Of a stretch of 64,000 bases of DNA, positions 1-64,000 are shown piece by piece. The stretch is from the NCBI GenBank assembly GCA_028110365.1, contig JAOGVT010000004.1, positions 4,926-68,925 on the forward strand. The letters are read 5' to 3'. Each line of letters opens with the position of its first letter. Position 1 is the stretch's first letter. The DNA comes from Flavobacteriales bacterium (GTDB lineage: Bacteria; Bacteroidota; Bacteroidia; Flavobacteriales; UBA7430). Made by a program: the position numbers and the translations under genes. The notes beneath the pieces were generated by a model that was not told the DNA's origin, did no database searches, and saw only the letters and a list, made by a program, of their open reading frames with translations.

Positions 1-1692
1 TAATTGATCTTTGTCAAAATAATTTAAAATTGTTTGTTCAGGATTTATCTTACCAATTGAAGTCCAATACTGTAATTTTCTGATTAGATATTCGCTATGT
101 GTCTCAATAATAAATTGTATAGAAAATTTGTTATTGGCATCGATAATTAAGTCTGCAAGTTTTGATTGAAGATCGGGATGTAGATTTGATTCTGGTTCAA
201 TTAATATTAGAATTGAACTAGAGTAATGAGGAGATTTGATACTCCGCCCAAAATTATCTTCAGCTTTAGATGTGATACTAATAAGTGTTTTTAGTAAAGA
301 TTGAAGCCCTCGACCGAATGAATCAATTCTTTTATTTTCATTAAATAATATACTAATTTTTTTATCTTCTTCTATTAATTTGAAGCTACTCCCATAACCA
401 AACTCATTTAACCAAAAATTTAAAAAGGAATACTCTATTGATTCTTTATGAAGATTTTTATTGTAAAGAGATTTTAATAAAAAATCTAAATTATTATCTC
501 TAGTAATATCTACTATAGTAGGCTTCTGAGAATTATTATTGTATATGATAAGTGGTTTTATAAACTCCACAACAATTGATTCAAAAATCAATTTGCCAAA
601 AAGTGATTTTGGAGAATGATCAATAAAATGAATTTTAGTGAGACCTTCTTCATCTAATTTATTATTTAAGTGATCCCAAAATTCATGAATAACAGAATGA
701 GAAGCTAATGATTCAAAATTAATGTCATTTACTCTGTAATGCATTGTCCCAGATAGATTAAAGCTTCCTTCAAGTTCTTGATGTCTTTTTTGGGCTATTT
801 TGTCAAAATACTCATTGTTGCTCTCATATATATTTTTATAGTCATAGATAGAAAATCCATATTCTTTATCATCTTTCATGTGCTCATTGATAAATACGCC
901 ATAGTCATAATAATCTATTGTCTGGGATGTACTGTTAAAAAATTCTACATTTTCGTATTTGTCATCATAAAATTCTGTTTTGTAATCATTATAAGTTGGT
1001 AAGCTTGCCATAAGTTCATGGAACCTCTCTTGATTTTCAATTTTTTCTTCGCTGTCCTTTTCTACATAAACTACCTTTCCGCCTATTGTCACTTCTTTCC
1101 ATTTTGTTGGGTCTAGATCATCTTTTTTCTTGTCAAATGAGGATTTTAATTGTTGTCTAACATGATTAAAAATGAAGGGTAAATTACAAAAGAATTTTGC
1201 GGTAGGTAATTCCCCACCTTCTTGTTCTTCTTCTCTAGGGGACTTTATAATTTGATTATCTTTTATCTCAAATATTAGTTCTTCATTCTCTTTATTTTTA
1301 GAGTCAATCGTAATATGTAAATACTTAATAGATTTCAGAAAACCATCTAGAGGATTAATAATTGATTTTTCAAAGGTAAATCGGATATGAAACAAATTTT
1401 CTTTACCAAAATATTTTAACGTACTTGGAAAAGTTAATACTATTTCTTTAGTTTTTGACTCATAATTTAGCGCCTTATCAAAAGAGAGGAATTTTTGTAA
1501 GCTAGAGAATTTTAACTTAGTAATTCCATTATTGCTCATTGATAATGAAAGAATTTCTATTAATTCAATTAAAGAAGACTTGCCGGCATTATTTTTACCA
1601 GTTAAGAGGTTGATGTCAGCAATTTTTATTGCAGTACTCTCTCTAAATCCTTTAAAATTTTTAATATATAAGTTTTCAAATATATATCCCAT
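1..1692 (-). CDS. ABC/SMC-like AAA ATPase (AAA_15/21-type with DUF3696-like tail); C-terminus cut by the window edge
   Basis: Absent from the ORF track because it runs off the window. I checked every codon of this minus frame from 1692 to 1 and found no stop. Hand translation gives MGYIFENLYIKNFKGF..LLTGKNNAGKSSLIE (Walker A), SFGRGLQSLL (signature-like), ILILIEPESNLHP (Walker B) and IIETHSEYL (H-loop). Confidence 0.75.
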   Translation of the reverse strand, partial: MGYIFENLYIKNFKGFRESTAIKIADINLLTGKNNAGKSSLIELIEILSLSMSNNGITKLKFSSLQKFLSFDKALNYESKTKEIVLTFPSTLKYFGKENLFHIRFTFEKSIINPLDGFLKSIKYLHITIDSKNKENEELIFEIKDNQIIKSPREEEQEGGELPTAKFFCNLPFIFNHVRQQLKSSFDKKKDDLDPTKWKEVTIGGKVVYVEKDSEEKIENQERFHELMASLPTYNDYKTEFYDDKYENVEFFNSTSQTIDYYDYGVFINEHMKDDKEYGFSIYDYKNIYESNNEYFDKIAQKRHQELEGSFNLSGTMHYRVNDINFESLASHSVIHEFWDHLNNKLDEEGLTKIHFIDHSPKSLFGKLIFESIVVEFIKPLIIYNNNSQKPTIVDITRDNNLDFLLKSLYNKNLHKESIEYSFLNFWLNEFGYGSSFKLIEEDKKISILFNENKRIDSFGRGLQSLLKTLISITSKAEDNFGRSIKSPHYSSSILILIEPESNLHPDLQSKLADLIIDANNKFSIQFIIETHSEYLIRKLQYWTSIGKINPEQTILNYFDKDQL

Positions 1693-1704
1693 AAAAATTC
1701 GACT

Positions 1705-1974
1705 TTACCCTTTTAATAGTTTTTGAATTCCTGAGTCACAACAAATAAATTTTGGGTGATTTTTAATTGCCGATTTCATTAACGAATCTAACATTATTTT
1801 TGCAGTTTCTCCAGTTGTTATTTTTAAATTTGAATAATCACTTCCGGCGTAAATAGCTTTATTTAAAGCTCCTGCTTTTGGAAGGGCAATAATTTTCTGC
1901 TCATTGTTTTTAAAGAATGCAAAATATAATCTATTGCCATCCTCCTTTACTTCTAATAGTTTTTTGTATCTCAT
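1705..1974 (-). CDS. hypothetical 89-aa protein
   Basis: ORF sits 12 nt upstream of the ATPase start and 3 nt after the preceding ORF. No motif recognised. Confidence 0.4.
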   Translation of the reverse strand: MRYKKLLEVKEDGNRLYFAFFKNNEQKIIALPKAGALNKAIYAGSDYSNLKITTGETAKIMLDSLMKSAIKNHPKFICCDSGIQKLLKG

Positions 1975-1977
1975 AAT

Positions 1978-2511
1978 TTATCTATATCCAGATTTCCAAC
2001 ATGCGTAACAATTCTTTTTTGATCTATTTCCTCTGAGTTTTTTATTACATCGATTGCAGTAACCGTAAGAGCTTGAATATCCAATTGATTTGGTGTTATT
2101 TGAATATCCAACGTAATGTTTTTGTTTTATTCTTCTATTTGCCTCAGCCATTGATATTCGTTCTATCTCCATTTTGTCTATCCCAACCCAAACTCTTCGG
2201 TCTTTACATCCATGTTTCGGGAATCCAAATGTGTATTGTACTCCATTGACGTAGTGATTTTCAAAAGTTCTGTATTGACCATCAATTAAGCTTAATCTAA
2301 TGCTCGGTTTACTAGATATCGATCTTGGTGAAACTGAAATTGATGATGGACTGTATTGACTCTTTCTATTTATTGAAGTAGTTGTTGAATTATATGTCGG
2401 TGTTACCTTATATGATGATGAAGTGCTGCTATAATTTGACGTACTATGAGTTGTAGAATTTAAGGATCCTATTATTGCAAAAATTATTATGAAAAAAATG
2501 ATGCCACCCAT
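1978..2511 (-). CDS. membrane-anchored Ser/Thr-rich protein with C-terminal CxxC...CxxC (zinc-ribbon-like)
   Basis: N-terminal TM helix GGIIFFIIIFAIIGSL, a long S/T-rich linker, and C-terminal YCNRCNKKLRGNRSKKNCYACW. Confidence 0.45.
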   Translation of the reverse strand: MGGIIFFIIIFAIIGSLNSTTHSTSNYSSTSSSYKVTPTYNSTTTSINRKSQYSPSSISVSPRSISSKPSIRLSLIDGQYRTFENHYVNGVQYTFGFPKHGCKDRRVWVGIDKMEIERISMAEANRRIKQKHYVGYSNNTKSIGYSSSYGYCNRCNKKLRGNRSKKNCYACWKSGYR

Positions 2512-2547
2512 TATATCTGTAAAGTTTTTTACAAATATTAGATGTTG

Positions 2548-2568
2548 TTACGCACTCATAATGCGTAA
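2548..2568. repeat. inverted repeat TTACGCA-N7-TGCGTAA (member of the YAYGCA-N7-TGCRTR family)
   Basis: Perfect 7-bp arms with a 7-nt spacer, lying between the CARF-HEPN stop (2577) and the next ORF start (2511). Confidence 0.6.
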
Positions 2569-2576
2569 TAGAGAAT

Positions 2577-3944
2577 TTAGTAGGAAAATTTATCAGAGTA
2601 AATAAATTCTTTTGTTTCTTCAATGCTTGAGTTTAGATTATTTAAAAGTTGGTCTACACTATATGGGTGTTCTATTGCGTGTGCAACAATAATTCTAATT
2701 TTATTTATCTTTTTAAATAAATTTACATAACCACTAAAAGTTGCTCTCTTTTTTAAAATTATTGGTATTTCATCGATAAGATCTTTTCTGCCCTTGAACT
2801 CAAGATATTTTTTTAACTCGTTTTGAACTTTATTTTGTTTTTCCTTATTGAATACTTTTTTCGCAAGTGATCTACTGAATTCATCTTTAGAATCTATGTT
2901 TAGACACTCACAAACTTTTGACACTATTGATTCACTCAGGCCAATTGCAGCATAACCATATGAGTGATTTTTTAAGTTCCAAACTGCAATTTCAAATTGA
3001 AAATGAGAATCATCTTTTGCATTTTTAAATAAATCAATAAATGATTTTATTGTTTTAGGAATAGTTAGTGATTGAAGAGGAGTGAGGTTATTTAACTGGA
3101 TTCCTTTAAGTTTAATAATTGATTGTTTTAGATTGTAAATATGGTTTAGTGACTTAGTGTTTGAAAAATCTTTAAGTAAGACACTAGCACTTTTACTTTC
3201 TTTTATTTCAGATAATATTTTTGAAAATAGATAAGCATTTCCATATTCAATGAATTCATGTGATGCTTTGATAGAATTATTTAAATCTTTGAGAACACCT
3301 AAGCTAACTATTGGGCTTATTCCATCGAGTTCATTACTAACTTCATGCATACCATATGTAATATCTTCAACACTAATGTTCTTTTTAATATGATCAACAA
3401 TAAAGTTAAGTACGTTTGTTAAGATTAGAGGTAGTGATCGAAATCCATGGGTAATATCTAGATAAAGTTGATCTCCACTTTGGATGTGATTTTCTATCTC
3501 AAAAAGTTGTTGAATATTGAATTGGTGCTCTTGGTTATTTAAACCGTATTTGATGATTACTGGCGCAATTTTTGAATTTTTAAATACTTCCTTAATAAAA
3601 TCTCCTTTATTTATATCTGTATTATGATTTGCTTGTTCAACATCATTTGATAATTTTTCCCAAACCTCTGATGATGGATTTTCAGTGTAAGAGTCGTAGA
3701 CCACATCCCACATTGCTTTTAGTGTTCCAATGTAAATAATCTTATCCGCTGAGTGGTGTTCCATTAAAGCGGTAGCGATAAATTCAGTCTCATACTTTCT
3801 ATTGTCAATCGAGTATAGAGTTTTTCTGTATTCACCTCTTGACTTATTAGATCGGTCAGCATATCCTCCGGTACCAATGAAGCTGATTATAATTTTTGCC
3901 ATTATTTTATGTTTAGAGAATAAATCTAATAAAAAATATGGCAA
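2577..3944 (-). CDS. Csx1/Csm6-like CARF-HEPN protein (TM1812/DxTHG family); likely true start is the ATG at 3902
   Basis: N-terminus MAKIIISFIGTGGY is typical of the TM1812-type CARF Rossmann start. It has the DxTHG motif LYLDITHGFRSLP and a C-terminal R-x4-H HEPN motif, NKIRIIVAHAIEH. Confidence 0.7.
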   Translation of the reverse strand: MPYFLLDLFSKHKIMAKIIISFIGTGGYADRSNKSRGEYRKTLYSIDNRKYETEFIATALMEHHSADKIIYIGTLKAMWDVVYDSYTENPSSEVWEKLSNDVEQANHNTDINKGDFIKEVFKNSKIAPVIIKYGLNNQEHQFNIQQLFEIENHIQSGDQLYLDITHGFRSLPLILTNVLNFIVDHIKKNISVEDITYGMHEVSNELDGISPIVSLGVLKDLNNSIKASHEFIEYGNAYLFSKILSEIKESKSASVLLKDFSNTKSLNHIYNLKQSIIKLKGIQLNNLTPLQSLTIPKTIKSFIDLFKNAKDDSHFQFEIAVWNLKNHSYGYAAIGLSESIVSKVCECLNIDSKDEFSRSLAKKVFNKEKQNKVQNELKKYLEFKGRKDLIDEIPIILKKRATFSGYVNLFKKINKIRIIVAHAIEHPYSVDQLLNNLNSSIEETKEFIYSDKFSY

Positions 3945-4095
3945 TCAATATTAATCACATGACTTGTTTGGATCTTTTAAACTTTTGCGATTATATTTTT
4001 TTTTATTCACATGGATATTTGTGCTATTTCTTACTGCATTAAATATTTCTTGCTGTTTGATTTTGATTTTTCTAAGTGACTTTTGATTCATGATA

Positions 4096-4803
4096 CTATA
4101 TGTCTAAGGTAATCTGAGTATTAGTATATCCAATATTATCGTATTTGTCAACACCTTGTTGAATGCTTTTAAAAACATTAACATCTTTGACGGCTTTATC
4201 AATAAGATTTGCTTTGCAAAGACTAATAAATAAAGCACATGCTTTTGCTTGACAATTAACTGATTTTGTCGGGTTGTATTCAATGTCTGAAAAAGCTGAG
4301 AATTTTAATAATTCTTCTCTTAATAATTTGTTTTCATTTAGAGCTTTTATGTAAATCCAATTATAAAAAAGTCCAGTTGGATTAATATCAAACTCTTGAC
4401 TATCAAATTCAAAACCTATGATTCGTCCTGATTCTTTTAATCTTATATCTTTTTTTATTTTGTAAGGATTCATAGAATACATATTGATAAACTGTCCACT
4501 TCTTTCAAATATCTTCCCTCCTTGATATGCACATTCTATCGGCATCATTCCATATTTTGAATGATTGATTTTCAAGTTAAATGCACTAAGTGAAACACCT
4601 AAAGGATTTTCAGATTTAGTAGAAATTTCAAGTACATTTTTTTCAGGGAATTCGGAGATAAAATTTTTGTGCAATGAATCAATTGATTTTCTTTTTTGAG
4701 ATACTGCAAACCCAGGATGCCAATTAAATTCAACCATTTTAGAATTGAAAAATTGGTGATCTCTATTAATGTCACTACTTATAAATATTGGTCTTTTAGC
4801 CAT
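4096..4803 (-). CDS. 235-aa partner of the DarT-like gene; possible NADAR-like ADP-ribose-processing domain (tentative)
   Basis: Lies 5 nt downstream of the ART-like ORF. The segment LSAFNL..(12)..PIECAYQGGKIF resembles the NADAR/YbiA motif FSNF...SEHYFQAQKF. The rest is unrecognised. Confidence 0.35.
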   Translation of the reverse strand: MAKRPIFISSDINRDHQFFNSKMVEFNWHPGFAVSQKRKSIDSLHKNFISEFPEKNVLEISTKSENPLGVSLSAFNLKINHSKYGMMPIECAYQGGKIFERSGQFINMYSMNPYKIKKDIRLKESGRIIGFEFDSQEFDINPTGLFYNWIYIKALNENKLLREELLKFSAFSDIEYNPTKSVNCQAKACALFISLCKANLIDKAVKDVNVFKSIQQGVDKYDNIGYTNTQITLDI

Positions 4804-4808
4804 AATTT

Positions 4809-5225
4809 TTAATTAAAAATTTTAATGTAATTAGGTGATATCTTTTGTGGTATTAGTATTTCGGCTTGATCGTCTCCATTATTAAATGCATTCCTCCAGT
4901 CATAATTAATAGTTGCTCTATTCGCTGCTGCATTTGTATCAGAATATAACACTCCATTATTATTAAGTATTGAATCATCTATTTGTAGCCAAACCAATTC
5001 CTGAATTGTTCCATCGTTTAAAACTCGATTAAGCATTTTATGTGAAGGTTTTAGAGCTAATCTCACATATGGTCCCAATCCTTTGTTGCTATCAAGATTT
5101 CTTGACAACTCATTTGAGCTTAGAATAGCATCAATATCATATTTAAATATGAGAGGCCAGGACAATAATCCATGTCTCATAATAGAATTTACATTTCTTG
5201 AATCGGTAAAATGATATAATGCCAT
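4809..5225 (-). CDS. miniature DarT-like (DUF4433-like) ADP-ribosyltransferase-fold protein
   Basis: It starts ALYHFTDSRNVNSIMRHGLLS, compared with DarT h-YH-h-T..NL.sI...GL. It has a central VLYSDTNAAA and a C-terminal QAEILIPQKISPNYI, matching the DarT catalytic-Glu block AE-h-L-h. At 138 aa it is shorter than canonical DarT. Confidence 0.45.
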   Translation of the reverse strand: MALYHFTDSRNVNSIMRHGLLSWPLIFKYDIDAILSSNELSRNLDSNKGLGPYVRLALKPSHKMLNRVLNDGTIQELVWLQIDDSILNNNGVLYSDTNAAANRATINYDWRNAFNNGDDQAEILIPQKISPNYIKIFN

Positions 5226-5265
5226 CTTTTGCTTTTTGAATTATTATACAAAGCAAAATGGCTGT

Positions 5266-5284
5266 CACGCATTGAATTTGCGTG
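5266..5284. repeat. inverted repeat CACGCA-N7-TGCGTG (YAYGCA-N7-TGCRTR family)
   Basis: 6-bp arms with spacer ttgaatt, between the WYL gene stop (5293) and the DarT-like start (5225). Confidence 0.6.
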
Positions 5285-5292
5285 TTAGGAAT

Positions 5293-6327
5293 TTATTCTT
5301 TTTTGGTACTATTAATTATTGATTCGTATGAGTCTTTTGATAATTTAATTCTTTCAAAGAGTCGGTCCCTAAGATGAGTGGGCTCAATTACTTGAACTCT
5401 TTCTCCATATTGGAGAAGATGATTTTCAAGTTCGAAATTTATTTTAAGTTTTAATTTAACAATGGTTTCTCCTTGATTGTCAATGTAATATTTTTGAGAA
5501 GGATGAATAGGTTTTGTTTTTATATAGTTTAGCTGACTTTCATGAACTTTAAGTTTTATGATTTCTGATTCTGTATCTACTAAACTAACTCCTACGATTT
5601 CATAGAAATATTCTTCAAAGTCAATATTTGACTCAATAAATTTAATATCAATTTCATCAAATTCAGTAATTCTATCAAGAGGAAAAATACTAATCTCTCT
5701 TATATGTTGTTCACATTTTCCAATTAAAAACCAACGGTTATTATATTGTTTTAAAAAATAAGGATGACAAGTTAGTTGTTCAATTTTTTTAAAGCTGATG
5801 TTATACTTAATTGTAATAGGTCTCTTATTTACTATCTTATAATATAAGTCAGTGATTAAGTTAATATTATGTAAATCTATATTTTGTTCAAACCCAATAA
5901 TGTTATTTGCATTGTCATTTAAATTAAAAGTAGAATCAATTTTAACTATCATATCTTGTACCCACTCAAACTGCGGCAAGCCTTTAATTCTATTGAGTGT
6001 ATGGAGACATTCTTTTAACTGGTCTTTTTCAAGTTCAGTGATAGGCTTTATATATATCGACATGCCTTTTTTCGCATATCTAAAGGTTTTTTTATTTCTC
6101 TTAGTATAATTATCTAGTTTTTTGTCTTCAATTAGCTCGATTTCATAGTAACTCTTCATGTATTTTATGTCATCTTGTAATTGACGCAGTTTTACTTGGT
6201 GGCCATATTCACCCAGCACATTATTTAACTTTTCAAGTAAATCATCGTATGAATATTTTACATTGAAATTAGAAAAACATTCATCAAGTATTTTGTATCT
6301 GAGCTGTGCATTTTTATTTGTAGCCAT
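5293..6327 (-). CDS. WYL-domain transcriptional regulator (HTH + WYL + C-terminal WCX-like)
   Basis: The block ITIKYN...CHPYFLKQYNNRWFLIG...IFPLDRI is typical of WYL domains. The N-terminus LRYKILDECF resembles a wHTH. The protein is 344 aa. Confidence 0.75.
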   Translation of the reverse strand: MATNKNAQLRYKILDECFSNFNVKYSYDDLLEKLNNVLGEYGHQVKLRQLQDDIKYMKSYYEIELIEDKKLDNYTKRNKKTFRYAKKGMSIYIKPITELEKDQLKECLHTLNRIKGLPQFEWVQDMIVKIDSTFNLNDNANNIIGFEQNIDLHNINLITDLYYKIVNKRPITIKYNISFKKIEQLTCHPYFLKQYNNRWFLIGKCEQHIREISIFPLDRITEFDEIDIKFIESNIDFEEYFYEIVGVSLVDTESEIIKLKVHESQLNYIKTKPIHPSQKYYIDNQGETIVKLKLKINFELENHLLQYGERVQVIEPTHLRDRLFERIKLSKDSYESIINSTKKE

Positions 6328-6392
6328 TTGATATATGTTAAATTATAAGGCAATACTACTATAAATTTATTTAAGAATTATAGAATAAAATA

Positions 6393-6417
6393 AAGTATGC
6401 AGATTTAGTGCATACTT
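6393..6417. promoter_or_regulatory. perfect palindrome AAGTATGCA-N7-TGCATACTT in the divergent promoter region of the WYL gene; candidate operator
   Basis: 9-bp perfect arms located 66-90 nt upstream of the WYL start and 43 nt upstream of the 6460 ORF. Confidence 0.45.
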
Positions 6418-6459
6418 GAATATAATATTTGCAGAGTTGTTAATCAAAATCTCAACTCG

Positions 6460-7032
6460 ATGAATAAAACTTATATATATATGTTGCCTTCAATTAGCCA
6501 AAATATAGTTGGCGCTGTAAAATCTTGTTATATATATGATAAAAACTATCCGCATTATAATAAGCACATATTTGTTGTATATGAAAACAATCACTTTATA
6601 GATGACTCTGATGATTTGGTTTTTAATTACACGTCAGGTTTTAATGAAATTGTTCATGTGTATAGAATTCCTGAAAAATATTATAATGAATTTGAAAAAT
6701 TCAAATTGGGTAAATATTCTGAGTTTAATTACAATTATAAGATCCAAATATTTGCATTCCATCAAATTACTGATTCTAAATGTAGGTTAGCTAAAGTACT
6801 TTTTAAGCATCCTGATATGCGACTAGAATTAGAACAGGTATTAGATTGTAAAATTCCTAGCCACCAAGAATTATCTTCTATACCAGATGATAGAATGGAA
6901 TCATACCCCAAAAGTATTAATGATCTAGAATATTCAACTAATATTATTGAAATAAAAAAAAGCTATTTAGTCAAAATATCCATATACCCAAAACACCACT
7001 TCGAAAGTCAAATATTGATTCGGAAATTATAA
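6460..7032 (+). CDS. hypothetical 190-aa protein
   Basis: ORF divergent from the WYL gene. No motif recognised. Confidence 0.45.
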   Translation: MNKTYIYMLPSISQNIVGAVKSCYIYDKNYPHYNKHIFVVYENNHFIDDSDDLVFNYTSGFNEIVHVYRIPEKYYNEFEKFKLGKYSEFNYNYKIQIFAFHQITDSKCRLAKVLFKHPDMRLELEQVLDCKIPSHQELSSIPDDRMESYPKSINDLEYSTNIIEIKKSYLVKISIYPKHHFESQILIRKL

Positions 7033-7122
7033 TTACCAAAAATGGCAAAATGATTGGTAAAAACAACAAAAAAGAGGTTGTAGGATTATCAATGCATCAG
7101 GCTAGAAATATTATCGTATATC

Positions 7123-7152
7123 TCACTAAATAAGTGTCACTAAGTGTCACAA
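7123..7152 (+). repeat. tandem direct repeat TAAGTGTCAC x2, preceded by the related CTCACTAA
   Basis: Sequence tctcactaaaTAAGTGTCACTAAGTGTCACaat, 20 nt upstream of the 7172 start. Confidence 0.5.
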
Positions 7153-7171
7153 TCATTTTATTTATTGATCA

Positions 7172-8242
7172 ATGAAAAGTCTCCACATTATTGTTTCATC
7201 TTTTTTACTAATAATAATTTCTTTAACAGTTATTTCACACATATCTAACAAATTTAATCCAGAACATAATTTTAAAACCACTTTAACTATGAAAAACAAC
7301 AATTTATTTTTAAAAGACCATACAGAATTATTAAATATTCAAAATCAAGGAAATATTACCGTAGCTCAAATTAGTTATGATACAGCTGTTTTAGATAGTA
7401 TTATTAGTCTTCATGAAGCATTTGATGAAAACTTAATTATTGTCAAAGAATTAGAAGAAAGTGAACGTGTAAATACGATTGAACTTGAAAATTTAAGTGA
7501 GAGTTACATATTCATACTTGATGGAGACATATTAAAGGGTGCTAAGCAAAATAGAGTAGTTAATACATCTGTTTTGGTTGCTCCAAAATCAAAAATAATT
7601 CTGCCTGTTAGCTGCGTTGAAGAGGGACGATGGGAATATAAAAGTTCAAGGTTTAAACCTTCAGATGAAATCGCCCATAGATCAATTAGATACTCTAAAG
7701 CAAACTATATTAGTGAATCCAAAAAGCTAAATAGAGTAGACTTTGTTGCAGACCAATCTACTGTTTGGAATAAAGTTGCATCTGTATCTGATTCATTAGA
7801 ATTTCACTCAAAGACCATGTCTCATTCAGATTTGTTTGAGAATTATAAAGAAGAACTAGAAGATATTTCAAAAAAATTTAAAATGCAGCCTAAAGCAAAT
7901 GGACTTTTAATTTTTGTCGGAAACCAGATGGTTGCATGTGATATTTTCAATAATAATAAAATTTACAGAGATTACTTTAATAAGATTATAAAAACTTCAG
8001 CAATTGATTCTAAAATTAAAAAAGATAATGATCATCTAATATCATTGGATAAAGCAATCATAATGCAGTCATTGAATGATATTTTCGATCAGTTTGAAAA
8101 GTCAAAAGAAAATGCAAGTTTCACTCCAGGTGTCTCGGAGGGAGTAGAAACAAGACTTAATCTAGATGACAATACCTTTTATGGACTTAGTCATAAAGGA
8201 GAGTCGGTTCATCAATCAATATTGTCATCTAGTTCTAAGTAA
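7172..8242 (+). CDS. membrane-anchored ARPP-1/DUF6569-like protein
   Basis: N-terminal TM helix, then ILDGDILKGAKQNRVVNTSVLVAPKSKIILPVSCVEEGRWEY, which matches the GAKQNR...CVE.GRW signature as I remember it. Confidence 0.5.
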   Translation: MKSLHIIVSSFLLIIISLTVISHISNKFNPEHNFKTTLTMKNNNLFLKDHTELLNIQNQGNITVAQISYDTAVLDSIISLHEAFDENLIIVKELEESERVNTIELENLSESYIFILDGDILKGAKQNRVVNTSVLVAPKSKIILPVSCVEEGRWEYKSSRFKPSDEIAHRSIRYSKANYISESKKLNRVDFVADQSTVWNKVASVSDSLEFHSKTMSHSDLFENYKEELEDISKKFKMQPKANGLLIFVGNQMVACDIFNNNKIYRDYFNKIIKTSAIDSKIKKDNDHLISLDKAIIMQSLNDIFDQFEKSKENASFTPGVSEGVETRLNLDDNTFYGLSHKGESVHQSILSSSSK

Positions 8243-8373
8243 TTATTTAAATGGTAAAATGTATGAAGCAATATCAAGATTATATAAATAATTTAATAAA
8301 CGAATATATACTTAAAAGTTATAAATATTTATGGCGGCAAAATAAATATCATGATCAAATTAATTGATGTTAA

Positions 8374-8748
8374 ATGGATAGGTACGTTTTAGAGTTTGAA
8401 AAGATAACAGATTTGATTAAATCTGTTGATTTTTACTGCGAGTTATATAGGTGTAATGAAGACCACTGGTTGAAAGTGAAGCTTAAGGGAAATGACCATA
8501 TTTTTTATCATATATATGAAAAGGGATTACTAGATTTTCTTTCAGGAAAAGTTAATATGGCGGGACTATTTAATAATTCTCCCGGAAGTGAGTTTTTTTT
8601 ATATGTTGAAAATAAAGGTGTTAAGGTTCGTGAAAAATTTTCTTTTGACTATAAAAATATTACTAGTTGGGATAAATTTTATACTGATTTCTATACAAAA
8701 GAGCTAGATGAATTTAATCAGTTTATTAAAGACATTAAGAACAGTTAA
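8374..8748 (+). CDS. hypothetical 124-aa protein
   Basis: ORF only; same strand as its neighbours. Confidence 0.4.
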   Translation: MDRYVLEFEKITDLIKSVDFYCELYRCNEDHWLKVKLKGNDHIFYHIYEKGLLDFLSGKVNMAGLFNNSPGSEFFLYVENKGVKVREKFSFDYKNITSWDKFYTDFYTKELDEFNQFIKDIKNS

Positions 8749-8791
8749 TTATAAATTACCCTATATTTGATAATATTTATAAAAATATTGT

Positions 8792-9187
8792 TTGGGTTTG
8801 TTTTCAATTTTCAAAAAATTTCAAAAAGTAAAAGTTGGATCTGTTTGGGCAGCGCCTAATTATATTTGGTTAAATAGTTTTGCTAAAAATAAAAAAGGAA
8901 TAGGTTATCATCCGGCTATCGTCGAAAGGTTGAAAACTGATCAAATCACTGCTATTCTTACCCCCGGCACAACAAAAGCATATAAAATTGGTAGTTGCGT
9001 CTTTACTACCAAAATTTCCCCTTTATATAATGTTAAATCTCATTTTCTTTTAAAGTTATCGATGCCTTATTTAATCGATGAATTACAAAATCATCAAAAT
9101 AATTGGAGTGGAGTTCAGTGTTTGTCTGAAAAACAAAAAAAAGAACTTCAACAGCAAATCACTTGGTGTAAAGGAACAAGAAATTAA
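8792..9187 (+). CDS. hypothetical 131-aa protein (weak PemK/MazF-like pattern)
   Basis: TTG start in the track. The pattern KVGSVWAA...YHPAIVERL...ITAILTPGTTK loosely resembles the MazF-fold motif order. It ends 8 nt before the next ORF. Confidence 0.3.
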   Translation: MGLFSIFKKFQKVKVGSVWAAPNYIWLNSFAKNKKGIGYHPAIVERLKTDQITAILTPGTTKAYKIGSCVFTTKISPLYNVKSHFLLKLSMPYLIDELQNHQNNWSGVQCLSEKQKKELQQQITWCKGTRN

Positions 9188-9195
9188 TCAGGACT

Positions 9196-10242
9196 ATGTT
9201 GATGAACCTAAATAAAATAAACAAAAACGAAATATGGCTTACTAAGAAGTCCTTTATCGATATTAATGGTAATGAGGTCAATAGTGAGCATGAGTTTATT
9301 ATTTTTATAGTTCTAGCACCTGAAAGTATAAACGATGAGGAATTCGTTCGTGTACAACCAATATCGAAACAAATAGAAAGTCGAACTGATGAAGATATAT
9401 TTATTGATGATGAGTCTATTTTAGGTTATCCGTTTATTATTGAGACATGGAATGAGCAACCTATTTTAACAAAACTACTTCATAAAAAACTTGGTTCCAT
9501 AAGTAATCTATCAGTCGATGTTATTGAGCCAAATGAGTTTTCTGAAAATCAACTATCATTCAGGAAAAGTGAAATTAAAAGAACTGCCTTTTTAAGACAA
9601 TCAGTACTTTCAAATATAGTTGACCCTTTAAATAGTTATAAACAAGTAGCGCAAGTTGCAAACTATGCTTCATGGACAAAGTCGCCAGTATTTGCCTATG
9701 CTGCTATTATTATAGGAGTTGTTTTTATTTTATGGCAACCACATAAATATTCAAATGAGGAGTTCTTGGCATTTTATCTCGAAAAAACACCAATGGAGTT
9801 AAGCTTTAATGCTCAAAATCAATTGGTTCGAGGAGATGGTATTAGTATTGAAGGATTTTCATTAACTGAAAGTGATATTATTCAATTAGCTTTAATAAAA
9901 TATAATGATGGAGACTATCTAGCTTCTTCAGAATTATTTTCACAAGTCCCTGATTTATTTAATCATAATATTGATATTTATTTTTATGCTGGATTATCAG
10001 ATTTATATGCAAATAACACAGCTAGAGCCATAATTTCATTTGAAAAACTTGCCCTTGAGAAAAGAGAGTTCACTAAAAAATCACGAATTTCAAATGATGA
10101 TGTTTTATATTTTCTAGCATTAGCATATGTTCAAAATGGTGCTATAAGCAATGCAAGATCGCTATTAAATAAAATAACTTCTAATAGTCCCGATTATCTT
10201 AAGGATAAGCCAAATATTCTAGGAAATTTACGTTGGTTTTAA
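9196..10242 (+). CDS. 348-aa protein: N-terminal PemK-like-looking domain, one TM helix, C-terminal TPR-like repeats
   Basis: NEIWLTKKSF...FVRVQPISKQ...LHKKLGSIS at the N-terminus, TM helix VFAYAAIIIGVVFILW, and a TPR-like tail (YFYAGLSDLYANNTARAI..LALAYVQNGAISNARSLL). Confidence 0.4.
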   Translation: MLMNLNKINKNEIWLTKKSFIDINGNEVNSEHEFIIFIVLAPESINDEEFVRVQPISKQIESRTDEDIFIDDESILGYPFIIETWNEQPILTKLLHKKLGSISNLSVDVIEPNEFSENQLSFRKSEIKRTAFLRQSVLSNIVDPLNSYKQVAQVANYASWTKSPVFAYAAIIIGVVFILWQPHKYSNEEFLAFYLEKTPMELSFNAQNQLVRGDGISIEGFSLTESDIIQLALIKYNDGDYLASSELFSQVPDLFNHNIDIYFYAGLSDLYANNTARAIISFEKLALEKREFTKKSRISNDDVLYFLALAYVQNGAISNARSLLNKITSNSPDYLKDKPNILGNLRWF

Positions 10243-10260
10243 AGTTTTTAAATTAAAAAT

Positions 10261-13227
10261 ATGTTTGCTCAACTAAGGTCTATTCTAAATTTCTTAATTC
10301 CAGCTACCTGTTTGGCTGCTTCAGTTTATATTTTTTTAAATCTCATTCTATTATATTGGTTTATAGTAGATCCTCAAAGTTATTGGGATATTTGTTCATT
10401 TACTTTTGTCATGGCTTTTGTCATGTCAATTATTTTACCAACGTTTGGTATTTATCTAGCATCACTTTCTAAGCTGGGTGAAGACTCAATATTTTATGGA
10501 ATTCCAATCGGGGTGTTTCTGTTTTCTTATGTTCTAATAAATATTCCTCCCACCATATTTTTTCCAAATTCAGCAAGAGAGATGTTTGAGTCTTTAGATA
10601 AGATAGAAGAGTATATTGATGAAGCTAATCATGAAAAATCCATTGATGCCCTAACGGAATTAAACAATAAATATACTAACTATCAAACAAGTAAAATTTG
10701 GTTTGTGAAAGATAAGTTTCTCAAATCAGAGGAAGGATTGCTTATTATAAAAAATAGGGAGTATCAAATTAAAAAATTATATGGGACTTTACTGATGCTT
10801 ACTGGCGATAAAACTATAGCTGAAGAGCCTTTGACTGAAGCTGTATTAATTGCCGAAAATTATTTTTACGATGATAAGAGAGATTTTTTAGCGTTAGCTT
10901 ATCAATCGCTTTCACAGTATTATAGAATGATTGGGGACATATATAAATCTGAAGAGATTTATAATAAAGTAAGGCCTATAGATGGGGATCAACATGATGT
11001 AATTGATATTGTACAAATGCTTGTAGATAGAACTTTATATTATTATCGATTTGGTGATACTCAAAGTGCATTGGATGTTTATAAAATAGCTTATGATATA
11101 TATGGTAAATCAGCTGAATCAAAGGAGAATTTTTTTTATAAAGAGTTTCTTTTAGGATATATAAAAGCACATCTTCAAAATAGAAGTTTAGATGCCTTAG
11201 GAGATTTATTTAATGAAATCGAAGATCTTGTTGGATCCGATAAAAAAAGTACTAATTACATAGATTTTATTTGTCATAAAGCAGAGTATGAAAGTTATTT
11301 AGGAAACCTTAATGTATCAGAGGAGTTATATAATAAAGTAATAGATAAGATTAGACCAAGTAGTAGCTTATTTAATTTTTTTAAATCAACTAAAACACCC
11401 CTTGAGCTAATTCCTAACCTTCGAAGCTATGCTAAATTTATTTTAAAAAAAGGCAAATTTAAAGAGGCTCAAAAACTCTATAATGAATTACTAGAAATGT
11501 ATTCTTTAATAGGAACTGCTTCCCCAGAATTTTTTTCGAATTTTATCAAAATACAACTAGGTCTTCACAATAAAAATACTGCAGTTAGACTATCGTTAAA
11601 AGGAGATTCATTATTTTTAAACACATCTGTACCTCAAATATTTAAAGTAGCCTCTATAAGAGAAAAAGAAAGTATCTCTAGAGCTTTGGAAAATTACTTT
11701 TTAACAACAAATTCAGTATACTTATTAACTGATCTAGATGAAAGATTAGGTTCTATTTATAACAATGTTTTGGCAACAAAAAGCATCTCTTTATTGTCCC
11801 AAAATTATATCGAAGAATTTCTGATTTCCAATGACGATAATACTTTATTATCTTCCTACAAATATTTAAAAAGAGAGAAGGAAAGATTAGATAATTCTCT
11901 TTTCTCAATGAATGATTTAAATATAGATTATCAAACCCAATTTGATAGGATTTCTTTCAAAGAAAAAGAATTGTATAATAAAATCAACAATATTGATGGG
12001 TTTTCACCATACGATTTAACAGCTGTTGATTGGGGAATGATACAATCAAATTTAAGTGAAAATGAACTTGCAATTGAATTTGTTGCTTTGCTCCGTGATC
12101 CTAATAATTCAGATTCACTGAGTTATTTTGCTTTAATCATTGACTCAAATTCTAAGTTCCCAAAAATTATTGAGCTATGTTCTCAAAAGGATATTAACCA
12201 GATACTAAACAGTAAAAATAATTTAATAGATAGGGTGAATTCTATCTATTCAGATGTTTCCAATTCAGATCTATATAATAAGATTTGGGCACCTTTAGAT
12301 TCATGTTTAAAAAATAAGAGTCATGTATATGTTTCATTAAGTGGTATTTTAAATTCTATATCAATTCCTGCGCTTACCATTGATGAGCCATATTCAGTAA
12401 AAGTTCTTAGTAGTACTCGTCAAATAATTGAAATTAAAAGTGCTAAGCATAATATAATTAAAAAGTCACTTGTGTTTGGGGGTGTAGACTTTGATTTATC
12501 TTTAGATGATTCATTAATGTCTAGAAGTCAAATAAATCATCAAGATAGATTCTTATATAGAAATATTGCAGATTTAAATTTTGAAAAATTACCTGGAACT
12601 ATTTCAGAAACTCAGTCCATTGAAAATCTATTGGATAATAATAATATCAATAAAATAATTAGAACTGGTGCATCAGCAAGTGAACTTTCATTTAGACACT
12701 TAGTAGAATCTGAAAAACCTAATCATATACATATAGCTTCACATGGATTTTATTTTCCCAAAAAAAGAAGTGTTGTAATGAAGAATAATATATTTAAAAT
12801 TCAAAATGATTATTCTGTTATTAATAATCCACTATTTAGATCTGGTTTATTATTTGCCGGGGCAAATAATAAAAATAAATCATCTCTTTCAAATGATGGT
12901 GTTTTAACTGCCAATGAAATTGCAACTTTTGATCTTTCTCAAGTCGACTTAGTAGTTCTTTCAGCATGTGAAACCGGGTTAGGAGATGTAATAGGAAATG
13001 AAGGTGTTTTTGGATTACAAAGGGCTTTTAAAATGGCTGGTGCCGATAAATTACTTATGAGTCTTTGGAAAGTTCCTGATAGAGAAACTTCAATTTTAAT
13101 GTCAGAATTTTATAAATACTTGTTTGATGGGTATAATGCTCATGCAGCTCTGAAAAAAGCTCAAAATAAGATGAGGGAAGATTATCCAGAGCCATTTAAT
13201 TGGGCTGGGTTCTTTGTGTTGGAGTAA
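10261..13227 (+). CDS. membrane-anchored TPR-CHAT (caspase-like) protease
   Basis: Three to four N-terminal TM helices and a long TPR-like middle. The C-terminus carries HIHIASHGFYF (His), LVVLSACETGLGD (Cys) and GLQRAFKMAGADKLLMSLWKVPD, typical of CHAT. Confidence 0.8.
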   Translation: MFAQLRSILNFLIPATCLAASVYIFLNLILLYWFIVDPQSYWDICSFTFVMAFVMSIILPTFGIYLASLSKLGEDSIFYGIPIGVFLFSYVLINIPPTIFFPNSAREMFESLDKIEEYIDEANHEKSIDALTELNNKYTNYQTSKIWFVKDKFLKSEEGLLIIKNREYQIKKLYGTLLMLTGDKTIAEEPLTEAVLIAENYFYDDKRDFLALAYQSLSQYYRMIGDIYKSEEIYNKVRPIDGDQHDVIDIVQMLVDRTLYYYRFGDTQSALDVYKIAYDIYGKSAESKENFFYKEFLLGYIKAHLQNRSLDALGDLFNEIEDLVGSDKKSTNYIDFICHKAEYESYLGNLNVSEELYNKVIDKIRPSSSLFNFFKSTKTPLELIPNLRSYAKFILKKGKFKEAQKLYNELLEMYSLIGTASPEFFSNFIKIQLGLHNKNTAVRLSLKGDSLFLNTSVPQIFKVASIREKESISRALENYFLTTNSVYLLTDLDERLGSIYNNVLATKSISLLSQNYIEEFLISNDDNTLLSSYKYLKREKERLDNSLFSMNDLNIDYQTQFDRISFKEKELYNKINNIDGFSPYDLTAVDWGMIQSNLSENELAIEFVALLRDPNNSDSLSYFALIIDSNSKFPKIIELCSQKDINQILNSKNNLIDRVNSIYSDVSNSDLYNKIWAPLDSCLKNKSHVYVSLSGILNSISIPALTIDEPYSVKVLSSTRQIIEIKSAKHNIIKKSLVFGGVDFDLSLDDSLMSRSQINHQDRFLYRNIADLNFEKLPGTISETQSIENLLDNNNINKIIRTGASASELSFRHLVESEKPNHIHIASHGFYFPKKRSVVMKNNIFKIQNDYSVINNPLFRSGLLFAGANNKNKSSLSNDGVLTANEIATFDLSQVDLVVLSACETGLGDVIGNEGVFGLQRAFKMAGADKLLMSLWKVPDRETSILMSEFYKYLFDGYNAHAALKKAQNKMREDYPEPFNWAGFFVLE

Positions 13228-13284
13228 TTATTATTTCTGACACAATAATTATATTTTTTATGTTAAAAAAAATAACTTTAGATA

Positions 13285-13554
13285 ATGTTTAGGCTTATTT
13301 ATATTCTTTTAACGCTTTTAGAAATACCATTTGTAATTCTAACTTGGTTGGATTATTATCTTAATTTATTGTGTAAAAATCTATCTAGAATATCATTCAT
13401 TTTTGCTCTTCCATCTATTGTAACTTGGCCTTTTAGTTTTATTAATGGGATGGTTTTATCTTCGATTATTTACATGAGGTATAATGTAATTGGTGAGAAA
13501 ATGTCTTTTGCAGAGGCTATAGAAAAAAACCTGAGTCGTTTCCCAAGTTTATAA
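13285..13554 (+). CDS. small polytopic membrane protein (89 aa)
   Basis: Hydrophobic segments LIYILLTLLEIPFVILTWL and FIFALPSIVTWPFSFINGMVLSSIIY. It starts 57 nt after the CHAT gene. Confidence 0.4.
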   Translation: MFRLIYILLTLLEIPFVILTWLDYYLNLLCKNLSRISFIFALPSIVTWPFSFINGMVLSSIIYMRYNVIGEKMSFAEAIEKNLSRFPSL

Positions 13555-13564
13555 TTTTTTCATG

Positions 13565-14386
13565 TCATAGCATATTTGCATACCATGAATAGATGTTTTT
13601 AATATCGTTATCAAAAATATTTTGATAGGGTTTTGATTGATTATTATATTTTAAACCAAATCTTGATACATCTATAATTTTTGATCCACCTAATTTATTT
13701 GAGTTACTAGTGTCAAATGTCATTAGTATTAGTGGCCTATTTAATTTCTCTGATAGCTCAAATAATATTTTCCATGAAGGATAATCACCAGATCTACTTC
13801 TAGTTCCTTTAAAAAATCTATTAGGATCATAGGTTTCTACACTATACGGTGGCTTATAAGTGCAAATTCTTTTTTCAATTATAGCTGAAATTTGTTTAGT
13901 GTCTTTATCAAGAGTAAATCCATCAATATTAACTCCCCAAGCCAAATTATTTGAAAATAAGTCATTGTCTATAATGCTATTTTGTATTCGACTTTTTGCA
14001 TTATACATTTGTTTTTTTTGAGTGAAACTTTGGTTAGTTCTCCACCAATCAAGAAATTCTATTTTATTAAAATCAGATTTTAGATGATATGTACATTTGT
14101 TTAATACAAGCTCAGCCTCATAAATTCTGTATCTAAAACTCTCTTCAGATACAATGATCACATAGTAAGGCATACTTAAGTTTTTACAGAACAAATACCT
14201 ACCTAGTTCTTCATTATAATTAAGGCTCTCAAAATCAATAAATTGAAAGCTTTTAACTTGATATGATTCTATACCACAATTTAAAGTATCACCCTCTTTT
14301 AAAACTCCTTGAAGATCGAAGATGTTTAATTTATTAAAAATTAAATTTGAAAAATTATGTATTCTTTCAGTATCTCTTCTTTGCAT
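13565..14386 (-). CDS. hypothetical 273-aa protein (possible D...E-x-K nuclease-like motif; weak)
   Basis: Last gene of the minus-strand cluster. GVNIDGF...AIIEKRI could be a PD-(D/E)XK core, but this is unverified. Confidence 0.3.
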   Translation of the reverse strand: MQRRDTERIHNFSNLIFNKLNIFDLQGVLKEGDTLNCGIESYQVKSFQFIDFESLNYNEELGRYLFCKNLSMPYYVIIVSEESFRYRIYEAELVLNKCTYHLKSDFNKIEFLDWWRTNQSFTQKKQMYNAKSRIQNSIIDNDLFSNNLAWGVNIDGFTLDKDTKQISAIIEKRICTYKPPYSVETYDPNRFFKGTRSRSGDYPSWKILFELSEKLNRPLILMTFDTSNSNKLGGSKIIDVSRFGLKYNNQSKPYQNIFDNDIKNIYSWYANML

Positions 14387-14432
14387 TAATCTAGCTTATA
14401 ATTAATTTAATGCAACAAATGTATTTTCTATT

Positions 14433-14451
14433 TATGCATTGAATCTGCATA
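14433..14451. repeat. inverted repeat TATGCA-N7-TGCATA (YAYGCA-N7-TGCRTR family)
   Basis: 6-bp arms with spacer ttgaatc (the 5266 copy has ttgaatt). It lies between the HIRAN gene stop (14478) and the 273-aa ORF start (14386). Confidence 0.6.
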
Positions 14452-14477
14452 TTACAATAGATTTTCATTTATTAGTT

Positions 14478-15632
14478 TTATGTATATAATCCAGAAATTA
14501 ATTTAAGAAATTCAATGTCTTTGCTTTGATCATGCTTTCTAGATATTAATATTTTCTTTGGAGAAGTATTGTTGAAGTAGATCCTACCTGATGGGTCTCC
14601 TGATCCACTTGAATCTTGTGTCATTTTATATCTACACTCATGATAATTTCTTGCTTTTTTTATTTTTTTCCTACCCTCTAGTAGTTCTTGATTCTTTTGA
14701 ATATTAATAATTGTTTTGAAGATTATTATCTTTTCTTTTTCATCACATTCACATGCAAATTTTATTGAGTCTCCAAGGAATTCTATATTATTACAAACCC
14801 CTTTAATTGTAGTTTCAAATTGTGAGACAATTTTCTTTTTTAATTTTTCTCGTTCTTTTTTAAATTCTCTTTCTATTACCTGTTTCTCATCTTTTAATAA
14901 CAGCGTTTCTTTTTTTATTTGATTGTCTTTCGATTTTAATGCACTATCATGTTCTTTAATAATACTGTCAAACTCCTCATCTCGATCATATATTCCGAAT
15001 TTGTTTTTTATGAGTTCATAGATTCTATCTGTACTATTGTACTTATCTTCAGAGAATTCAATTTTTATTAACCAATAATACTGTACACCGGAATTAGATG
15101 GCATTGTCGGAAATGAAACATCTAAAACTTTAACCTCAATATCTTCTAAATAATTTACTATGTCATCTTTAATTTTATCGTTTGAGTTTAAATATAAATA
15201 GTAATTATTATTAGATCTTTCAAAATGACAAACAATAGGCATCTCTTGATGGCTTATGTTGATAGATTCATCATGCTTTATAATAATTGATAAGCCAAAT
15301 ATCTTTCCATATAAATCTGTGTTTATTTTACATATTTTCGCTTTACAACTACATTTATTGTCTCTTAATTCTGGGGCTAATTTTTGAGCTATATTTTTTG
15401 GTATATATCCAAGTGATTTATCATTATTTCTTTTAACATGAATTGCATTTTTATCATGAATATTATTTTCTTCTATACTTAAATATACAGTTTCATTTAT
15501 CCTGCATAGTTTTATGTTATCACCTCTTCTATTATGTTGAGTTCCAATAATATTAATTGGAGTTGATACATAATTTGACTTATCTTCTTTATAAAAGTAT
15601 TTAGTAATCAGTCTATATATCTTTTTAAACAT
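14478..15632 (-). CDS. HIRAN-domain protein with coiled-coil middle and unknown C-terminal domain
   Basis: The block IIGTQHNRRGDNIKLCRINETVYLSIEENNIHDKNAIHVKRNNDKSLGYIPKNIAQKLAPEL fits the HIRAN pattern (G.q....g....L.re..N..D.nAi.V......lGyip...A..l). A K/E-rich coiled coil spans aa 225-265. The tail RIYFNNTSPKKILISRKHDQSKDIEF vaguely resembles RelE/Gp49. Confidence 0.55.
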   Translation of the reverse strand: MFKKIYRLITKYFYKEDKSNYVSTPINIIGTQHNRRGDNIKLCRINETVYLSIEENNIHDKNAIHVKRNNDKSLGYIPKNIAQKLAPELRDNKCSCKAKICKINTDLYGKIFGLSIIIKHDESINISHQEMPIVCHFERSNNNYYLYLNSNDKIKDDIVNYLEDIEVKVLDVSFPTMPSNSGVQYYWLIKIEFSEDKYNSTDRIYELIKNKFGIYDRDEEFDSIIKEHDSALKSKDNQIKKETLLLKDEKQVIEREFKKEREKLKKKIVSQFETTIKGVCNNIEFLGDSIKFACECDEKEKIIIFKTIINIQKNQELLEGRKKIKKARNYHECRYKMTQDSSGSGDPSGRIYFNNTSPKKILISRKHDQSKDIEFLKLISGLYT

Positions 15633-15651
15633 AATGCAGGGAATAAGATGA

Positions 15652-16386
15652 CTATAATGTACTTGTTTTCATTTGGTAATCACAATACTTACAAGTCTTT
15701 GAATGTTCTGGAATATGATCTTGATTGAGAAGTGAATGAATTTCATTAAGAGTACTTTCTACCCAATTATCATTTCCTATGTATGGAATTAAACTTATTT
15801 TAAAATCCATTTTTTTGTCAAAGCGGGGTTTGTTATTTATTCCATTACAGTAGACAAAATACCCAGTATCAGAAACTTTAAATCCATTACGACGAAGCAG
15901 ATGTTGGTAAAATTCCATTTGACGTTTATATCCAATTTGCCAGTCGGCATCTAGAGTAACCTCTCCTGCTTTTGAAGTCGATTTATAGTCAACTACAATA
16001 AGTTCATTATTATCAAGATTGATCCATAAATCATCAACTGCCCCAAATACATGAAATTTCAAAGATTCATGATTATATGAAACACCTTTGAAGTTGAAGC
16101 GCCATTCTTCTATTTTTTCATGTTTAAATGGCACAGCATTAATACCTATTTTTTTAATGTATGGGTGAGGCTTTTGAGTTTCTCGGTATTGGTCAAATTC
16201 GTTTTTCAGAAGGCTGTCAACTGCAGAATTAAGATTAAATGGGAACCCAGGAGGTTGTCCTATTCCTAATTTTCGATCTAGAAAAAAACAACGTTTACAA
16301 TTCAGGTAAAATTCAACTTTAGAACGGCTAATTTTAAAGTACTCAGGTCTATTAGGGTTATATTTCCCTCTATAAGTTTTAATCAT
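15652..16386 (-). CDS. Cas4-like PD-(D/E)XK nuclease with terminal Cys cluster
   Basis: N-terminus ISRSKVEFYLNCKRCFFL, core GAVDDLWI...LIVVDYKSTSK...YKRQMEFYQHLL, and C-terminal Cys residues in TCKYCDY. Confidence 0.6.
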   Translation of the reverse strand: MIKTYRGKYNPNRPEYFKISRSKVEFYLNCKRCFFLDRKLGIGQPPGFPFNLNSAVDSLLKNEFDQYRETQKPHPYIKKIGINAVPFKHEKIEEWRFNFKGVSYNHESLKFHVFGAVDDLWINLDNNELIVVDYKSTSKAGEVTLDADWQIGYKRQMEFYQHLLRRNGFKVSDTGYFVYCNGINNKPRFDKKMDFKISLIPYIGNDNWVESTLNEIHSLLNQDHIPEHSKTCKYCDYQMKTSTL

Positions 16387-16387
16387 A

Positions 16388-17134
16388 TTAATCTACTTGA
16401 ATCACTCCTTGAATGACCTTTCTTACATCAAATCCATTGAGTTTAAATTTAACTTGTTGTTCCTTCCAAGTCTCATTTTTCCGAATTTCTGGAACTAAGG
16501 TCATATCCATTTTAACATTGTCAAGACCAATAAAATATTCTACATTTTGTTTGGCTGTTCGGTCAATCAAAATTCCATTTTCAACAGGTTTTGCTGAAAC
16601 GATTTTAGAAAGAGCAACATCTAATGATTTTTTATTCCCAGAGAAAATAAGCCGCTTGTTAGTTAGGATAAAATGCCCAACATCAAGAGGCGTTACTCTT
16701 TTTTCCGATGCTGCTTCAAAATCTCCAAATCGATAAGAAACTCCTCTCATCACTCTTATGGAAAATCCACTATGACTTCCTTTTGTTTTAATGGTTTTCT
16801 CTTCACATATTTGAATACCAGGAATATCAAAGATTAGTTTTTCACCTTTCTTTAAAAATACATCTGTTGGAAAATGGTTGGCTAAATCTCCAGAAATAAA
16901 TTGCTCAATCAATTGGTTTCTATGGAATTCGATGGTCTCATCTGGAATACCGCTAAATAGTTTTTTACCGGAGCCAAAATTTCCAAATTTCTTATGAGGT
17001 TTTAGAACAATAAGTATGGCTAAAACTAAACCTATAAACATCGATAGGTTTTTTTTGTCTAAAAAAATATTAATTAAGGCCGAGCCTATAAAAAAGACAA
17101 CAATAACTAGAAAGGTGTTTTTTATAAAGTTCAT
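16388..17134 (-). CDS. two-TM protein with bPH/GRAM-like cytoplasmic domain
   Basis: TM helices FLVIVVFFIGSALINIFL and FIGLVLAILIVL. GHFILTNKRLIFSGNKKSLDVALSKIVS resembles the bacterial PH-like motif. Confidence 0.4.
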   Translation of the reverse strand: MNFIKNTFLVIVVFFIGSALINIFLDKKNLSMFIGLVLAILIVLKPHKKFGNFGSGKKLFSGIPDETIEFHRNQLIEQFISGDLANHFPTDVFLKKGEKLIFDIPGIQICEEKTIKTKGSHSGFSIRVMRGVSYRFGDFEAASEKRVTPLDVGHFILTNKRLIFSGNKKSLDVALSKIVSAKPVENGILIDRTAKQNVEYFIGLDNVKMDMTLVPEIRKNETWKEQQVKFKLNGFDVRKVIQGVIQVD

Positions 17135-17345
17135 TAAATATAGATTTGTTATATGCTAATATAACTAAAAAGTAAAAATATATGTCTCATAACCTACCAA
17201 ATGGTATAATGGGATTATAAAATTTTTTAAGTTATAGTAAACCCATACAGGTAGTATAATTTCGCTTCAAATAGTATAAATTAACATAATATCTTTGTGT
17301 AAAATTATACCATTAAGCATAATTTACTTATTTTTGAAATGCATT

Positions 17346-17494
17346 AAGAGTTACTATAAAGTATGCCAACCGATCTTTAACCAAGGCGCGGTGGAAATTA
17401 TGTGAGACAACCGTCTAAAAATTAAATTGGTTATCCATAATTTATATTGACGCAATGTTTTTGACATAAACTGTCACAAACGTTTTATTTATTT
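17346..17494 (+). ncRNA. structured RNA-like element A1 with terminator-like hairpin
   Basis: Conserved 5' block AAGAGTTACT..AGTATGCCAACCGATC..CGGTGGA. Predicted stems are CAACCG/CGGTGG, UCUU/AAGG, AAUUAUG/CAUAAUU and AGAC/GUCU. This is followed by GTTTTTGACA-taaac-TGTCACAAAC and a T-rich run (17457-17494). Confidence 0.4.
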
Positions 17495-17509
17495 GTACAA
17501 CAATACATC

Positions 17510-17631
17510 AAGAGTTACTCTGAGTATGCCAACCGATCCTTTCCGGGCACGGTGGATTGAATGTGAAGCAATCTGCTTAAAAACAAAGGAATTCCTTTCA
17601 CATTGTTCTTGGTGTTTAAATTTATTTAAAC
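17510..17631 (+). ncRNA. structured RNA-like element A2 (paralogue of A1); abuts the ORF start
   Basis: It has the same 5' block, with predicted stems UCC/GGG, AAUGUGA/UCACAUU and AAGC/GCUU plus an A-rich tail. A U-rich tract follows, then the ATG at 17632. Confidence 0.4.
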
Positions 17632-18147
17632 ATGAATGAGATGAAATCAGAAATCAAAGAAATTAGAACCATTAGTGGTGAACTTATCGATTTTGTATGG
17701 GGCCTAGATGATCATACCCCAATCGAAATTTTTTACCGTGATGGAAGTCGTGAACTCAATTGTACTCCGTTTAAGTTAAAAGAGCCTGCTCGGTTTTATA
17801 CAAATCGTGCAGCTGTTGTTCATAGAGCATGGCGAGAAAAAATGGATAAAAAGAGAGAATTTATGGATCGATATGAATCGGTTTATTTTCAGAAGTTCCC
17901 TCGCAAGTATTATGAGCGTAAAATTGCTTTAACCATGCAAGAACGCAATCAAGAAAACAAACGATTTGCTTTAAATATAGAAAGTCTAAAGGAGAATTCC
18001 GATGTAATACGATTTGCTATGCCAAGTATGTGTGCAGCTAGCTTCAGTGTAGAAAAAGAATGGCTTCAAAAAAAATCAGGATGGAACTATAGAGTAAAAA
18101 TTAATGCTGAAATTTTAAAAGATGGAAAAATCCAAAAGTCAATTTAA
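17632..18147 (+). CDS. hypothetical 171-aa protein (phage-like); N-terminal 107 codons are duplicated at 34.9 kb
   Basis: ORF with no motif recognised. Its 5' part is inside the direct repeat. Confidence 0.5.
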   Translation: MNEMKSEIKEIRTISGELIDFVWGLDDHTPIEIFYRDGSRELNCTPFKLKEPARFYTNRAAVVHRAWREKMDKKREFMDRYESVYFQKFPRKYYERKIALTMQERNQENKRFALNIESLKENSDVIRFAMPSMCAASFSVEKEWLQKKSGWNYRVKINAEILKDGKIQKSI

Positions 18148-18418
18148 AGTAGGGGATAAGGTGCTTTGTATGAACGATGCATTTAGTGTTAAAGACCCGC
18201 AAGTGATGTTTATGAATTTTCCTAAAAAGGGTCGTGAATATACGATTCGTGGTTTTTGTGGTCTTGGAATATCTATGTGGTTAGAAGAAATAGTAAACCA
18301 ACCCTTACCTGGACGAAATGAAATATGGTTTTACAATTGGCATTTCAGGAAAAAAGAAAATTTGCTGATTAAAATTAAAGCATCTAAAACGAAAGTCAAA
18401 GAATTAGAATTAGTCTAG
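18122..18418 (+). CDS. small 98-aa protein, paralogue of the next ORF
   Basis: Shares FKVGDKVLCMNDAF..FPKKGREYTIR..WLEEI with FKKGDKVLCLNSDF..FPSGAKVYIVR..YLEHI in the next ORF. Confidence 0.5.
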   Translation: MEKSKSQFKVGDKVLCMNDAFSVKDPQVMFMNFPKKGREYTIRGFCGLGISMWLEEIVNQPLPGRNEIWFYNWHFRKKENLLIKIKASKTKVKELELV

Positions 18419-18733
18419 ATGTCATTTATTAAAAACCTTAAAATTAAAATTATGAAATTTAAAAAAGGTGATAAGGTATTGTGCTTGAATTCAGATTTCG
18501 AGAAAAAAGTACCAAATGCAAAATTTCCTTCAGGAGCTAAAGTTTATATTGTAAGGTCATATTCAGAAGAATGGGACACGTTATACTTGGAGCATATTTA
18601 TAACCCAAAATTATATACAAAAAAAGGGATGTGTGAAATTGGTTTTGCTTCCTGGCGCTTTGCTTTATTAAAAGACGATATTAATTATCAAAAATTTGAC
18701 AATCCAGGTAAATGGAGAAAAATTAGATTTTAA
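18419..18733 (+). CDS. small 104-aa protein, paralogue of the previous ORF
   Basis: See the previous entry. It starts immediately after the preceding stop. Confidence 0.5.
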   Translation: MSFIKNLKIKIMKFKKGDKVLCLNSDFEKKVPNAKFPSGAKVYIVRSYSEEWDTLYLEHIYNPKLYTKKGMCEIGFASWRFALLKDDINYQKFDNPGKWRKIRF

Positions 18734-18839
18734 GTTAAATACTAAGCTATGAGTTTTACAGAGATTTCTAATCTTACTGTTGGTGTTCTTTTTCTATTTT
18801 GGTTTATAAGACGAATGTTTAATGATTTAAAATAATTTC

Positions 18840-19634
18840 ATGAAAGAACTCTCTTTAATAGAACTTGTGGAGTCTGATAATTTTTCTTCAATTTCAAGTG
18901 AGTATATGTGTTTTCAAAAATCAGTCAAAGGTGTTTTCCCAAGCAATGTAATAGCATCTAGATTATTTAGAGAATTAATAGATCATTACAGCTTGTCAAA
19001 ATTAACTGATAATCAATTAATTGAAGGGTTAAACCTATTTGTTAAAACTCCAAATTTAACTAGTGATAGACAAAAAATACTTTTAAAGGAATTTAAATAT
19101 AGACGTATAGATTTTAGTGATATTTTCAATGAAGGTAGATTAATGCATTACAAAGTTCGACTTGAAGGAAAGAATATTGTAATTGCTGGAGATGTATCGG
19201 CTATTTATAAAGCTAAGATTTATGATCAAGCTGCACGAATGAATAATGATATAGATAAAGCTATCCATTATTCAACTAAGGCAATAGAATTAGATTCAAC
19301 TAAATTTGCTTATTGGTTTTTTAGAGGTATTTTACATACAAGAATACCCCCATCACAAAGGTGGTATTACTATGAAGATAACCCTAATGAGTTTAAAATT
19401 AGAATGCAAAATGCGTTAGATGATTTTGATAGATCTATTAGTCTTGTAGACTCTAAAAAGTTTCATGCAATAGCTCATGCAAGAAAAGCCGAAGTCCTCC
19501 ATAGATTGGAAAAAAAACAAAAAACTATTGAGGAAATTACAAAATCATTAAAAGCTGATTACTCAAATAAAGGCATCGACTTTATTTTAAATAAATTGAA
19601 AATTTCAAGACAAAAAATATTGATTGTTAAATAA
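18840..19634 (+). CDS. hypothetical 264-aa protein with TPR-like C-terminal half
   Basis: The segment AIHYSTKAIELDSTKFAYWFFRGILH resembles a TPR. Confidence 0.4.
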   Translation: MKELSLIELVESDNFSSISSEYMCFQKSVKGVFPSNVIASRLFRELIDHYSLSKLTDNQLIEGLNLFVKTPNLTSDRQKILLKEFKYRRIDFSDIFNEGRLMHYKVRLEGKNIVIAGDVSAIYKAKIYDQAARMNNDIDKAIHYSTKAIELDSTKFAYWFFRGILHTRIPPSQRWYYYEDNPNEFKIRMQNALDDFDRSISLVDSKKFHAIAHARKAEVLHRLEKKQKTIEEITKSLKADYSNKGIDFILNKLKISRQKILIVK

Positions 19635-19745
19635 ATGCTATTGAAAATTAACTGCAATTTTAAGAGGTTAATACAAATTGTGAATCGGTTAGAAAAATCT
19701 ATGAAAACTGATTAAGTTTCATTAGATGATGTGTTTGTAAACTCT

Positions 19746-20693
19746 TTATATTCGATTCATGTTTTTTACTATAGTTTCAATAAGCGATTTATTCTGTAGG
19801 CATCTAGTCCAATTATCTGGAATTGAATCAAAACCATAAAATAAACCGGCTAAACTACCAGTAATTGCTCCGTTTGTATCTGTGTCTTCACCAAGGTTTA
19901 TTGCCTTGAGAACTGCATTTTTATAGGAAGATGTTGTTAGAAATGACCAGATAGAACATTCAAGACTATGAATTACATAGCCACTTGATTTTATAGAGTC
20001 TTCATTAAGTTTTGTAATGTCATGATTTAAAATTCTATCAAAATGGACTCGCTCATTTGTGAAATTCTGATTTTTATTAAAAAAATCATTCATTCTTTTC
20101 TTCAATTTAGAATAAGCCTCGGATTTAGTTAATTGATTTGTCAATTCATTGCAAAAAATTAAATATGTCAAACATGAAATAGAAGAACGAATGTGACCAT
20201 GAGTAAGTGCTGAAATATCGTTTATTAAATCAAAGTTATCTTCTTCTTTTTTTTTGCTATTTTTAAAATAAAACAAAAGTGGCAGAATCCGCATCAATGA
20301 ACCATTTCCATTTTGTTTCTCATCAATTGAATAACGAGGTATTTTAAGATTATTTTGTATTGCATTTTTTAAATAGATGAGTGAATTTCGGGTTGTAAAA
20401 CCAATGTCAAAAACTTCACCATTAGCAGTGTAACTTGAATTATCCATCCAGCTGATCATCTTTTTAGAAATATCAATGAGATCTAATTCATCTCCTATTG
20501 CATCTAATAAACACAGCATTAAACTTGTATCATCAGACCATGTTCCTTTTGGTTGATCATGAGTTCCATAGGATAGCATTCCTTCAAGAGGTTCTATTCT
20601 TAATGTACTCCTTGAGCAAAACTCAACCGGAACTCCTAGTGCATCTCCAACAATGAAACCATAAATACTGCCTGTAATTTGATTTTTATCCAT
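19746..20693 (-). CDS. ADP-ribosylglycohydrolase (ARH/DraG family)
   Basis: N-terminus ITGSIYGFIVGDALGVPVEF, then WSDDTSLMLCLLDAI, and C-terminal LGEDTDTNGAITGSLAGLFYG. Confidence 0.8.
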   Translation of the reverse strand: MDKNQITGSIYGFIVGDALGVPVEFCSRSTLRIEPLEGMLSYGTHDQPKGTWSDDTSLMLCLLDAIGDELDLIDISKKMISWMDNSSYTANGEVFDIGFTTRNSLIYLKNAIQNNLKIPRYSIDEKQNGNGSLMRILPLLFYFKNSKKKEEDNFDLINDISALTHGHIRSSISCLTYLIFCNELTNQLTKSEAYSKLKKRMNDFFNKNQNFTNERVHFDRILNHDITKLNEDSIKSSGYVIHSLECSIWSFLTTSSYKNAVLKAINLGEDTDTNGAITGSLAGLFYGFDSIPDNWTRCLQNKSLIETIVKNMNRI

Positions 20694-20808
20694 TTTGTTT
20701 CTTAAAATTCAATTATATATAACCAAACTATTGATTGTTTTATTTGTTTTAAAGATGAAAATCTTTTAATTTAAGATAAATTTTTACACTAATATAAACT
20801 TAAAAATT

Positions 20809-21123
20809 ATGAACAAAAATAATTTATTTCTCGAGCAGGATATACCTATTTTTGATATGGATGAGATAGATGTAAGTACCGATGAATTAAATAAAATTAT
20901 TAAATCAAAAGCACTTTCTGTATTTGTTGATGATTTACCTGCTCATATTTTTATTCGACAGCGGAAAGGATTTATGTCAAATGAAAAAGTGGTAATAATT
21001 TTCGAAGAAAAAAATGAAAGATGGCCTGATGGATTTCATACAAAATATTATATGATTAATACACCTGGAGTTCTCGAATGGGGTCATAACGGTGAAAAGA
21101 TGTCTATTGTTAGACGAACTTAA
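20809..21123 (+). CDS. hypothetical 104-aa protein
   Basis: ORF only. Confidence 0.4.
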   Translation: MNKNNLFLEQDIPIFDMDEIDVSTDELNKIIKSKALSVFVDDLPAHIFIRQRKGFMSNEKVVIIFEEKNERWPDGFHTKYYMINTPGVLEWGHNGEKMSIVRRT

Positions 21124-21224
21124 AAACTTAAGTGCTTATTTAGAAAACAATTATTGATATTAGAAGTAAATGAGTTATCATTCCAATAAAAAAGAAGAGT
21201 ATTTCCATAAAGCAATTAAAAATT

Positions 21225-21890
21225 TTGAGATTTCGTATCTCTGCTAAAGAACTTAAGCACGGTATAACAGATCCAAATCATAAGGAAAATTGGCAATTGT
21301 TTGAACCCTCAAAGTTTATATATTCATTTTTTGCATTTGATATGATTTGTTCTATTGATTGGGCGAAGTCAATTATGAAAAAGAACTTAGTTTACTTAAA
21401 TGGAGGTATATTTAAAAATAAACTTAATAATTTACTGGATTTCCTTCATGCTAATAATTGTATTGATTTTAGAGAATGTTATTCCCAATTTGATCCTAGA
21501 TTCAAATTATTAGAAAATTCAAAAAAAATTCAACTTGATTTTAATATTAGAAAATATGATAATTCTAAATATGGACAAGGGAACACCATAATGTCAAATT
21601 ATATAACATCTGCTGATAATTTAGCAGAAGGCAATTTTGAAATCGATTCTCATTATAAATTACTTTTTTTTACATATCAGATTAGAAATAATATTTTTCA
21701 TGGTACGAAGACTATAAGCCACATGTTACTAGACGAACAAAGAGAGAGACTTATTGACTATACAAATATATTATTATCAACTCTAGAGCAGCTATTTAAC
21801 ATACTAGAAAAGGAAATTGATTATTATCGCTCTGATTCATCTGATATAGTAGAAAATTTACCTAGCACATATCGAAGTTTAATGATATAA
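21225..21890 (+). CDS. HEPN-like (Abi/Apea-type) protein; start uncertain
   Basis: R-x4-H motif in FFTYQIRNNIFHGTK. The track start is TTG. A 25-codon ATG ORF (21170-21247) overlaps it in another frame. Confidence 0.4.
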   Translation: MRFRISAKELKHGITDPNHKENWQLFEPSKFIYSFFAFDMICSIDWAKSIMKKNLVYLNGGIFKNKLNNLLDFLHANNCIDFRECYSQFDPRFKLLENSKKIQLDFNIRKYDNSKYGQGNTIMSNYITSADNLAEGNFEIDSHYKLLFFTYQIRNNIFHGTKTISHMLLDEQRERLIDYTNILLSTLEQLFNILEKEIDYYRSDSSDIVENLPSTYRSLMI

Positions 21891-21912
21891 TATATTTATT
21901 TTGAGTTGAATT

Positions 21913-21939
21913 AGTCTGTTCCAACGGACTTCTATTTTG
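21913..21939 (+). terminator. hairpin AGTCTGTT-cc-AACGGACT followed by T-rich run
   Basis: Lies between the convergent HEPN ORF and the methyltransferase gene. Confidence 0.4.
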
Positions 21940-21953
21940 TCAATACAAAAATC

Positions 21954-23198
21954 TTATCGATTTAGAGTAAAGTAAATTGCAATTGCTATATTTTTTGCCA
22001 TCATTGGTGGAACTGCATTGCCGATCATTTTATAATTATAACCCATTCTTTCTTTAAAAATAAAATCCTCAGGAAAAGATTGAAGAGATGCTGCTTCTCT
22101 AACTGTAATTGATCTTGATTGTTTTTCATCGGGATGAATAAACATCAACCCATCTTTGTATAGATGTGCTACAATAGTAGGGGAGGGCTTATTCCAATCA
22201 AGACTTCTGTATTTTCCGTGTGAAGATTTTTTCCCTACTAAATCATTATAGAATTTAATTTTTACATCAGAATTCCAACTATTCATATTGTTTTTTAGCC
22301 AATTTGAAAAGACTTTTATATCACGCTGATTTTGATATCTTGGAATTAGGTCATCGCTAAGATCAATATTCTCTATAGCCTTATATGAAGTCTTTCGACC
22401 ATATATTTTTTCAGTTTTATTTGAGGGCTTAAATTTTGGTAAATGAGATATAGCGTGGTGAACAGTGGAGTGCTTTTTTACAAATTGTTTTTTAATTTCA
22501 TTGTAAATTGAGTGTAGCTTTAGATCACTAGAATTCGCTGTTTTAATTCCAATAATAATAACTCTATTTCTTTTTTGAGGAACTCCTAAATCAGCTGCAG
22601 AGAATACAGCATTTTTAAGATCTTTAGAAGGAGGAATTTCGTAGCCTATTTTTTTAAATGCTTCATAAATTCGTTCTGTTACAGGTTTTCCTCCAGGCTG
22701 GGCACTTAACATTCCGGGTACATTTTCAAAGACAAATACAGTTGGTCTAAATTCATCAACTACTTTAACAAAACTCTCAAACAAGTAGTTTCTGTAGTCA
22801 TCTTTCATGGAGTTTTTATCCTGAGCTCTTCCTGCAATCGAATAGGCTTGACATGGAGGACCTCCAATGATTAGATCAACCTTTTTATTGCCAACTAAAG
22901 AGCGAAGACCACCATTTATTATTTGCTTGTGATTTGTTGCTCCATAATTTTTTAAAGTTCCCTTTCCCCAATTTCCATTAATTAATTCCTTTGTCTTTTG
23001 AATGTCAAAATGAATAACTCGTTTAAGAGAATCTTCATTGGAGTGTTTCCAACGATCTGTTAGACGATGACGAAGCGTTCTAACCATTGGTATTTCCCAT
23101 TCAACATGAGCCAACCCTTCATACTTATTAGAAGATAAAAACCCTTCGGAGAGACCTCCGCAACCTGCAAATAAATCAATGAAAGTCAATTTCTTCAT
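21954..23198 (-). CDS. DNA (cytosine-5)-methyltransferase
   Basis: Motifs FIDLFAGCGGLSEGF (I), GGPPCQAYS (IV), ENVPGM (VI), QKRNRVIIIG (VIII) and GNAVPP (X). Confidence 0.9.
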   Translation of the reverse strand: MKKLTFIDLFAGCGGLSEGFLSSNKYEGLAHVEWEIPMVRTLRHRLTDRWKHSNEDSLKRVIHFDIQKTKELINGNWGKGTLKNYGATNHKQIINGGLRSLVGNKKVDLIIGGPPCQAYSIAGRAQDKNSMKDDYRNYLFESFVKVVDEFRPTVFVFENVPGMLSAQPGGKPVTERIYEAFKKIGYEIPPSKDLKNAVFSAADLGVPQKRNRVIIIGIKTANSSDLKLHSIYNEIKKQFVKKHSTVHHAISHLPKFKPSNKTEKIYGRKTSYKAIENIDLSDDLIPRYQNQRDIKVFSNWLKNNMNSWNSDVKIKFYNDLVGKKSSHGKYRSLDWNKPSPTIVAHLYKDGLMFIHPDEKQSRSITVREAASLQSFPEDFIFKERMGYNYKMIGNAVPPMMAKNIAIAIYFTLNR

Positions 23199-24601
23199 TG
23201 TGTCATTTTATTTAGTGTGTCAATGAATTGCTCTGCAATAATACTAGCAAGAGCTGGAGGTACCGCATTGCCTATTTGCTTGAATTGGTTTCGAGTGCTT
23301 CCAGTGAAAAAATACCAATCTGGAAATGATTGAATTCTAGCAGCTTCTCTAGGTGTAATACTTCTAGGCTTTTCTCCAGGATGAACATAAGAGTTTCCAT
23401 CTGTCTCAAGATGTGCTATTATTGTCTTTGACACTGAGTTTGGATTTAGTTTAAAGTATTTGTCTCCAAATCCTTTTACTTGTTTTTCACCTTTTTCATT
23501 TATGTGAACTCCATAGGTGACTTTAGACAGTGCTTTTTTGTTCACAGGATCATTTAGGTACTTCCCTGGAACTAAATTCTTGTATATAAATAAATCTCTT
23601 TTGTTATGATATCTTGATTTGTGATTAAATAGGAAGGGTGTTTTTATTTTTTTACCCTTGTAATTATTAATCAATTTTAGGTATTTCTTGTTGCTATTAG
23701 ACAGGAGTTTATTGTATGTAATCTCTGAGATGTTCTTTCCAAAACACTTAGAATTTGAATAAGATACTTCACTTTCTTCTTTGTAATTATTAGGTTTTGG
23801 ATTTGCAGAAATTTTAGGCAAGTCACCAATCACATCATTAACACATAAGTTGCTTGTTTTTTGATCTAATATTGCCTTAAAAACATCTACTGCTTTTATG
23901 CTATTATTTTCAGCTAGATCTTTTCTGATTCCTATGAAAAATATTCTTTCTCTATGTTGAGCTAATCCAAAATCTTTCGCATTTAAAACCTCAGATGATA
24001 CATCATATCCGAACTCTCCGGTATTCTTAAGAGCTATTTCAATTAAGTCTCTATAACCTGATGCTGAAACCAAACCTTTTACATTTTCAATCAACACAAT
24101 TTTTGGATTTAATTTCTCAGCAAACTTTAGATAGTACTTGAAAAGTTGATTTCTAGGATCGTCAATAAATCCTTTAGCTCTTTCTTCGGCTGTCATCTTT
24201 TTTGATCTCCCAATCATAGAAAAGCCTTGACAGGGGGGGCCACCAACTAATACATCTGTTGACTTAATGTTATGAAGTATGTTCTGTACGTCTATATTCT
24301 CTTTTAGTGAATCAGTCTTTCTTTTTAGCTCTTCCTCTCTGTTGGTTTTAACTACTGCATGACCAACAACTTCTTTTTTTACTTTTTCTAATCCAAGAAA
24401 CTCATAAAGTTCAATGATATCTCCTAGTACAACTTTACTTTTATCTGTCTTAGGATGAGTTTGCTTTAAATTGTGTTTTAATGTGTTTAGTGCAGGTCTT
24501 GAAATATCATTTGCCAAGTCAAGGTGAAAACCTTTATTACCAAAGCCAACTGTAAGTCCGCCAGCTCCGCAAAACATGTCTATATATGAGTAATTTTTCA
24601 T
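23195..24601 (-). CDS. DNA (cytosine-5)-methyltransferase (second, distinct)
   Basis: Motifs DMFCGAGGLTVGF, GGPPCQGFS, IENVKGL, QHRERIFFIG and GNAVPP. A 4-nt ATGA overlap with the downstream MTase suggests translational coupling. Confidence 0.9.
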   Translation of the reverse strand: MKNYSYIDMFCGAGGLTVGFGNKGFHLDLANDISRPALNTLKHNLKQTHPKTDKSKVVLGDIIELYEFLGLEKVKKEVVGHAVVKTNREEELKRKTDSLKENIDVQNILHNIKSTDVLVGGPPCQGFSMIGRSKKMTAEERAKGFIDDPRNQLFKYYLKFAEKLNPKIVLIENVKGLVSASGYRDLIEIALKNTGEFGYDVSSEVLNAKDFGLAQHRERIFFIGIRKDLAENNSIKAVDVFKAILDQKTSNLCVNDVIGDLPKISANPKPNNYKEESEVSYSNSKCFGKNISEITYNKLLSNSNKKYLKLINNYKGKKIKTPFLFNHKSRYHNKRDLFIYKNLVPGKYLNDPVNKKALSKVTYGVHINEKGEKQVKGFGDKYFKLNPNSVSKTIIAHLETDGNSYVHPGEKPRSITPREAARIQSFPDWYFFTGSTRNQFKQIGNAVPPALASIIAEQFIDTLNKMTQ

Positions 24602-24679
24602 TATCGCTAATATACATTTCTGCCTAAATTTAATTCACGTTTTCATAAAATAATTGCTAACAAATTATTTAAGCATGTT

Positions 24680-24705
24680 GACAATTGTCCGTTGTACAAT
24701 TGTCA
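24680..24705. promoter_or_regulatory. C-box-like double palindrome GACAATTGTC-N6-ACAATTGT
   Basis: Sequence tGACAATTGTCcgttgtACAATTGTca, 15-40 nt upstream of the controller-protein gene. Confidence 0.5.
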
Positions 24706-24719
24706 TCATTTAGATTACT

Positions 24720-24959
24720 TTGAATATGACAAAAATAAAGGCACTAATTGGTTTAAAAATCAAAGAATTAAGACAAAAGGAATCATTGTCTCAGGAGAAG
24801 CTTGCTGAGTTAGCAAATATTGATAGAACATATATTCATGATATAGAAAAGGGCTCTAGAAACATTTCCGTTTTTGTACTTGAGAAATTATGTAGTGCAC
24901 TGAAAATTAAATTGTCAGATTTATTTAATCAAATAGAATCTAATGAAAAGACTTATTAA
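24720..24959 (+). CDS. XRE-family HTH, R-M controller (C) protein-like; probable ATG at 24726
   Basis: The block LRQKESLSQEKLAELANIDRTYIHDIEKGSRNISVFVLEKLCSAL is a classic Cro/C1 HTH, and the protein has C-protein size. Confidence 0.7.
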   Translation: MNMTKIKALIGLKIKELRQKESLSQEKLAELANIDRTYIHDIEKGSRNISVFVLEKLCSALKIKLSDLFNQIESNEKTY

Positions 24960-25215
24960 AGAAATTATTCAATTCAGGGATGAAAGAGATTGGAAGCAAT
25001 TCCATACTCCTAAGAATTTAGCTTTAGCTATTTCAATCGAAGCAGCTGAATTAAATGAATTATTTCTATGGAAAAGTGATAATGAATCAACTCATGTTGA
25101 TTCAAATAAAATTTCAGATGAGCTTGCCGATGTACTTATTTATTCAATATTAATGGCTGATTCTATGGACTTTGATCTTGATGAAATTATTTTGTCAAAG
25201 TTAAAAAAGAATTGA
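24943..25215 (+). CDS. MazG-type nucleotide pyrophosphohydrolase (small, single-domain)
   Basis: FRDERDWKQFHTPKNLALAISIEAAELNELFLWK...ELADVLIY has the EEXXE-like metal motif. Confidence 0.7.
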   Translation: MKRLIKEIIQFRDERDWKQFHTPKNLALAISIEAAELNELFLWKSDNESTHVDSNKISDELADVLIYSILMADSMDFDLDEIILSKLKKN

Positions 25216-25268
25216 ATTAATTATCCCATTGAAAAATCTAAAGGATGTAGCAAAAAATACACTGATCT

Positions 25269-27407
25269 ATGAAAAAGACGGCAATTTATAACATCTCAAA
25301 AAATAAACTAGCTCAACAAAATTATAGAGTCCTTATGAAAAAGGACGGGTTTTTCTATTGGGATTGTAAAGCGATTAGTAACGTAAAAAAAGGTGATAAA
25401 GTTTTTATACTAAATCGGAGTTTGAATCAGTATTTATTTACAGAAGTTGAAGATGTTAATATTAAGGTTGAGAAAAATTACAATACTGGCAAAACAATAT
25501 TTAGTGATAAGCAAGTTTCTTTTGAAATATCATCATCAGGACACAGTGATTCGAATTTTTTAAGAATGAAAATTATTGACTTTTCATTTGTAGATCCTAG
25601 AATATCAGATCTAGGAAGTGGGAATTATACGTTTGTATTTAATGAGTCACTTAATAATAAGAATAATAGAGTTGATAAATTACTCACATCTTTCAACAGT
25701 AATGATTGTTCTAATGCCTTTAATCATTTATTATCAATGTTGGGAAAAGAGTCTATCGATAAAGAAATTAATAGGAACCTATTTAAATATTATTTATTCA
25801 AAGTTAAAAATCAAGATTTAGAAAGAAATCCTACGATTAATTTAGCTGCATCCACCGATTTTTTTGGACTTAATTTAGATCATGGTGAAAAAAATGAAAT
25901 TCCTTTTTTAGATCAAGCAACAGTCTCAAATATTTCTTTTCAAAAAAGAGAAACAAGAAATGAAGTCAGATTTTTTTTCGATGATATTTTAGAAAAATAT
26001 GAAGTAAAGGAAAATGATATTATAGTATTTAGTAGAGAAAATGATCTCTTTGGATTTGTTATAGTAAGGATTTCAATGAAAGAGTATCCAACATTAAATG
26101 CTATAATGGAAGGTGAAAATCATAAGTTAACAAATAGTCTAGAATCCATTGATGGGATTAAAATAAAATCACAAAATAGCTTGAATATGAGTGAATCTAA
26201 AAATATTATTTTGTTTGGTCCTCCAGGGACTGGTAAGACTTTCACAACAAAGAAAAGATCAGTCAAAATTATTAATGGAAATGAGAATAATGCAGATGAG
26301 ATTTTCTATAAAGAGATCAAAAAACCTGATGGCAGAATTAAATTTGTAACAATGCATCAGAGCTTTTCTTATGAGGATTTTATGATTGGTTTAAAGCCAG
26401 TAATAGAGGACGACTCAGAAGAGTCAATGAAATTTGATTATGTGCCTGGTGTATTTATGGAAATATGTAAAAATGCATCTCAAAATATAGATCAGAATTA
26501 TGTGCTAGTCATAGATGAGATTAACAGATGTAATGTTTCCAAAGTTTTTGGAGAATTAATTACTCTAATAGAAGAAGATAAAAGAGGGAAATTTTTTACC
26601 ACATTAATTAATGGTGAGCCATTTACTGTGCCTTCTAATTTATTCATTTTAGGTACAATGAATACGGCTGACAAATCAATTGCAATGATAGATATAGCTC
26701 TTAGAAGAAGATTTGAATTTGAAGCAATGTATCCAAATTTGGAATTAGTAAAAGATCTAGAGAAGAGAGGATTTATGAAGAAGTTAAATGAGGAGATACT
26801 AATGAATAATAAAACGGTTGATTTTTTAGTTGGGCATTCAGATTTCATGAAAGATTTAGAGCTCGTAGATATTATTAATAAAAAAACTATTCCATTATTA
26901 AATGAATATTTTAGGGGTGATATGAATGTTGTAGAGAATATTTTGACTTCTTGTCTCACTGCAATTAATAATACAATTTCAATTGATAAAGAGTGGAAGG
27001 ATAACATGAGATTACTAAAAGTTAAACAAAAATATAAAGAATCATCTAAGTCTTCAACTTCTATTTCTCATAAACCTGAAAATCCCAGTGACGAAGAAGA
27101 AATTATAAAGATCGAAAAAAGAATTCCCAAATGGTTTAGAAATTCGAACCAAAAAAATCATAAAATATTAGTTAATGCCATTAAATTAATGGGTAATGAT
27201 AATAAATTTATTCGTAAAGAATTAAACGATTACCTAATTGATAAAAATCTTGATGTCGGAGATTTTTCTATTAATTTTCGTCATATGAGTATCATTCAAT
27301 TTAATAATCATGCCAAGGTATTTAACAAATTAGAAGATGATTACTATGAATTATGGGAGCCGGTAAAAGACTTCATTTTATCTGAGTATAAAAAAACACA
27401 GGATTAA
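25269..27407 (+). CDS. McrB-like AAA+ GTPase restriction subunit with divergent N-terminal DNA-binding region (B3-like?) and C-terminal extension
   Basis: ILFGPPGTGKTF (Walker A), LVIDEINRCNVSKVFGELITLIEEDKRG, GTMNTADKSIAMIDIALRRRFEF. The N-terminal ENDIIVFSRENDLFGFVIVRIS is reminiscent of a B3/pseudobarrel tail. Confidence 0.8.
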   Translation: MKKTAIYNISKNKLAQQNYRVLMKKDGFFYWDCKAISNVKKGDKVFILNRSLNQYLFTEVEDVNIKVEKNYNTGKTIFSDKQVSFEISSSGHSDSNFLRMKIIDFSFVDPRISDLGSGNYTFVFNESLNNKNNRVDKLLTSFNSNDCSNAFNHLLSMLGKESIDKEINRNLFKYYLFKVKNQDLERNPTINLAASTDFFGLNLDHGEKNEIPFLDQATVSNISFQKRETRNEVRFFFDDILEKYEVKENDIIVFSRENDLFGFVIVRISMKEYPTLNAIMEGENHKLTNSLESIDGIKIKSQNSLNMSESKNIILFGPPGTGKTFTTKKRSVKIINGNENNADEIFYKEIKKPDGRIKFVTMHQSFSYEDFMIGLKPVIEDDSEESMKFDYVPGVFMEICKNASQNIDQNYVLVIDEINRCNVSKVFGELITLIEEDKRGKFFTTLINGEPFTVPSNLFILGTMNTADKSIAMIDIALRRRFEFEAMYPNLELVKDLEKRGFMKKLNEEILMNNKTVDFLVGHSDFMKDLELVDIINKKTIPLLNEYFRGDMNVVENILTSCLTAINNTISIDKEWKDNMRLLKVKQKYKESSKSSTSISHKPENPSDEEEIIKIEKRIPKWFRNSNQKNHKILVNAIKLMGNDNKFIRKELNDYLIDKNLDVGDFSINFRHMSIIQFNNHAKVFNKLEDDYYELWEPVKDFILSEYKKTQD

Positions 27408-27412
27408 CATCT

Positions 27413-28828
27413 ATGTATAACTCAATAAACATTTTTGAGCTACAAAAAAACAAACCTATAGGTGATGATGTCAATTTTGATGTCAATGAAATTAACCATG
27501 CTCTCCAAAATATATGGGATAATAAATATGCCTTTCATAGTTTGTCAGATAATTTCTCAAGTGAATCAAAAGATCAAAAATTTCTGACTATTAATGAAAA
27601 TTCAATAGAAGCCGGAAAATATATTGGCGTTATTAAAACCAAGAGTGCTACAATTAATATTTTTCCAAAAATATTTGATACTGAAGAAAACAGAACTCGA
27701 ATAAATGATAGAGATTTTCATCAATATGTTTTTTCTCATTTAATATGGTGGATGTCTTTTTCAGATAAAATTAGATTTCCAAAAGTATACTCTTCTTTTG
27801 ATTCTACAACAAATACTGATTTACTCGAATTATTGGTGTATAACTTTGCTTATTATACAGAAGAACTCATTAATACTTATTCTTATAGTTCTTATGAACT
27901 AGTTTCTGAAAATCTTTCTCAGGTAAAGGGGAAAATTAATTTTAATCAATATATTTCAAACATTGCTTCTGGTAATTGGCATCAGATTCCTTGCGAGTTT
28001 GATGAGTTTAGATTTGATAATCAGTTAAATAGGATTATAAAATATGTTTGTAAAGAACTTTTGCTTCCATATATTCAAAATTCAAATACTAAAAATTTAT
28101 TAACTTCAATCATTCATTCCTTAGATGAAGTCCAGGATGAATTTGTGACTCTTGAAGATTGTGATAAGGTTATGCTTAACCCATTATATGAAGAGTATGT
28201 TTTAGTTCTTGACTATTGCAAAATGTTTCTATCAAATAGCATTGTAAGTGCTGATTCAAAAGACAATACTATTTTCTCATTTGTTATAGAGTCCTCAAAA
28301 TTATTCGAAAACTTTATTGAAGGATTTATTAAAAAGAATAAGGCAAGTGTCGGTGTTAAAAAAATTCACACCCAAAAAGGAAAATATATTGGAAAGGATC
28401 TTGAAACTAAACAATCTATTTTTAAAACTTCAATTGATTTCTTGATAGAAAAAGATGATACAGAAAAAGTTTTAGTTGATGCAAAATACAAGCGTGTTTG
28501 GGCGGAAAAAGGAGAGGGCAAAAAAAGAAATTATGGAATAGAAAGTGCTGACATATATCAGATGCTGGCTTATTCAAATCTTCATAAAATTCCTAAGGTG
28601 ATTTTATTTTATCCTTTATATTTTGATGAGGACGATAATATCTCGCACGCATTTGAATTTGATAATCAGGCAAATAAATTAAATAAAGTAAATATTGAGG
28701 CTAGAACACTTCCATTAATTAATCACGATGAAAATAAATTCAAAGGGTCACATTTTAAATTAAATGATATTTTTTCATCTAATAATGATGAAATATGTAA
28801 ATTGTTAAGTGGCCTATATCAGAAATAA
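27413..28828 (+). CDS. McrC-like PD-(D/E)XK nuclease subunit
   Basis: Lies immediately downstream of the McrB-like gene. Core SIDFLIEK...VLVDAKYKRVW...DIYQMLAY. Confidence 0.7.
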   Translation: MYNSINIFELQKNKPIGDDVNFDVNEINHALQNIWDNKYAFHSLSDNFSSESKDQKFLTINENSIEAGKYIGVIKTKSATINIFPKIFDTEENRTRINDRDFHQYVFSHLIWWMSFSDKIRFPKVYSSFDSTTNTDLLELLVYNFAYYTEELINTYSYSSYELVSENLSQVKGKINFNQYISNIASGNWHQIPCEFDEFRFDNQLNRIIKYVCKELLLPYIQNSNTKNLLTSIIHSLDEVQDEFVTLEDCDKVMLNPLYEEYVLVLDYCKMFLSNSIVSADSKDNTIFSFVIESSKLFENFIEGFIKKNKASVGVKKIHTQKGKYIGKDLETKQSIFKTSIDFLIEKDDTEKVLVDAKYKRVWAEKGEGKKRNYGIESADIYQMLAYSNLHKIPKVILFYPLYFDEDDNISHAFEFDNQANKLNKVNIEARTLPLINHDENKFKGSHFKLNDIFSSNNDEICKLLSGLYQK

Positions 28829-28844
28829 TTTTTAATGATTTAAA

Positions 28845-30539
28845 ATGAAAAAAGAAATAATCCCAGCATCAGCAAGTCGAGTAGTTCAAGCATTATCTAA
28901 TATTGGCTACTCGCTCCAATCTTCTATTTGTGATATTATAGATAATTCTATTTCTCATGGTGTAGCGAATAATATTTATATCTGTTTTGATTATTTAGAA
29001 CCTAAAGCTAAGTTCTATTTTATGATTTATGATGATGGAAAATCTATGTCTGAATCAAAACTAAAAGATGCAATAAGATTAGGTAGTTCCAAAGAAAATT
29101 ATTTGGATGATGATCTAGGGAAATTTGGAATGGGTTTAAAAACTGCATCTTTAGCTCATTGTAATACTTTGTCAGTGATTGCTAAACAAAAAAAATCAAA
29201 AAAATCAAGTTGTGTTATTTTAGATAAGATTTTAATTCAGTCAGAGGATAAATGGGTTTATTCCATTTTAAATGATGAGGAAATTAATGAAAAATATTTA
29301 GAGTTAAAACAAATTTTAAAAAGATGTTACACCAAAGAGAAGTTTTTTTTAAGTGACACTTCATATACTTTTTTAGTTTGGGAAGATCTTTTTTTAATGA
29401 AAAACAAAAGTGATAAAGCATCATCAGGTGCTCAGATATCTAGACAAATCACTAAAGAACAATTAATAGTTGAAGCTCATTTAAGAATGGTATTTCATAG
29501 ATTTTTAAATGAAGAAAATGGAGCTAGAAAAGTAAATATATATTTTAATGGTTCAAAATTAAATGGATGGAATCCCTGCTTACCGAATTTAAAAAACACT
29601 GTTAAATACACTGATAAAAATCAGGCTAATAAAGAATATTTGGGCTTTAAGTTTGATCCACATAAATCAGAAGTAAAGATAAAAAGATACATTCTCCCTA
29701 AGAAAAGTGAAATAGAGAAATATTCTGATAAAGAAGATTTGATAATAACAGAAAAATCTCATACAAACAAAGTTATGAAAATTGATAAATGGCAAGGCCT
29801 ATATTTTTATAGAAATAACAGGTTAATTGATTATGGAGGATGGTATGATGGGACAGGTACAGAGCCACATATAACATATGCAAGAGCTTCAGTTGATTTA
29901 ACTTCAGATCATGATCAATATTTCAGTCTAAATATTAATAAATCAAAAATTAGTATTGATAATTCTTTTAAAACTTTCCTAAAAGAAAACATGCCAAAGT
30001 TTAGGCAAAAAGCAAAAGAGCTTTATGGCAAAAAGAAAGTAGAAACCAAAAACTCAGTTAGAGATAGTTCTGATAAGTTAAAAGAAATTATAAAAGTTGA
30101 GGGAGATAAAAATGAAATAGAAATTAAAGGTCCAAACCGAAATAATGATAAAACTAATGTTGTTGAAGTTTCTAATATTATTGGAAAGTTTGTTGATCAC
30201 GATAAAAAATATTTAAAACAATCAAGTGAGTTACTGAAAAAGAAAATAATTTCTGAAGAACTCTCTGATGACCAACTTCTATGGGAAGTAATTCCTGACC
30301 CACATAATGTTATGCTTGTTAAAATTAATTCTCTCCACGAAATTTATAAATTATATTATGAAGACGAGAATAAAAAAAATGAAAAGATCACAGCAGTAAT
30401 TGACTCGATTATAATTTCATTAGCATTCACTGAATTGTGTTACAAAACAGAAAAAACAGAACAACTTTTTGAAGATATAAATAGAACAACTGGAAAATTA
30501 TTGAATAAGCTAGTTGATAATAAAATTGTTAAAAAATGA
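28845..30539 (+). CDS. GHKL (HATPase_c_3 / MORC-like) ATPase
   Basis: SICDIIDNSISHG (N box), IYDDGKSMS (G1) and LGKFGMGLKTASLA (G2). Confidence 0.75.
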   Translation: MKKEIIPASASRVVQALSNIGYSLQSSICDIIDNSISHGVANNIYICFDYLEPKAKFYFMIYDDGKSMSESKLKDAIRLGSSKENYLDDDLGKFGMGLKTASLAHCNTLSVIAKQKKSKKSSCVILDKILIQSEDKWVYSILNDEEINEKYLELKQILKRCYTKEKFFLSDTSYTFLVWEDLFLMKNKSDKASSGAQISRQITKEQLIVEAHLRMVFHRFLNEENGARKVNIYFNGSKLNGWNPCLPNLKNTVKYTDKNQANKEYLGFKFDPHKSEVKIKRYILPKKSEIEKYSDKEDLIITEKSHTNKVMKIDKWQGLYFYRNNRLIDYGGWYDGTGTEPHITYARASVDLTSDHDQYFSLNINKSKISIDNSFKTFLKENMPKFRQKAKELYGKKKVETKNSVRDSSDKLKEIIKVEGDKNEIEIKGPNRNNDKTNVVEVSNIIGKFVDHDKKYLKQSSELLKKKIISEELSDDQLLWEVIPDPHNVMLVKINSLHEIYKLYYEDENKKNEKITAVIDSIIISLAFTELCYKTEKTEQLFEDINRTTGKLLNKLVDNKIVKK

Positions 30540-33184
30540 AAAATATTGAAGATCAGTTACTCTATACATTTAGTTATTTGAAATTAAGTGATGAAATTAA
30601 AAATGACGCTATAATAAGTAAGTCTTCTATTAAATCTTGTGTTCAAGAATTTCATAAAACAATGTTCTCAGATGAACCTAAATCTTTGATAGATGAAGTT
30701 ATTTTAATGCTTGAGGAAAAATTCGAGTATGACATAAATAAAAATTCGTTAAGTGTTGAAACAGGAATTACCCTTTCGAATCCAAAAAAACATGTAGAGT
30801 GGTCTCCCAAAAATGGTTTTTATTGGGAAACTCACAAAAAATTTATAACAGAAGTTTATAAAGAGAAGGACCCTGAAAATTGGTCAAAAATATTAAAATC
30901 GATAGATCAAGAAACAGACATTCTTCTTTCTTTAATGGAGAACCCCATCAGAGATGAATTTGATTCAAAAGGACTTGTAATTGGTTATGTTCAAAGTGGT
31001 AAAACTGCAAATTTTACTGCGCTATTAAGTAAAGCAATGGATTCAGGCTATAAGCTAATCATTGTCCTTGCAGGGATGCACAATTCATTGAGAGTTCAAA
31101 CACAGTCAAGATTAGATACTGAATTATTTGGTTATAATGATTTAGATAATGAAGATAATAATATTTCAAAGTTTTATTTTGATAATGATGAAGTACACAG
31201 AAATAGAAGGCCAATTAGAGTTACAAAAACCGCATATATTGATGTGTTTGATGATACTATCAATGATGGAGAATTTAGAGATAACATTGAAAAATTAAGT
31301 GATCTTATTGAAATTCATGAAAAATACAATAAAGTTGTAGCAGTAGTTAAAAAAAATGTTACTGTATTGAAAAAGTTTAATAAGTGGTTAGAAAGATGTC
31401 CAGAAGATCTTAGGCGTAAGATTCCACTACTAATAATAGATGATGAAGCTGATCAGGCATCTATTGATGGTAATTATGTCAGTAATGTTAGAAAAGGAAA
31501 TGACATTGAATCAAATGTAACCGAAACAAATAATCAAATTCTTAGCATAATAGAAAAATTTTTAAAAAGTAGTTTTATTGGATATACAGCAACACCATTT
31601 GCTAATTGTTTTATACATCCTAATTTCAGAGGGCTTTATCCCCATAACTTTATACATTTTTTGCCTAAACCAGAACAATATTTTGGTGCTGAAAAGATAT
31701 TTGGTGATGAAGAATTAAAAGATGCCTATGTGGTGTCCAAAGAAATTGAAACAAAAAAAATAGCAACTGATAAGTTATTAAATGAAGAACTGCCTGATTC
31801 ACTCAATAGGGCAATTATGAGTTTTTTAATCACAATCGGAATTAGGATTTTGAGAGGAGACATCAATCAACCTATGTCTATGCTTATTCATATTGATCAT
31901 TTAATTACCACTCAACAAAATACATTTATAGCAGTAGATGCAAGGCTTAAAGAGACTGTCAGTATAATCAATAAAAATACTCCTTCATCACAAAAGTTTA
32001 TTGCTGATTTACAAACAGAATATAATTTCATTAAAGAAAAATCAATTATTTTGTCTAAAAGAGATAAAGTAAAAAGAGAATTATTTTCTTTTGAAGAAGT
32101 CCTTAAAATATTAAAATCACATCTTAACAGCATCCAAGTAAAACAGGTTCATAGTAGATCTGAAGATGATTTAAATTACATTGCAAATCCAAATCAAAAG
32201 GTTATAGCAATAGGTGGTAATAAGTTATCAAGAGGATTAACACTAGAAGGATTAGTAACAACATATTTTTTACGAAATACAATGCTTGCTGATACCCTGA
32301 TGCAAATGGGTAGATTTTTTGGTTACAGAGGAAAATATAGTGACCTAATGAAAATTTTCTGTCATGAAAATATTTTAGATTCCTTTGAATATTTAATTGA
32401 TCTAGAAACGGATCTTAGATTAGAGGTTAGTCGATATGAATCAGAAGGTAAAACACCTGAAGATTTTTCTCCAAGCGTAAGATCTCATGTTAAAATGAAG
32501 CCATCAGGAAAAATGGGGAATGCTCAAAGATTTAAGCATGCATTTGGGTCTAGTATTATTCAAACAAAGTATTTTGATTTACATAATAAATCTAGTCTTG
32601 AAAGTAACCTTGACCTTACCATTAACCTTTTGAATGATTTAGATAAAAATCACACACTCGAATCTCCAAAAAATAAAAAGAAGAATGGTAAATTATTTTA
32701 CTCTATAACGTCAGACCATATTATAAATTATTTAGAAAATTTCATAATAAAAGATTATGATATTAACACAAGTGATGTAATAAACTATTTAAAAAACAAT
32801 AATATTGAACATTTCAATTTAGGTGTTTCTGATTTGAAAAATTCAAACAAGAAACCTTTTGGTAACATTGGGGAATTTAGCTTAGTTAGTAGAAGTAGAA
32901 AGAAGAATATACACCAAAATGGTCAATACAATATTGGTGTTTTAAGTGCTCCTGAACTAGTTGACTTTGATCTAGCAGAGGATGAAGAGAGAGAACTTCC
33001 CTTAATAGTAATTTATAGGATTGATAAAAATAGTAAGCCAAAGAATCCAAACTCTACTAATAGAGAAGATTTATTTAAAGGGTTTTCTGATAATGATAAG
33101 ACTGATATGGTTGGATTTACAATAACTTTTCCATCTTCAAAACAAAAAGAGTTTGATGTGTGGGGGCAATTATTTGACAAATGA
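30536..33184 (+). CDS. Z1-domain protein (P-loop NTPase)
   Basis: VIGYVQSGKTANFTALLSKAMDSGYKLIIVLAG, a DEAD-like LLIIDDEADQAS, and a 4-nt overlap with the upstream gene. Confidence 0.75.
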   Translation: MKNIEDQLLYTFSYLKLSDEIKNDAIISKSSIKSCVQEFHKTMFSDEPKSLIDEVILMLEEKFEYDINKNSLSVETGITLSNPKKHVEWSPKNGFYWETHKKFITEVYKEKDPENWSKILKSIDQETDILLSLMENPIRDEFDSKGLVIGYVQSGKTANFTALLSKAMDSGYKLIIVLAGMHNSLRVQTQSRLDTELFGYNDLDNEDNNISKFYFDNDEVHRNRRPIRVTKTAYIDVFDDTINDGEFRDNIEKLSDLIEIHEKYNKVVAVVKKNVTVLKKFNKWLERCPEDLRRKIPLLIIDDEADQASIDGNYVSNVRKGNDIESNVTETNNQILSIIEKFLKSSFIGYTATPFANCFIHPNFRGLYPHNFIHFLPKPEQYFGAEKIFGDEELKDAYVVSKEIETKKIATDKLLNEELPDSLNRAIMSFLITIGIRILRGDINQPMSMLIHIDHLITTQQNTFIAVDARLKETVSIINKNTPSSQKFIADLQTEYNFIKEKSIILSKRDKVKRELFSFEEVLKILKSHLNSIQVKQVHSRSEDDLNYIANPNQKVIAIGGNKLSRGLTLEGLVTTYFLRNTMLADTLMQMGRFFGYRGKYSDLMKIFCHENILDSFEYLIDLETDLRLEVSRYESEGKTPEDFSPSVRSHVKMKPSGKMGNAQRFKHAFGSSIIQTKYFDLHNKSSLESNLDLTINLLNDLDKNHTLESPKNKKKNGKLFYSITSDHIINYLENFIIKDYDINTSDVINYLKNNNIEHFNLGVSDLKNSNKKPFGNIGEFSLVSRSRKKNIHQNGQYNIGVLSAPELVDFDLAEDEERELPLIVIYRIDKNSKPKNPNSTNREDLFKGFSDNDKTDMVGFTITFPSSKQKEFDVWGQLFDK

Positions 33185-34131
33185 AAATAGATTGGAATAT
33201 TAATTATGCCGGAAATGCTGAACCTATTGCCACATACAAGGCAGATAAACTATACGAAAGAGTTTATTATTACCAAGATGAGAATAGTTTTAGATCTTTT
33301 TTCATCATTTGTGATGAATCTAAATTTCAAGATTTTATAAAATTAAAATCCCTTGAAATTAAATATGAAGAATCAGAATCAAGGTATCAAATAACCTCAG
33401 TCGATCATGACTTTAACGATACTTTTGAAAGATTATTTCTAGAAATGTTTGATTTAATGATAAGTGAAGACATTATATTTTTAAATGCTTATAATCATAT
33501 TATTGAAAAATATAAATCTTTCTTAATGAAAGATATATTACTATCAAAAGAAAAACAAATTGGTTTACTTGGTGAGCTAAATCTACTTAGAGATATATTG
33601 AAAATCGATAGTAAAAAGATTGAATGTTGGATTGATTCTAATGAGGATTTTCGTATAAATAATACATATATTGAAGTAAAATCATCCAGGTCTAAAGAAC
33701 ATAAACACATAATTAATGGCCTTGCTCAATTAACAGTAATTCCTAACACAACTAAATTTTTATTTTCGAGTTTAGTAACTGATTATGATAAATATAAATG
33801 TAAAAGTTCTTTCAACCTTTTTGAGGTAGCTGAAAAAATCCTTGATATTATTGATTTAAGTGACAAAAATAATTTTTTAGATAAATTACGTAAAAGAGGA
33901 TATTATCACATTGAATCAGGCGAGGCATATAAAGATTTTAATTATGTTTTTTATGAGACAAAGGTCATAGAGATTTATAAAGGTTTTCCTTGTCTAAATC
34001 TAAATACTTTTGAAGAGTCAATTTATTCTAATGTAAATCCTGAATCTATTAAATATGAACTTCGTCTTTCAAATCTTTTGAGTAAGTCAATTTCATATGA
34101 TATAAGATTTATTGAGAATTTATTTAATTAG
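33181..34131 (+). CDS. PD-(D/E)XK-motif protein of the Z1 cassette
   Basis: QIGLLGELNLLRDIL...DFRINNTYIEVKSS gives an E...D...E-x-K arrangement. There is a 4-nt overlap with the Z1 gene. Confidence 0.55.
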   Translation: MKIDWNINYAGNAEPIATYKADKLYERVYYYQDENSFRSFFIICDESKFQDFIKLKSLEIKYEESESRYQITSVDHDFNDTFERLFLEMFDLMISEDIIFLNAYNHIIEKYKSFLMKDILLSKEKQIGLLGELNLLRDILKIDSKKIECWIDSNEDFRINNTYIEVKSSRSKEHKHIINGLAQLTVIPNTTKFLFSSLVTDYDKYKCKSSFNLFEVAEKILDIIDLSDKNNFLDKLRKRGYYHIESGEAYKDFNYVFYETKVIEIYKGFPCLNLNTFEESIYSNVNPESIKYELRLSNLLSKSISYDIRFIENLFN

Positions 34132-34498
34132 TGTGTTTTACATAAAAAAAATAACCAAACAAGACGAAACAAGGACTCCGCTTGTTTCAAAAAGAGCAGT
34201 TAGTATTTTTTTTAATAAAAATCTATTTGATAGAAATGATTCTGTATATATTCAATTAACTTATACTAATACTAAAAAAGAGATTCTTACTCAAATTAAA
34301 AAGAAACAAGATTATAGAATATATTTAGAAAAAGATTACTTAGAATTTTTTTTTGAAGGCAATATTTTAGTTTATAATAAAAAAGAAGCTGAGTTTACTT
34401 TAACATGTTTTAATAGGTATCATGAAGAGTATAAGTTTTTTGATTCATTAATTACAAGTAAAGGTAATAACCTCTTATTAGAAAAATTAACCTTATAG
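34112..34498 (+). CDS. hypothetical 128-aa protein (TTG start in track; doubtful start)
   Basis: ORF only. It occupies the position where an AIPR gene is often found, but is far too short to be one. Confidence 0.3.
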   Translation: MRIYLISVFYIKKITKQDETRTPLVSKRAVSIFFNKNLFDRNDSVYIQLTYTNTKKEILTQIKKKQDYRIYLEKDYLEFFFEGNILVYNKKEAEFTLTCFNRYHEEYKFFDSLITSKGNNLLLEKLTL

Positions 34499-34614
34499 TA
34501 TATATGTCTTCACAATCTTTAAGTATTGTTTCAAATATATTTATTAAATCTTACATCTTTTTTAAAGGGATTTTCTCATTCAATAGAATTTCATTAATTT
34601 GTAATTAGTACATT

Positions 34615-34912
34615 AAGAGTTACTTTAAAGTATGCCAACTGATCTTTAGCCAAGGCTCGGTGGAAAATTATGTGAGACAACCGTCTAAAAATTTAATAGG
34701 TTATCCCTAAATTATATCAATGCAAAGTTTTTGACATAAACTGTCACAAACGGTTTATTTATTTGTATAACCAATACATCAAGAGTTACTCTGAGTATGC
34801 CAACCGATCCTTTCCGGGCACGGTGGATTGAATGTGAAGCAATCTGCTTACAAACAAAGGAATTCCTTTCACATTATTCTTGGTGTTTAAATTAATTTAA
34901 AACATTGAAGAG
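34615..34912 (+). ncRNA. second pair of structured RNA-like elements (B1, B2)
   Basis: B1 has C->T in the CAACCG arm (CAACTG), which still allows a U-G pair with CGGTGG. B2 is almost identical to A2. The terminator-like hairpin is conserved at 34727-34751. Confidence 0.4.
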
Positions 34913-35215
34913 ATGAAATCAGAAATTAAAGAAATAAAGACCATTAGTGGTGAACTTATTGATTTTGTATGGGGCCTAGATGATCATATCCCAATCGAAG
35001 TTATTTACCAGGACGGAAGTCGTGAACTCAATTGCACTCCGTTTAAATTAAAATAGTCTGCTCAATTTTATACAAATCGTGCAGCTTTTGTTCATAGGGC
35101 ATGGCGAGAAAAAATGGATATAAAGAGAGCGTTTATGGATCGATTTATTTTCAGAAGTTTCCTCGCAAGTATTATGAGCGTAAAATTGCTTTTAACCATA
35201 CAAGAACGCAATCAA
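34913..35215 (+). pseudogene. decayed copy of the 5' part of the 171-aa ORF
   Basis: In-frame TAG at 35054 where copy 1 has GAG. A 10-nt deletion (atgaatcggt) relative to 17871-17880 shifts the frame. Confidence 0.7.
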
Positions 35216-35229
35216 TAAAAAAAACAAGC

Positions 35230-35574
35230 ATGCAAAAATCAAAAAAAATTGGCAAGTTAGTACTTGCATTATCAAAGGTCCAAGCACAATTAGGTCAGAA
35301 TGCTAATGTCGTTTTAAGTAATAACCGAATTGAACAAGAATTGCAAGATCTTTGGAGTTCTACAAGAGATTTATTAGCTCAAAATGAGTTGGCAGTCATT
35401 CAAATGCCTACAGATGTTGCTGGATTAACTACTGTTTTGGCTCATTCAAGTGGAGAGTATTTGGCTTCGACTTGTTATATACCTGCAAAAGAAGATGCTG
35501 AAGATGTTAAGCATGCAGTTAACTATGCAAGAATCATTGCTTTAGCATCTTTTATCGGTTTGGTTGTCGATTAA
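35230..35574 (+). CDS. ERF-family ssDNA-annealing protein-like fragment (track ORF starts at 35101 inside the pseudogene)
   Basis: DLLAQNELAVIQMP...LTTVLAHSSGEYLAS...VNYARIIALASFIGLVVD follows the ERF core pattern (..GL...Q....v.t.l.H.SGE......YARRYaL...lGi..D). It is short and probably truncated. Confidence 0.35.
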   Translation: MQKSKKIGKLVLALSKVQAQLGQNANVVLSNNRIEQELQDLWSSTRDLLAQNELAVIQMPTDVAGLTTVLAHSSGEYLASTCYIPAKEDAEDVKHAVNYARIIALASFIGLVVD

Positions 35575-36017
35575 TATTAGGTCTAAGCCGATAATAATCT
35601 AATCAAGTATCTAAGCTGAAAATTAGTAAAACAGTTTATTATTTAGGCTTATTTTAATGTACTTACTAGTTTTCTGAAATTTAGATTAAATTGTGAATAG
35701 CATTATATTTCCCTAAATACAGAAGATGAATTAGTTATAGATATTACTAATTTGATTGTTAATTAGCTTTCACATCCCATCAAAAGTATAAAACTAGCCT
35801 AAACTTATACCAACTTATATCAAACCCCATTATAGGTCATTACTTTATATCAACAGAGTATAAAATAGCATAAAGTTGTAGGGCAATTTATACTATAAAA
35901 CATATAAAGTTATTTTTAAAAACAACCAGTTCATCTAGACTGGGTTCGTATTATTCGCGCTATTTAAACTCTTAATTATTTAATGCTAACTCAAATCGGT
36001 AGAATTTATATTCGGAG

Positions 36018-36284
36018 TTAAAACTCTTTCCCTTCTTCCATCATCTGATCTATATCAGATAGCTTATAATAATAAGTTCCTTGAATCAGACTGCAAGGAA
36101 GAATCCCTTCTGTTCGAAGTCTAAATAAAGTAGCTGGGGAGCAAGACAACATCTCTGACACCTCAGAAGACTTTACCCACTTTCGTTCTACTTCTTTGTT
36201 GTTGAACTCTTGTAGGTGCTGATCTATTTTTTCGATCAGTTGCTCTTCCATTTCGACAAATAATTGAATCAATGAATTTCTCAT
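36018..36284 (-). CDS. excisionase/MerR-type HTH DNA-binding protein
   Basis: KWVKSSEVSEMLSCSPATLFRLRTEGILPCSLIQGTYYYKLSDIDQMM. Confidence 0.65.
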   Translation of the reverse strand: MRNSLIQLFVEMEEQLIEKIDQHLQEFNNKEVERKWVKSSEVSEMLSCSPATLFRLRTEGILPCSLIQGTYYYKLSDIDQMMEEGKEF

Positions 36285-36365
36285 AGTTAGATTTTTAAAA
36301 TTAATAAATCCAAAGGTTCAATTATCATGTCAATATACCTGTCAAGTATTCAAACTTGACAAGTA

Positions 36366-37001
36366 TTAAATATAAAAATCTTTGTCTAGCGAGAGCCTTC
36401 TTCTAACATCAATAAGGGTTTGCTCTGTATTTCTATCAGATCTCCTGATCTTAGAAATTAATGATTCAGCACTTTTAATCTTTTCTTTTCCATTGCATCT
36501 AAAGTGTTTTTTTATAATTCTTGCTAGTTGGCTTTTAGATTCCACATTGAAAAGACCATTTTCGATTAGTTGGAGTAGGGTAGTAATAACATGTGTGGCT
36601 GAGTGATTTGAACAGATAGCATATGCATCATCAATATTTTCAAAATTATCTTGCTCTAACTCTTTACATTCTTCAAGAAAAACAAGGTATTTATTAATAG
36701 CGAAGAACCGCTCTCTTTGTAGTTTCTTTTTTTCGCCCCATTTTATGATTTCCAGGCATTGGTCTGTTTCTTTTTCTATAAAATTTATTACTTCTGCTTC
36801 TGGATATTCTTTTAAATACTCTTGTTCTCTTTGCTCATAACTATCAATCATGCTTTTTGAACTTTTATCCAGAGTATCATTCATTTCTTTATCCCTTTGC
36901 TCTTGTAATTTTTCAATAAAATTATTTTGGATTTCTCCCCTCTCTTTTATTTTCTTCAACCTTTCTTTATGGGAAGGGCTTAAAAAGTCGTCTAAATTCA
37001 T
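36366..37001 (-). CDS. hypothetical 211-aa mobile-element protein (RteC-like tail? tentative)
   Basis: Sits between the xis-like and int genes. The C-terminal QLARIIKKHFR...ISKIRRSDRNTEQTLIDVRRRL is vaguely RteC-like. Confidence 0.3.
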   Translation of the reverse strand: MNLDDFLSPSHKERLKKIKERGEIQNNFIEKLQEQRDKEMNDTLDKSSKSMIDSYEQREQEYLKEYPEAEVINFIEKETDQCLEIIKWGEKKKLQRERFFAINKYLVFLEECKELEQDNFENIDDAYAICSNHSATHVITTLLQLIENGLFNVESKSQLARIIKKHFRCNGKEKIKSAESLISKIRRSDRNTEQTLIDVRRRLSLDKDFYI

Positions 37002-37074
37002 AATATCTGTATTGTTTGTTATAAAGTTAAGTACTTATTTGTGCAATTTAATGAAACAATTTTTTTCGGGCTAT

Positions 37075-38274
37075 TTACCTGTAAATACTCTTTAAGGCTT
37101 GCATTTCATCTTGCACCCTTGTGTTTACTAATTTGGCATAATGCTGAGTATGTTTTACACTTTTGTGACCTAGCATTTTACTAACCACCTCAAGTGATAC
37201 TCCCTTGGCAAGGGTAATTGTTGTTGCAAAGGTATGACGTGCTATATGGAAGGTTAGTGTTTTTTTAATTCCTGCGGCATTAGCAATTGACTTAAGATGA
37301 CGATTAACTTTCTGATTACTGAGCATCGGTATAACCATTTGCCCTAGTTCTACTCGCGGGTCATCTTTGTACTTCTTGATGATTCTTTTTGCCGGCTCTA
37401 GTAGCATTATACTAGACCTAACTTTTGATTTTTGCCGGTATATTTTAATCCACAGTTCTCCATTGTCAAAATAGATATTGTCTTGTTTCATTCGCTTAAG
37501 GTCTACATATGCAAGACCTGTGTAACATGCTATAATAAAAGCATCTCTGTTTTCACTGAGTCTTTTATTTAGTTTCAGGTTTTGTATTCTGTAGATCTCA
37601 TCATCAGTAAGAAACTCCCTTTCTACTATTTCTAGTTTAAACCTGTATTCTGCAAATGGGTTAATTAATATATATCCCTTGGCTAGGGCTATTTTTATTA
37701 TTTTTTTAAACGACTGCATGTACTTCACAGCAGTGTTGTTTGAGAGACCATTTATTCTAAGGAAGTGATCTAGCTCTATGATAAAATCATAATTTATTTT
37801 CCTTACGTCATAATCTTCACAATTGTATTTGTGCTTTACAAATTTGAGTACATATCTAAAACAACTATCAAATTTCTCCATCGATCGTGGGGCTCTTTGA
37901 TTTACTTGAACAAGCTCTTTAAACTGCTTTTGGTGGTAATTAAATAATTCTACTACACCTATGTAATTTGTATCTATTCCTCTGTGGTAATTAAATATAT
38001 CATGAACACTGTATCCTGCTTTGTACTTTAAACACTGTAGCTCACTATCGTATAGACTGTGTTCAATGCTTTTCATATAGTCGTAGAGTCGTTTGAGTTC
38101 TAGATAAGAGGTTTTAGGATACTGCTTTTTGTCATCCCACTTTTCCATCTCAATCCATTTAAATATGCTAAAGTCCTTTCTTTTGCCATTCATTTGTAAA
38201 CGGCAATAGATAGGAACCTTCCCTTGATTGTTTTTCTTTCTTCTTATGAAGTAGTACACTTTTAGGTAGCCCAT
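37075..38274 (-). CDS. tyrosine recombinase / integrase (Bacteroidetes type); track ORF extends to 38427, but the ATG at 38274 fits the family N-terminus
   Basis: N-terminal arm-binding-type start MGYLKVYYFIRRKKNNQGKVPIYCRLQMNGKR. Catalytic HIARHTFATT and LGHKSVKHTQHYAK. Confidence 0.85.
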   Translation of the reverse strand: MGYLKVYYFIRRKKNNQGKVPIYCRLQMNGKRKDFSIFKWIEMEKWDDKKQYPKTSYLELKRLYDYMKSIEHSLYDSELQCLKYKAGYSVHDIFNYHRGIDTNYIGVVELFNYHQKQFKELVQVNQRAPRSMEKFDSCFRYVLKFVKHKYNCEDYDVRKINYDFIIELDHFLRINGLSNNTAVKYMQSFKKIIKIALAKGYILINPFAEYRFKLEIVEREFLTDDEIYRIQNLKLNKRLSENRDAFIIACYTGLAYVDLKRMKQDNIYFDNGELWIKIYRQKSKVRSSIMLLEPAKRIIKKYKDDPRVELGQMVIPMLSNQKVNRHLKSIANAAGIKKTLTFHIARHTFATTITLAKGVSLEVVSKMLGHKSVKHTQHYAKLVNTRVQDEMQALKSIYR

Positions 38275-38506
38275 AGCATTATGTTTAGCATAAATTTGAG
38301 AACTAATAACCAGGTGAGGTGTCAAGTTTCTATACTTGACACGAAAAAAGTGTTGAGATGAATTGGGATTTTGTCTAAAAAAAAGACAAACACCAGTTAT
38401 ACACTGAGATATGCAAAAAAAGGCCATTTTTGAAAAATTGCCTTTTAGTGAAACGTCTGAAAATCAATGATTTGAAAAAATTGATACCCTTTGAAAAGGG
38501 CTTTTG

Positions 38507-38591
38507 CAGAGAGGAAGGGATTCGAACCCCCGATACATTGCTGTATACACGCTTTCCAAGCGTGCGCCTTAAGCCACTCGGCCACCTCTCT
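38507..38591 (-). tRNA. tRNA-Ser (anticodon GGA), 85 nt, long variable arm
   Basis: Hand-folded. Acceptor AGAGAGG/CCTCTCT, D arm GCC..GGC with GAGTGGCTTAA loop, anticodon stem CACGC/GCGTG with loop TTGGAAA, variable arm ATACA-gcaa-TGTAT, and T loop TTCGAAT. No CCA is encoded. Confidence 0.85.
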
Positions 38592-38635
38592 AAATTTCTG
38601 CTAAAATATACTTTTTTTCTAGAACGACACTTTAT

Positions 38636-39283
38636 TTACGCTGCTTTTGCTTGCGTAAGTTTGCAAAACAAAGTGGCTAGTAGCATTCCTACAATTGGCG
38701 CAGCACTGTAAAGACTTAAATACTGCAGTTCTCCAGAGAATAGTGCTGGCCCAATAGAGCGAGCCGGATTCATGGAAGCGCCCGTAATGGGTCCGGCAAA
38801 AAGAGCCTCCAAAGCCACCACACCTCCAATGGCAATACCTGCCATTTTACCGGTTTCTTTAGAACCTTCAGAAACGTTAACAATCACAAACATTAAAATA
38901 AAACTCAACAATACCTCTATAACAAAGGCTTGGCTGTAAGAGTTTAAAGGCAGAGTAGCGCCTTGTGTGGCATGCTCCGGAAATAAACAATACAGAACGG
39001 TAGAGGCCAGTACAGCGCCTGTAATTTGTGCTGCTACGTAGGGAAATACGTCTTTTTTATCGAATGTACCCGAAGCCCAAAAAGCAATGGTAACGGCAGG
39101 GTTAATATGAGCGCCCGATTGCGCTCCAATGGAATAAATCATGGCCATAACAATTAGGCCAAAAGTTAAGGCAATACCCACATGTGTTACAGCTCCACCA
39201 CTGGCATCGTTCATAACAATAGCTCCGGCACCGCAAAACACCAGCGCAAAAGTTCCAAAGAGTTCTAAAAAATAACGTTTCAT
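38636..39283 (-). CDS. aqpZ: MIP-family aquaporin
   Basis: Two NPA boxes (HINPAVT and SMNPARS) and six hydrophobic helices. Confidence 0.8.
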   Translation of the reverse strand: MKRYFLELFGTFALVFCGAGAIVMNDASGGAVTHVGIALTFGLIVMAMIYSIGAQSGAHINPAVTIAFWASGTFDKKDVFPYVAAQITGAVLASTVLYCLFPEHATQGATLPLNSYSQAFVIEVLLSFILMFVIVNVSEGSKETGKMAGIAIGGVVALEALFAGPITGASMNPARSIGPALFSGELQYLSLYSAAPIVGMLLATLFCKLTQAKAA

Positions 39284-39440
39284 AAATCAGTTCCTTAAGC
39301 GTGTAAAAATACTAAATTTAAGGCATTGACCTTAAAAATTACACGGCATTAAAATGCCCTGTTTTACGCTTTTACTTCGTCTTACTTTAGCCCGTGTTCT
39401 TTTAGAAATAAAAAAACCAAAAAATTCTTACATTGTACCC

Positions 39441-40106
39441 ATGAATAAAAGTGAGCTTTTAAAGGAATTGCACGAATTTTTAAATCCATCGCGGATCCAA
39501 CGCTTTGAAGAAGTGTTGGTCAACAGAACGAGGCATTTTACGGTGGCTGTAGAAAATATTTTTCAATCGCACAACGCCAGTGCGGTACTGCGTACCTGCG
39601 ATTGTTTTGGACTGCAAGACCTGCATGTAATTGCCAACGAAAACAAATACAATCTTTCCAAAGACGTAGCCATGGGTGCCGAAAAATGGGTAGATCTGCA
39701 CAGTTATTACCAGAAGGAAAACAATACCCAAGACTGTATAGATGCACTGCGCAAGCAAGGCTACCAAATAGTAGCCACCACTCCTCACAGTAATGATGTA
39801 ATGCTTCCGGATTTTGACGTAAATCAGAAATCCGCTTTCTTTTTTGGAACAGAAATAAGCGGACTCTCGGATTTGGTGCTCGAGCAGGCAGACTCCTATG
39901 TGCGCATACCCATGTATGGATTTACCGAAAGCTACAATATTTCTGTTTCGGCTGCTTTGGTTTTACACGATGTGGTTACTCGGCTTAAAAAATCTGAAGT
40001 AAACTGGATGTTATCCGAGGGAGAGTTGCAAGACAAAAGAATTGATTGGGCCGTAAAATCGCTCAAAAGTGGCCCGCAAATACTCAAGCAGCTTTTAAGT
40101 AAATAA
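39441..40106 (+). CDS. trmH: SpoU/TrmH-family tRNA (Gm18) 2'-O-methyltransferase (track ORF starts at 39354)
   Basis: RIQRFEEVLVNRTRHFTVAVENIFQSHNASAVLRTCDCFG plus C-terminal IPMYGFTESYNISVSAAL. Confidence 0.7.
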   Translation: MNKSELLKELHEFLNPSRIQRFEEVLVNRTRHFTVAVENIFQSHNASAVLRTCDCFGLQDLHVIANENKYNLSKDVAMGAEKWVDLHSYYQKENNTQDCIDALRKQGYQIVATTPHSNDVMLPDFDVNQKSAFFFGTEISGLSDLVLEQADSYVRIPMYGFTESYNISVSAALVLHDVVTRLKKSEVNWMLSEGELQDKRIDWAVKSLKSGPQILKQLLSK

Positions 40107-40112
40107 CCTCGT

Positions 40113-40799
40113 ATGACTCTTGAAATTTGTTACCAAGATGACTACTTGATTGCTGTTAATAAGCCTTGTAATATGCTGGTACATCGCTCTTACATGGCTC
40201 GTAATATGGATGCCGAAGCTACCTTATTAGACTTGCTAGAGGCGCAGCTTACTCAAAAGCTGTATCCATTACATCGCCTAGATCGCAAAACCTCAGGTGT
40301 GCTTTTATTGGCTAAAAATCGCCACGAGGTAGCTGTTTTTCAAAGCCTGTTTGTGCAAAATAAAATACAGAAAACCTATCATGCCATCGTTCGTGGGCAT
40401 GCGCCTGAGTCTGGAGTAATCGATTCTCCGGTTAAAGGAAGAGATGCCAATGCATACAAAGAAGCCTGTACGGTTTATAAAAAATTAAAAGAGATTACGT
40501 TGCCTATTCCTGTGCATCCCTATCAAAACGCACGCTACAGTTTGCTGGAGTTAAAACCAACAACAGGTCGTTTGCATCAACTCAGGATTCATTTGAATAA
40601 AATAAGCCATCCCATCGTAGGCGACCCTAAATACGGTGATCGTTTTCACAACCGCATGTTTGCTTCAGATTTTAAAACACCTCAATTGTTTTTACATGCA
40701 CTAAGTCTTGAGTTTATCCATCCAATTACCAAGGGGCTTGTTGTTGTTAAGGCTTCTTTTCCTTCACATTATACGATTCTTCTTAACTTATTTAATTGA
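40113..40799 (+). CDS. truC: RluA-family pseudouridine synthase, TruC-like
   Basis: ICYQDDYLIAVNKP..LVHRS, catalytic HRLDRKTSGVLLLAK, KTYHAIVRG and GRLHQLRIHL. Confidence 0.7.
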   Translation: MTLEICYQDDYLIAVNKPCNMLVHRSYMARNMDAEATLLDLLEAQLTQKLYPLHRLDRKTSGVLLLAKNRHEVAVFQSLFVQNKIQKTYHAIVRGHAPESGVIDSPVKGRDANAYKEACTVYKKLKEITLPIPVHPYQNARYSLLELKPTTGRLHQLRIHLNKISHPIVGDPKYGDRFHNRMFASDFKTPQLFLHALSLEFIHPITKGLVVVKASFPSHYTILLNLFN

Positions 40800-40907
40800 T
40801 CATAATTTTACCGAATCGATTGTATATATTAATTGTTAATGTTTTCAAAATAGGTGCTTTGGCATAACTATTGCTAATATTTTTGCATAACTTTTTTACC
40901 AATTATC

Positions 40908-42557
40908 ATGAAAAAAACTATACTTTTATTTTCTTTAGTGTTGAGCCAATTGGCCTTTGCACAATTTCCTGGCTCAGAAAACATTATGTATGTTGAGTGC
41001 AATGGTGACTCTATTGCAGTTGATATTACTGATTTTCAAAATTTGCCCATAGAAATTCTTGCCAACCTTTTTGATTGTGATAATCAAGATGATTGGGCCT
41101 GGGACAACGATGATTGGGATCCAACTGATCCAGGAATTGATAGTCCAGGTATGGGTTGGGACGATTCAACTGATGTTGAGAACTCCGTAATCGAAATTTT
41201 ATGCAGCAATGGAGAAACTGTTGAAGTTAATTTATTTGAGATGGTAAATATGCCAACAGAAGAATTCATCTATTCCATCTGTGGAGAAGAGGGTATTGAC
41301 GAAGATTGGAATGGGCCTGGTTGGGACGACGACTTTTGGGATTTTGACTCAACAGATGTAGACAATCCTTGGGGAGATGAAGAAGATATACAAGCGCTTT
41401 TAGCCGAATTGGAAATGGCATGTGCTTCTGGAGATTGGATGGCTTGTGGAGCATTAGAATTGTATACAGAATGCACGAATGGGAATACAGAAGCTTGTGA
41501 AGAGCTCATTGGTATTTACGAAGCGAATGAAGAAGAGGACGATGATGACGACAACGAATGGCCTTGGGACAATGATGATTGGGACGATTCAACGGATGTA
41601 GAAAACTCCGTAATCGAAATATTATGCAGCAATGGTGAAATGGTTGAAGTTAATTTATTTGAGATAATAAATATCCCAACAGAAGAATTCATCTATTCCA
41701 TCTGTGGAGAAGAAGGTATTGACGAAGATTGGAATGGACCTGGTTGGAACGACGATTTTTGGGATTTTGACTCAACAGATGTGAACAATCCTTGGGAAGA
41801 TGATGAAGATACTCAAGAGCTTTTGGCCGAATTGGAAATGGCATGTGCTTCTGGAGATTGGATGGCTTGTGGAGCTCTAGAATTGTTTGCAGAATGTACA
41901 AATGGAAATTCTGAAGCATGTGAAGAGCTCATTGGTATTTACGAAGCGAATGAAGAAGACGATGACGACGACAACGAATGGCCATGGGACAACGACGGTT
42001 GGGACGATTCAACTGATTTTGACTGTCCTTGGGAAGATGGTTTCCCAGGTTCTGAAAATAACGAAGGATTTGATTCAGCTATATTTGACAACATGATGTC
42101 GCTTTTTGTTAGCATGGATATGGAAGAAGATCAGATGGTTCTTATTTTGGAACAATCTGATGTATTGATTTCTATTATCGATGCAAGTGGTTTTGAATTT
42201 ACACCTACTTTAGTTGACGGTTACCTTGTGTTTGGTCCATTTAACATTGAAGACCTTTACTCCATATTTACGGGCGATATGGATGGCAATGGAATTGGCT
42301 GGGGTTTACTTCGTCCTTCAGGAGCAGAAGTAGTTGCCGACGGTGTTATGAGTGGACCTTCAGAATTATTAAACGGAATGTTTACCATAAGTGCTTCGCT
42401 TTCATTAGAAGAACAATCAACACCTCTTGAAGTATACAATACTACATACTTTAATCTATTAGGTGAAGAAGTTAAAACGCTTGACAAGGGTTTGTTTATT
42501 AAAGTAATGCAAACCAATAAAGGACAAGTTGCTGAAAAGGTTTATTTTAGAGATTGA
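40908..42557 (+). CDS. secreted, highly acidic repeat protein with T9SS C-terminal sorting domain
   Basis: Signal peptide MKKTILLFSLVLSQLAFAQ, two ~140-aa tandem repeats, and a C-terminal tail YNTTYFNLLGEEVKTLDKGLFIKVMQTNKGQVAEKVYF typical of Por/T9SS CTDs. Confidence 0.7.
   Translation: MKKTILLFSLVLSQLAFAQFPGSENIMYVECNGDSIAVDITDFQNLPIEILANLFDCDNQDDWAWDNDDWDPTDPGIDSPGMGWDDSTDVENSVIEILCSNGETVEVNLFEMVNMPTEEFIYSICGEEGIDEDWNGPGWDDDFWDFDSTDVDNPWGDEEDIQALLAELEMACASGDWMACGALELYTECTNGNTEACEELIGIYEANEEEDDDDDNEWPWDNDDWDDSTDVENSVIEILCSNGEMVEVNLFEIINIPTEEFIYSICGEEGIDEDWNGPGWNDDFWDFDSTDVNNPWEDDEDTQELLAELEMACASGDWMACGALELFAECTNGNSEACEELIGIYEANEEDDDDDNEWPWDNDGWDDSTDFDCPWEDGFPGSENNEGFDSAIFDNMMSLFVSMDMEEDQMVLILEQSDVLISIIDASGFEFTPTLVDGYLVFGPFNIEDLYSIFTGDMDGNGIGWGLLRPSGAEVVADGVMSGPSELLNGMFTISASLSLEEQSTPLEVYNTTYFNLLGEEVKTLDKGLFIKVMQTNKGQVAEKVYFRD
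41160..42040 (+). repeat. in-frame tandem repeat, period 423 then 420 nt, plus a partial third unit
   Basis: The anchor gacgattcaac recurs at 41160, 41583 and 42003. The units are nearly identical by eye. Confidence 0.9.
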
Positions 42558-42583
42558 TGCTGGTTTAAAATTATAAACAAAAA

Positions 42584-42615
42584 AGCCATCCCACACAGCG
42601 GGATGGCTTTTTTTA
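42584..42615 (+). terminator. rho-independent terminator
   Basis: AGCCATCCC-acacagc-GGGATGGCT followed by TTTTTTT. Confidence 0.8.
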
Positions 42616-42649
42616 TTGTGTGACTTTTTAGATTCATTAAACTTGCTTC

Positions 42650-44071
42650 GTGATTTTTAGTAGTAACCTATTTCTTTTATACTTTTTGCCAATTTTTTTA
42701 TTGGTCTATTATTTTGTTGGTACAAAATTTAAAAACTTCGTCATTTTAGGAGCAAGTATTTTCTTTTACAGCTGGGGAGCTCCTAAATTCATTTTTGTAA
42801 TTCTAGCATCTACTATCATTGATTTTTACATTGTAAAAAGGCTCTATTTGAGTCAGTCAATTACTCAGAAAAGGCTTTTGTTGGCATCATCCGTATTTAT
42901 CAATTTAGGATTGCTGCTTTACTTCAAGTATGCTAACTTTTTTGTAGCTAATCTAAATGTTTCGCTCGAAATACTTGGTTTTAGTCAAGTAAAATGGACA
43001 GCCATTGCTTTGCCAATAGGTATTTCTTTTTACACGTTCCAAACGTTAACGTATTCTATCGATGTTTACCGAAAAGTTCATACACCTCTTGAAAAAGTAA
43101 GCGATTATTTACTCTATATTATGTCTTTTCCTCAGATGATAGCAGGACCGATTGTTCGATTCAACTCCATTGCAGATCAGATTACTCAAAGAAGAGAATC
43201 CATAGATGACAAACTAATTGGTTTTTATCGTTTTTCAATTGGTTTAGCTAAAAAAGTGTTGATTGCTAATGTTATGGCGGAGCAAGCTGACCTTATCTTT
43301 AATAGCAATTTGTCTCAATTAAATCCTGGGAGTGCATGGTTGGGTATGTTAGCCTATACGTTTCAAATTTATTTTGATTTCTCGGGCTATTCAGATATGG
43401 CTATTGGTTTGGGTAGAATGATGGGCTTTAGGTTTCCTGAAAATTTTGATTCTCCTTACATATCTCAGAGTATAAGTGAGTTTTGGAGGAGGTGGCATAT
43501 TACCCTAGGTAGTTTTATGAGAGATTATTTATATATACCCTTAGGTGGTAATAGAGTAGCTTCAAAGTATCGCCTCTTTTTTAATCTGTGGGTTGTTTTT
43601 CTTTTGTCAGGTTTATGGCACGGCGCTTCTTGGAATTTTCTGATTTGGGGAGCTTATCATGGTTTTTTTCTGATTTTAGACCGCCTATTTCTCCTAAAAA
43701 TCTTAAATCGAATGGGGCAAATACCCTCAATCATCATAACTTTTTTACTCGTAATGGTTGGTTGGGTTGTCTTTAGATTGGAACGTGTTGCCAAAATAAA
43801 AATCTATTTATCTAAATTATTCTCGCTTAATTCTTCAATAGAGTTTGAAACTATTCCTGCTTTTGGACTCATTTCTATCTTAGCTGTTATATTCTCATTC
43901 TTGGTAATTTTTAAACAAGGGAAAAAATTAGAGAAATTCGTATTTTATACAGAACACTATTCATTAAAATACCATTTCATTTTTACCATTTTATCCATTC
44001 TGTTATTGATGCTATCAATTAGCTCAATCAGCTCTTCTGACTTTAATCCATTTATTTATTTTAGGTTTTAA
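42650..44071 (+). CDS. MBOAT-family O-acyltransferase (AlgI/DltB-like)
   Basis: MIFSSNLFLLYFLP start, ISFYTFQTLTYSIDVY, FWRRWHITLGSFMRDYLYIPLGGNR and WHGASWNF. Confidence 0.85.
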   Translation: MIFSSNLFLLYFLPIFLLVYYFVGTKFKNFVILGASIFFYSWGAPKFIFVILASTIIDFYIVKRLYLSQSITQKRLLLASSVFINLGLLLYFKYANFFVANLNVSLEILGFSQVKWTAIALPIGISFYTFQTLTYSIDVYRKVHTPLEKVSDYLLYIMSFPQMIAGPIVRFNSIADQITQRRESIDDKLIGFYRFSIGLAKKVLIANVMAEQADLIFNSNLSQLNPGSAWLGMLAYTFQIYFDFSGYSDMAIGLGRMMGFRFPENFDSPYISQSISEFWRRWHITLGSFMRDYLYIPLGGNRVASKYRLFFNLWVVFLLSGLWHGASWNFLIWGAYHGFFLILDRLFLLKILNRMGQIPSIIITFLLVMVGWVVFRLERVAKIKIYLSKLFSLNSSIEFETIPAFGLISILAVIFSFLVIFKQGKKLEKFVFYTEHYSLKYHFIFTILSILLLMLSISSISSSDFNPFIYFRF

Positions 44072-44074
44072 TAC

Positions 44075-45412
44075 ATGGCACTAAACAAACAAAATAGAAC
44101 CGTGAAAAACATACTGTTTGCCAGTGTTATTTCTTTGTTGTTTTTACCGATGATTCAACAAAAGACAAAGTTGATCGATTTAAAACCTTTGAGTGGCTCT
44201 TTTGAAACCTTAAAAAATCCTTATTTCTCATCTCATGATTGGTTTGAAGGAAAATATCAAACAGAACAGCAAAATTATTTAAATCAAAGTATTGGGTTTA
44301 GAAACTTCTTTGTTAGGTTATACAATCAACTACACTACACACTATACAATCAAGCAAAAGCAAATGGGGTTGTCATAGGTAAAGAGGGGTACCTATATGA
44401 AGAGAATTATATTAAAGCTCATTTAGGTATCGATTTTATTGGGGAAGATAAAATAAGAGAAAAAACAGGAAAATTAAAAAGAATCAGTGCCACACTGAAA
44501 GACAAAGGTATAGACTTAATTATCCTCTTAGCTCCTGGTAAAGGAAGTTTTTATCCTGAATTTATTCCGAAATATTACCATCCAAAAAGTCGATCTACAA
44601 CGAATTATGAAGTATATAAAAGAGCGCTATCAGAGGCAGAAGTACATCTTTTAGACTTTCATAGTTGGTTTAATAAACTAAAAAACACCGCTCCATACCC
44701 TCTTTTCCCAAAAACAGGAATTCACTGGAGTAAATACGGAGAAGTACTAGCAGCCGATTCTTTAATCAATTACATTAACTCTATTCGAAAAGAGAAATCT
44801 ATACCACAATTACGAATAAACGATATTGTAACTTCTACAACAATTCGGGATTCAGATGATGATATTGAGAAAGGTATGAATCTGTTGTTTGGAATAGAGG
44901 ATTTGCCAATGGGATACCCTCATTTTCAAATTCAACAAAATAATAGTTCAAATAAAGTAAAAGTGTTGACGGTAGCAGACAGTTATTATTGGGGAATGTT
45001 TAACTGGGGGTGTTCAAGAGATGCATTTAATGAAGGTCAGTTTTGGTTCTACAATAAACAAATATATCCTGATAGTTACACAACTCCTGTTAATGTAGAT
45101 GCTATTAATATTGTTGAACAAGTCGAAAAAAATGATGTAGTCCTTTTATTATCTACAGATGCAAACTTGTACAAGTTTGCCTTTGGATTTATCGATCAAT
45201 TATATGATGGCTACTTTAATTCAAATCAAAATGCACACAGTAAGAAAGGTGCTAAAGAAGAAAGAATACAATTTTACATTAACGCTATAAAAGAAACTCC
45301 AGAGTGGATTGAATCGATTAAGAAAAAAGCGAGTGTGGAAAATATTCCTCTCGATGAGGCAATAAGAAAAGATGCTGAATATATGGTGTGGAGTGAGGAG
45401 AATGGTCAATAA
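44075..45412 (+). CDS. AlgJ/AlgX-like (DHHW/SGNH-type) acyltransferase partner
   Basis: Lies 3 nt after the MBOAT gene. N-terminal anchor and the block PKTGIHWSKYG, which resembles the DHHW motif. Confidence 0.55.
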   Translation: MALNKQNRTVKNILFASVISLLFLPMIQQKTKLIDLKPLSGSFETLKNPYFSSHDWFEGKYQTEQQNYLNQSIGFRNFFVRLYNQLHYTLYNQAKANGVVIGKEGYLYEENYIKAHLGIDFIGEDKIREKTGKLKRISATLKDKGIDLIILLAPGKGSFYPEFIPKYYHPKSRSTTNYEVYKRALSEAEVHLLDFHSWFNKLKNTAPYPLFPKTGIHWSKYGEVLAADSLINYINSIRKEKSIPQLRINDIVTSTTIRDSDDDIEKGMNLLFGIEDLPMGYPHFQIQQNNSSNKVKVLTVADSYYWGMFNWGCSRDAFNEGQFWFYNKQIYPDSYTTPVNVDAINIVEQVEKNDVVLLLSTDANLYKFAFGFIDQLYDGYFNSNQNAHSKKGAKEERIQFYINAIKETPEWIESIKKKASVENIPLDEAIRKDAEYMVWSEENGQ

Positions 45413-45482
45413 TTACCCCTCCAAATCCCTAAACTTTTTTAGAATATCTTATTGGTATTGGTTTGGGCTTAATCGTTCATCA

Positions 45483-45623
45483 TCAACACCTCTTAAAGTA
45501 TACAACACTACTTACTTTACTCTGTTAGGTAAAAAAGTAAAAACGCTTGACAAGGGTTTGTATATTAAAGTAATGCAAACCAATAAAGGACAAGTTGCTG
45601 AGAAAGTTTACCACTCGAAATAA
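45483..45623 (+). pseudogene. orphan T9SS C-terminal-domain remnant (duplicate of 42417-42557)
   Basis: Encodes STPLKVYNTTYFTLLGKKVKTLDKGLYIKVMQTNKGQVAEKVYHSK with no cargo domain upstream. The track ORF 45372-45623 begins inside the AlgJ-like gene in another frame. Confidence 0.6.
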
Positions 45624-45640
45624 TTTGTTTTTACTAAATT

Positions 45641-45672
45641 AAAAAGGCTTCCGTTATGGAAGCCTTTTTTTA
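45641..45672. terminator. bidirectional hairpin terminator
   Basis: AAAAAGGCTTCC-gttat-GGAAGCCTTTTT between convergent genes. Confidence 0.75.
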
Positions 45673-47577
45673 TTTTTTTATTTTTTTCAATTTCTGAATT
45701 TTGCCTTTTTTCTTTTTAGAAACAAAGTTTAGCATGAGATTGTATTTGTCCCAATTCCACTTTTCTGGCATAAGTAGACGATCGTTTAGCCGCTCCATAT
45801 CTGCTATAGATTTGTTGTTCGGATGCAAAGTTATTGCCGCAATGTCTTGCACCTCATTTTCCATAGAAATTACGTAATAAGGATTGGTCCAAGCCCAATC
45901 TCTCAGTTGTACAACTTCAGTATCCAATGCTTTTTCTCCTCGCATTAAAACGGTTGGAATGTAGTAGTTCAGCTTAGTTCCATCTTTTAATTGTACTTCG
46001 ACTTCAATGGGCATCGGCATTTCTCCCTTCTTCAACACAACGTTGGTCCCATTTTCGGTTTTGGCAACTTCTTCGATCGCATAATCTATTGTTTTGGTCG
46101 TATTCACAAAATAATCGAAATACCAGTCTAACTCAATACCACTTTCTTTTTCTACAATTCTTTTAAAATCACTTGCAGTAGGGTGTTTGTAGCTCCACTC
46201 TTTAAAGTAGCGCAACAGCGAACGGTCTACAGCATTTTGTCCTACAATATGACTAAGTTGGTCTAGTATAACTACTCCTTTTGAATAGGAGGCCGTACCA
46301 TAGGCCCAATTCGTATTGAAATGATCTGCATGCGTACACAAGGGCTCTTCATAAGCACTGTCTGCTATTCTTTTGTAGCCTTTGTAGGAGCTATTGTGCG
46401 CATCTTTCCAATCTTCTGGGAACAATTGTTGCTCAATTCTGTTAGATGCATAAGAAGTGAAGCCTTCGTCCATCCAAGAGAACAGGCTTTCGTTTGTGGC
46501 AAGTAAACCTTGGTACCAACTGTGCATAGCCTCATGAACACATACGCCAACCAAACTTTTTAGATTCCTGTTTCCAGTGATCAAAGTTGCCATTGGGTAT
46601 TCCATACCACCATCGCCCCCTTGAATTATGGAGTAGTGTGGGTAAGGATATTTCCCGAAATTTTCATCTGCATAGGCAAAAGTGCGAACCATATAGTCGC
46701 CCAAATTGTCCCATTCTTTCGTTTTATCTCCTTTCAAGTAAAAAAGATGAAAGTCTGGTCCATTTTCATTTGTTACAATATCGTGCGTATACTCTGGGTC
46801 AGCTGCCCAAACAAAATCGTGTACATTTTCAGCCTTAAAATTCCAGGTAAGCCTTTCAGGTATCGTGTCAATTGGAGGAGGAGTAGTTGCGTAACCATGC
46901 CCAATTTGTTGTGCGTTTTGTAACACACCTGTTGCCGCAATTGTATAGGCAGCATCCATAGTAATGTTAACTTCAAACGAACCCCAAATACCATAAAATT
47001 CTCTTCCCACATAAGGGTTTGTATGCCAACCCTCTTTATCGTATTCACACATTTTTGGGTACCACTGAGACATAGAGTAATCGATGCCTTCTTTGTTCAT
47101 TCTTCCCGAACGACGAATTTGTAGGGGAACTTGCGCCTTAAAAACCATAGAGAATACAGTTGTGTCTCCAGGTAAGAGGGGCTTCGCTAAATCAACATCC
47201 AAAATGGTTCCATCGTGCTTAAAATTCAGTTCAGTGCCGTTTTGTTGTAAACTCAACACCTGTTGAATACCTACTTCTTTTTCATTTAACTTGGCTATTC
47301 GATCTCCTACACGTCTGTCAGGATCTAAAATGGTTCGAGATCTTACATCCATCATGCTTCCGGGTTGAAAGGCATTAAAGTAGAGGTGGTAAAACACCTT
47401 GTTTAAGGTGTCTGGTGAGTGGTTGGTAAAGATCAATTCTTGCGCTCCATCAAATTGATGATTTTCAGAATCGAAGTCGATATCCATTTGGTAGTGCGCT
47501 TCTTGTTGCCAGTAAGATTGACCACAAACGACTGAAGTGAAGCCAAAGCAGATAAGTATTGGTAAAAGCCTTTTCAT
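45670..47577 (-). CDS. M1-family zinc metallopeptidase (aminopeptidase N-like), secreted
   Basis: Signal peptide, GGMEYPM, HEAMHSWYQG and WMDEGFTSY. Confidence 0.85.
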   Translation of the reverse strand: MKRLLPILICFGFTSVVCGQSYWQQEAHYQMDIDFDSENHQFDGAQELIFTNHSPDTLNKVFYHLYFNAFQPGSMMDVRSRTILDPDRRVGDRIAKLNEKEVGIQQVLSLQQNGTELNFKHDGTILDVDLAKPLLPGDTTVFSMVFKAQVPLQIRRSGRMNKEGIDYSMSQWYPKMCEYDKEGWHTNPYVGREFYGIWGSFEVNITMDAAYTIAATGVLQNAQQIGHGYATTPPPIDTIPERLTWNFKAENVHDFVWAADPEYTHDIVTNENGPDFHLFYLKGDKTKEWDNLGDYMVRTFAYADENFGKYPYPHYSIIQGGDGGMEYPMATLITGNRNLKSLVGVCVHEAMHSWYQGLLATNESLFSWMDEGFTSYASNRIEQQLFPEDWKDAHNSSYKGYKRIADSAYEEPLCTHADHFNTNWAYGTASYSKGVVILDQLSHIVGQNAVDRSLLRYFKEWSYKHPTASDFKRIVEKESGIELDWYFDYFVNTTKTIDYAIEEVAKTENGTNVVLKKGEMPMPIEVEVQLKDGTKLNYYIPTVLMRGEKALDTEVVQLRDWAWTNPYYVISMENEVQDIAAITLHPNNKSIADMERLNDRLLMPEKWNWDKYNLMLNFVSKKKKGKIQKLKKIKK

Positions 47578-47636
47578 TCGAATAGAATTTAATTAATTTA
47601 GGCGTAAATCTACAAACTATATTTTGCTTAGAGGTA

Positions 47637-48524
47637 ATGGCTGAACAAAGAAAAATATTACGAATATTTAAGCTGATAAGCTTGTTGAAAGGGGCTAGGC
47701 GTCGAACTCCAACTGAGTTGGCATCCATCCTCGAGATTTCTAAGCGAACCGTGTATCGGTATTTTATTCTTTTAGAGGAATTGGGTTTTGTGTTAGATGT
47801 TGACTTTGAGAATCGGTATTTTATTCCAACCGACGAAGGCGAAGAGTATCAGTTTGCGTTTAATGCCGAAGAATCTTTATTGATTAAACAATCGATTAAA
47901 AGTTTGTCTGCCGGTCATAATTTAGCTGAGCACATTCTTAAAAAACTCCATATGATGAGCGAGCAAGCTCAAATAGGCGAAAATATTTTGAATGCGAGTA
48001 ATGGTCTTAAAATTGAGAAGCTGTCTAAGGCGATTAGTGCTAAGGTTCAAGTTAAATTAATGAACTATTCCTCTTTAAATTCTAATTCAGACACCAACCG
48101 TTTGTTTGAGCCCATTTCTTTTACAACAAATTACACGGGTGTGGTTGGGGTAGATGTGGAAAATGCGCCCACAGAATCTAGAATATTTAACATCAATCGT
48201 ATTGGACAAGTAGACGTTTTGCAAAAGTCGCAGCGGTTTGCGCCTTCAATTGCTGTTCAAATCATAGATTGTTTTGGTTTTAAAGGGACAACTCATTACC
48301 ATGTAGAGTTGCACCTTCAGCGAAAAGCCTATGCACAGTTAATTCAATTTTACCCTCAAACTAAAGTACTTATGAGTGGTAAAACCAATCGTTATGTTTT
48401 TAAAGGTAAAGTTTGTTTTTCCGAAAATCTATTTCGTTTTTTACTTTCTTTTCCCGATCAAGTGGTGGTGGTAAAGCCCGCTGCTTTGCTTGACGAATTG
48501 GAGGCTTTTAAGCAGACTTTTTAA
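47637..48524 (+). CDS. HTH (DeoR/YafY-type) transcriptional regulator
   Basis: ILRIFKLISLLKGARRRTPTELASILEISKRTVYRYFILLEELGF. Confidence 0.6.
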   Translation: MAEQRKILRIFKLISLLKGARRRTPTELASILEISKRTVYRYFILLEELGFVLDVDFENRYFIPTDEGEEYQFAFNAEESLLIKQSIKSLSAGHNLAEHILKKLHMMSEQAQIGENILNASNGLKIEKLSKAISAKVQVKLMNYSSLNSNSDTNRLFEPISFTTNYTGVVGVDVENAPTESRIFNINRIGQVDVLQKSQRFAPSIAVQIIDCFGFKGTTHYHVELHLQRKAYAQLIQFYPQTKVLMSGKTNRYVFKGKVCFSENLFRFLLSFPDQVVVVKPAALLDELEAFKQTF

Positions 48525-49227
48525 GTTTTATTGCCAGTTCGTTTAAGCTCACGTAAAGCTCTTCTAAAGCATTGATCACAAAGTATTTTTCTTGTATTAC
48601 ATCGGTATGAAACGCACTTTGCATAACTTCGTAAATATTGTAGTTGAGGTGTTTTATTTTGGGGTCAAATACGTGGTTTGTTTCACCGTAAGATGACGCA
48701 ATGCCCGCGCCGTAAACTTTTGTTTTACCCTCTTCTTTAATAAGTCCAAACTCTATGGTAAACCAGTAAATACGTTGCAGCTTTTCGAGCATTTCTATAT
48801 CTCCTTTAAATTGTTGTCCCAATTTCCCAAATGCTTGCGCAAACTTTGAGAAGGTAGGGTTTATTAAAAGCGGAATATGACCAAAAACATCATGAAACAT
48901 ATCGGGCTCTTCTAAGTAGTCTATTTGACTTCTTTTGCGAAGCCAGGTAGAGGAACAGAATTTTTTTTCTGCCAATAAATCAAAAAAATCATCTACTGGA
49001 ATTAATCCCGGAACTACATGAATTTGCCAACCCGTTTGGGTTTTGAAAAAGGCATTCATCTCCTCAAAATTGGGAATAGCTGTTGCATTTAAGCAAGGTG
49101 CAAGTTTTTCCAGACACGCATTGTATTCTTTGCTTCCCTTTGTTGCCAGGTTTTCTTTCTGACGATTGAAAAGAAGTTTCCAAACTTCTTGATCTTCCGA
49201 AGTGTATTCCTTGTAAAGCTGTTTCAT
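48508..49227 (-). CDS. phhA: phenylalanine 4-monooxygenase
   Basis: EPDMFHDVFGHIPLL, YWFTIEFGL and GAGIASSYGE. Confidence 0.85.
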   Translation of the reverse strand: MKQLYKEYTSEDQEVWKLLFNRQKENLATKGSKEYNACLEKLAPCLNATAIPNFEEMNAFFKTQTGWQIHVVPGLIPVDDFFDLLAEKKFCSSTWLRKRSQIDYLEEPDMFHDVFGHIPLLINPTFSKFAQAFGKLGQQFKGDIEMLEKLQRIYWFTIEFGLIKEEGKTKVYGAGIASSYGETNHVFDPKIKHLNYNIYEVMQSAFHTDVIQEKYFVINALEELYVSLNELAIKLKKSA

Positions 49228-49237
49228 AATTTGGAGT

Positions 49238-49273
49238 ATAAAAAAACACCTACTCTTGTAAAGAATAGGTGTT
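49238..49273 (-). terminator. intrinsic terminator immediately upstream of phhA (attenuator candidate)
   Basis: The minus-strand RNA is AACACCUA-UUCUUuacAAGAG-UAGGUGUU followed by UUUUUAU. It ends about 11 nt before the phhA ATG. Confidence 0.6.
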
Positions 49274-49306
49274 GGTTATAATTGCATACGACCATTGTCC
49301 GATTCC

Positions 49307-49354
49307 TTATGGAGTGGAGTTTAAATAATAATAGTATGTGTTTTTTCTTTTCAT
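49307..49354 (-). CDS. 15-codon leader peptide MKRKNTYYYYLNSTP with four consecutive Tyr codons
   Basis: Hand translation of atg aaa aga aaa aac aca tac tat tat tat tta aac tcc act cca taa on the minus strand. The stop lies 33 nt upstream of the terminator stem. Confidence 0.45.
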   Translation of the reverse strand: MKRKNTYYYYLNSTP

Positions 49355-49360
49355 TTAATT

Positions 49361-49391
49361 CAAATATACAAATGTTTTCTTGTAATCCAAA
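49361..49391 (-). promoter_or_regulatory. Bacteroidetes-type promoter TTTG-N19-TATATTTG
   Basis: On the minus strand, TTTG (49391-49388) and TAnnTTTG (49368-49361). The -7 box ends 6 nt before the leader ATG. Confidence 0.35.
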
Positions 49392-49461
49392 TTATTATTT
49401 GTGACACTAATTGTCTCAGTCATGTCTTTCATTTGTACTGTAGAAATTAAAACACAAAGCT

Positions 49462-49851
49462 ATGACAACTACTTACGCACTTAGACAAAGCACACATCAG
49501 TTTTTGCCTTTTGGAACGAATTTTTCTCAAAAGGACGATCATTTAGGCGTGTGCAATACTCAAATTTTAGAGGATTTAGTCGATGGAGAATACCAGAGAG
49601 AATGTTATTTTCAAACCCGAAAGTTTGGTTCAGTTTATTTATCTGTGGTTAGTAAACTTGTTATTTCTGATCAAACATGGAATGCTTTTATGGGTACGTT
49701 TACCCTAGATAAAGATATTGAAGGATTTATTGATCAGATGATTAATACGCAGAATGATCAAGATTTGTTGGGTTTGATAGGTAATAATTTACCAAAATAT
49801 CCAGATGTTTTAGGTCTTGTACTCATGGGAGAAGCGGTTTACAATTCGTAA
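49462..49851 (+). CDS. hypothetical 129-aa protein
   Basis: ORF only. Confidence 0.45.
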   Translation: MTTTYALRQSTHQFLPFGTNFSQKDDHLGVCNTQILEDLVDGEYQRECYFQTRKFGSVYLSVVSKLVISDQTWNAFMGTFTLDKDIEGFIDQMINTQNDQDLLGLIGNNLPKYPDVLGLVLMGEAVYNS

Positions 49852-49878
49852 AAAAAAAACGAGCGCTAGCTCGTTTTA
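49852..49878. terminator. bidirectional hairpin terminator
   Basis: AAAAAAAAACGAGC-gcta-GCTCGTTTT between convergent genes. Confidence 0.7.
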
Positions 49879-49891
49879 ATTCTTACGGTAA

Positions 49892-50143
49892 CTAGTCTTC
49901 TAGTTCTTCGTATCGGTCAATTTCTCTTTGGTAAAATTCATCAGCAAGAGCTAGGAGTTCACTAATTGCAGTAGTTAATTCTGCTTCGTCTGCTGTTCCT
50001 AATAATTCTGGTAAATCATCATCCATCCACATCACATCATCTGTATCTAGGTTAAGTACAAATTTGGGAGATTCGGTATGAACGATAAAAACAGTGTCTT
50101 GACTGTCGGTGTTGTCTCCAACTAAAAACTTTGGTATTTTCAT
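49892..50143 (-). CDS. small acidic 83-aa protein downstream of the sigma-54 regulator
   Basis: ORF starts 2 nt after the regulator's stop. No motif recognised. Confidence 0.5.
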   Translation of the reverse strand: MKIPKFLVGDNTDSQDTVFIVHTESPKFVLNLDTDDVMWMDDDLPELLGTADEAELTTAISELLALADEFYQREIDRYEELED

Positions 50144-50145
50144 GT

Positions 50146-51312
50146 TTATTCTTTTCCTGCAAATGATTTTACATCTTTTTTACTAACCGTGTCTGAGCAT
50201 AAAATAATCAAACGTTCAATTACATTTCTAAATTCTCTGATATTCCCAGACCAAGAATAGCTTTGCAGGGTTTTAAGCGCATCTGGACTAAAGGTTTTTT
50301 CAGCAATCCCATGTTCTTCACAAATTTGTTTGTTAAAATGTTCTGTAAGAACAGGTATGTCTTCTTTCCGTTCGTCTAAGGAAGGGTTATTTATTAATAT
50401 AACGCCTAATCGATGGTAAAGATCTTCTCTAAAGTTTCCTTCTTTTATTTCTTTTTGTAAATCTTTATTGGTTGCCGCGAGTACACGCACATTTACTTTT
50501 ATCTCTTTGTCGCTTCCAACTCGGGTAATTTTATGCTCTTGCAATGCGCGTAGTACTTTTGCTTGTGCTTTTAGGCTCATGTCACCAACTTCATCAAGAA
50601 AAAGGGTGCCAGTATCTGCTGTTTCAAATTTTCCTTTTCTTTGTTTTATGGCCGAGGTAAATGCTCCTTTTTCATGTCCAAACAATTCCGACTCTATAAG
50701 TTCCGAAGGTATTGCAGCACAGTTTACCTCAATCATTGGCGATTTACTACGCTCACTCTTCTCATGTATTGCATGGGCTATAAGTTCTTTTCCAGTTCCG
50801 TTTGCGCCGGTAATTAAAACTCGCGCATCTGTTGGTGCTACAAGTTCTATCATTTGATGTATTTTACTAAGCTCAGGAGAGTTGCCAATCATTTGGTATT
50901 TTTTACTCACCTTCTTCTTAAGAACTTTGTTTTGTACCACTAAGTTTTTTCTATCTAAACCATTTCTAATGGTATTTAATAAGCGGTTTAAATCTGGCGG
51001 TTTAGAGATGTAATCGAAAGCACCTTTTTTAATGCAGTCTACTGCTGTGTCAATGTCGCCATGGCCAGAAATCATGATAAGGGTGAGTTCTGGTTGAATT
51101 TCCATAGCCTTGGTCAGCAGATCTATTCCGTCCATCTTAGGCATTTTAATGTCGCACAGAACCAAATCAAAGCTGTTGTTTGTAATCTTTTCTAATCCTT
51201 CAATACCATTTTCAGCTAATTCAACTTCATAACTTGAGTCTTCTTCTTGTATGATGTTCGAAAGTACATTCCGAATCGCTAGTTCATCTTCTATAATGAG
51301 GATTTTTGCCAT
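50146..51312 (-). CDS. sigma-54-dependent response regulator (REC + AAA+); no obvious C-terminal Fis-type HTH
   Basis: KILIIEDE..DLVLCDIKMPKMDG (REC), ITGANGTGKELIAHAIH, GAFTSA (GAFTGA variant), and RVLAATN. The protein ends about 25 aa after the AAA+ lid. Confidence 0.85.
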   Translation of the reverse strand: MAKILIIEDELAIRNVLSNIIQEEDSSYEVELAENGIEGLEKITNNSFDLVLCDIKMPKMDGIDLLTKAMEIQPELTLIMISGHGDIDTAVDCIKKGAFDYISKPPDLNRLLNTIRNGLDRKNLVVQNKVLKKKVSKKYQMIGNSPELSKIHQMIELVAPTDARVLITGANGTGKELIAHAIHEKSERSKSPMIEVNCAAIPSELIESELFGHEKGAFTSAIKQRKGKFETADTGTLFLDEVGDMSLKAQAKVLRALQEHKITRVGSDKEIKVNVRVLAATNKDLQKEIKEGNFREDLYHRLGVILINNPSLDERKEDIPVLTEHFNKQICEEHGIAEKTFSPDALKTLQSYSWSGNIREFRNVIERLIILCSDTVSKKDVKSFAGKE

Positions 51313-52244
51313 AGTGTAGGTTTTGTTACGAGGCTTTGAAGTAAACCTTCTTTAAGCGCAAAGTTAGACAGTCGTAAATCGTGTATAATAAGTCGGTTTA
51401 ATATGAAATTGATCACAACAACAGCGATAACAATCATGTCTGCCCTCATAGGAATTAAGCCTTCCATTTTGAGCCTTTCGGCTAAAGTTGCTTCAGAAAT
51501 AACGCGTTGTATTTGGTTGTAATCGGCCATTAAAAAAGTGTAATTTTTTTTCTTTTTCCACAAGTTGCAATCTCCGTTTTTACAAGAAATCATCTCTGCC
51601 AGGGTATCAAACGATCCCGATGATCCTATCAAACAATTAATTTCATAGACTTCGGCCATTTCTATCATTTCAGCAAGTGTTTCCTCTAAATGTGAGTCAA
51701 TTGCAGCTATGTCTGTTAGTTCAATAGGGTCAGCTGGATTAAATTTTTCCAATAACCTTGCTGCGCCAAGTTTGTAGCTTTTTTTCCAAAAGGTTTCTTG
51801 CTGGTTTGCAATGATAAATTCTGTGCTTCCGCCACCAATATCAATTATTAATTTTGGTGTTTCTTCTAAATCTAAGGCTTGGATGACTCCCTTGTATATC
51901 AAGTCAGCTTCGGTGTCTCCATCGATTACCTGAATCGAAATACCCAGTTTTTCTTTTACTTCTTTAACAAATTCCGGACCGTTGTCTGCACTTCGAATTG
52001 CGGAGGTTGCCACGGCGTAAAATTCTGTAATACCTTCCTCTTTTAGTTTTGCTTTGTGTTGCGTAAGTGCATCTAATCCTCTTTGGTAAGGCGTTTGGGC
52101 AATAAAGTTTTTTGTTATCCCACCTTGTCCTAACTTAACAACAATCTTTGTTTTGTAAAACACCCTGTACTTTTGATCTTCTACTTCTGCAAGTAGTAAA
52201 TTAAAAGTGTTTGTCCCTAAGTCTATGATGCCTATTTTTCTCAT
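51291..52244 (-). CDS. Ppx/GppA-family phosphatase
   Basis: IGIIDLGTNTFNLLLAEV and IIDIGGGSTEFI. Confidence 0.8.
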   Translation of the reverse strand: MRKIGIIDLGTNTFNLLLAEVEDQKYRVFYKTKIVVKLGQGGITKNFIAQTPYQRGLDALTQHKAKLKEEGITEFYAVATSAIRSADNGPEFVKEVKEKLGISIQVIDGDTEADLIYKGVIQALDLEETPKLIIDIGGGSTEFIIANQQETFWKKSYKLGAARLLEKFNPADPIELTDIAAIDSHLEETLAEMIEMAEVYEINCLIGSSGSFDTLAEMISCKNGDCNLWKKKKNYTFLMADYNQIQRVISEATLAERLKMEGLIPMRADMIVIAVVVINFILNRLIIHDLRLSNFALKEGLLQSLVTKPTLWQKSSL

Positions 52245-52246
52245 TT

Positions 52247-53566
52247 TTAGCTTTGTTTAATCCACTTCCACAAAGTTTTGTAGTTTACTTTTTGTCCGTA
52301 CATTAAAATTCCTACTCGGTATATTCTGCCTGCAATCCAGCTTGTAAATATAAAACCAATAATTAATAAAACCATCGATAAAGCGATTTCCCAAATAGGT
52401 GGGTCAAAAGGCAACCTTCCCATCATTACAATTGGAGAAGTGAGTGGGAATATTGAGGCCCAAAAAGCTAGCGAACTGTCGGGGTTTTCTAGAATCATTT
52501 GCAAGCTGAAAAATGCAAATAGAAGAGGTATGGTAATCGGCATAATAAATTGTTGTGTGTCTGTTTCTGATTCTACCGAGGCTCCAATTGCTGCAAATAA
52601 GGAACCATACATTAAGTAGCCACCCACAAAATAAAACAGAAACATACCTAGTAATAAAGGGATGTTAAAGCTACTAAGTTGCGTTAAAATAATAGACATA
52701 TCACTGCCTTGTGTAATTTCAGGCGAAAGTGACGCTTCAGAGACCTCAATAAGCTCCGTAGGGTTTAGCTCAGCAGGGTTTACAAGTAATCTTGTAGCTA
52801 CAGTGCTTAGTGCAAAAGTTAATAAAATCCACAATGCAAACTGCGTAAAACCCACAAGAGCTACGCCAATTATTTTACCCATCATAAGTTGAAATGGTTT
52901 GACGGATGAGATTATTATTTCCACAATTCTACTTGTTTTTTCTTCCATTACACCGCGCATAACCATAGCACCGTATAAGAATATGAAAATATAGATTAAA
53001 AAACCACCAAACATACTTAAGCCCATGGCAATTTCCGTAGACCCAATTTGTTCTGAGCCACTCTCGCTCATAATGATGGTATTTAAGTTAACATCGGCCC
53101 TTGTTTTGTTTATGGTTTCTCTTGTGAGTCCTTCGTTTTTTAATTTAATGGATTCGATAACAGCTTCTATGTTTCTAGAAATCATTTTTTTAGTTGTCAT
53201 ACTAATGGGTTTGTGGGCAAACACATTGACATTGTTTTCTAGTTCTTTTAACGTTATTCCACTCGTGTCTGGAATGTGAACGAATGCTACCGCATCACTC
53301 TCCTTAAACAGCAGCTTCACTTCTTCAACCGATTGCTTAAGAATTTGAGTGTTTATGGCTTCTAATTTTTCAAATTTAGATTCAAATAACCCACTATCAT
53401 CACATACCCATAGTGTTTGTTGATCGGTGTCTGGCGATTCTATTAAAAGAGGCGCTAGAATGAGTCCAGCCATTAAAATGGGGCCTAAGATAGTCATGAT
53501 TAGGAACGACTTTTTTCGAACTCTAGAAAGGTATTCTCTCTTTATGATTAATATTATTTTATTCAT
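52247..53566 (-). CDS. ABC-2 type transporter permease (NatB-like)
   Basis: N-terminal anchor, a large extracytoplasmic loop and five C-terminal TM helices. It is coupled to the upstream ATPase by a 4-nt overlap. Confidence 0.7.
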   Translation of the reverse strand: MNKIILIIKREYLSRVRKKSFLIMTILGPILMAGLILAPLLIESPDTDQQTLWVCDDSGLFESKFEKLEAINTQILKQSVEEVKLLFKESDAVAFVHIPDTSGITLKELENNVNVFAHKPISMTTKKMISRNIEAVIESIKLKNEGLTRETINKTRADVNLNTIIMSESGSEQIGSTEIAMGLSMFGGFLIYIFIFLYGAMVMRGVMEEKTSRIVEIIISSVKPFQLMMGKIIGVALVGFTQFALWILLTFALSTVATRLLVNPAELNPTELIEVSEASLSPEITQGSDMSIILTQLSSFNIPLLLGMFLFYFVGGYLMYGSLFAAIGASVESETDTQQFIMPITIPLLFAFFSLQMILENPDSSLAFWASIFPLTSPIVMMGRLPFDPPIWEIALSMVLLIIGFIFTSWIAGRIYRVGILMYGQKVNYKTLWKWIKQS

Positions 53567-54471
53567 GCTAAATTTCCTTTTACTGTTCTAATAAATATTT
53601 CATTTATGTTGGGTACTTTTTCTTCAAATCCTTTTATATCGGATTGGTCAATTAAAAATCGAATAAGGTCTGAGGCTGAACTTTCGTTAACAATTTGTAT
53701 TTCTGCCTGATGTTTGTTTTTACTAATTAGTTGCAGGTGCTGTGGTAAATTCTCCAAAAAAGTAAGGTCAGTAGATGCAAAGTCTACTTTGTAAATTTGT
53801 TGTTTGTATTGCTCTTTTATTTGATTTATGGGGCCGTCAAGAATTTTTTTAGACTGATCTATCAGTGCGATATGGTCGCAAAGCTCTTCGACGGATTCCA
53901 TACGATGGGTAGAAAAAATAATGGAGGTTCCTTGGGCTTTCAGACCCAGTATTTCATCTTTTATTAAGGTTGCATTTATTGGGTCGAAGCCAGAAAAAGG
54001 TTCGTCAAAAATAAGAAGTTTCGGTTGGTGTAAAACAGTGGTTATAAATTGAATTTTTTGCGCCATTCCTTTGGATAATTCTTCTACTTTTTTATTCCAC
54101 CAGGGTGTGATTTCAAAGCGTTCAAACCAAATTTTTAATGCTTTTTTTGCTTCTTTTTCTGAGAGTCCTTTTAATTGTGCAAGGTAAAGGGCTTGCTCGC
54201 CCACTTTCATCTTTTTATACAACCCTCGTTCTTCTGGGAGGTATCCAATTTGGCTAATGTGATTGCTGTTTAGTGGTTGTCCGTTAAAAAGAAGTGCTCC
54301 TTTATCGGGCATGGTAATTTGGTTAATAATTCGAATTAAACTTGTTTTACCCGCCCCATTTGGGCCTAAAAGCCCAAAAATCTGTCCTTCTGGTACGGCT
54401 AGGCTAACATCATCAAGGGCAAGGTGATTGCTGTACGATTTACTGACCGAATTAATTTCGAGTACATTCAT
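53563..54471 (-). CDS. ABC transporter ATP-binding protein (NatA-like)
   Basis: GLLGPNGAGKTS, LSKGMAQK and LLIFDEPFSGFD. Confidence 0.9.
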   Translation of the reverse strand: MNVLEINSVSKSYSNHLALDDVSLAVPEGQIFGLLGPNGAGKTSLIRIINQITMPDKGALLFNGQPLNSNHISQIGYLPEERGLYKKMKVGEQALYLAQLKGLSEKEAKKALKIWFERFEITPWWNKKVEELSKGMAQKIQFITTVLHQPKLLIFDEPFSGFDPINATLIKDEILGLKAQGTSIIFSTHRMESVEELCDHIALIDQSKKILDGPINQIKEQYKQQIYKVDFASTDLTFLENLPQHLQLISKNKHQAEIQIVNESSASDLIRFLIDQSDIKGFEEKVPNINEIFIRTVKGNLA

Positions 54472-54626
54472 TTTAAAATTGGATCTATTAAATTATGTTA
54501 AGCCTTAAATATAGTATTTTTAGATAGATTGCATTGTTTCTAATCTAAGAATTTAAATGTTTCTGATAGGACGCAAACTAATGCATAAATCTTTACTTTT
54601 GAACTTGTAATTTTAGAAGTTAGTTT

Positions 54627-56339
54627 ATGCTACATTATACTTTTTCATACGCTCAACCGCACCGTCATTTTATTGACATCGAATTTCAAATAACTGAACA
54701 TACTGGCGCAGTACTTATTTTACAATTGCCTGCCTGGAGACCAGGGCGCTATGAGCTGGGTAATTTTGCAAAAAACATTCAAAAGCTAGCTGTTTCAGAT
54801 GCGAATGGATTTCCGTTAAAATATGAGAAAATGACGAAGGATGCCTGGAAAGTTTCTACACCAAATTGCAGTACCATTAAGGTGTCTTATACGTACTATG
54901 CAAATGAGTTAAATGCAGGCTCTACTTATTTAGATGAGCAACAGTTGTATGTAAATCCTGTGAATTGTTGCTTGTTTGTTCCAGACCGTATGGATGAGGC
55001 ATGTTCGGTTCGTTTGGATGTTCCAGAAGCTTATAAAGTTGCTTGCTCTTTAGGTTCTTCAAAGCAGCAACTAATAGCGCGTAATTTTGATGAATTAGCC
55101 GAGAGTCCTTTTATAGCATCTGCGAGTCTTCAACACAATAGTTACCAAGTAGCTGGTGTCCAGTTTCATGTATGGTTTCAAGGCGTTTGTCAGCCAAATT
55201 GGTCTAGAATTCTAAAAGATTTTGAAGCATTTACCCTTCAACAACTAAATGATTTTACAGCTTTTCCGGTTTCCGAATACCATTTTATCAATCAAATTTT
55301 ACCTTACAAGGCCTACCATGGTGTTGAGCATACAGCTAACACTGTCATTTCTTTAGGTCCGGGTGAGGAGTTGATGAGCCAAAAGATGTACGCATCTTTA
55401 TTGGGGGTTTCTTCTCACGAACTTTACCATACTTGGAATGTTAAACAGATAAGACCCAAGGAGCTTTTGCCTTATGATTACACCAAAGAAAACTATTCTC
55501 GAATGGGGTACTTGTACGAGGGCGTTACCACTTATATGGGCGATTTGTACTTAAAGCGTTCTGACGTTTTTTCGGATGAAGTCTTTTTTAAAACACAAGA
55601 AGAAAATCTTCAAAAACATTTTCATAACGGGGGCAGACATAACCTGTCTGTTGCCGATTCTAGTTTCGATACTTGGCTAGATGGTTATGTAATGGGTGTT
55701 CCAAGCCGAAAGGTTTCCATTTATACCGAAGGTGCCTTATGTGCTTTCATGCTCGATGTTTGTTTTTTAGAAAAGAGTGCAGGTCAGGTTTCTTTACGGT
55801 CTTTAATGACCAAGTTATACAAAGAGTACGCTTCTAAAGGCAAGTTCTTAACCGAAGAGGATTACATTCATGAACTCGTGCAATTTGGAGGTGAAAAGGC
55901 ATTTGCGATTGTCGAGAATCATCTTTACGGGACCAAGGATTTTAGAAGCTCCCTAGATCAGGCCTATGCTTCCTTGGGCTTGCAGATCGAAGAAGTTGAA
56001 AACACCAATGTACTTGCCGCAAAACTTGGTGTAAAAGGAGTGTTTCAAAAAGAGGGTTTGCAGCTCACACATATACAAACAGACGCAGTTGCAGACTGTG
56101 CTAAAGTTGCTGTTGGAGATGTAATTATGGCCATCAATGGAGAAAAAATATCCAAAGACTCCGTTCGCAGTCTAAACATCAAAGAATCCCTTGTGCTTCA
56201 AGTAAAAAGACGTTTTGAAACCCTTGATGTAAAAATTTCGATAGCTGCTCAATTGCATTACCCGCTGTTTAAAATTATTCCGGTAGAAAAGCCAAATGCG
56301 CAACAAAGCCATTTGTATAAAAAATGGATTAATGCCTGA
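54627..56339 (+). CDS. M61 glycyl aminopeptidase-family metallopeptidase with C-terminal PDZ
   Basis: SSHELYHTWN, and a PDZ-like GDVIMAINGEKI. Confidence 0.75.
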   Translation: MLHYTFSYAQPHRHFIDIEFQITEHTGAVLILQLPAWRPGRYELGNFAKNIQKLAVSDANGFPLKYEKMTKDAWKVSTPNCSTIKVSYTYYANELNAGSTYLDEQQLYVNPVNCCLFVPDRMDEACSVRLDVPEAYKVACSLGSSKQQLIARNFDELAESPFIASASLQHNSYQVAGVQFHVWFQGVCQPNWSRILKDFEAFTLQQLNDFTAFPVSEYHFINQILPYKAYHGVEHTANTVISLGPGEELMSQKMYASLLGVSSHELYHTWNVKQIRPKELLPYDYTKENYSRMGYLYEGVTTYMGDLYLKRSDVFSDEVFFKTQEENLQKHFHNGGRHNLSVADSSFDTWLDGYVMGVPSRKVSIYTEGALCAFMLDVCFLEKSAGQVSLRSLMTKLYKEYASKGKFLTEEDYIHELVQFGGEKAFAIVENHLYGTKDFRSSLDQAYASLGLQIEEVENTNVLAAKLGVKGVFQKEGLQLTHIQTDAVADCAKVAVGDVIMAINGEKISKDSVRSLNIKESLVLQVKRRFETLDVKISIAAQLHYPLFKIIPVEKPNAQQSHLYKKWINA

Positions 56340-56343
56340 TTTT

Positions 56344-56721
56344 TTATTTCACAGCAATCATACTAATTTCTACATTAACATCTTTGGGTAAGCGGGCAAC
56401 TTCTACGGTTTCTCTAGCCGGAAAATTTGCCGTAAAATACTGCGCATAAACCTCGTTAATACGAGAGAAGTTATCCATATCAGAGATGAATATTGACGTT
56501 TTAATAACGTTGTCGAAAGTCATACCAGCTTCAGCTAGTACTGCGCTCATATTACTCATTACTTGTTGTGTTTCATTTTCTATGGTGTCTAGTACAAGTT
56601 CTCCGGTTTCGGGTTTAAAAGCGACTTGTCCAGATGTGTAGAGTGTGTTTCCAGATAATACTGCTTGAGAGTAGGGGCCTATTGGAGCAGGAGCATTTTT
56701 TGTTTCTATTACAATTTTCAT
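56344..56721 (-). CDS. ridA: RidA/YjgF-family reactive-intermediate deaminase
   Basis: APAPIGPYSQAV..LYTSGQV...PARETVEVARLPKDVNVEI. Confidence 0.9.
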   Translation of the reverse strand: MKIVIETKNAPAPIGPYSQAVLSGNTLYTSGQVAFKPETGELVLDTIENETQQVMSNMSAVLAEAGMTFDNVIKTSIFISDMDNFSRINEVYAQYFTANFPARETVEVARLPKDVNVEISMIAVK

Positions 56722-56762
56722 ATTATTGTTTAGTTTTGCAGTTATTATTATTAAGCTAAGAT

Positions 56763-57323
56763 ATGAAAGTCCTTATTATAGACAATTACGATTCTTTTAC
56801 TTTTAACTTAGTCCATCTGCTGGAAAGTTTTACTGAGGATTTTGAAGTTTGGAGAAACGATGAAATAGACTTTAAGCGCGTGCCGGAATTCGATAAAATA
56901 GTATTGTCTCCTGGGCCAGGTTTACCATCTGATGCAGGGCAAATGCCAGACTTGATAAAACGCTTTGCCGCTTCTATTCCTATGTTAGGTGTTTGTTTGG
57001 GTTGCCAAGCCTTGGGTGTTTATTTTGGGGCCGAACTCTACAATTTAGAAAAAGTTCAGCACGGTGTTCAAACGCCAATAAGTGTACTTGATTCAAGCGT
57101 TTTGTACAAAAACTTGCCCAAAGAAATTGAAGTAGGTCGCTACCATTCTTGGGCCATTCAGCTCAAAGCAAACAGTGTGTTAATTCCTACAGCGTACGAT
57201 AAAACTGGAGTGCTTATGTCATTCCGACACAAATCTTTGTCTATTTTTGGTATACAATACCATCCAGAATCGATAATGACTGAAGCTGGAAAGACTTTAC
57301 TATTTAATTGGATTACTTCTTAA
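56763..57323 (+). CDS. anthranilate / aminodeoxychorismate synthase glutamine amidotransferase component II
   Basis: [29 protein letters not shown] and QYHPES. Confidence 0.85.
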
Positions 57324-58521
57324 ACTCGTGTCCCATTTTATCTTTTTTGGTTTTCAGATAAAATGCATTGTGCTTGTTAGCAGTAATTTCTAGCGGAACA
57401 TTTTCAACAATTTCCAGTCCATAGCCAATTAAACCAGCTCTTTTTTTAGGGTTGTTGGTCATGAGTCTTAATTTGTTTGCACCCAGGTCGTGCAGTATTT
57501 GTGCGCCAACGCCGTAGTCTCTTTCGTCTGGTTTAAAGCCCAGTTTTTCGTTGGCTTCTACCGTATCAAAACCTTGTTCTTGAAGATTGTAAGCCTTTAG
57601 TTTGTTAATAAAGCCTATCCCTCTTCCTTCTTGGTTCATGTATACAATAACACCCTTTCCTTCTTTTTCTACCATTTGCATAGCATGGGCAAGTTGTGGG
57701 CCACAATCGCACTTGCATGAGCCAAATATATCACCTGTAATACAAGAAGAGTGCACGCGAACCAAAACAGGTTCATCTTTTTTCCATTCGCCTTTGTGTA
57801 AGGCAATGTGGTGTCTGCCCGTATTTACTTGCTTGTAGGCTGTTAGTATAAAATCACCATGTTCGGTGGGTAAATTTATGGTTTCAACTTTCTCAATCAA
57901 ACTTTCTTTTTGCATTCGGTAGGCAACCAAATCTTCAATAGAAATGAGTTTTAAGTTGTGTTTTTTAGCAATTTCTTTTAATTCCGGAAGACGCGCCATC
58001 GTTCCGTCTTCATTCATTATTTCTACAATAACTCCAGCTGGTTTTAGGCCTGCCAATCGAGCCAAATCCACCGAGGCCTCAGTATGACCTGTTCGTCTTA
58101 AAACACCGCCTTTTTTCGCTTTTAGTGGAAAGATGTGCCCTGGTCTTCCTAAATCTTCGGGTTTCGTTTTTTCGTCTATTAAAGCAAGTACTGTTTTTGC
58201 TCTGTCGCTAGCCGAAATTCCTGTGGTGCATCCAGCGCCAATTAAATCTACAGAAACCGTAAATTGAGTTTGATTGGGATCGGTATTTTTACCTACCATC
58301 ATCTCTAAATTCAACGCATCAGCTCTTTCCTCAAGAATAGGTGTGCATATTAAGCCCCGCCCATGAGTTGCCATAAAGTTGATCATTTCTGGGGTAGTCA
58401 TTTCAGCAGCAGCCACAAAATCGCCTTCATTCTCACGATCCTCGTCGTCCACAACAATCACTACTTTTCCCTTGCGAATATCTTCTAAGGCTTCTTCTAT
58501 GGTGTTAAGCTTACTCAGCAT
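57313..58521 (-). CDS. ribBA: bifunctional 3,4-dihydroxy-2-butanone-4-phosphate synthase / GTP cyclohydrolase II
   Basis: [53 protein letters not shown] and EGRGIG. Confidence 0.9.
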
Positions 58522-58543
58522 AGTTGTTTTTTTTGCAAAGATA

Positions 58544-59710
58544 CTAATTACTGTAGAACAATTTGTTTAGTTCCTCTGTGGTTTTAGACCATTCGAAGGT
58601 GTTTTTAACAAATTCATGTCCGTTGGTAGAAACCTGTGTTCTTTTTGCCTCATTTTGTAAAAGCTCAAGACATAAAGCGGCGAGTTCTTCTTTTGTGTTT
58701 CCTACAAGGAGTGCCTGTTCAGGCGCGTTAATCGGATTTGCCGCCAGGCTAGTACTTATACACGGTTTATTCATAGCCATCGCTTCGAGCAATTTGTTTT
58801 GTAATCCAGTTCCTATTCTCATGGGCGCAATAAATAGGGTAGAGCTCGCATAGGCTTTTCTTATGTCTTGCATCCATCCACTTACTGTAACCGAATTGGA
58901 TTGAAGTTTAAGTACAGCTTTGGAGGGCTGTGTACCGGCCAAAAGAATTTTTATTTTAGGGATTTCCTTTTGTAAAATAGGCAGAAGATCTTTGCATAAA
59001 AATTCTGCAGCATCAATGTTAGGTGCATATCCCATATTTCCTACAAAAACGATGTCGTATTTTATTTCGGTCTTTTGAGGCTTGAAATGAGCGAAGTCAA
59101 CCCCGTTTTTTATAATTTTTATCTCTAAATTTTTAGGGTGGTTGACAAACGCTCTGTCTTCTTTTGTAATAATGGTGTGGTTGTTAAACTTCCCAAACAA
59201 ACTACGTTCATAGTTTCTTTGTTTAGAAGCCTCCCATAGGTAGAGCCATTTGAGGTATAATGGCGCTTTATGAGCGCGTCTTTCCATTCCCTTAGAAAAC
59301 ACATCCATATAGTCTATAGTTTTTGGCTCCTTAGCGTTTTTTACATATTCTGCAGCTCTGGTAAGTTGGCAATAAATGTGCTCAGGTTTTACTTTTTGTA
59401 CTAAATTATGTACGGTTTTTTTGGCTGTTTTAGTGGTAAATAATGCTGTTTGAAATGGTGTTTTTGTGGCTAGGGCTTTTGTTAAGCTCAAGAGTATTTG
59501 AAGTGCCGATAATTTAAGGATGAATACTTCCTTACAGAAGGCCTTTAGTTCTTGATAGGCGGCAGGGTTTTGTTTAGAAAAGGGCAACTGAAGGGCGCAC
59601 AAATAAACATCATGGTCTTTCGCTAAGGATTTCATTTGGTGGTAAATTCTTAGTTTGTCTCCTTTGTCTAAAGGGAACGGTATGCGAGATGTTATGATAA
59701 ATAACTTCAT
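58544..59710 (-). CDS. glycosyltransferase family 4 (GT-B)
   Basis: C-terminal [29 protein letters not shown] (E-x7-E region). Confidence 0.8.
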
Positions 59711-60889
59711 TTAAAACAAAGCCTTTAGTTCTTCTTTAACTGCGGATTTAGAGAAATTGGCTTTGGCAAACCTGCGCGCACTTTCTCCAATTTCTGCTAC
59801 TCTTTTTGGTTGGTCCATGCAAAATTTCATTTGTTCAGCAAATTCTTTTGTTGTGTCGGCAATAAGAATGTTTTCTCTGTGCTTTACAGAAATGCCATCT
59901 GCACCTATGCTTGTAGTGATAATGCACTTGCCTAGCGCCAATCCTTCTATAATTTTAACACGAATGCCAGAGCCAGAAAATAGGGGGATAAGCATAACTT
60001 TGTGCGAGTTCATAAAGTCGGTTGCATCAAGAACTTCCATATGGTTGTATACGCCAAAGCCTAAACTTTTAGTAAAACTCTCCGTCATGCTTTTTCCTGC
60101 AAGGTGCAGTTCGGCTGCAGAGTTACTGGCTACAAATTCATCCCAAACTTCATCTAACAGCCACGCAATGCCAAATTGATTTGGTTTCCAGTTCATTGCT
60201 CCAATATGAAAAAAGTCTATGCGATCACTAGAGTCTTTTTGTAGCAAGTGCTTTTCATTTAAATGCAAGCCTATGGTCTTCGTTTTTTCAGCATTGTATT
60301 CGCTTATTTTTTTAGAGTCTTTCTCAGATATGGCGGCAATGGTATCTACCTCATTCCAGAATTTTAGTTCTTCTTTTTTTAAGCGTTTTACCTGCAATTT
60401 TAAATATGCGCTACGCAGAGCTGTGTCTTCTTTTTCGATTTGAGTTTCCCAAATCTTGTGTTCTATATTATGCGATCGGTAAACCAGTTTAGCGGCAGTT
60501 CGTTTTCGAACTGTTTTGAGGTAATGTTTCGTAAAAAGACTCTCGAATACAATAAGGTCAAAGGAATTGTTATTTAGTGTTTGTGTTACTTCTCTTTTAA
60601 AATCTGGATGGTTAAATCGAGAGGTAAAATAAGAAGTTGTTTGCAAGCATAGATTTTTTAAAGCTGCCCAAATACTAAGTTTAGTATCTATAAGGATGCT
60701 TTTGTAGGTTAAATTAGGGTGTTCTTTAACATTTTTGGATGGGTGCTTTTGTGTTTCAAAACAAATAAAGTGAACGCTTACACCTATGTCCAGAAACGCT
60801 TCTAATATTTGTGCAATAGCAATGCAACCTCCATCTGCTTTAGGGTAGGGAGGCTTGTGGGCAAGAATCAATACTTTTTTTGCTTCCAT
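59711..60889 (-). CDS. glycosyltransferase family 4 (GT-B)
   Basis: MLIPLFSGSGIRVKIIEGLALGKCIITTSIGADGI. Confidence 0.75.
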   Translation of the reverse strand: MEAKKVLILAHKPPYPKADGGCIAIAQILEAFLDIGVSVHFICFETQKHPSKNVKEHPNLTYKSILIDTKLSIWAALKNLCLQTTSYFTSRFNHPDFKREVTQTLNNNSFDLIVFESLFTKHYLKTVRKRTAAKLVYRSHNIEHKIWETQIEKEDTALRSAYLKLQVKRLKKEELKFWNEVDTIAAISEKDSKKISEYNAEKTKTIGLHLNEKHLLQKDSSDRIDFFHIGAMNWKPNQFGIAWLLDEVWDEFVASNSAAELHLAGKSMTESFTKSLGFGVYNHMEVLDATDFMNSHKVMLIPLFSGSGIRVKIIEGLALGKCIITTSIGADGISVKHRENILIADTTKEFAEQMKFCMDQPKRVAEIGESARRFAKANFSKSAVKEELKALF

Positions 60890-62292
60890 AATTGCTTAAT
60901 TTTAATGAGTAAAACAGACAGTTTACTTGTGTTTATTAAGTTAGCGTCGTTTGCAGCTTTGTAACTAAAGAAGAGTCCCAAAGGGGTTAGTATCATTGAG
61001 GAAAGCCACATTCCTTCTTTGATGGTTAACACGTCTTGAAGTGCGCTTTTCTCTCCGGTTATAGAGGATATGTGGTAAATTAAAAAGAAAATAATAGAGA
61101 CAAGAACGGGCATGCCCATACCTCCTTTTCTAATGATTGCGCCAAGAGGTGCTCCAATTAAAAAAAGAATTATGCAGGCAAAAGCCAACGAAAACTTTCG
61201 ATGCCACTCGATGTGTGCTTTTTTTAGTTTTTTCTTTTTGAATTTGAGTTCTCTTTGAGTATTGTAAACATAAGACTTACTGCTTCTAACCATATTTGCA
61301 GCTGCCTTATGGAGTCTGTTCTTTTTATAAGGACTTAGGTTTGTTAAGTTCTTTTTAAACGATACAACGGTGTCTTTGCTTAGCGAGTCCAAAGCAGCAA
61401 ATTTGTAATAAGAATGGAGTTTGCTTTGGTAGGTTTCCAGTCTCGTTTTAATCGAGTTTTTAAGTGAGTCGGAAGTTTCATTAAGTTGCGACAGGTTCAT
61501 AAATTGAGCTGCGCTAGAGTAGCGTTCTTCATCCGATCGCTCTAGCTGAAATGAGGCCATGTCAAAGCGAATTTTTTGTTTTTTAAAGCTCGATCGTGCA
61601 AAAGGTAGGTTTACTCTTTTTTTTGGGTCTCTTGGGTCAACTTCCTCATAACTATAGCCGTTAAATAACTCTAGGTACAAGTACCTGTTGTTTTGGCTGG
61701 TGTACATTAGGCCACTTTTGGCTTTTATAACTTTGGTGTTCCCCATTTTTTCACTGTGGTCGTATATCAGTAAGCCTTCGAGGGTTTTTCCGTCTTCATT
61801 TTTCTTGTTTACTTTTATGCTGTAGCCCTCTATGTCGTTAAAAAACACGCCTTCTCTCATATTTAAAGAGAGTTTTTTATTCATAATATCGTACAAAAGT
61901 GTTTTAAACTTCATGTTAGAATACGGAATCACATGATTGGAAAATAAAAATGCGGCAATGGCTAGCATGCTAATGGCAACAAACAGCGGTTGCATAATTT
62001 TGTAAAGCGAAATGCCAGAAGATTTTAAAGCAGTGAGCTCATAGTTCTCGCCGAGTTTTCCAAACGTCATTAAAGAGGAGAGGAGGATGGCTAAAGGGAG
62101 TGCAAGTGGAACAAGGGTGGGTATGCTGTAAAAAGCAAGTTCAACAATAACGGTCCATTCCAGTCCTTTGCCAATAAGGTCGTCTATGTATTTCCAAACA
62201 CTTTGCATGAGTAAAACAAAGAGCATGGTGAAAAATGTGCCTGAAAAAGGCGCTAAAAAAGATTTTAATACGAGCTTGTGTAGGGTTTTCAA
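60868..62292 (-). CDS. LptF/LptG-family (YjgP/YjgQ) permease
   Basis: N-terminus LHKLVLKSFLAPFSGTFFTMLFVLLMQ, three TM helices, a periplasmic beta-jellyroll region, then three TM helices. Confidence 0.8.
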   Translation of the reverse strand: MKTLHKLVLKSFLAPFSGTFFTMLFVLLMQSVWKYIDDLIGKGLEWTVIVELAFYSIPTLVPLALPLAILLSSLMTFGKLGENYELTALKSSGISLYKIMQPLFVAISMLAIAAFLFSNHVIPYSNMKFKTLLYDIMNKKLSLNMREGVFFNDIEGYSIKVNKKNEDGKTLEGLLIYDHSEKMGNTKVIKAKSGLMYTSQNNRYLYLELFNGYSYEEVDPRDPKKRVNLPFARSSFKKQKIRFDMASFQLERSDEERYSSAAQFMNLSQLNETSDSLKNSIKTRLETYQSKLHSYYKFAALDSLSKDTVVSFKKNLTNLSPYKKNRLHKAAANMVRSSKSYVYNTQRELKFKKKKLKKAHIEWHRKFSLAFACIILFLIGAPLGAIIRKGGMGMPVLVSIIFFLIYHISSITGEKSALQDVLTIKEGMWLSSMILTPLGLFFSYKAANDANLINTSKLSVLLIKIKQLWKQKKY

Positions 62293-62326
62293 TCCAGGTG
62301 TTTTGCTGTTGCGCAGTTGAGAAAGT

Positions 62327-62710
62327 TTAGGATCCTATGCTTTGTCTCAGCTTTTCAATTTGTTTTTCCCAAAGTAATTTCACTTCTTCTTCATCTTCTT
62401 CATCTTCTGCGAAGTCGGTTACCATTAAAGAAATGTCTTGTGTAATTTCGTCTACTTCAATCCTTAATTCAAAATAGGTATCTGCGGGTTCGTCTAGCCA
62501 CCTAAATTTAATGTTTTGGTTGTTTTTTTTGGTTAACAACTCAGCTTCTTGTTCATCTCCATCCCAAAAAAATGTGTACATCTTGCCTCTTAAGTTTACA
62601 TTGTCGGCAAACCATTCAGAAAGCCCGTCTGGAGAGCTTATTTGGTTGTACAAAATTCTTAGTGATGACCGAATTGGAAATTCCATTTGGAACTGATTCT
62701 TAGATGCCAT
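62327..62710 (-). CDS. START/SRPBCC-like small protein
   Basis: FQMEFPIRSSLRILYNQISSPDGLSEWFADNV. Confidence 0.55.
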   Translation of the reverse strand: MASKNQFQMEFPIRSSLRILYNQISSPDGLSEWFADNVNLRGKMYTFFWDGDEQEAELLTKKNNQNIKFRWLDEPADTYFELRIEVDEITQDISLMVTDFAEDEEDEEEVKLLWEKQIEKLRQSIGS

Positions 62711-62839
62711 AGCTTATATTTAGTAAAAATTCTTTAGCTGCAATATACTTAAAAATTGACTTTAGTAAAGGTTCTTTTATCATATATTAAAATTTAACCC
62801 GGCTAGATCGCTCGATTAACTAAAAATAATGAAAAAGTA

Positions 62840-62872
62840 TTTGTTTAAAAGGGTTTAAAAACTATATATTTG
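62840..62872 (+). promoter_or_regulatory. Bacteroidetes-type promoter TTTG-N21-TATATTTG upstream of tRNA-Met
   Basis: TTTG at 62840-62843 and TATATTTG at 62865-62872. The tRNA starts at 62890. Confidence 0.45.
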
Positions 62873-62889
62873 CAGCCCTTAACAGGAAT

Positions 62890-62963
62890 GGCGAGGTAGC
62901 TCAGTTGGTTAGAGCGTCGGATTCATAACCCGGAGGCCACGAGTTCAAATCTCGTTCTCGCTA
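62890..62963 (+). tRNA. tRNA with CAT anticodon (elongator Met; Ile2/lysidine type not excluded)
   Basis: Hand-folded. Acceptor GGCGAGG/TCTCGCT (G-U at both ends), D arm GCTC..GAGC, anticodon loop TTCATAA, T arm ACGAG-TTCAAAT-CTCGT. There is one A-C mismatch at the bottom of the anticodon stem. Confidence 0.75.
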
Positions 62964-62973
62964 CTAAAACAAT

Positions 62974-63009
62974 AAAACGGTTATACTATTATAGTGTAAC
63001 CGTTTTTTT
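62974..63009 (+). terminator. rho-independent terminator after the tRNA
   Basis: AAAACGGTTA-(13 nt)-TAACCGTTTT followed by TTT. Confidence 0.65.
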
Positions 63010-63010
63010 A

Positions 63011-63622
63011 TTAAACAAGACTTCTGAAAAAATTGAATATACTTCTCGATGCCCTATATCCACTCCATTCTCTTGCCTTAAAAACAGTATCTAATTCTGT
63101 TTTGAAAACATGGTTGGTGTAATTACTAATCGTTTTTACAGAGATAGCCAAAATGACATCTAATATATTACCCTCTGTATACCCTAAATTTAGGAACGCT
63201 TGAACTTCATTTTCATCAGGCAAACCCCTTTTATTTACCATAGTGCTTACAAACCCTGATAGGCCTCTTAGTTTATCATCAGAAATTTTTGTGTGATTCC
63301 TTATGGATTCTGTCACTTCAAGTGGAACTTTAGATACAGTATCCGCTAACATACTATGGGCTGCCATACAATAGGAGCAACTATTTTCAGCGCTGATAGT
63401 TAGTAATACCACTTCTTGCTCTGTTGAAGTAAAACCACTTTCTATTCTAAATTTTTTATATCCGTGCATATAACTATCTAATAATCCAGGTGAGTTAACC
63501 ATAGCTTGGTACATATTAGGAATCATTCTATTTTCTTTTTTGGTGAGCATGAGAAGATCCTTTTGCTTGTCATTGGCATCAGATAAATTAACCAATGACA
63601 TTTTCATCTTATATGAATTCAT
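63011..63622 (-). CDS. carboxymuconolactone decarboxylase / AhpD-like family protein
   Basis: CxxC motif in ENSCSYCMAAHS. Confidence 0.7.
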   Translation of the reverse strand: MNSYKMKMSLVNLSDANDKQKDLLMLTKKENRMIPNMYQAMVNSPGLLDSYMHGYKKFRIESGFTSTEQEVVLLTISAENSCSYCMAAHSMLADTVSKVPLEVTESIRNHTKISDDKLRGLSGFVSTMVNKRGLPDENEVQAFLNLGYTEGNILDVILAISVKTISNYTNHVFKTELDTVFKAREWSGYRASRSIFNFFRSLV

Positions 63623-63691
63623 AATAATTAAAGTTTTTATAATTTCTTTTGTAAATTTACTTCCTTTAAGTAACTAAAACAATAAGTTTCC

Positions 63692-64000
63692 ATGAAGAAC
63701 CTTAATAACCCAGAAGAAACAAATATTGATAATCAGATAGTTAGAGTTAAAAATAAATTAAAAATAATTTTTAATCATGATATAAACTTACCTGTTGAGA
63801 CATGTCCTATAAAAGATATTTTGTCTGCGGCATCTGATAAATGGAGTATTTTAATTATTTTATTTTTAGGCGGAAATGAAGTTTTGAGGTTCGGAGAACT
63901 TAAAAATCGTGTTAATGGGATTTCTTCCAAAATTCTAACAGAAAGGTTGAAAAGACTTGAACGAGATGGTTATTTGACCAGAAAGTTATATGCGGAAGTT
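63692..64000 (+). CDS. HxlR-family transcriptional regulator, 3' end cut by the window
   Basis: Not in the track. ATG at 63692 and open to the window end. CPIKDILSAASDKWSILIILFLGGNEVLRFGELKNRVNGISSKILTERLKRLERDGYLTRKLYAEV. Confidence 0.8.
   Translation, partial: MKNLNNPEETNIDNQIVRVKNKLKIIFNHDINLPVETCPIKDILSAASDKWSILIILFLGGNEVLRFGELKNRVNGISSKILTERLKRLERDGYLTRKLYAEV

Follow-up and report, generated by a model that had tools for sequence, protein, structure and literature searches.

Tandem SAM-I/IV riboswitch aptamers on a duplicated module at a variable-cargo junction in a marine Flavobacteriales defence island

The window analyzed here is a 64,000-nucleotide stretch of contig JAOGVT010000004.1 from an uncultured marine Flavobacteriales bacterium, the source being a fragmented, 57%-complete metagenome-assembled genome (MAG). 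An integrase gene, a shift in base composition and presence and absence among relatives show that it contains a low-GC integrative defence island of more than 43 kb at a tRNA-Ser gene. GC content is 27-31% in the island and 36-40% from tRNA-Ser on, and the integrase gene lies 78 nt from the tRNA gene. The island passes the left end of contig C34, on which no second tRNA 3′ end of at least 14 nt was found. The features of the locus are as follows.

17336-17432, + strand: distal SAM-I/IV aptamer of copy 1 (RF01725, 43.7 bits; P1-P4; pseudoknot UAACCA/UGGUUA)
17342-17962, + strand: repeat copy 1, the 5′ part of the island module, complete (tandem riboswitch leader and ORF171 codons 1 to about 110)
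17454-17497, + strand: inter-aptamer hairpin of copy 1 (core TGACA-N5-TGTCA, then a U-rich tract; from folding)
17500-17594, + strand: proximal SAM-I/IV aptamer of copy 1 (RF01725, 43.7 bits)
17595-17640, + strand: leader of copy 1 with a predicted alternative helix (MFE and centroid folds)
17632-18147, + strand: ORF171, intact, first gene of the core operon (likely start 17641, from the alignment of homologues)
18122-18418, + strand: ORF98, second gene of the core operon, a paralogue of ORF104
18419-18733, + strand: ORF104, third gene of the core operon
18750-18833, + strand: putative hydrophobic mini-ORF of 27 aa, whose 3′ end contains the left cargo junction
18817-35215, no strand: predicted insert of about 16.4 kb relative to cargo-less relatives (alignment to L019 and L027)
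34605-34702, + strand: distal SAM-I/IV aptamer of copy 2 (RF01725, 40.4 bits)
34611-35225, + strand: repeat copy 2, a truncated module stump
34771-34865, + strand: proximal SAM-I/IV aptamer of copy 2 (RF01725, 36.5 bits)
34913-35225, + strand: pseudogene of the ORF171 5′ part in copy 2 (TAG at 35054, 10-nt deletion, +1 insertion; truncated after about codon 108)
35209-35225, + strand: A-rich 17-nt microhomology at the right junction, CAATCAATAAAAAAAAC
35230-35574, + strand: ORF114, Erf-like single-strand annealing protein of N-terminal domain length (phrog_2324)
36018-36284, − strand: HTH_17 excisionase-like gene (Pfam)
36366-37001, − strand: ORF211, conserved backbone gene with no assigned function
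37075-38427, − strand: tyrosine integrase (Arm-DNA-bind_5, Phage_int_SAM_5 and Phage_integrase in Pfam)
38506-38591, − strand: tRNA-Ser(GGA), the integration target

A repeat search of the window and MAFFT alignment showed that copies 1 and 2 are collinear direct repeats 17.27 kb apart. The repeats described in an earlier note on this DNA are real, and their right edge lies about 10 nt beyond the ends given there. The 611 aligned bases contain 46 substitutions, with 14 further gap columns, so that the exact identity is 92.5% over aligned bases and 90.4% with gaps; a perfect tract of 79 nt runs through the proximal aptamer (34772-34850), and the surroundings of the two copies are unrelated (43-51% mismatch). 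Genome G000 has the repeat as these two copies only, and it was not found in the 60 related genomes searched. Each copy comprises, as previously noted, two RNA elements, which match Rfam family RF01725, and the first ~107 codons of ORF171. That gene is indeed intact in copy 1 and broken in copy 2 by a TAG (35054-35056) and the 10-nt deletion, with a further +1 insertion near 35190; the stump still matches ORF171 at 67% in tblastn over residues 1-119. Copy 2 has lost the first ATG, but this is probably no lesion: the second ATG (MKSEIKEIR) is where most homologues begin. Substitutions between the copies in the ORF part lean to the third codon position (6/6/14). A composite transposon or IS-bracketed cargo was rejected, the repeats being made of aptamers and the ORF171 5′ part, with no transposase and no terminal inverted repeats.

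Both copy 1 aptamers score above the RF01725 gathering score (41.1 bits) and both copy 2 aptamers, two of the four in the window, just below it, while aptamers of relatives reach 47.4 bits, with 13 matches above the cut-off. Across 21 aptamers, 418 of 420 helix cells were canonical, and compensatory changes were seen in the P3 inner helix, at two P4 positions and in the pseudoknot joining the P3 loop to the 3′ tail, of which at least four covarying forms were seen (UAACC/GGUUA, UUCC/GGAA, UGCC/GGUA and UACUU/AGGUA). P2 is a plain 4-bp hairpin without an internal loop, as described for SAM-I/IV RNAs (PMC2864571). Judged by sequence and covariation, the window elements are genuine SAM-I/IV aptamers; the host MAG has no SAM-I/IV copy beyond them. 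Changes in the copy 2 aptamers relative to copy 1 are structure-neutral in the helix table: the distal aptamer keeps all helices, its changes being C-G to U.G, A-U to G.U or in loops, and the proximal aptamer has a single difference in 95 positions, as against 8-12% in the adjoining segments. This low divergence could be due to gene conversion or to constraint before insertion, instead of present function. In the predicted alternative fold of the leader, CACAUU forms a helix with AAUGUG, the 3′ strand of P1, and the partner strand of the pseudoknot is taken up in an AAAGG/CCUUU hairpin. The core of the inter-aptamer hairpin is kept in L024, L031, L032 and copy 2; its stability was not significant (z −0.7 to −1.6), and the terminator scan made no call there. 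The hairpin may serve the distal aptamer as a weak terminator or as its expression platform, or it may be a palindrome bound by a protein.

Downstream of the aptamers, ORF171, ORF98 and ORF104 had no match in Pfam, NCBIfam, PHROG or PDB, and no recognizable link to methionine or SAM metabolism or transport. ORF171 is a rare conserved protein, with 32 homologues and 9 clusters among 1.84e9 representatives. Its AF2 model had a pLDDT of 46, and that of ORF98 a pLDDT of 65 with weak, non-significant matches to KOW/SH3-like folds. The coding status of the mini-ORF is uncertain because its start codon is missing in L027. ORF114 matched phrog_2324 (E 5.5e-8, profile positions 2-122 of 193) and nothing in Pfam or PDB. 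It is the last operon gene in cargo-less relatives, and in the window it immediately follows the copy 2 leader.

The core operon is found in about 20 related metagenomic elements, with variable defence cargo on one side of it and an xis/integrase block at tRNA-Ser on the other. A survey that took in 16 further loci showed the family backbone to be variable defence cargo, one or two SAM-I/IV aptamers, ORF171-ORF98-ORF104, then HTH_17, ORF211, integrase and tRNA. Single- and double-aptamer leaders both occur in the family, and the single-aptamer relatives carry the proximal aptamer only; some members extend the operon with the Erf-like ORF114. L013 and L015 run from cargo through an aptamer and ORF170-94-93 to HTH_17, ORF211, the integrase and tRNA-Ser (window 36013-38583 is 98.6% identical to L015 DNA), and L011 and L012 have the same backbone at tRNA-Ser with other flanks. 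Cargo upstream of the module differs in nearly every relative, and seven elements whose upstream genes differ begin to match the window DNA at 17312-17342, the left edge of the repeat. The repeat belongs to the module that these related islands conserve, and it lies at a variable-cargo junction, in line with the earlier note.

The insert relative to cargo-less relatives encodes ORF264, ARH, ORF104b, ORF221, two C5 methyltransferases, an HTH controller, MazG, an McrB-like protein, McrC, GHKL (MzaB), Z1 (MzaC), DUF4420 and ORF128, and ends in repeat copy 2. Pfam and PADLOC bear out the ARH protein, both methyltransferases, the McrB-like AAA_5 protein paired with McrC, and the GHKL-Z1-DUF4420 trio that had been listed from the sequence; for ORF221 (21225-21890) no profile match stands behind the label HEPN. 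Population variation in the cargo between the repeats is confined to the McrB N-terminal/MazG segment, and none of the relatives found had other cargo between the same two repeats.

Single-copy relatives without cargo, which the earlier note had proposed to look for, were found in L019 (1.3 kb long) and L027. Positions 1-623 of L019 correspond to window 18194-18816 and positions 657-1316 to window 35209-35868, and L027 has ORF171-98-104-ORF114 on one contig in the same layout. Homology of the window to both stops at 18816, in the 3′ end of the mini-ORF. About 36 nt of the ORF104/ORF114 spacer common to the two relatives is absent from the window, which places both window junctions at one ancestral point, as one insertion predicts. 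At the right junction, CAATCAATAAAAAAAAC resembles both ORF171 at 17946-17962 (CAATCAAGAAAACAAAC) and the spacer upstream of ORF114 in L019 (CATTCAATAAAAAAAAC). On its right, copy 2 ends in an illegitimate junction at a 17-nt microhomology and not in a homologous crossover. Nor are the cargo-less variants products of homologous recombination between the repeats: L019 and L027 keep ORF98-ORF104, joined to ORF114. Loss of the whole cargo by one crossover, also proposed earlier, is plausible given the 79-nt perfect tract, but its product was absent from all five contigs carrying the exact ORF114. Such a deletion (17.3 kb) would cost the island its single intact ORF171-ORF98-ORF104, and the broken copy would be what remained.

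These junctions suggest, at about an even chance, one illegitimate, microhomology-assisted insertion of ~16.4 kb from a sister island into the resident island. We infer both the single event and the sister-island donor from the sequence comparisons. The donor would have supplied its cargo (ARH, C5 methyltransferases, McrBC-like, MzaB/MzaC/DUF4420) with the adjoining start of its module, and this block would have entered the resident island at the short spacer (45 nt) that separates ORF104/mini-ORF from ORF114. The front end of the module would then be present twice because a sister-island block with its own module stump was spliced in. The insertion would have separated ORF114 from its original promoter, and the structurally intact copy 2 leader would now supply it with SAM-responsive transcription. 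In other characterized SAM riboswitches, SAM binding turns expression off, and by likeness to them SAM binding probably turns this operon off. None of the related contigs showed a donor in which an intact module follows this cargo, one extra contig (L042) ending at the module.

Two complete related islands could instead have integrated successively at tRNA-Ser, followed by deletion of ORF114-xis-ORF211-int-att from the distal island and of ORF171(3′)-ORF98-ORF104 from the proximal one. We consider this rather unlikely, although arrays with decayed internal integrases, such as L033, in which a full module is preceded by HTH_17 and a split integrase, and the odd att-like junction of L043, where the end of an integrase is joined to the ORF171 interior, keep it plausible. 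It would also give each cargo block its canonical place upstream of a module copy (L012 has MTase-GHKL-Z1-DUF4420 before its module, the placement seen before copy 2), and every backbone gene is present intact in the composite exactly once. However, tblastn and blastn-short revealed no integrase, ORF211, HTH_17 or att relic at 18.8-34.6 kb, which also speaks against the simple tandem pair of the earlier note, and two independent deletions would need endpoints that by chance lie no more than ~36 nt apart on the backbone.

It is improbable that the first 0.6 kb of the module was copied within the island, by replication slippage or template switching, and that divergence and decay of the stump followed. 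Both copies do fall in the same unresolved clade in the tree of all sequences found, and the stump has a stop and frameshifts. Yet copy 1 is 97.4% identical to the module of L024 and 96.2% to that of L034, one of which has different upstream cargo, and only ~90.5% to copy 2. Copy 1 being nearer to the modules of other elements favours import over local duplication; in the tree copy 2 is not supported as sister of copy 1, the branches around it form a polytomy, and pseudogene decay may account for some of its own branch length. Whole-island population variants are 97-99% identical, so the ~8% divergence of the copies is older than those variants. The third-position lean weakly suggests divergence while both copies coded, and a local copy would leave the 16 kb of cargo between the repeats unexplained.

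A mis-join or duplication introduced at a conserved segment by metagenomic assembly, against which the earlier note had warned, is extremely improbable: the host genome is a fragmented MAG and several related contigs end at the module (L042 and an 18.6-kb contig of JGI 3300072015 that starts at the ORF171 3′ end, crosses the cargo and copy 2 and reaches ORF211), but the copies differ at 46 positions and in indels and are thus not collapsed or duplicated reads, and an independent 49,363-bp contig from a different sample (JGI 3300056356, Ga0494554_000113; L040 and L017) holds both copies with the same cargo. Copy 1 is spanned by L020 and L021 and copy 2 by L016 and L018, with identities of 99.4-99.8% for copy 1 (L020, L021, L040) and 100% for copy 2 (L017); every junction was seen again in contigs of at least three further samples. 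Metagenome assemblies are the source of all this evidence.

Integrative mobile elements are known to have hotspots in which variable defence genes sit between conserved backbone genes. The family resembles P2/P4-type prophage and satellite hotspots, marine Vibrio phage-defence elements and tRNA defence islands in being integrase-borne, located at a tRNA and built on a conserved backbone, with fixed junctions, cargo differing between close relatives and population-level turnover. Unlike in those hotspots, the junction is a riboswitch-led operon of three uncharacterized proteins, and the cargo would have come as a sister-island fragment with a backbone stump, leaving a 0.6-kb repeat and a base-level before/after pair. 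Tandem arrays of ICEs, IMEs and CIMEs form at one att site, after which internal recombination modules decay. The island in the window shares with such accretion a composite make-up of two related elements, backbone segments in duplicate, a single remaining integrase and, in the family, L033-type decay; by contrast, it has no internal att or integrase relic, and both junctions at one backbone point suggest insertion. The aptamers share with SAM-I/IV RNAs (RF01725; Weinberg et al. 2010, PMC2864571) P1-P4, the plain P2, the covarying P3-loop pseudoknot and a marine metagenomic origin, but unlike usual members they stand in tandem, on a mobile defence island and before genes with no recognizable methionine/SAM link; in the related Flavobacteriales genome G037, a SAM-I/IV aptamer precedes an NhaC-family transporter gene. 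According to PMC11508383, a Pelagibacter ubique leader likewise has two SAM-sensing aptamers in series, whereas the two aptamers of a window leader are paralogues of one class and single and double versions coexist in the family. In its geometry the repeat is a case of the mosaicism usual in islands; what is unusual is the riboswitch-gated core.

Gain and loss of systems by defence islands are mostly inferred from comparisons of gene content, and here a natural before/after pair would fix one gain to the base: a 16-kb multi-system block, one end of which shows microhomology, entering a 45-nt spacer beside the gene of an Erf-like annealing protein that the island itself encodes. The 0.6-kb repeat left behind would mark the insertion and make the block deletable as a unit, as a RecA-type substrate. 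In this marine Flavobacteriales island family, a core operon behind SAM-I/IV riboswitches would also extend the use of the class beyond methionine/SAM metabolism and offer a testable link between the cellular methyl-donor level and mobile-element or defence behaviour. More tentatively, and with considerable doubt, the family may use SAM riboswitches as its own sensor, the core operon being off at high SAM and on when SAM drops. That operon comprises three uncharacterized proteins and an Erf-like annealing protein, beside the excision and integration genes. If so, a drop in SAM, for example when a phage destroys SAM to evade methylation-dependent defences, would switch the core operon on, coupling island recombination, cargo capture or mobilization, or back-up defence, to attack on the methyl donor. 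On this view the duplication of the leader would have been selected, keeping ORF114 SAM-controlled once the cargo had been inserted.

Repeat search and MAFFT alignment resolved one collinear direct repeat bracketing the defence cargo, with its two copies spaced 17.27 kb apart, as the earlier note had described.

Features of the repeat and of the right end of the island (window coordinates)
17342-17962: copy 1, two SAM-I/IV aptamers and the first ~107 codons of an intact ORF171
34611-35225: copy 2, same orientation and content, ORF171 broken
35209-35225: 17-nt A-rich stretch containing the right junction
35230-35574: ORF114, Erf-like gene
38506-38591: tRNA-Ser(GGA)

In a per-segment count, the copies differed by 46 substitutions over 611 aligned bases and by 14 gap columns, corresponding to 92.5% identity over aligned bases and 90.4% with gaps included. 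This identity, together with unrelated AT-rich flanks (43-51% mismatch over 130 nt on each side), excluded a chance repeat, and a composite transposon was rejected because there is no transposase. The host genome contains just these two copies. The two RNA elements previously noticed in each copy corresponded to Rfam SAM-I/IV matches (RF01725). In copy 2, ORF171 is broken by the reported TAG at 35054 and 10-nt deletion, and by an additional 1-nt insertion; loss of the first ATG is probably of no consequence, since the second ATG is the start in most homologues. The gene labels given to the cargo were borne out by Pfam and PADLOC, except for 'HEPN' (ORF221), which had no profile hit. At 28845-34131, the PADLOC matches were MzaB for the GHKL protein (E 1.5e-31) and MzaC for the Z1 protein (E 1.2e-91); DUF4420 and ORF128 matched nothing in PADLOC, and counterparts of MzaA and MzaE were not seen.

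Because the window (C34:4926-68925) derives from a 67-contig MAG that is 57% complete, an assembly artefact had to be weighed. It was ruled out by independent contigs that reproduce both copies and their flanks.

Independent contigs spanning one or both repeat copies
JGI 3300056356 Ga0494554_000113, 49,363 bp (loci L040 and L017): both copies, same cargo between them
L020 (JGI 3300022920): ORF248 (the gene left of copy 1), copy 1, ORF171 and cargo
L021 (ENA ERZ27250256): ORF248, copy 1, ORF171 and cargo
L016 and L018: Z1, DUF4420, copy 2, ORF114, xis and Int
JGI 3300072015, 18.6-kb contig: ORF171 3' end, all cargo, copy 2, into ORF211

The copies on Ga0494554_000113 are 99.4% and 100% identical to those of the window and about 90% identical to each other.

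The region is an integrative defence island of >43 kb. The GC content is 27-31% between the contig's left end and the tRNA-Ser, and 36-40% beyond the tRNA. Beside the tRNA lie, in order, a tyrosine integrase (Arm-DNA-bind_5/SAM_5/catalytic domains), ORF211 and an HTH_17 excisionase-like gene, and the left part of the island encodes AAA_15, CARF, DarT/NADAR, WYL, ARPP-1, TPR-CHAT, HIRAN and a PD-(D/E)XK nuclease. About 20 relatives share a backbone in which variable cargo is followed by one or two SAM-I/IV aptamers, ORF171, ORF98, ORF104, sometimes ORF114, and then HTH_17, ORF211 and an integrase on the opposite strand, ending at tRNA-Ser. In seven elements with differing upstream genes, homology to the window starts at 17312-17342, which is the left edge of the repeat.

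Cargo upstream of the module in related elements
L025: C5-MTase and GmrSD
L031: C5-MTase and NERD helicase
L036: SNF2, N6/N4-MTase and ResIII
L024: DEAD/MZB/UvrD-like helicases
L013: reverse transcriptase and HsdR
L011: DUF4007 and GmrSD_N
L012: MTase-GHKL-Z1-DUF4420

Since the upstream cargo varies and the homology edge coincides with the repeat edge, we conclude that the module forms a conserved junction at which cargo varies, the second of the two origins that the earlier note had offered. Its downstream side is a second insertion zone, as a DUF2779 gene sits between ORF98 and ORF104 in L032 (3052-4530) and L035 (855-2333), and an 880-aa Lcl_C-domain protein lies between ORF104 and HTH_17 in L026 (5062-7704). 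One relative, L015, is 98.6% identical to the window at 36013-38583 but just 75-81% in the module; the islands are therefore mosaics.

The ORF171 family is rare but well conserved (32 metagenome homologues; nine clusters among 1.84 billion representatives), and outside this small family ORF171 had no match in Pfam, NCBIfam, PHROGs, PDB sequence profiles or the 1.84-billion representative library. Its AlphaFold model (pLDDT 46) was too poor for structure search. ORF98 and ORF104 are paralogues; with a model of pLDDT 65, the top Foldseek matches in the PDB were ribosomal KOW/SH3-type barrels and were not significant (E 0.06, TM 0.37). Relatives at the order level include endosymbionts with tiny genomes, and the single ORF171 relative in reference genomes is a mere fragment at a contig end (L039, 10001-10321, uncultured Flavobacteriales MAG CAXFAI010000030), adjoining AcrB, epimerase and glycosyltransferase genes, not defence cargo. 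The IMG/VR viral contigs gave no hit.

Among the relatives, 13 SAM-I/IV matches exceeded the Rfam gathering score (maximum 47.4 bits); the family includes leaders with one aptamer and leaders with two in tandem. Helices were extracted with a script using sequence anchors; MAFFT offsets the P4 and pseudoknot 3' strands between the two aptamer types. With anchored extraction, pairing was canonical in 418 of 420 helix cells. Within P3, the inner helix covaries (U-A with C-G; U.G with G-C or C-G), P4 shows G-C/A-U swaps at two positions, and at least four covarying forms of the pseudoknot between the P3 loop and the 3' tail were seen. P2 has no internal loop in the aptamers of the window and its relatives, a feature described for the SAM-I/IV variant class (PMC2864571). 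No further SAM-I/IV copy was found in the host MAG. In a related member of the Flavobacteriales, a SAM-I/IV aptamer of 52.3 bits (L005, G037:C16:10101-10196) precedes an NhaC-family (Na_H_antiporter) gene, possibly a methionine transporter, which shows ordinary use of the class within the same order.

Past the proximal aptamer, the one nearer ORF171, the leader can pair with the P1 3' strand in an alternative helix, and a hairpin sequesters the pseudoknot partner. These predicted competing structures are of the kind expected of an expression platform, and a terminator scan found no intrinsic terminator in the leader. Other characterised SAM riboswitches are OFF switches, and by analogy this leader would be one too. 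Between the aptamers there is a conserved palindrome, TGACA-N5-TGTCA, with a U-rich tract behind it (17462-17478 and 34733-34749, and also in L024, L031 and L032). Possible roles are a weak terminator, a protein operator or, for the proximal aptamer, a -35-like promoter element; by folding energy, the hairpin of this spacer is no more stable than shuffled sequences.

Relatives lacking the cargo, which the earlier note had suggested looking for, bear on how the second copy arose. L019 matches window 18194-18816 (94%) and, after 33 further nt, window 35209-35868 (97.6%), so that ORF98-ORF104 and a small hydrophobic ORF lead directly into ORF114; L027 carries ORF171-ORF98-ORF104-ORF114 on one contig with the same spacer. 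Because this spacer is common to two diverged lineages and about 36 nt of it are absent from the window, we infer that the cargo-less state is probably ancestral. Both window junctions lie within about 36 nt of one point of that spacer. The A-rich stretch at the right junction resembles ORF171 codons ~105-110 and the spacer upstream of ORF114, which makes this a microhomology junction. Copy 1 is 97.4% identical to the L024 module, 96.2% to the L034 module and about 90.5% to copy 2, and no integrase, ORF211, HTH_17 or att relic was found between the copies.

The most economical account, which we consider evenly balanced between right and wrong, would be one illegitimate event that inserted about 16.4 kb into the ORF104/ORF114 spacer of the resident island. 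The block would have come from a sister island bearing this cargo upstream of its own module, the canonical layout (cf. L012). The donor was not found: a contig with an ORF128 homologue ends at the module, and exact sequence look-ups of ORF248 and ORF128 gave no match. Tandem accretion of islands followed by two deletions seems unlikely to us, since two deletion endpoints would have to coincide, although two loci speak for it. In L033 (5626-7245, 10010-11317), a complete riboswitch-ORF168-ORF99-ORF95 module is preceded by HTH_17 and a two-ORF split integrase, and no tRNA intervenes; the HTH_17 and integrase genes resemble what decay would leave of an internal recombination module in an accreted array. 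In L043 (2560-2660, JGI 3300055174), an integrase end and the first 8 nt of the tRNA-Ser 3' end (GCAGAGAG) abut ORF171 internally, near codon 65, with AGAG microhomology; the contig may be chimeric, or the junction may reflect integration at a secondary site within ORF171 or a tandem array that suffered a deletion.

Between the copies there is perfect identity over one tract of 79 nt and over several of 24-32 nt, making homologous deletion of 17.27 kb plausible, as previously proposed, but its product was present in none of the five contigs with exact ORF114, four of which follow the two-copy layout, the fifth being of the L019 type. Such a deletion would leave the broken ORF in place and remove the sole intact ORF171-ORF98-ORF104. 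No variant with other cargo between the same two repeats was found, and just one segment there varies between samples: in L020 (14596-15374) and L040, the MazG gene and McrB-like N-terminal region at window 24946-26188 are replaced in variants otherwise 97-99% identical (McrB of 712 aa in the window, 666 or 547 aa elsewhere), which suggests that the putative specificity domain is swapped in the population. Cargo left of copy 1 varies more between samples than that between the repeats. There, the TPR-CHAT cluster at 8.7-14.4 kb is replaced by DUF2130 and ORF195 in L020 and by an SNF2 helicase, ORF547 and ORF195 in L040, with HIRAN-PDDEXK-ORF248 constant across all three.

In both aptamers of copy 2, all four helices and the pseudoknot are intact, changes being wobble-preserving or in loops, and the proximal aptamer differs between copies at 1 of 95 positions versus 8-12% in neighbouring segments. 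The riboswitch-led operon of cargo-less relatives ends with ORF114; in the window, 16 kb including opposite-strand genes separate ORF114 from that promoter, and immediately upstream of it is the leader of copy 2. ORF114 resembles Erf-like single-strand annealing proteins by PHROGs only (phrog_2324, E 5.5e-8), with no Pfam or PDB match, and is located exactly at the cargo insertion point, sealed at microhomology. Given the intact leader, the conserved proximal aptamer and the lost promoter, copy 2 may now give SAM-responsive expression of ORF114. The aptamer conservation would be equally well accounted for by gene conversion or by constraint that predates the insertion.

In summary, the repeat itself is confirmed and its earlier interpretation partly supported. 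Accretion, mosaic integrative islands and cargo hotspots beside conserved backbone genes are all well-known concepts, so the geometry as such is ordinary. What is new is a base-level view, before and after, of multi-system cargo gain, and a conserved junction on a defence island formed by an operon of unknown proteins that SAM-I/IV riboswitches lead. Our literature search found no paper on such an operon as the conserved junction of a defence island, nor one linking SAM riboswitches with defence islands or phage SAM lyases. That a sensor of SAM level might govern core functions of the island is a testable, if doubtful, reading.

Follow-up and report, generated by a model that had tools for sequence, protein, structure and literature searches.

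The closest described relatives of the leader analysed here are the SAM-I/IV (RF01725; Weinberg et al. 2010; env87, PDB 4L81), SAM-IV (RF00634) and SAM-I (RF00162) riboswitches. SAM-I has a kink-turn in P2, a pseudoknot PK-1 and a P4 helix, and lacks PK-2. In SAM-IV, P2 is split into P2a and P2b with an internal loop and PK-1 arises from the P2 loop; P4 is absent, a hairpin follows P1, and PK-2 joins the P3 loop to the 3' tail. A P2 without internal loop or kink-turn and the lack of a P2-loop pseudoknot belong to the definition of SAM-I/IV (supplement to Weinberg 2010; PMC6890682), and env87 carries a P4 hairpin between P3 and P1. Homotypic SAM-I tandems are common, with 164 double examples given in a 2022 survey of tandem riboswitches; a tandem of two SAM-I/IV units is not among the entries of the survey's table. 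Bi-mechanism tandems, in which SAM-II precedes SAM-V ('Candidatus Pelagibacter') or is found with SAM-I/IV, have been described as providing pseudo-cooperative control at two levels.

We analysed a tandem leader within a 64,000-nt stretch of a Flavobacteriales genome (the window, to which all positions refer). Its two aptamers share with SAM-I the pocket sequence and the three-way arrangement of P1, P2 and P3, but the kink-turn, PK-1 and P4 of that class are absent. With SAM-IV they have in common the lack of P4, the hairpin after P1 and PK-2, whereas their P2 hairpin has 5 bp and a loop of 3-4 nt. The likeness to SAM-I/IV extends to a full-length match, the SAM-I-like pocket, a plain P2 hairpin with neither internal loop nor P2-loop pseudoknot, a hairpin 3' of P1, the pseudoknot between P3 loop and 3' tail, and the marine Bacteroidota habitat. 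In contrast to env87 there is no P4; in contrast to known members, J3/1 measures 3-6 nt, P1 mostly lacks its innermost pair, scores lie near the threshold and control would be exerted on ORFans of a mobile island. As in the bi-mechanism tandems, two complete SAM riboswitches are present, the first with a putative terminator and the second with a putative translation-type platform: one promoter motif precedes aptamer 1 (A1), a hairpin and U-run follow it, and a sequestor follows aptamer 2 (A2). Those tandems mix classes, whereas both units are SAM-I/IV in this case and the genes are not of sulphur or SAM metabolism. What sets the leader apart is the homotypic SAM-I/IV tandem with its unusual gene and island context; the class is already known.

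Family assignment and aptamer architecture

Both aptamers matched the Rfam covariance model RF01725 (SAM-I/IV) at 43.7 bits over model positions 1-99, A1 at 17336-17432 and A2 at 17500-17594, on the + strand only. Each score is only 2.6 bits over the curated gathering score of 41.1 bits. In Rfam clan competition SAM-I/IV was the best model for both, over SAM-I and SAM-IV, and orthologous or related leaders from about 20 other loci scored 41.2-59.6 bits. The first-pass annotation had matched the elements to no known riboswitch family and had itself named such a match as grounds for abandoning novelty. Its claim therefore fails, and there is no case for pursuing the elements as a new RNA family. 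That they represent an undescribed structured RNA or an independent small RNA, as it had supposed, is highly improbable: a short RNA of about 150 nt could be released at the hairpin after A1, but the full-model match above gathering is accompanied by the family-defining pseudoknot and helices, and in every locus the aptamers belong to a leader that immediately precedes a conserved ORF. We read the tandem elements (17329-17640) as two riboswitches of this known, in itself ordinary, class in a single mRNA 5' leader, with SAM as the predicted ligand. A probability of roughly 0.85 is assigned to the joint reading, in which two complete SAM-I/IV switches in tandem control an ORFan and two SH3-like genes (Table 1).

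The earlier description was confirmed in that a single 5' UTR holds two paralogous cis-regulatory leader RNAs, both structured and differing by compensatory changes, and the shared block, inner hairpins, mini-hairpins and A-rich tails are present where it had placed them. The block comprises AAGAGTTACT (17346-17355), ATAA, AGTATGCCAACCGATC (17360-17375) and CGGTGGA (17389-17395) in A1, and AAGAGTTACT (17510-17519), CTG, AGTATGCCAACCGATC (17523-17538) and CGGTGGA (17550-17556) in A2. The inner hairpins, UCUU[UAACC]AAGG in A1 and UCC[UUUCC]GGG in A2, form the distal part of P3, while the mini-hairpins correspond to the hairpin after P1. P1, P2 and the pseudoknot between P3 loop and 3' tail had been missed. 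The 7-bp closing stems that had been proposed (AAUUAUG 17396-17402 with CAUAAUU 17436-17442; AAUGUGA with UCACAUU in A2) do exist but do not close the aptamers; being built on the 3' strand of the actual P1, they constitute alternative, anti-P1 pairings. The A1 stem is not conserved in loci L004, L010 and L015 or in copy B, and was rejected as a structural element. Of the A2 stem, only a 5-bp core (AUGUG/CACAU) persists throughout the type-2 leaders, with CGCAU in L003 maintaining the pair as U-G.

A de novo RNAalifold consensus of 14 units recovered P3 alone. The other helices (P1, P2 and the hairpin after P1) are short and rich in A and U, and their loops are misaligned by MAFFT. Helices were therefore parsed by sequence anchors in Python, for 26 units. 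The SAM-I-type binding core, aligned to the upper-case consensus positions, is invariant in all 26 and consists of the P1 A-U/U-A pairs by the junction, J1/2 AAGAG, and the bulged AA of P3 opposite U (CCAACC...GGUGG); the assignment of SAM-contacting bases was taken from published SAM-I and SAM-I/IV structures. P2 (a G-U pair plus UACU/AGUA) is an uninterrupted hairpin with a loop variable between 3 and 4 nt. It is invariant in 26/26 units and provides no covariation, partly because the search pattern contained it. P1 is just 4-5 bp long, and its innermost consensus pair (c-g) is unpaired in 22 of the 26. J3/1 is shorter than the consensus by 2-3 nt, and at 3-6 nt in parsed units leaves no room for a PK-1 helix from the P2 loop.

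Covariation is seen in the remaining helices. Compensatory changes occur in P3 (U-G to G-C, U-A to C-G), and the post-P1 hairpin covaries at two positions (G-C to A-U). PK-2 is a 4-6 bp helix with a tail offset of 8-12 in 23/26 units, with at least 10 different pair combinations. Its mean length is 4.53, compared with 3.34 ± 0.15 in shuffled tails (0/2000 shuffles reach 4.53). An alternative A2 register, CCUUU/AAAGG, was rejected: covariation (UGCC/GGUA, UACUU/AGGUA) and homology to the A1 register both favour UUCC/GGAA.

The two aptamers could also be specificity variants of the SAM-I/IV fold for a related ligand, be it SAH, a breakdown product of SAM or some other metabolite. This would account for regulated genes outside SAM metabolism, and draws on the borderline scores, the lost top P1 pair, the shortened J3/1, the non-canonical gene context and the precedents for close SAM-aptamer variants with altered ligand given in PMC10853860. 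All consensus-conserved pocket positions are nevertheless present (CAU/AUG in P1, AAGAG, CCAACC...GGUGG). Furthermore, the metK-linked locus L020 shares the P3 pocket and platform (its J1/2 is one base off, UAGAG, and the switch box compensates), and a homologue of the regulated small proteins is co-transcribed with metK. We consider a changed ligand quite unlikely, and SAM remains the predicted one.

Table 1 Features of the tandem leader, its genes and the second copy (window positions)
Feature	Position	Strand	Details
Promoter motif TAnnTTTG (TATTTTTG), Bacteroidetes-type -7	17329-17336	+	4 nt upstream of A1 P1 5' strand
Aptamer 1 (SAM-I/IV)	17340-17433	+	RF01725 match, helix parsing and pair tables
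A1 P1	G17341-U17344 with A17400-U17403	+
A1 J1/2	17346-17349	+	AAGA
A1 P2 hairpin	17350-17364	+	UACU/AGUA
A1 P3	17365-17395	+	Loop UUAACCA 17377-17383
A1 hairpin after P1	17405-17416	+	AGAC/GUCU; A-rich tail next
A1 pseudoknot PK-2	17378-17383 with 17428-17433	+	UAACCA (in P3 loop) with UGGUUA
Switch box 1 (UUGACGCA)	17447-17454	+	Pairs U17340-A17347 (P1 5' strand and first two A of J1/2), 7/8 positions
Terminator-like hairpin	17454-17494	+	Stem 17454-17466 with 17472-17484, loop UAAAC, then U-rich run UUUUAUUUAUUU
Aptamer 2 (SAM-I/IV)	17504-17591	+	RF01725 match and helix parsing
A2 P1	A17505-U17508 with A17561-U17564	+
A2 J1/2	17510-17513	+
A2 P2 hairpin	17514-17527	+	UACU/AGUA
A2 P3	17528-17556	+	Loop UUUCC 17540-17544
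A2 hairpin after P1	17566-17578	+	AAGC/GCUU; A-rich tail next
A2 pseudoknot PK-2	17541-17544 with 17588-17591	+	UUCC with GGAA
Alternative partner of A2 P1 3' strand	17598-17604	+	UCACAUU, with AAUGUGA 17560-17566
Switch box 2 (UUGGUGUU)	17609-17616	+	Pairs A17505-A17511 (ACAUCAA), 7/8 positions
Sequestor hairpin H2	17606-17640	+	Stem GUGUUUAAA (17612-17620) with UUUAAACAU (17625-17633); -8.3 kcal/mol
First regulated gene, ORFan	17641-18147	+	168 aa from conserved ATG 17641; 171 aa from ATG 17632
Two paralogous small genes, predicted SH3-like beta-barrel	18122-18418; 18419-18733	+	98 aa; 104 aa; conserved downstream partners of ORFan
Copy B tandem leader	34605-34865	+	B1 34605-34702 (40.4 bits); B2 34771-34865 (36.5 bits)
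ORFan pseudogene remnant, copy B	34913-35215	+	In-frame TAG at codon 48, 10-nt deletion, 1-nt insertion

Expression platforms and proposed switching

Of the 16 intact first-or-only aptamers, 15 have the TAnnTTTG motif at 4-5 nt before P1; the motif is absent before the second aptamer of every tandem, and its background frequency is 0.8 per kb per strand. It corresponds to the published Bacteroidetes promoter consensus cited in the supplement to Weinberg 2010. We infer that it acts as the leader promoter, in which case transcription would start a few nt downstream, essentially at P1 of A1.

In 25 of 26 units, the post-P1 hairpin is followed at a distance of 26-33 nt by a switch box (UUGRUGYA) complementary to the P1 5' strand. 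On average 7.16 of 8 box positions pair, versus 6.24 ± 0.11 in shuffles (0/1000 reach 7.16), and the box helix covaries (C-G/U-G/U-A, G-C/A-U/G-U and U-A/A-U). In L020, the box sequence reads as a compensatory change that matches the change of the junction base. Pairing of UUGGUG with UGCCAA in the P3 5' strand was rejected, as a G-to-A change in L006, L008, L011 and L012 breaks it. The duplex formed by box 2 is estimated at -11.1 kcal/mol, against -4.0 for P1; that of box 1 is weak (-4.0 kcal/mol, with an A-C mismatch). Ligand-free minimum free energy folds include the box helix, and folds with the aptamer enforced include the sequestor hairpin.

The sequestor H2 has a basal extension (UUCUU with AA/GAG) and stops immediately short of the conserved start codon. 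All platforms have the whole box inside the sequestor, which reaches the start codon. A G-U to A-U change is seen in H2 of L006, L008, L011 and L012, where the stem is 1 bp longer. Two details of the first-pass annotation had to be revised: A2 is separated from the start codon by a conserved 9-bp hairpin (17612-17633) and does not lead into it directly through a U-rich tract, and the ORF does not start at 17632 but at the conserved ATG 17641. The start region contains no Shine-Dalgarno sequence, the box and hairpin instead spanning an A/U-rich start. The metK riboswitch of L020, from the same clade, carries the same box-plus-sequestor platform.

As DNA, H2 is a near-perfect palindrome (TGTTTAAAT..ATTTAAACA), RGTATAAT-like repeats lie just upstream, and 600-bp direct repeats flank a 17 kb cargo on the integrative island, all of which would suit an att site, origin or operator array, or mere recent duplication. 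However, the pairings are kept via G-U wobbles and strand-specific compensatory changes, the covariance model matches one strand only, and the element precedes the same gene in loci whose flanks are unrelated. We give a DNA-level explanation a next to negligible probability and treat the elements as riboswitches.

The terminator-like hairpin and U-rich run that had been noted after A1 are present, the core pairing GUUUUUGACA (17457-17466) with UGUCACAAAC (17472-17481) at 9 of 10 positions. The hairpin alone is estimated at -8.7 kcal/mol and is kept in 9/9 tandem leaders. A strict terminator scan returned 0 sites, the hairpin after A1 not being called. In thermodynamic folds it forms with or without the enforced aptamer. 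The best antiterminator candidate for A1 pairs GUCUAAAAAU (3' strand of the hairpin and tail) with GUUUUUGAC at -5.3 kcal/mol; it shows no covariation and is pseudoknotted relative to the box helix.

In the proposed mechanism, each aptamer would fold P1, P2 and P3 around the SAM pocket (AAGAG; CCAACC...GGUGG), together with the post-P1 hairpin and pseudoknot. Without SAM, the downstream switch box would capture the 5' strand of P1 and the first two A's of the junction; with SAM, P1 would be locked and the box freed. The freed box of A2 would then serve as the 5' strand of H2, covering the A/U-rich region just upstream of ATG 17641 and switching translation off, such that aptamer 2 probably controls translation. 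Box 1 abuts the hairpin and U-run, most likely a transcription terminator through which aptamer 1 might act. The operon would be repressed at high SAM, at both levels and probably more steeply than by a single switch, and expressed at low SAM. SAM-OFF control of the operon is likely by analogy, given that the same platform precedes metK in L020, where repression by SAM is the expected physiology.

True SAM-I/IV aptamers might have a different output, with A1 vestigial and its hairpin a constitutive attenuator, or with the leader operating as an ON switch. The hairpin after A1 does form in both constrained states, the box 1 duplex is weak and mismatched, and the existence of single-aptamer leaders (L003, L006, L008 and L013) implies that one switch is sufficient. 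Yet A1, its pseudoknot and its box are conserved and covarying in 8 independent tandem loci, and the platform is homologous to the metK switch. A different output is very unlikely in our view, and SAM-OFF control is retained.

Distribution of the leader and the copy at 34.6 kb

Homologues outside this genome, which the first-pass annotation had proposed to seek, were found: at least 12 loci of marine Flavobacteriales have the leader, in single or tandem form, before the orthologous gene, and the related and orthologous leaders number about 20. A DNA pattern scan returned 4 related single switches; the protein-based scan of GTDB genomes gave no matches. The riboswitch pattern was not found in IMG/VR; 12 looser core-pattern matches there were examined and are not riboswitches. 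A phage origin was also sought, and the ORFan protein has no relatives in IMG/VR.

Within the window, about 600 bp are repeated (17342-17955 versus 34611-35215) with 89-99% identity by segment. The presence of this second copy, including the CAACUG of B1, had been reported correctly. The Rfam check proposed for both copies held for A1 and A2 but not for B1 and B2, which are both under the gathering score. The promoter motif and the aptamer 1 switch box are lost in copy B. Retention of the leader next to a decayed ORF had been taken as a sign of selection; this is not borne out, as identity between the copies is 93.0% for the whole leader and 91.8% for the pseudogenised ORF (Fisher p = 0.65). 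Only aptamer 2 exceeds this level (98.9%), with p = 0.014 in one comparison out of several. We regard copy B as a partial duplicate in decay, with no clear sign of extra selection. The evidence for a functional RNA lies in the conservation and covariation across other loci and not in copy B.

Putatively regulated genes and island context

The genes behind this 5' UTR are ORFans rather than recognised genes of sulphur, methionine or SAM metabolism. Searches with the 171-aa ORFan against Pfam, PHROG, PADLOC, NCBIfam and PDB sequences gave no match, and a profile search of 1.84 billion representative proteins yielded just 9 clusters (50% identity). The confidence of its AlphaFold model was too low for use (pLDDT 48). 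The SH3-like protein gave generic SH3/KOW fold matches only (E > 0.01) and no PDB sequence match. Homologues of the small proteins occur behind SAM-I/IV riboswitches in two further settings: directly downstream of metK in L020, and in another, tRNA-flanked cassette (L028), whose 118-aa first gene shows no similarity to the ORFan. The metK-adjacent homologue is the only known link of the downstream genes to SAM.

The operon consists of the ORFan and two SH3-like small proteins, on a mobile, defence-gene-rich island that carries two Dcm methylases, McrBC and a Z1/HATPase module. The riboswitch link suggests that the proteins act on SAM supply or on SAM-dependent DNA modification in mobile elements. 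The leader might even be a SAM-depletion sensor for the island, with the operon expressed only upon a collapse of cellular SAM, as when a SAM lyase or MetK inhibitor from an infecting phage disarms the many methylation-dependent systems of the island. We regard this as unlikely, and literature searches turned up no report that connects SAM riboswitches to defence islands or to the sensing of SAM lyase. If true, the cassette would be a guard-type defence, MetK-modulating or island-induction module, and the link between small protein and metK would reflect direct interaction with SAM synthetase.

Bacteroidota lack Shine-Dalgarno-dependent initiation, and the compact, covarying box-and-sequestor platform would show how translation is gated by a riboswitch in this phylum. 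Riboswitch-linked ORFans have often opened new biochemistry. The SH3-like small-protein family, duplicated on a defence-rich integrative island, is a new candidate for the SAM regulon.

Two SAM-I/IV aptamers in one leader

Both elements upstream of the 171-aa ORF match the SAM-I/IV riboswitch model (RF01725) on the + strand over model positions 1-99, each at 43.7 bits and so above the gathering threshold of 41.1 (A1, 17336-17432; A2, 17500-17594). The first-pass annotation had described here a shared block AAGAGTTACT...AGTATGCCAACCGATC...CGGTGGA, inner hairpins UCUU[UAACC]AAGG and UCC[UUUCC]GGG, mini-hairpins AGAC/GUCU and AAGC/GCUU with A-rich tails, two 7-bp stems, a hairpin GUUUUUGACA/UGUCACAAAC with a U-run, and a second copy near 34.6 kb. 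These were all found in the sequence where they had been placed, the block in both elements. Its statement that no riboswitch family matches is wrong, because both elements exceed the gathering score; P1, P2 and the pseudoknot had been overlooked. The inner hairpin together with CAACCG/CGGUGG is P3, in which the bulged AA opposite U would form part of the SAM pocket as opposed to ordinary pairs. The mini-hairpin is the hairpin after P1, and the A-rich tail runs to the 3' strand of PK-2, the pseudoknot between P3 loop and 3' tail.

SAM-I/IV riboswitches are defined by a SAM-I-like core, a hairpin after P1, and PK-2 (Weinberg 2010 supplement; PMC6890682; 4L81 sequence), and their P2 has neither an internal loop nor a P2-loop pseudoknot (Weinberg 2010 supplement; PMC6890682). 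The window, 13 metagenome loci and 4 genomes together yielded 26 aptamer units, which we parsed into helices. All share the same core sequences, and P2 is a plain hairpin with variable loops of 3-4 nt; the invariance of P2 and most of P1 is partly forced by the search pattern. Among these few and closely related sequences, distal P3 shows compensatory exchanges (U-G to G-C and U-A to C-G, both recovered independently by RNAalifold), and the post-P1 hairpin a G-C to A-U exchange at two positions. PK-2 has 4-6 bp and a constant spacing from that hairpin, on its 3' side; the many versions include UAACCA/UGGUUA, UAGCC/GGUUA, AACCU/AGGUU, UUCC/GGAA, UGCC/GGUA, UACUU/AGGUA, UUCUCA/UGGGAA, ACCC/GGGU and GCCA/UGGU. 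Its mean length is 4.53, compared with 3.34 +/- 0.15 for shuffled tails (0 of 2000 shuffles reach the observed value, the shuffles ignoring phylogeny). With respect to the RF01725 consensus, the innermost P1 pair is usually unpaired and J3/1 is short, while P4, located between P3 and P1 in the crystallised env87 RNA, is absent; these deviations account for the modest scores. On these sequence features we assign both elements to the known class SAM-I/IV, and SAM binding is predicted.

Only 32 close relatives of the 171-aa protein were found, and every one is from a marine metagenome. In the 15 metagenome loci retrieved with it, RF01725 matches lie directly upstream of the gene wherever the locus includes upstream sequence. 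Both aptamers exceed the gathering score in L001, L002, L004, L010, L011, L012 and L015, and also in L022 and L024, with a single aptamer in four loci (L003, L006, L008 and L013). In 15 of the 16 first or only aptamers that are intact, the Bacteroidetes -7 motif TAnnTTTG stops 4-5 nt short of the P1 5' strand; it never precedes the second aptamer of a tandem. This placement suggests that both aptamers share one transcript, the 5' end of which would lie essentially at P1. The conserved start codon is ATG 17641 (MKSEIKE...), ATG 17632 being absent from diverged orthologues.

Four AATRGTATAAT-like motifs occupy the divergent intergenic region just upstream of the riboswitch promoter (17200-17314); this 110-bp stretch holds 3 of the 10 window-wide RGTATAAT matches, and the motifs could be operator sites for a DNA-binding regulator. 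A natural hybrid was found in L003 (5863-5976), where a type-1 aptamer is joined within the 3' tail to a type-2 platform, with a pseudoknot weakened to 3 bp (ACC/GGU); such a hybrid may have arisen when one unit of a tandem recombined with the other. Marine Flavobacteriales genomes also carry single SAM-I/IV riboswitches of this clade at the edge of variable islands (L016, 770-869; L018, 4172-4271, - strand), followed only by a short non-conserved ORF and a convergent conserved membrane-protein gene. These riboswitches may exert antisense control. A BglII-like restriction enzyme and a Dcm methylase lie near the L018 riboswitch, and a helicase near that of L016.

Features of the leader and of the surrounding defence-type genes
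Feature	Position	Sequence or pairing
AATRGTATAAT-like motifs	17200-17210, 17251-17260, 17270-17280, inverted 17304-17314	
Promoter motif	17329-17336	TATTTTTG
P1, aptamer 1	G17341-U17344 with A17400-U17403	
P1, aptamer 2	A17505-U17508 with A17561-U17564	
P2		UACU/AGUA, G-U closing pair
Switch box 1	17447-17454	UUGACGCA
Switch box 2	17609-17616	UUGGUGUU
H2	17612-17620 with 17625-17633, basal extension to 17640	GUGUUUAAA with UUUAAACAU
CARF protein	2577-3944	
DarT and NADAR partner/antitoxin	4096-5225	
WYL regulator; ARPP-1	island	
CHAT-TPR protein	10261-13227	
HIRAN protein and Cas4-like nuclease	14478-16386	
ADP-ribosylglycohydrolase	island	
Two Dcm methylases	21954-24601	
MazG-like protein; McrBC	McrBC 25269-28828	
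HATPase_c_3/Z1/DUF4420 module	28845-34131	

Switch box, sequestor and the hairpin after aptamer 1

An 8-nt switch box (consensus UUGRUGYA) was found 26-33 nt 3' of the post-P1 hairpin in 25 of 26 units. It complements the nucleotide before P1, the P1 5' strand and the first two A's of J1/2, with a mean pairing of 7.16/8 compared with 6.24 +/- 0.11 for shuffled segments (0 of 1000 shuffles reach the observed value; phylogeny is again ignored). The box helix covaries (C-G/U-G/U-A at one position, G-C/A-U/G-U at another), and U-A is replaced by A-U in L011. In L020, which is metK-associated, an A-to-U change at the junction base is matched by U to A in the box, as read from sequence. In every platform ending at a start codon (aptamer 2 leaders, the single switches L016-L019, L028 and the metK switch L020), the box lies within the 5' strand of a hairpin whose 3' strand reaches into or beside the start codon. 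This is H2 in the window; in other loci its closing G-U becomes A-U and the stem is longer by one pair.

In unconstrained minimum free energy folds of several units the box helix forms and the start region stays open, while the sequestor hairpin is present when the aptamer helices are enforced. By estimated energy, the duplex that box 2 makes with the P1 5' strand (-11.1 kcal/mol) is more stable than P1 alone (-4.0) or H2 (-8.3). The simplest reading is that the aptamer 2 platform is a translational OFF switch: SAM would lock P1 and thereby free the box, and the sequestor hairpin would then shut over the A/U-rich initiation region, turning translation off. The A2 'closing stem' AAUGUGA/UCACAUU of the first-pass annotation is the complementary half of the alternative fold, capturing the P1 3' strand. 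We infer the OFF polarity with backing from the metK switch, as the same design precedes a gene for which SAM repression is expected.

Directly next to box 1 is a hairpin (17454-17484, -8.7 kcal/mol) that precedes UUUUAUUUAUUU, and this box-hairpin-U-run layout 3' of aptamer 1 is kept in 9/9 tandem leaders. The hairpin looks like an intrinsic terminator; if it is one, the pair would resemble the SAM-II/SAM-V bi-mechanism tandem. SAM-controlled termination by aptamer 1 is the weakest step of the model, because a strict terminator scan did not call this hairpin, it forms in both constrained folding states, and no convincing antiterminator was found for aptamer 1.

The second copy of the leader

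The duplicated stretch (approximately 17342-17955 and 34611-35215) is in direct orientation, 17.27 kb apart, and copy B extends from P1 of aptamer 1 to inside the ORF. Its RF01725 matches fall just under threshold (34605-34702, 40.4 bits; 34771-34865, 36.5 bits). The ORF is broken by a stop at codon 48 and by two indels (10 nt deleted, 1 nt inserted). Identity between the copies is 92.4% for aptamer 1, 88.7% for platform 1, 98.9% for aptamer 2, 89.1% for platform 2 and 91.8% for the ORF remnant. It had been proposed that retention of copy B reflects selection on the RNA or DNA structure. However, the whole leader is conserved no better than the pseudogene (p = 0.65), aptamer 2 being the only segment that is (p = 0.014); the promoter motif and box 1 are lost, and H2 has an extra A. 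The best reading of copy B is as a partial duplicate in decay, and it gives no evidence of selection on the RNA.

The duplication breakpoint lies at approximately 35215. The ORF called at 35101-35574 is a chimera, the 5' part of which is the out-of-frame tail of the decayed gene, and the remainder, from ATG 35230, an Erf-like single-strand annealing protein (PHROG 2324). Next come an excisionase-like gene (88 aa) and the integrase.

Regulated genes and island setting

For the 171-aa protein, an ORFan, neither a match nor a structure model was informative. Its gene is always followed by one or two paralogous genes for proteins of approximately 100 aa, which are predicted to form an SH3-like beta-barrel (pLDDT 79); a fold search with this model gave generic fold matches only. 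The 98-aa protein of the window is identical to a GenBank protein of a Flavobacteriales bacterium. Among distant members of this small-protein family, the gene for P0110 (44% identity, E = 1e-13) follows metK after 23 nt, in chromosomal surroundings and with a SAM-I/IV riboswitch ahead of it. P0107 (42% identity, E = 2e-17) is from another cassette, of three genes, that follows a 59.6-bit SAM-I/IV riboswitch and has a tRNA on one side and a tRNA fragment on the other. These members suggest that the small-protein family has repeatedly been wired to SAM sensing. Other relatives occur in phage-like gene arrays, beside a DNA methylase or thymidylate synthase, and no riboswitch was detected near them.

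The 59.6-bit riboswitch and its 118-aa/90-aa/363-aa operon (L028, 2165-4620) are flanked by a complete tRNA (2165-2238) and a tRNA fragment (4564-4620), a layout suggestive of a small cassette that was inserted at a tRNA gene. In the diverged cassette of L022/L024 (1299-4252), the tandem riboswitch precedes genes for a 168-aa protein, a 99-aa protein, DUF2779 (492 aa, nuclease-like family) and an 83-aa SH3-like protein; operon content is therefore modular.

G+C is 27-33% in bases 1-38,000 and 33-40% beyond. At the end of the low-GC stretch are a tyrosine integrase (37075-38427, - strand) and tRNA-Ser (38506-38591, - strand), which together point to window 1-38600 being an integrated island whose left end lies outside the window. 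It is dense in defence-type genes. The riboswitch clade and the 171-aa protein were not found in IMG/VR viral contigs. A 549-aa secreted acidic protein is encoded outside the island (40908-42557). Within it lies an internal tandem duplication of 423 nt (41156-42022, 92% identity), and the last 129 nt of its gene (42416-42544) recur 3 kb downstream (45482-45610, 91% identity).

A 2022 survey of tandems lists SAM-I, SAM-II, SAM-II/SAM-V and SAM-II with SAM-I/IV, homotypic SAM-I/IV being absent, and no paper linking SAM riboswitches to defence islands was found in the literature searched. New here are the homotypic SAM-I/IV tandem, an explicit box-and-sequestor platform in Bacteroidota, and the link to ORFan genes of a defence island. 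Speculatively, a shortage of SAM, such as a phage SAM lyase would cause, may turn on a protective or island-serving cassette.
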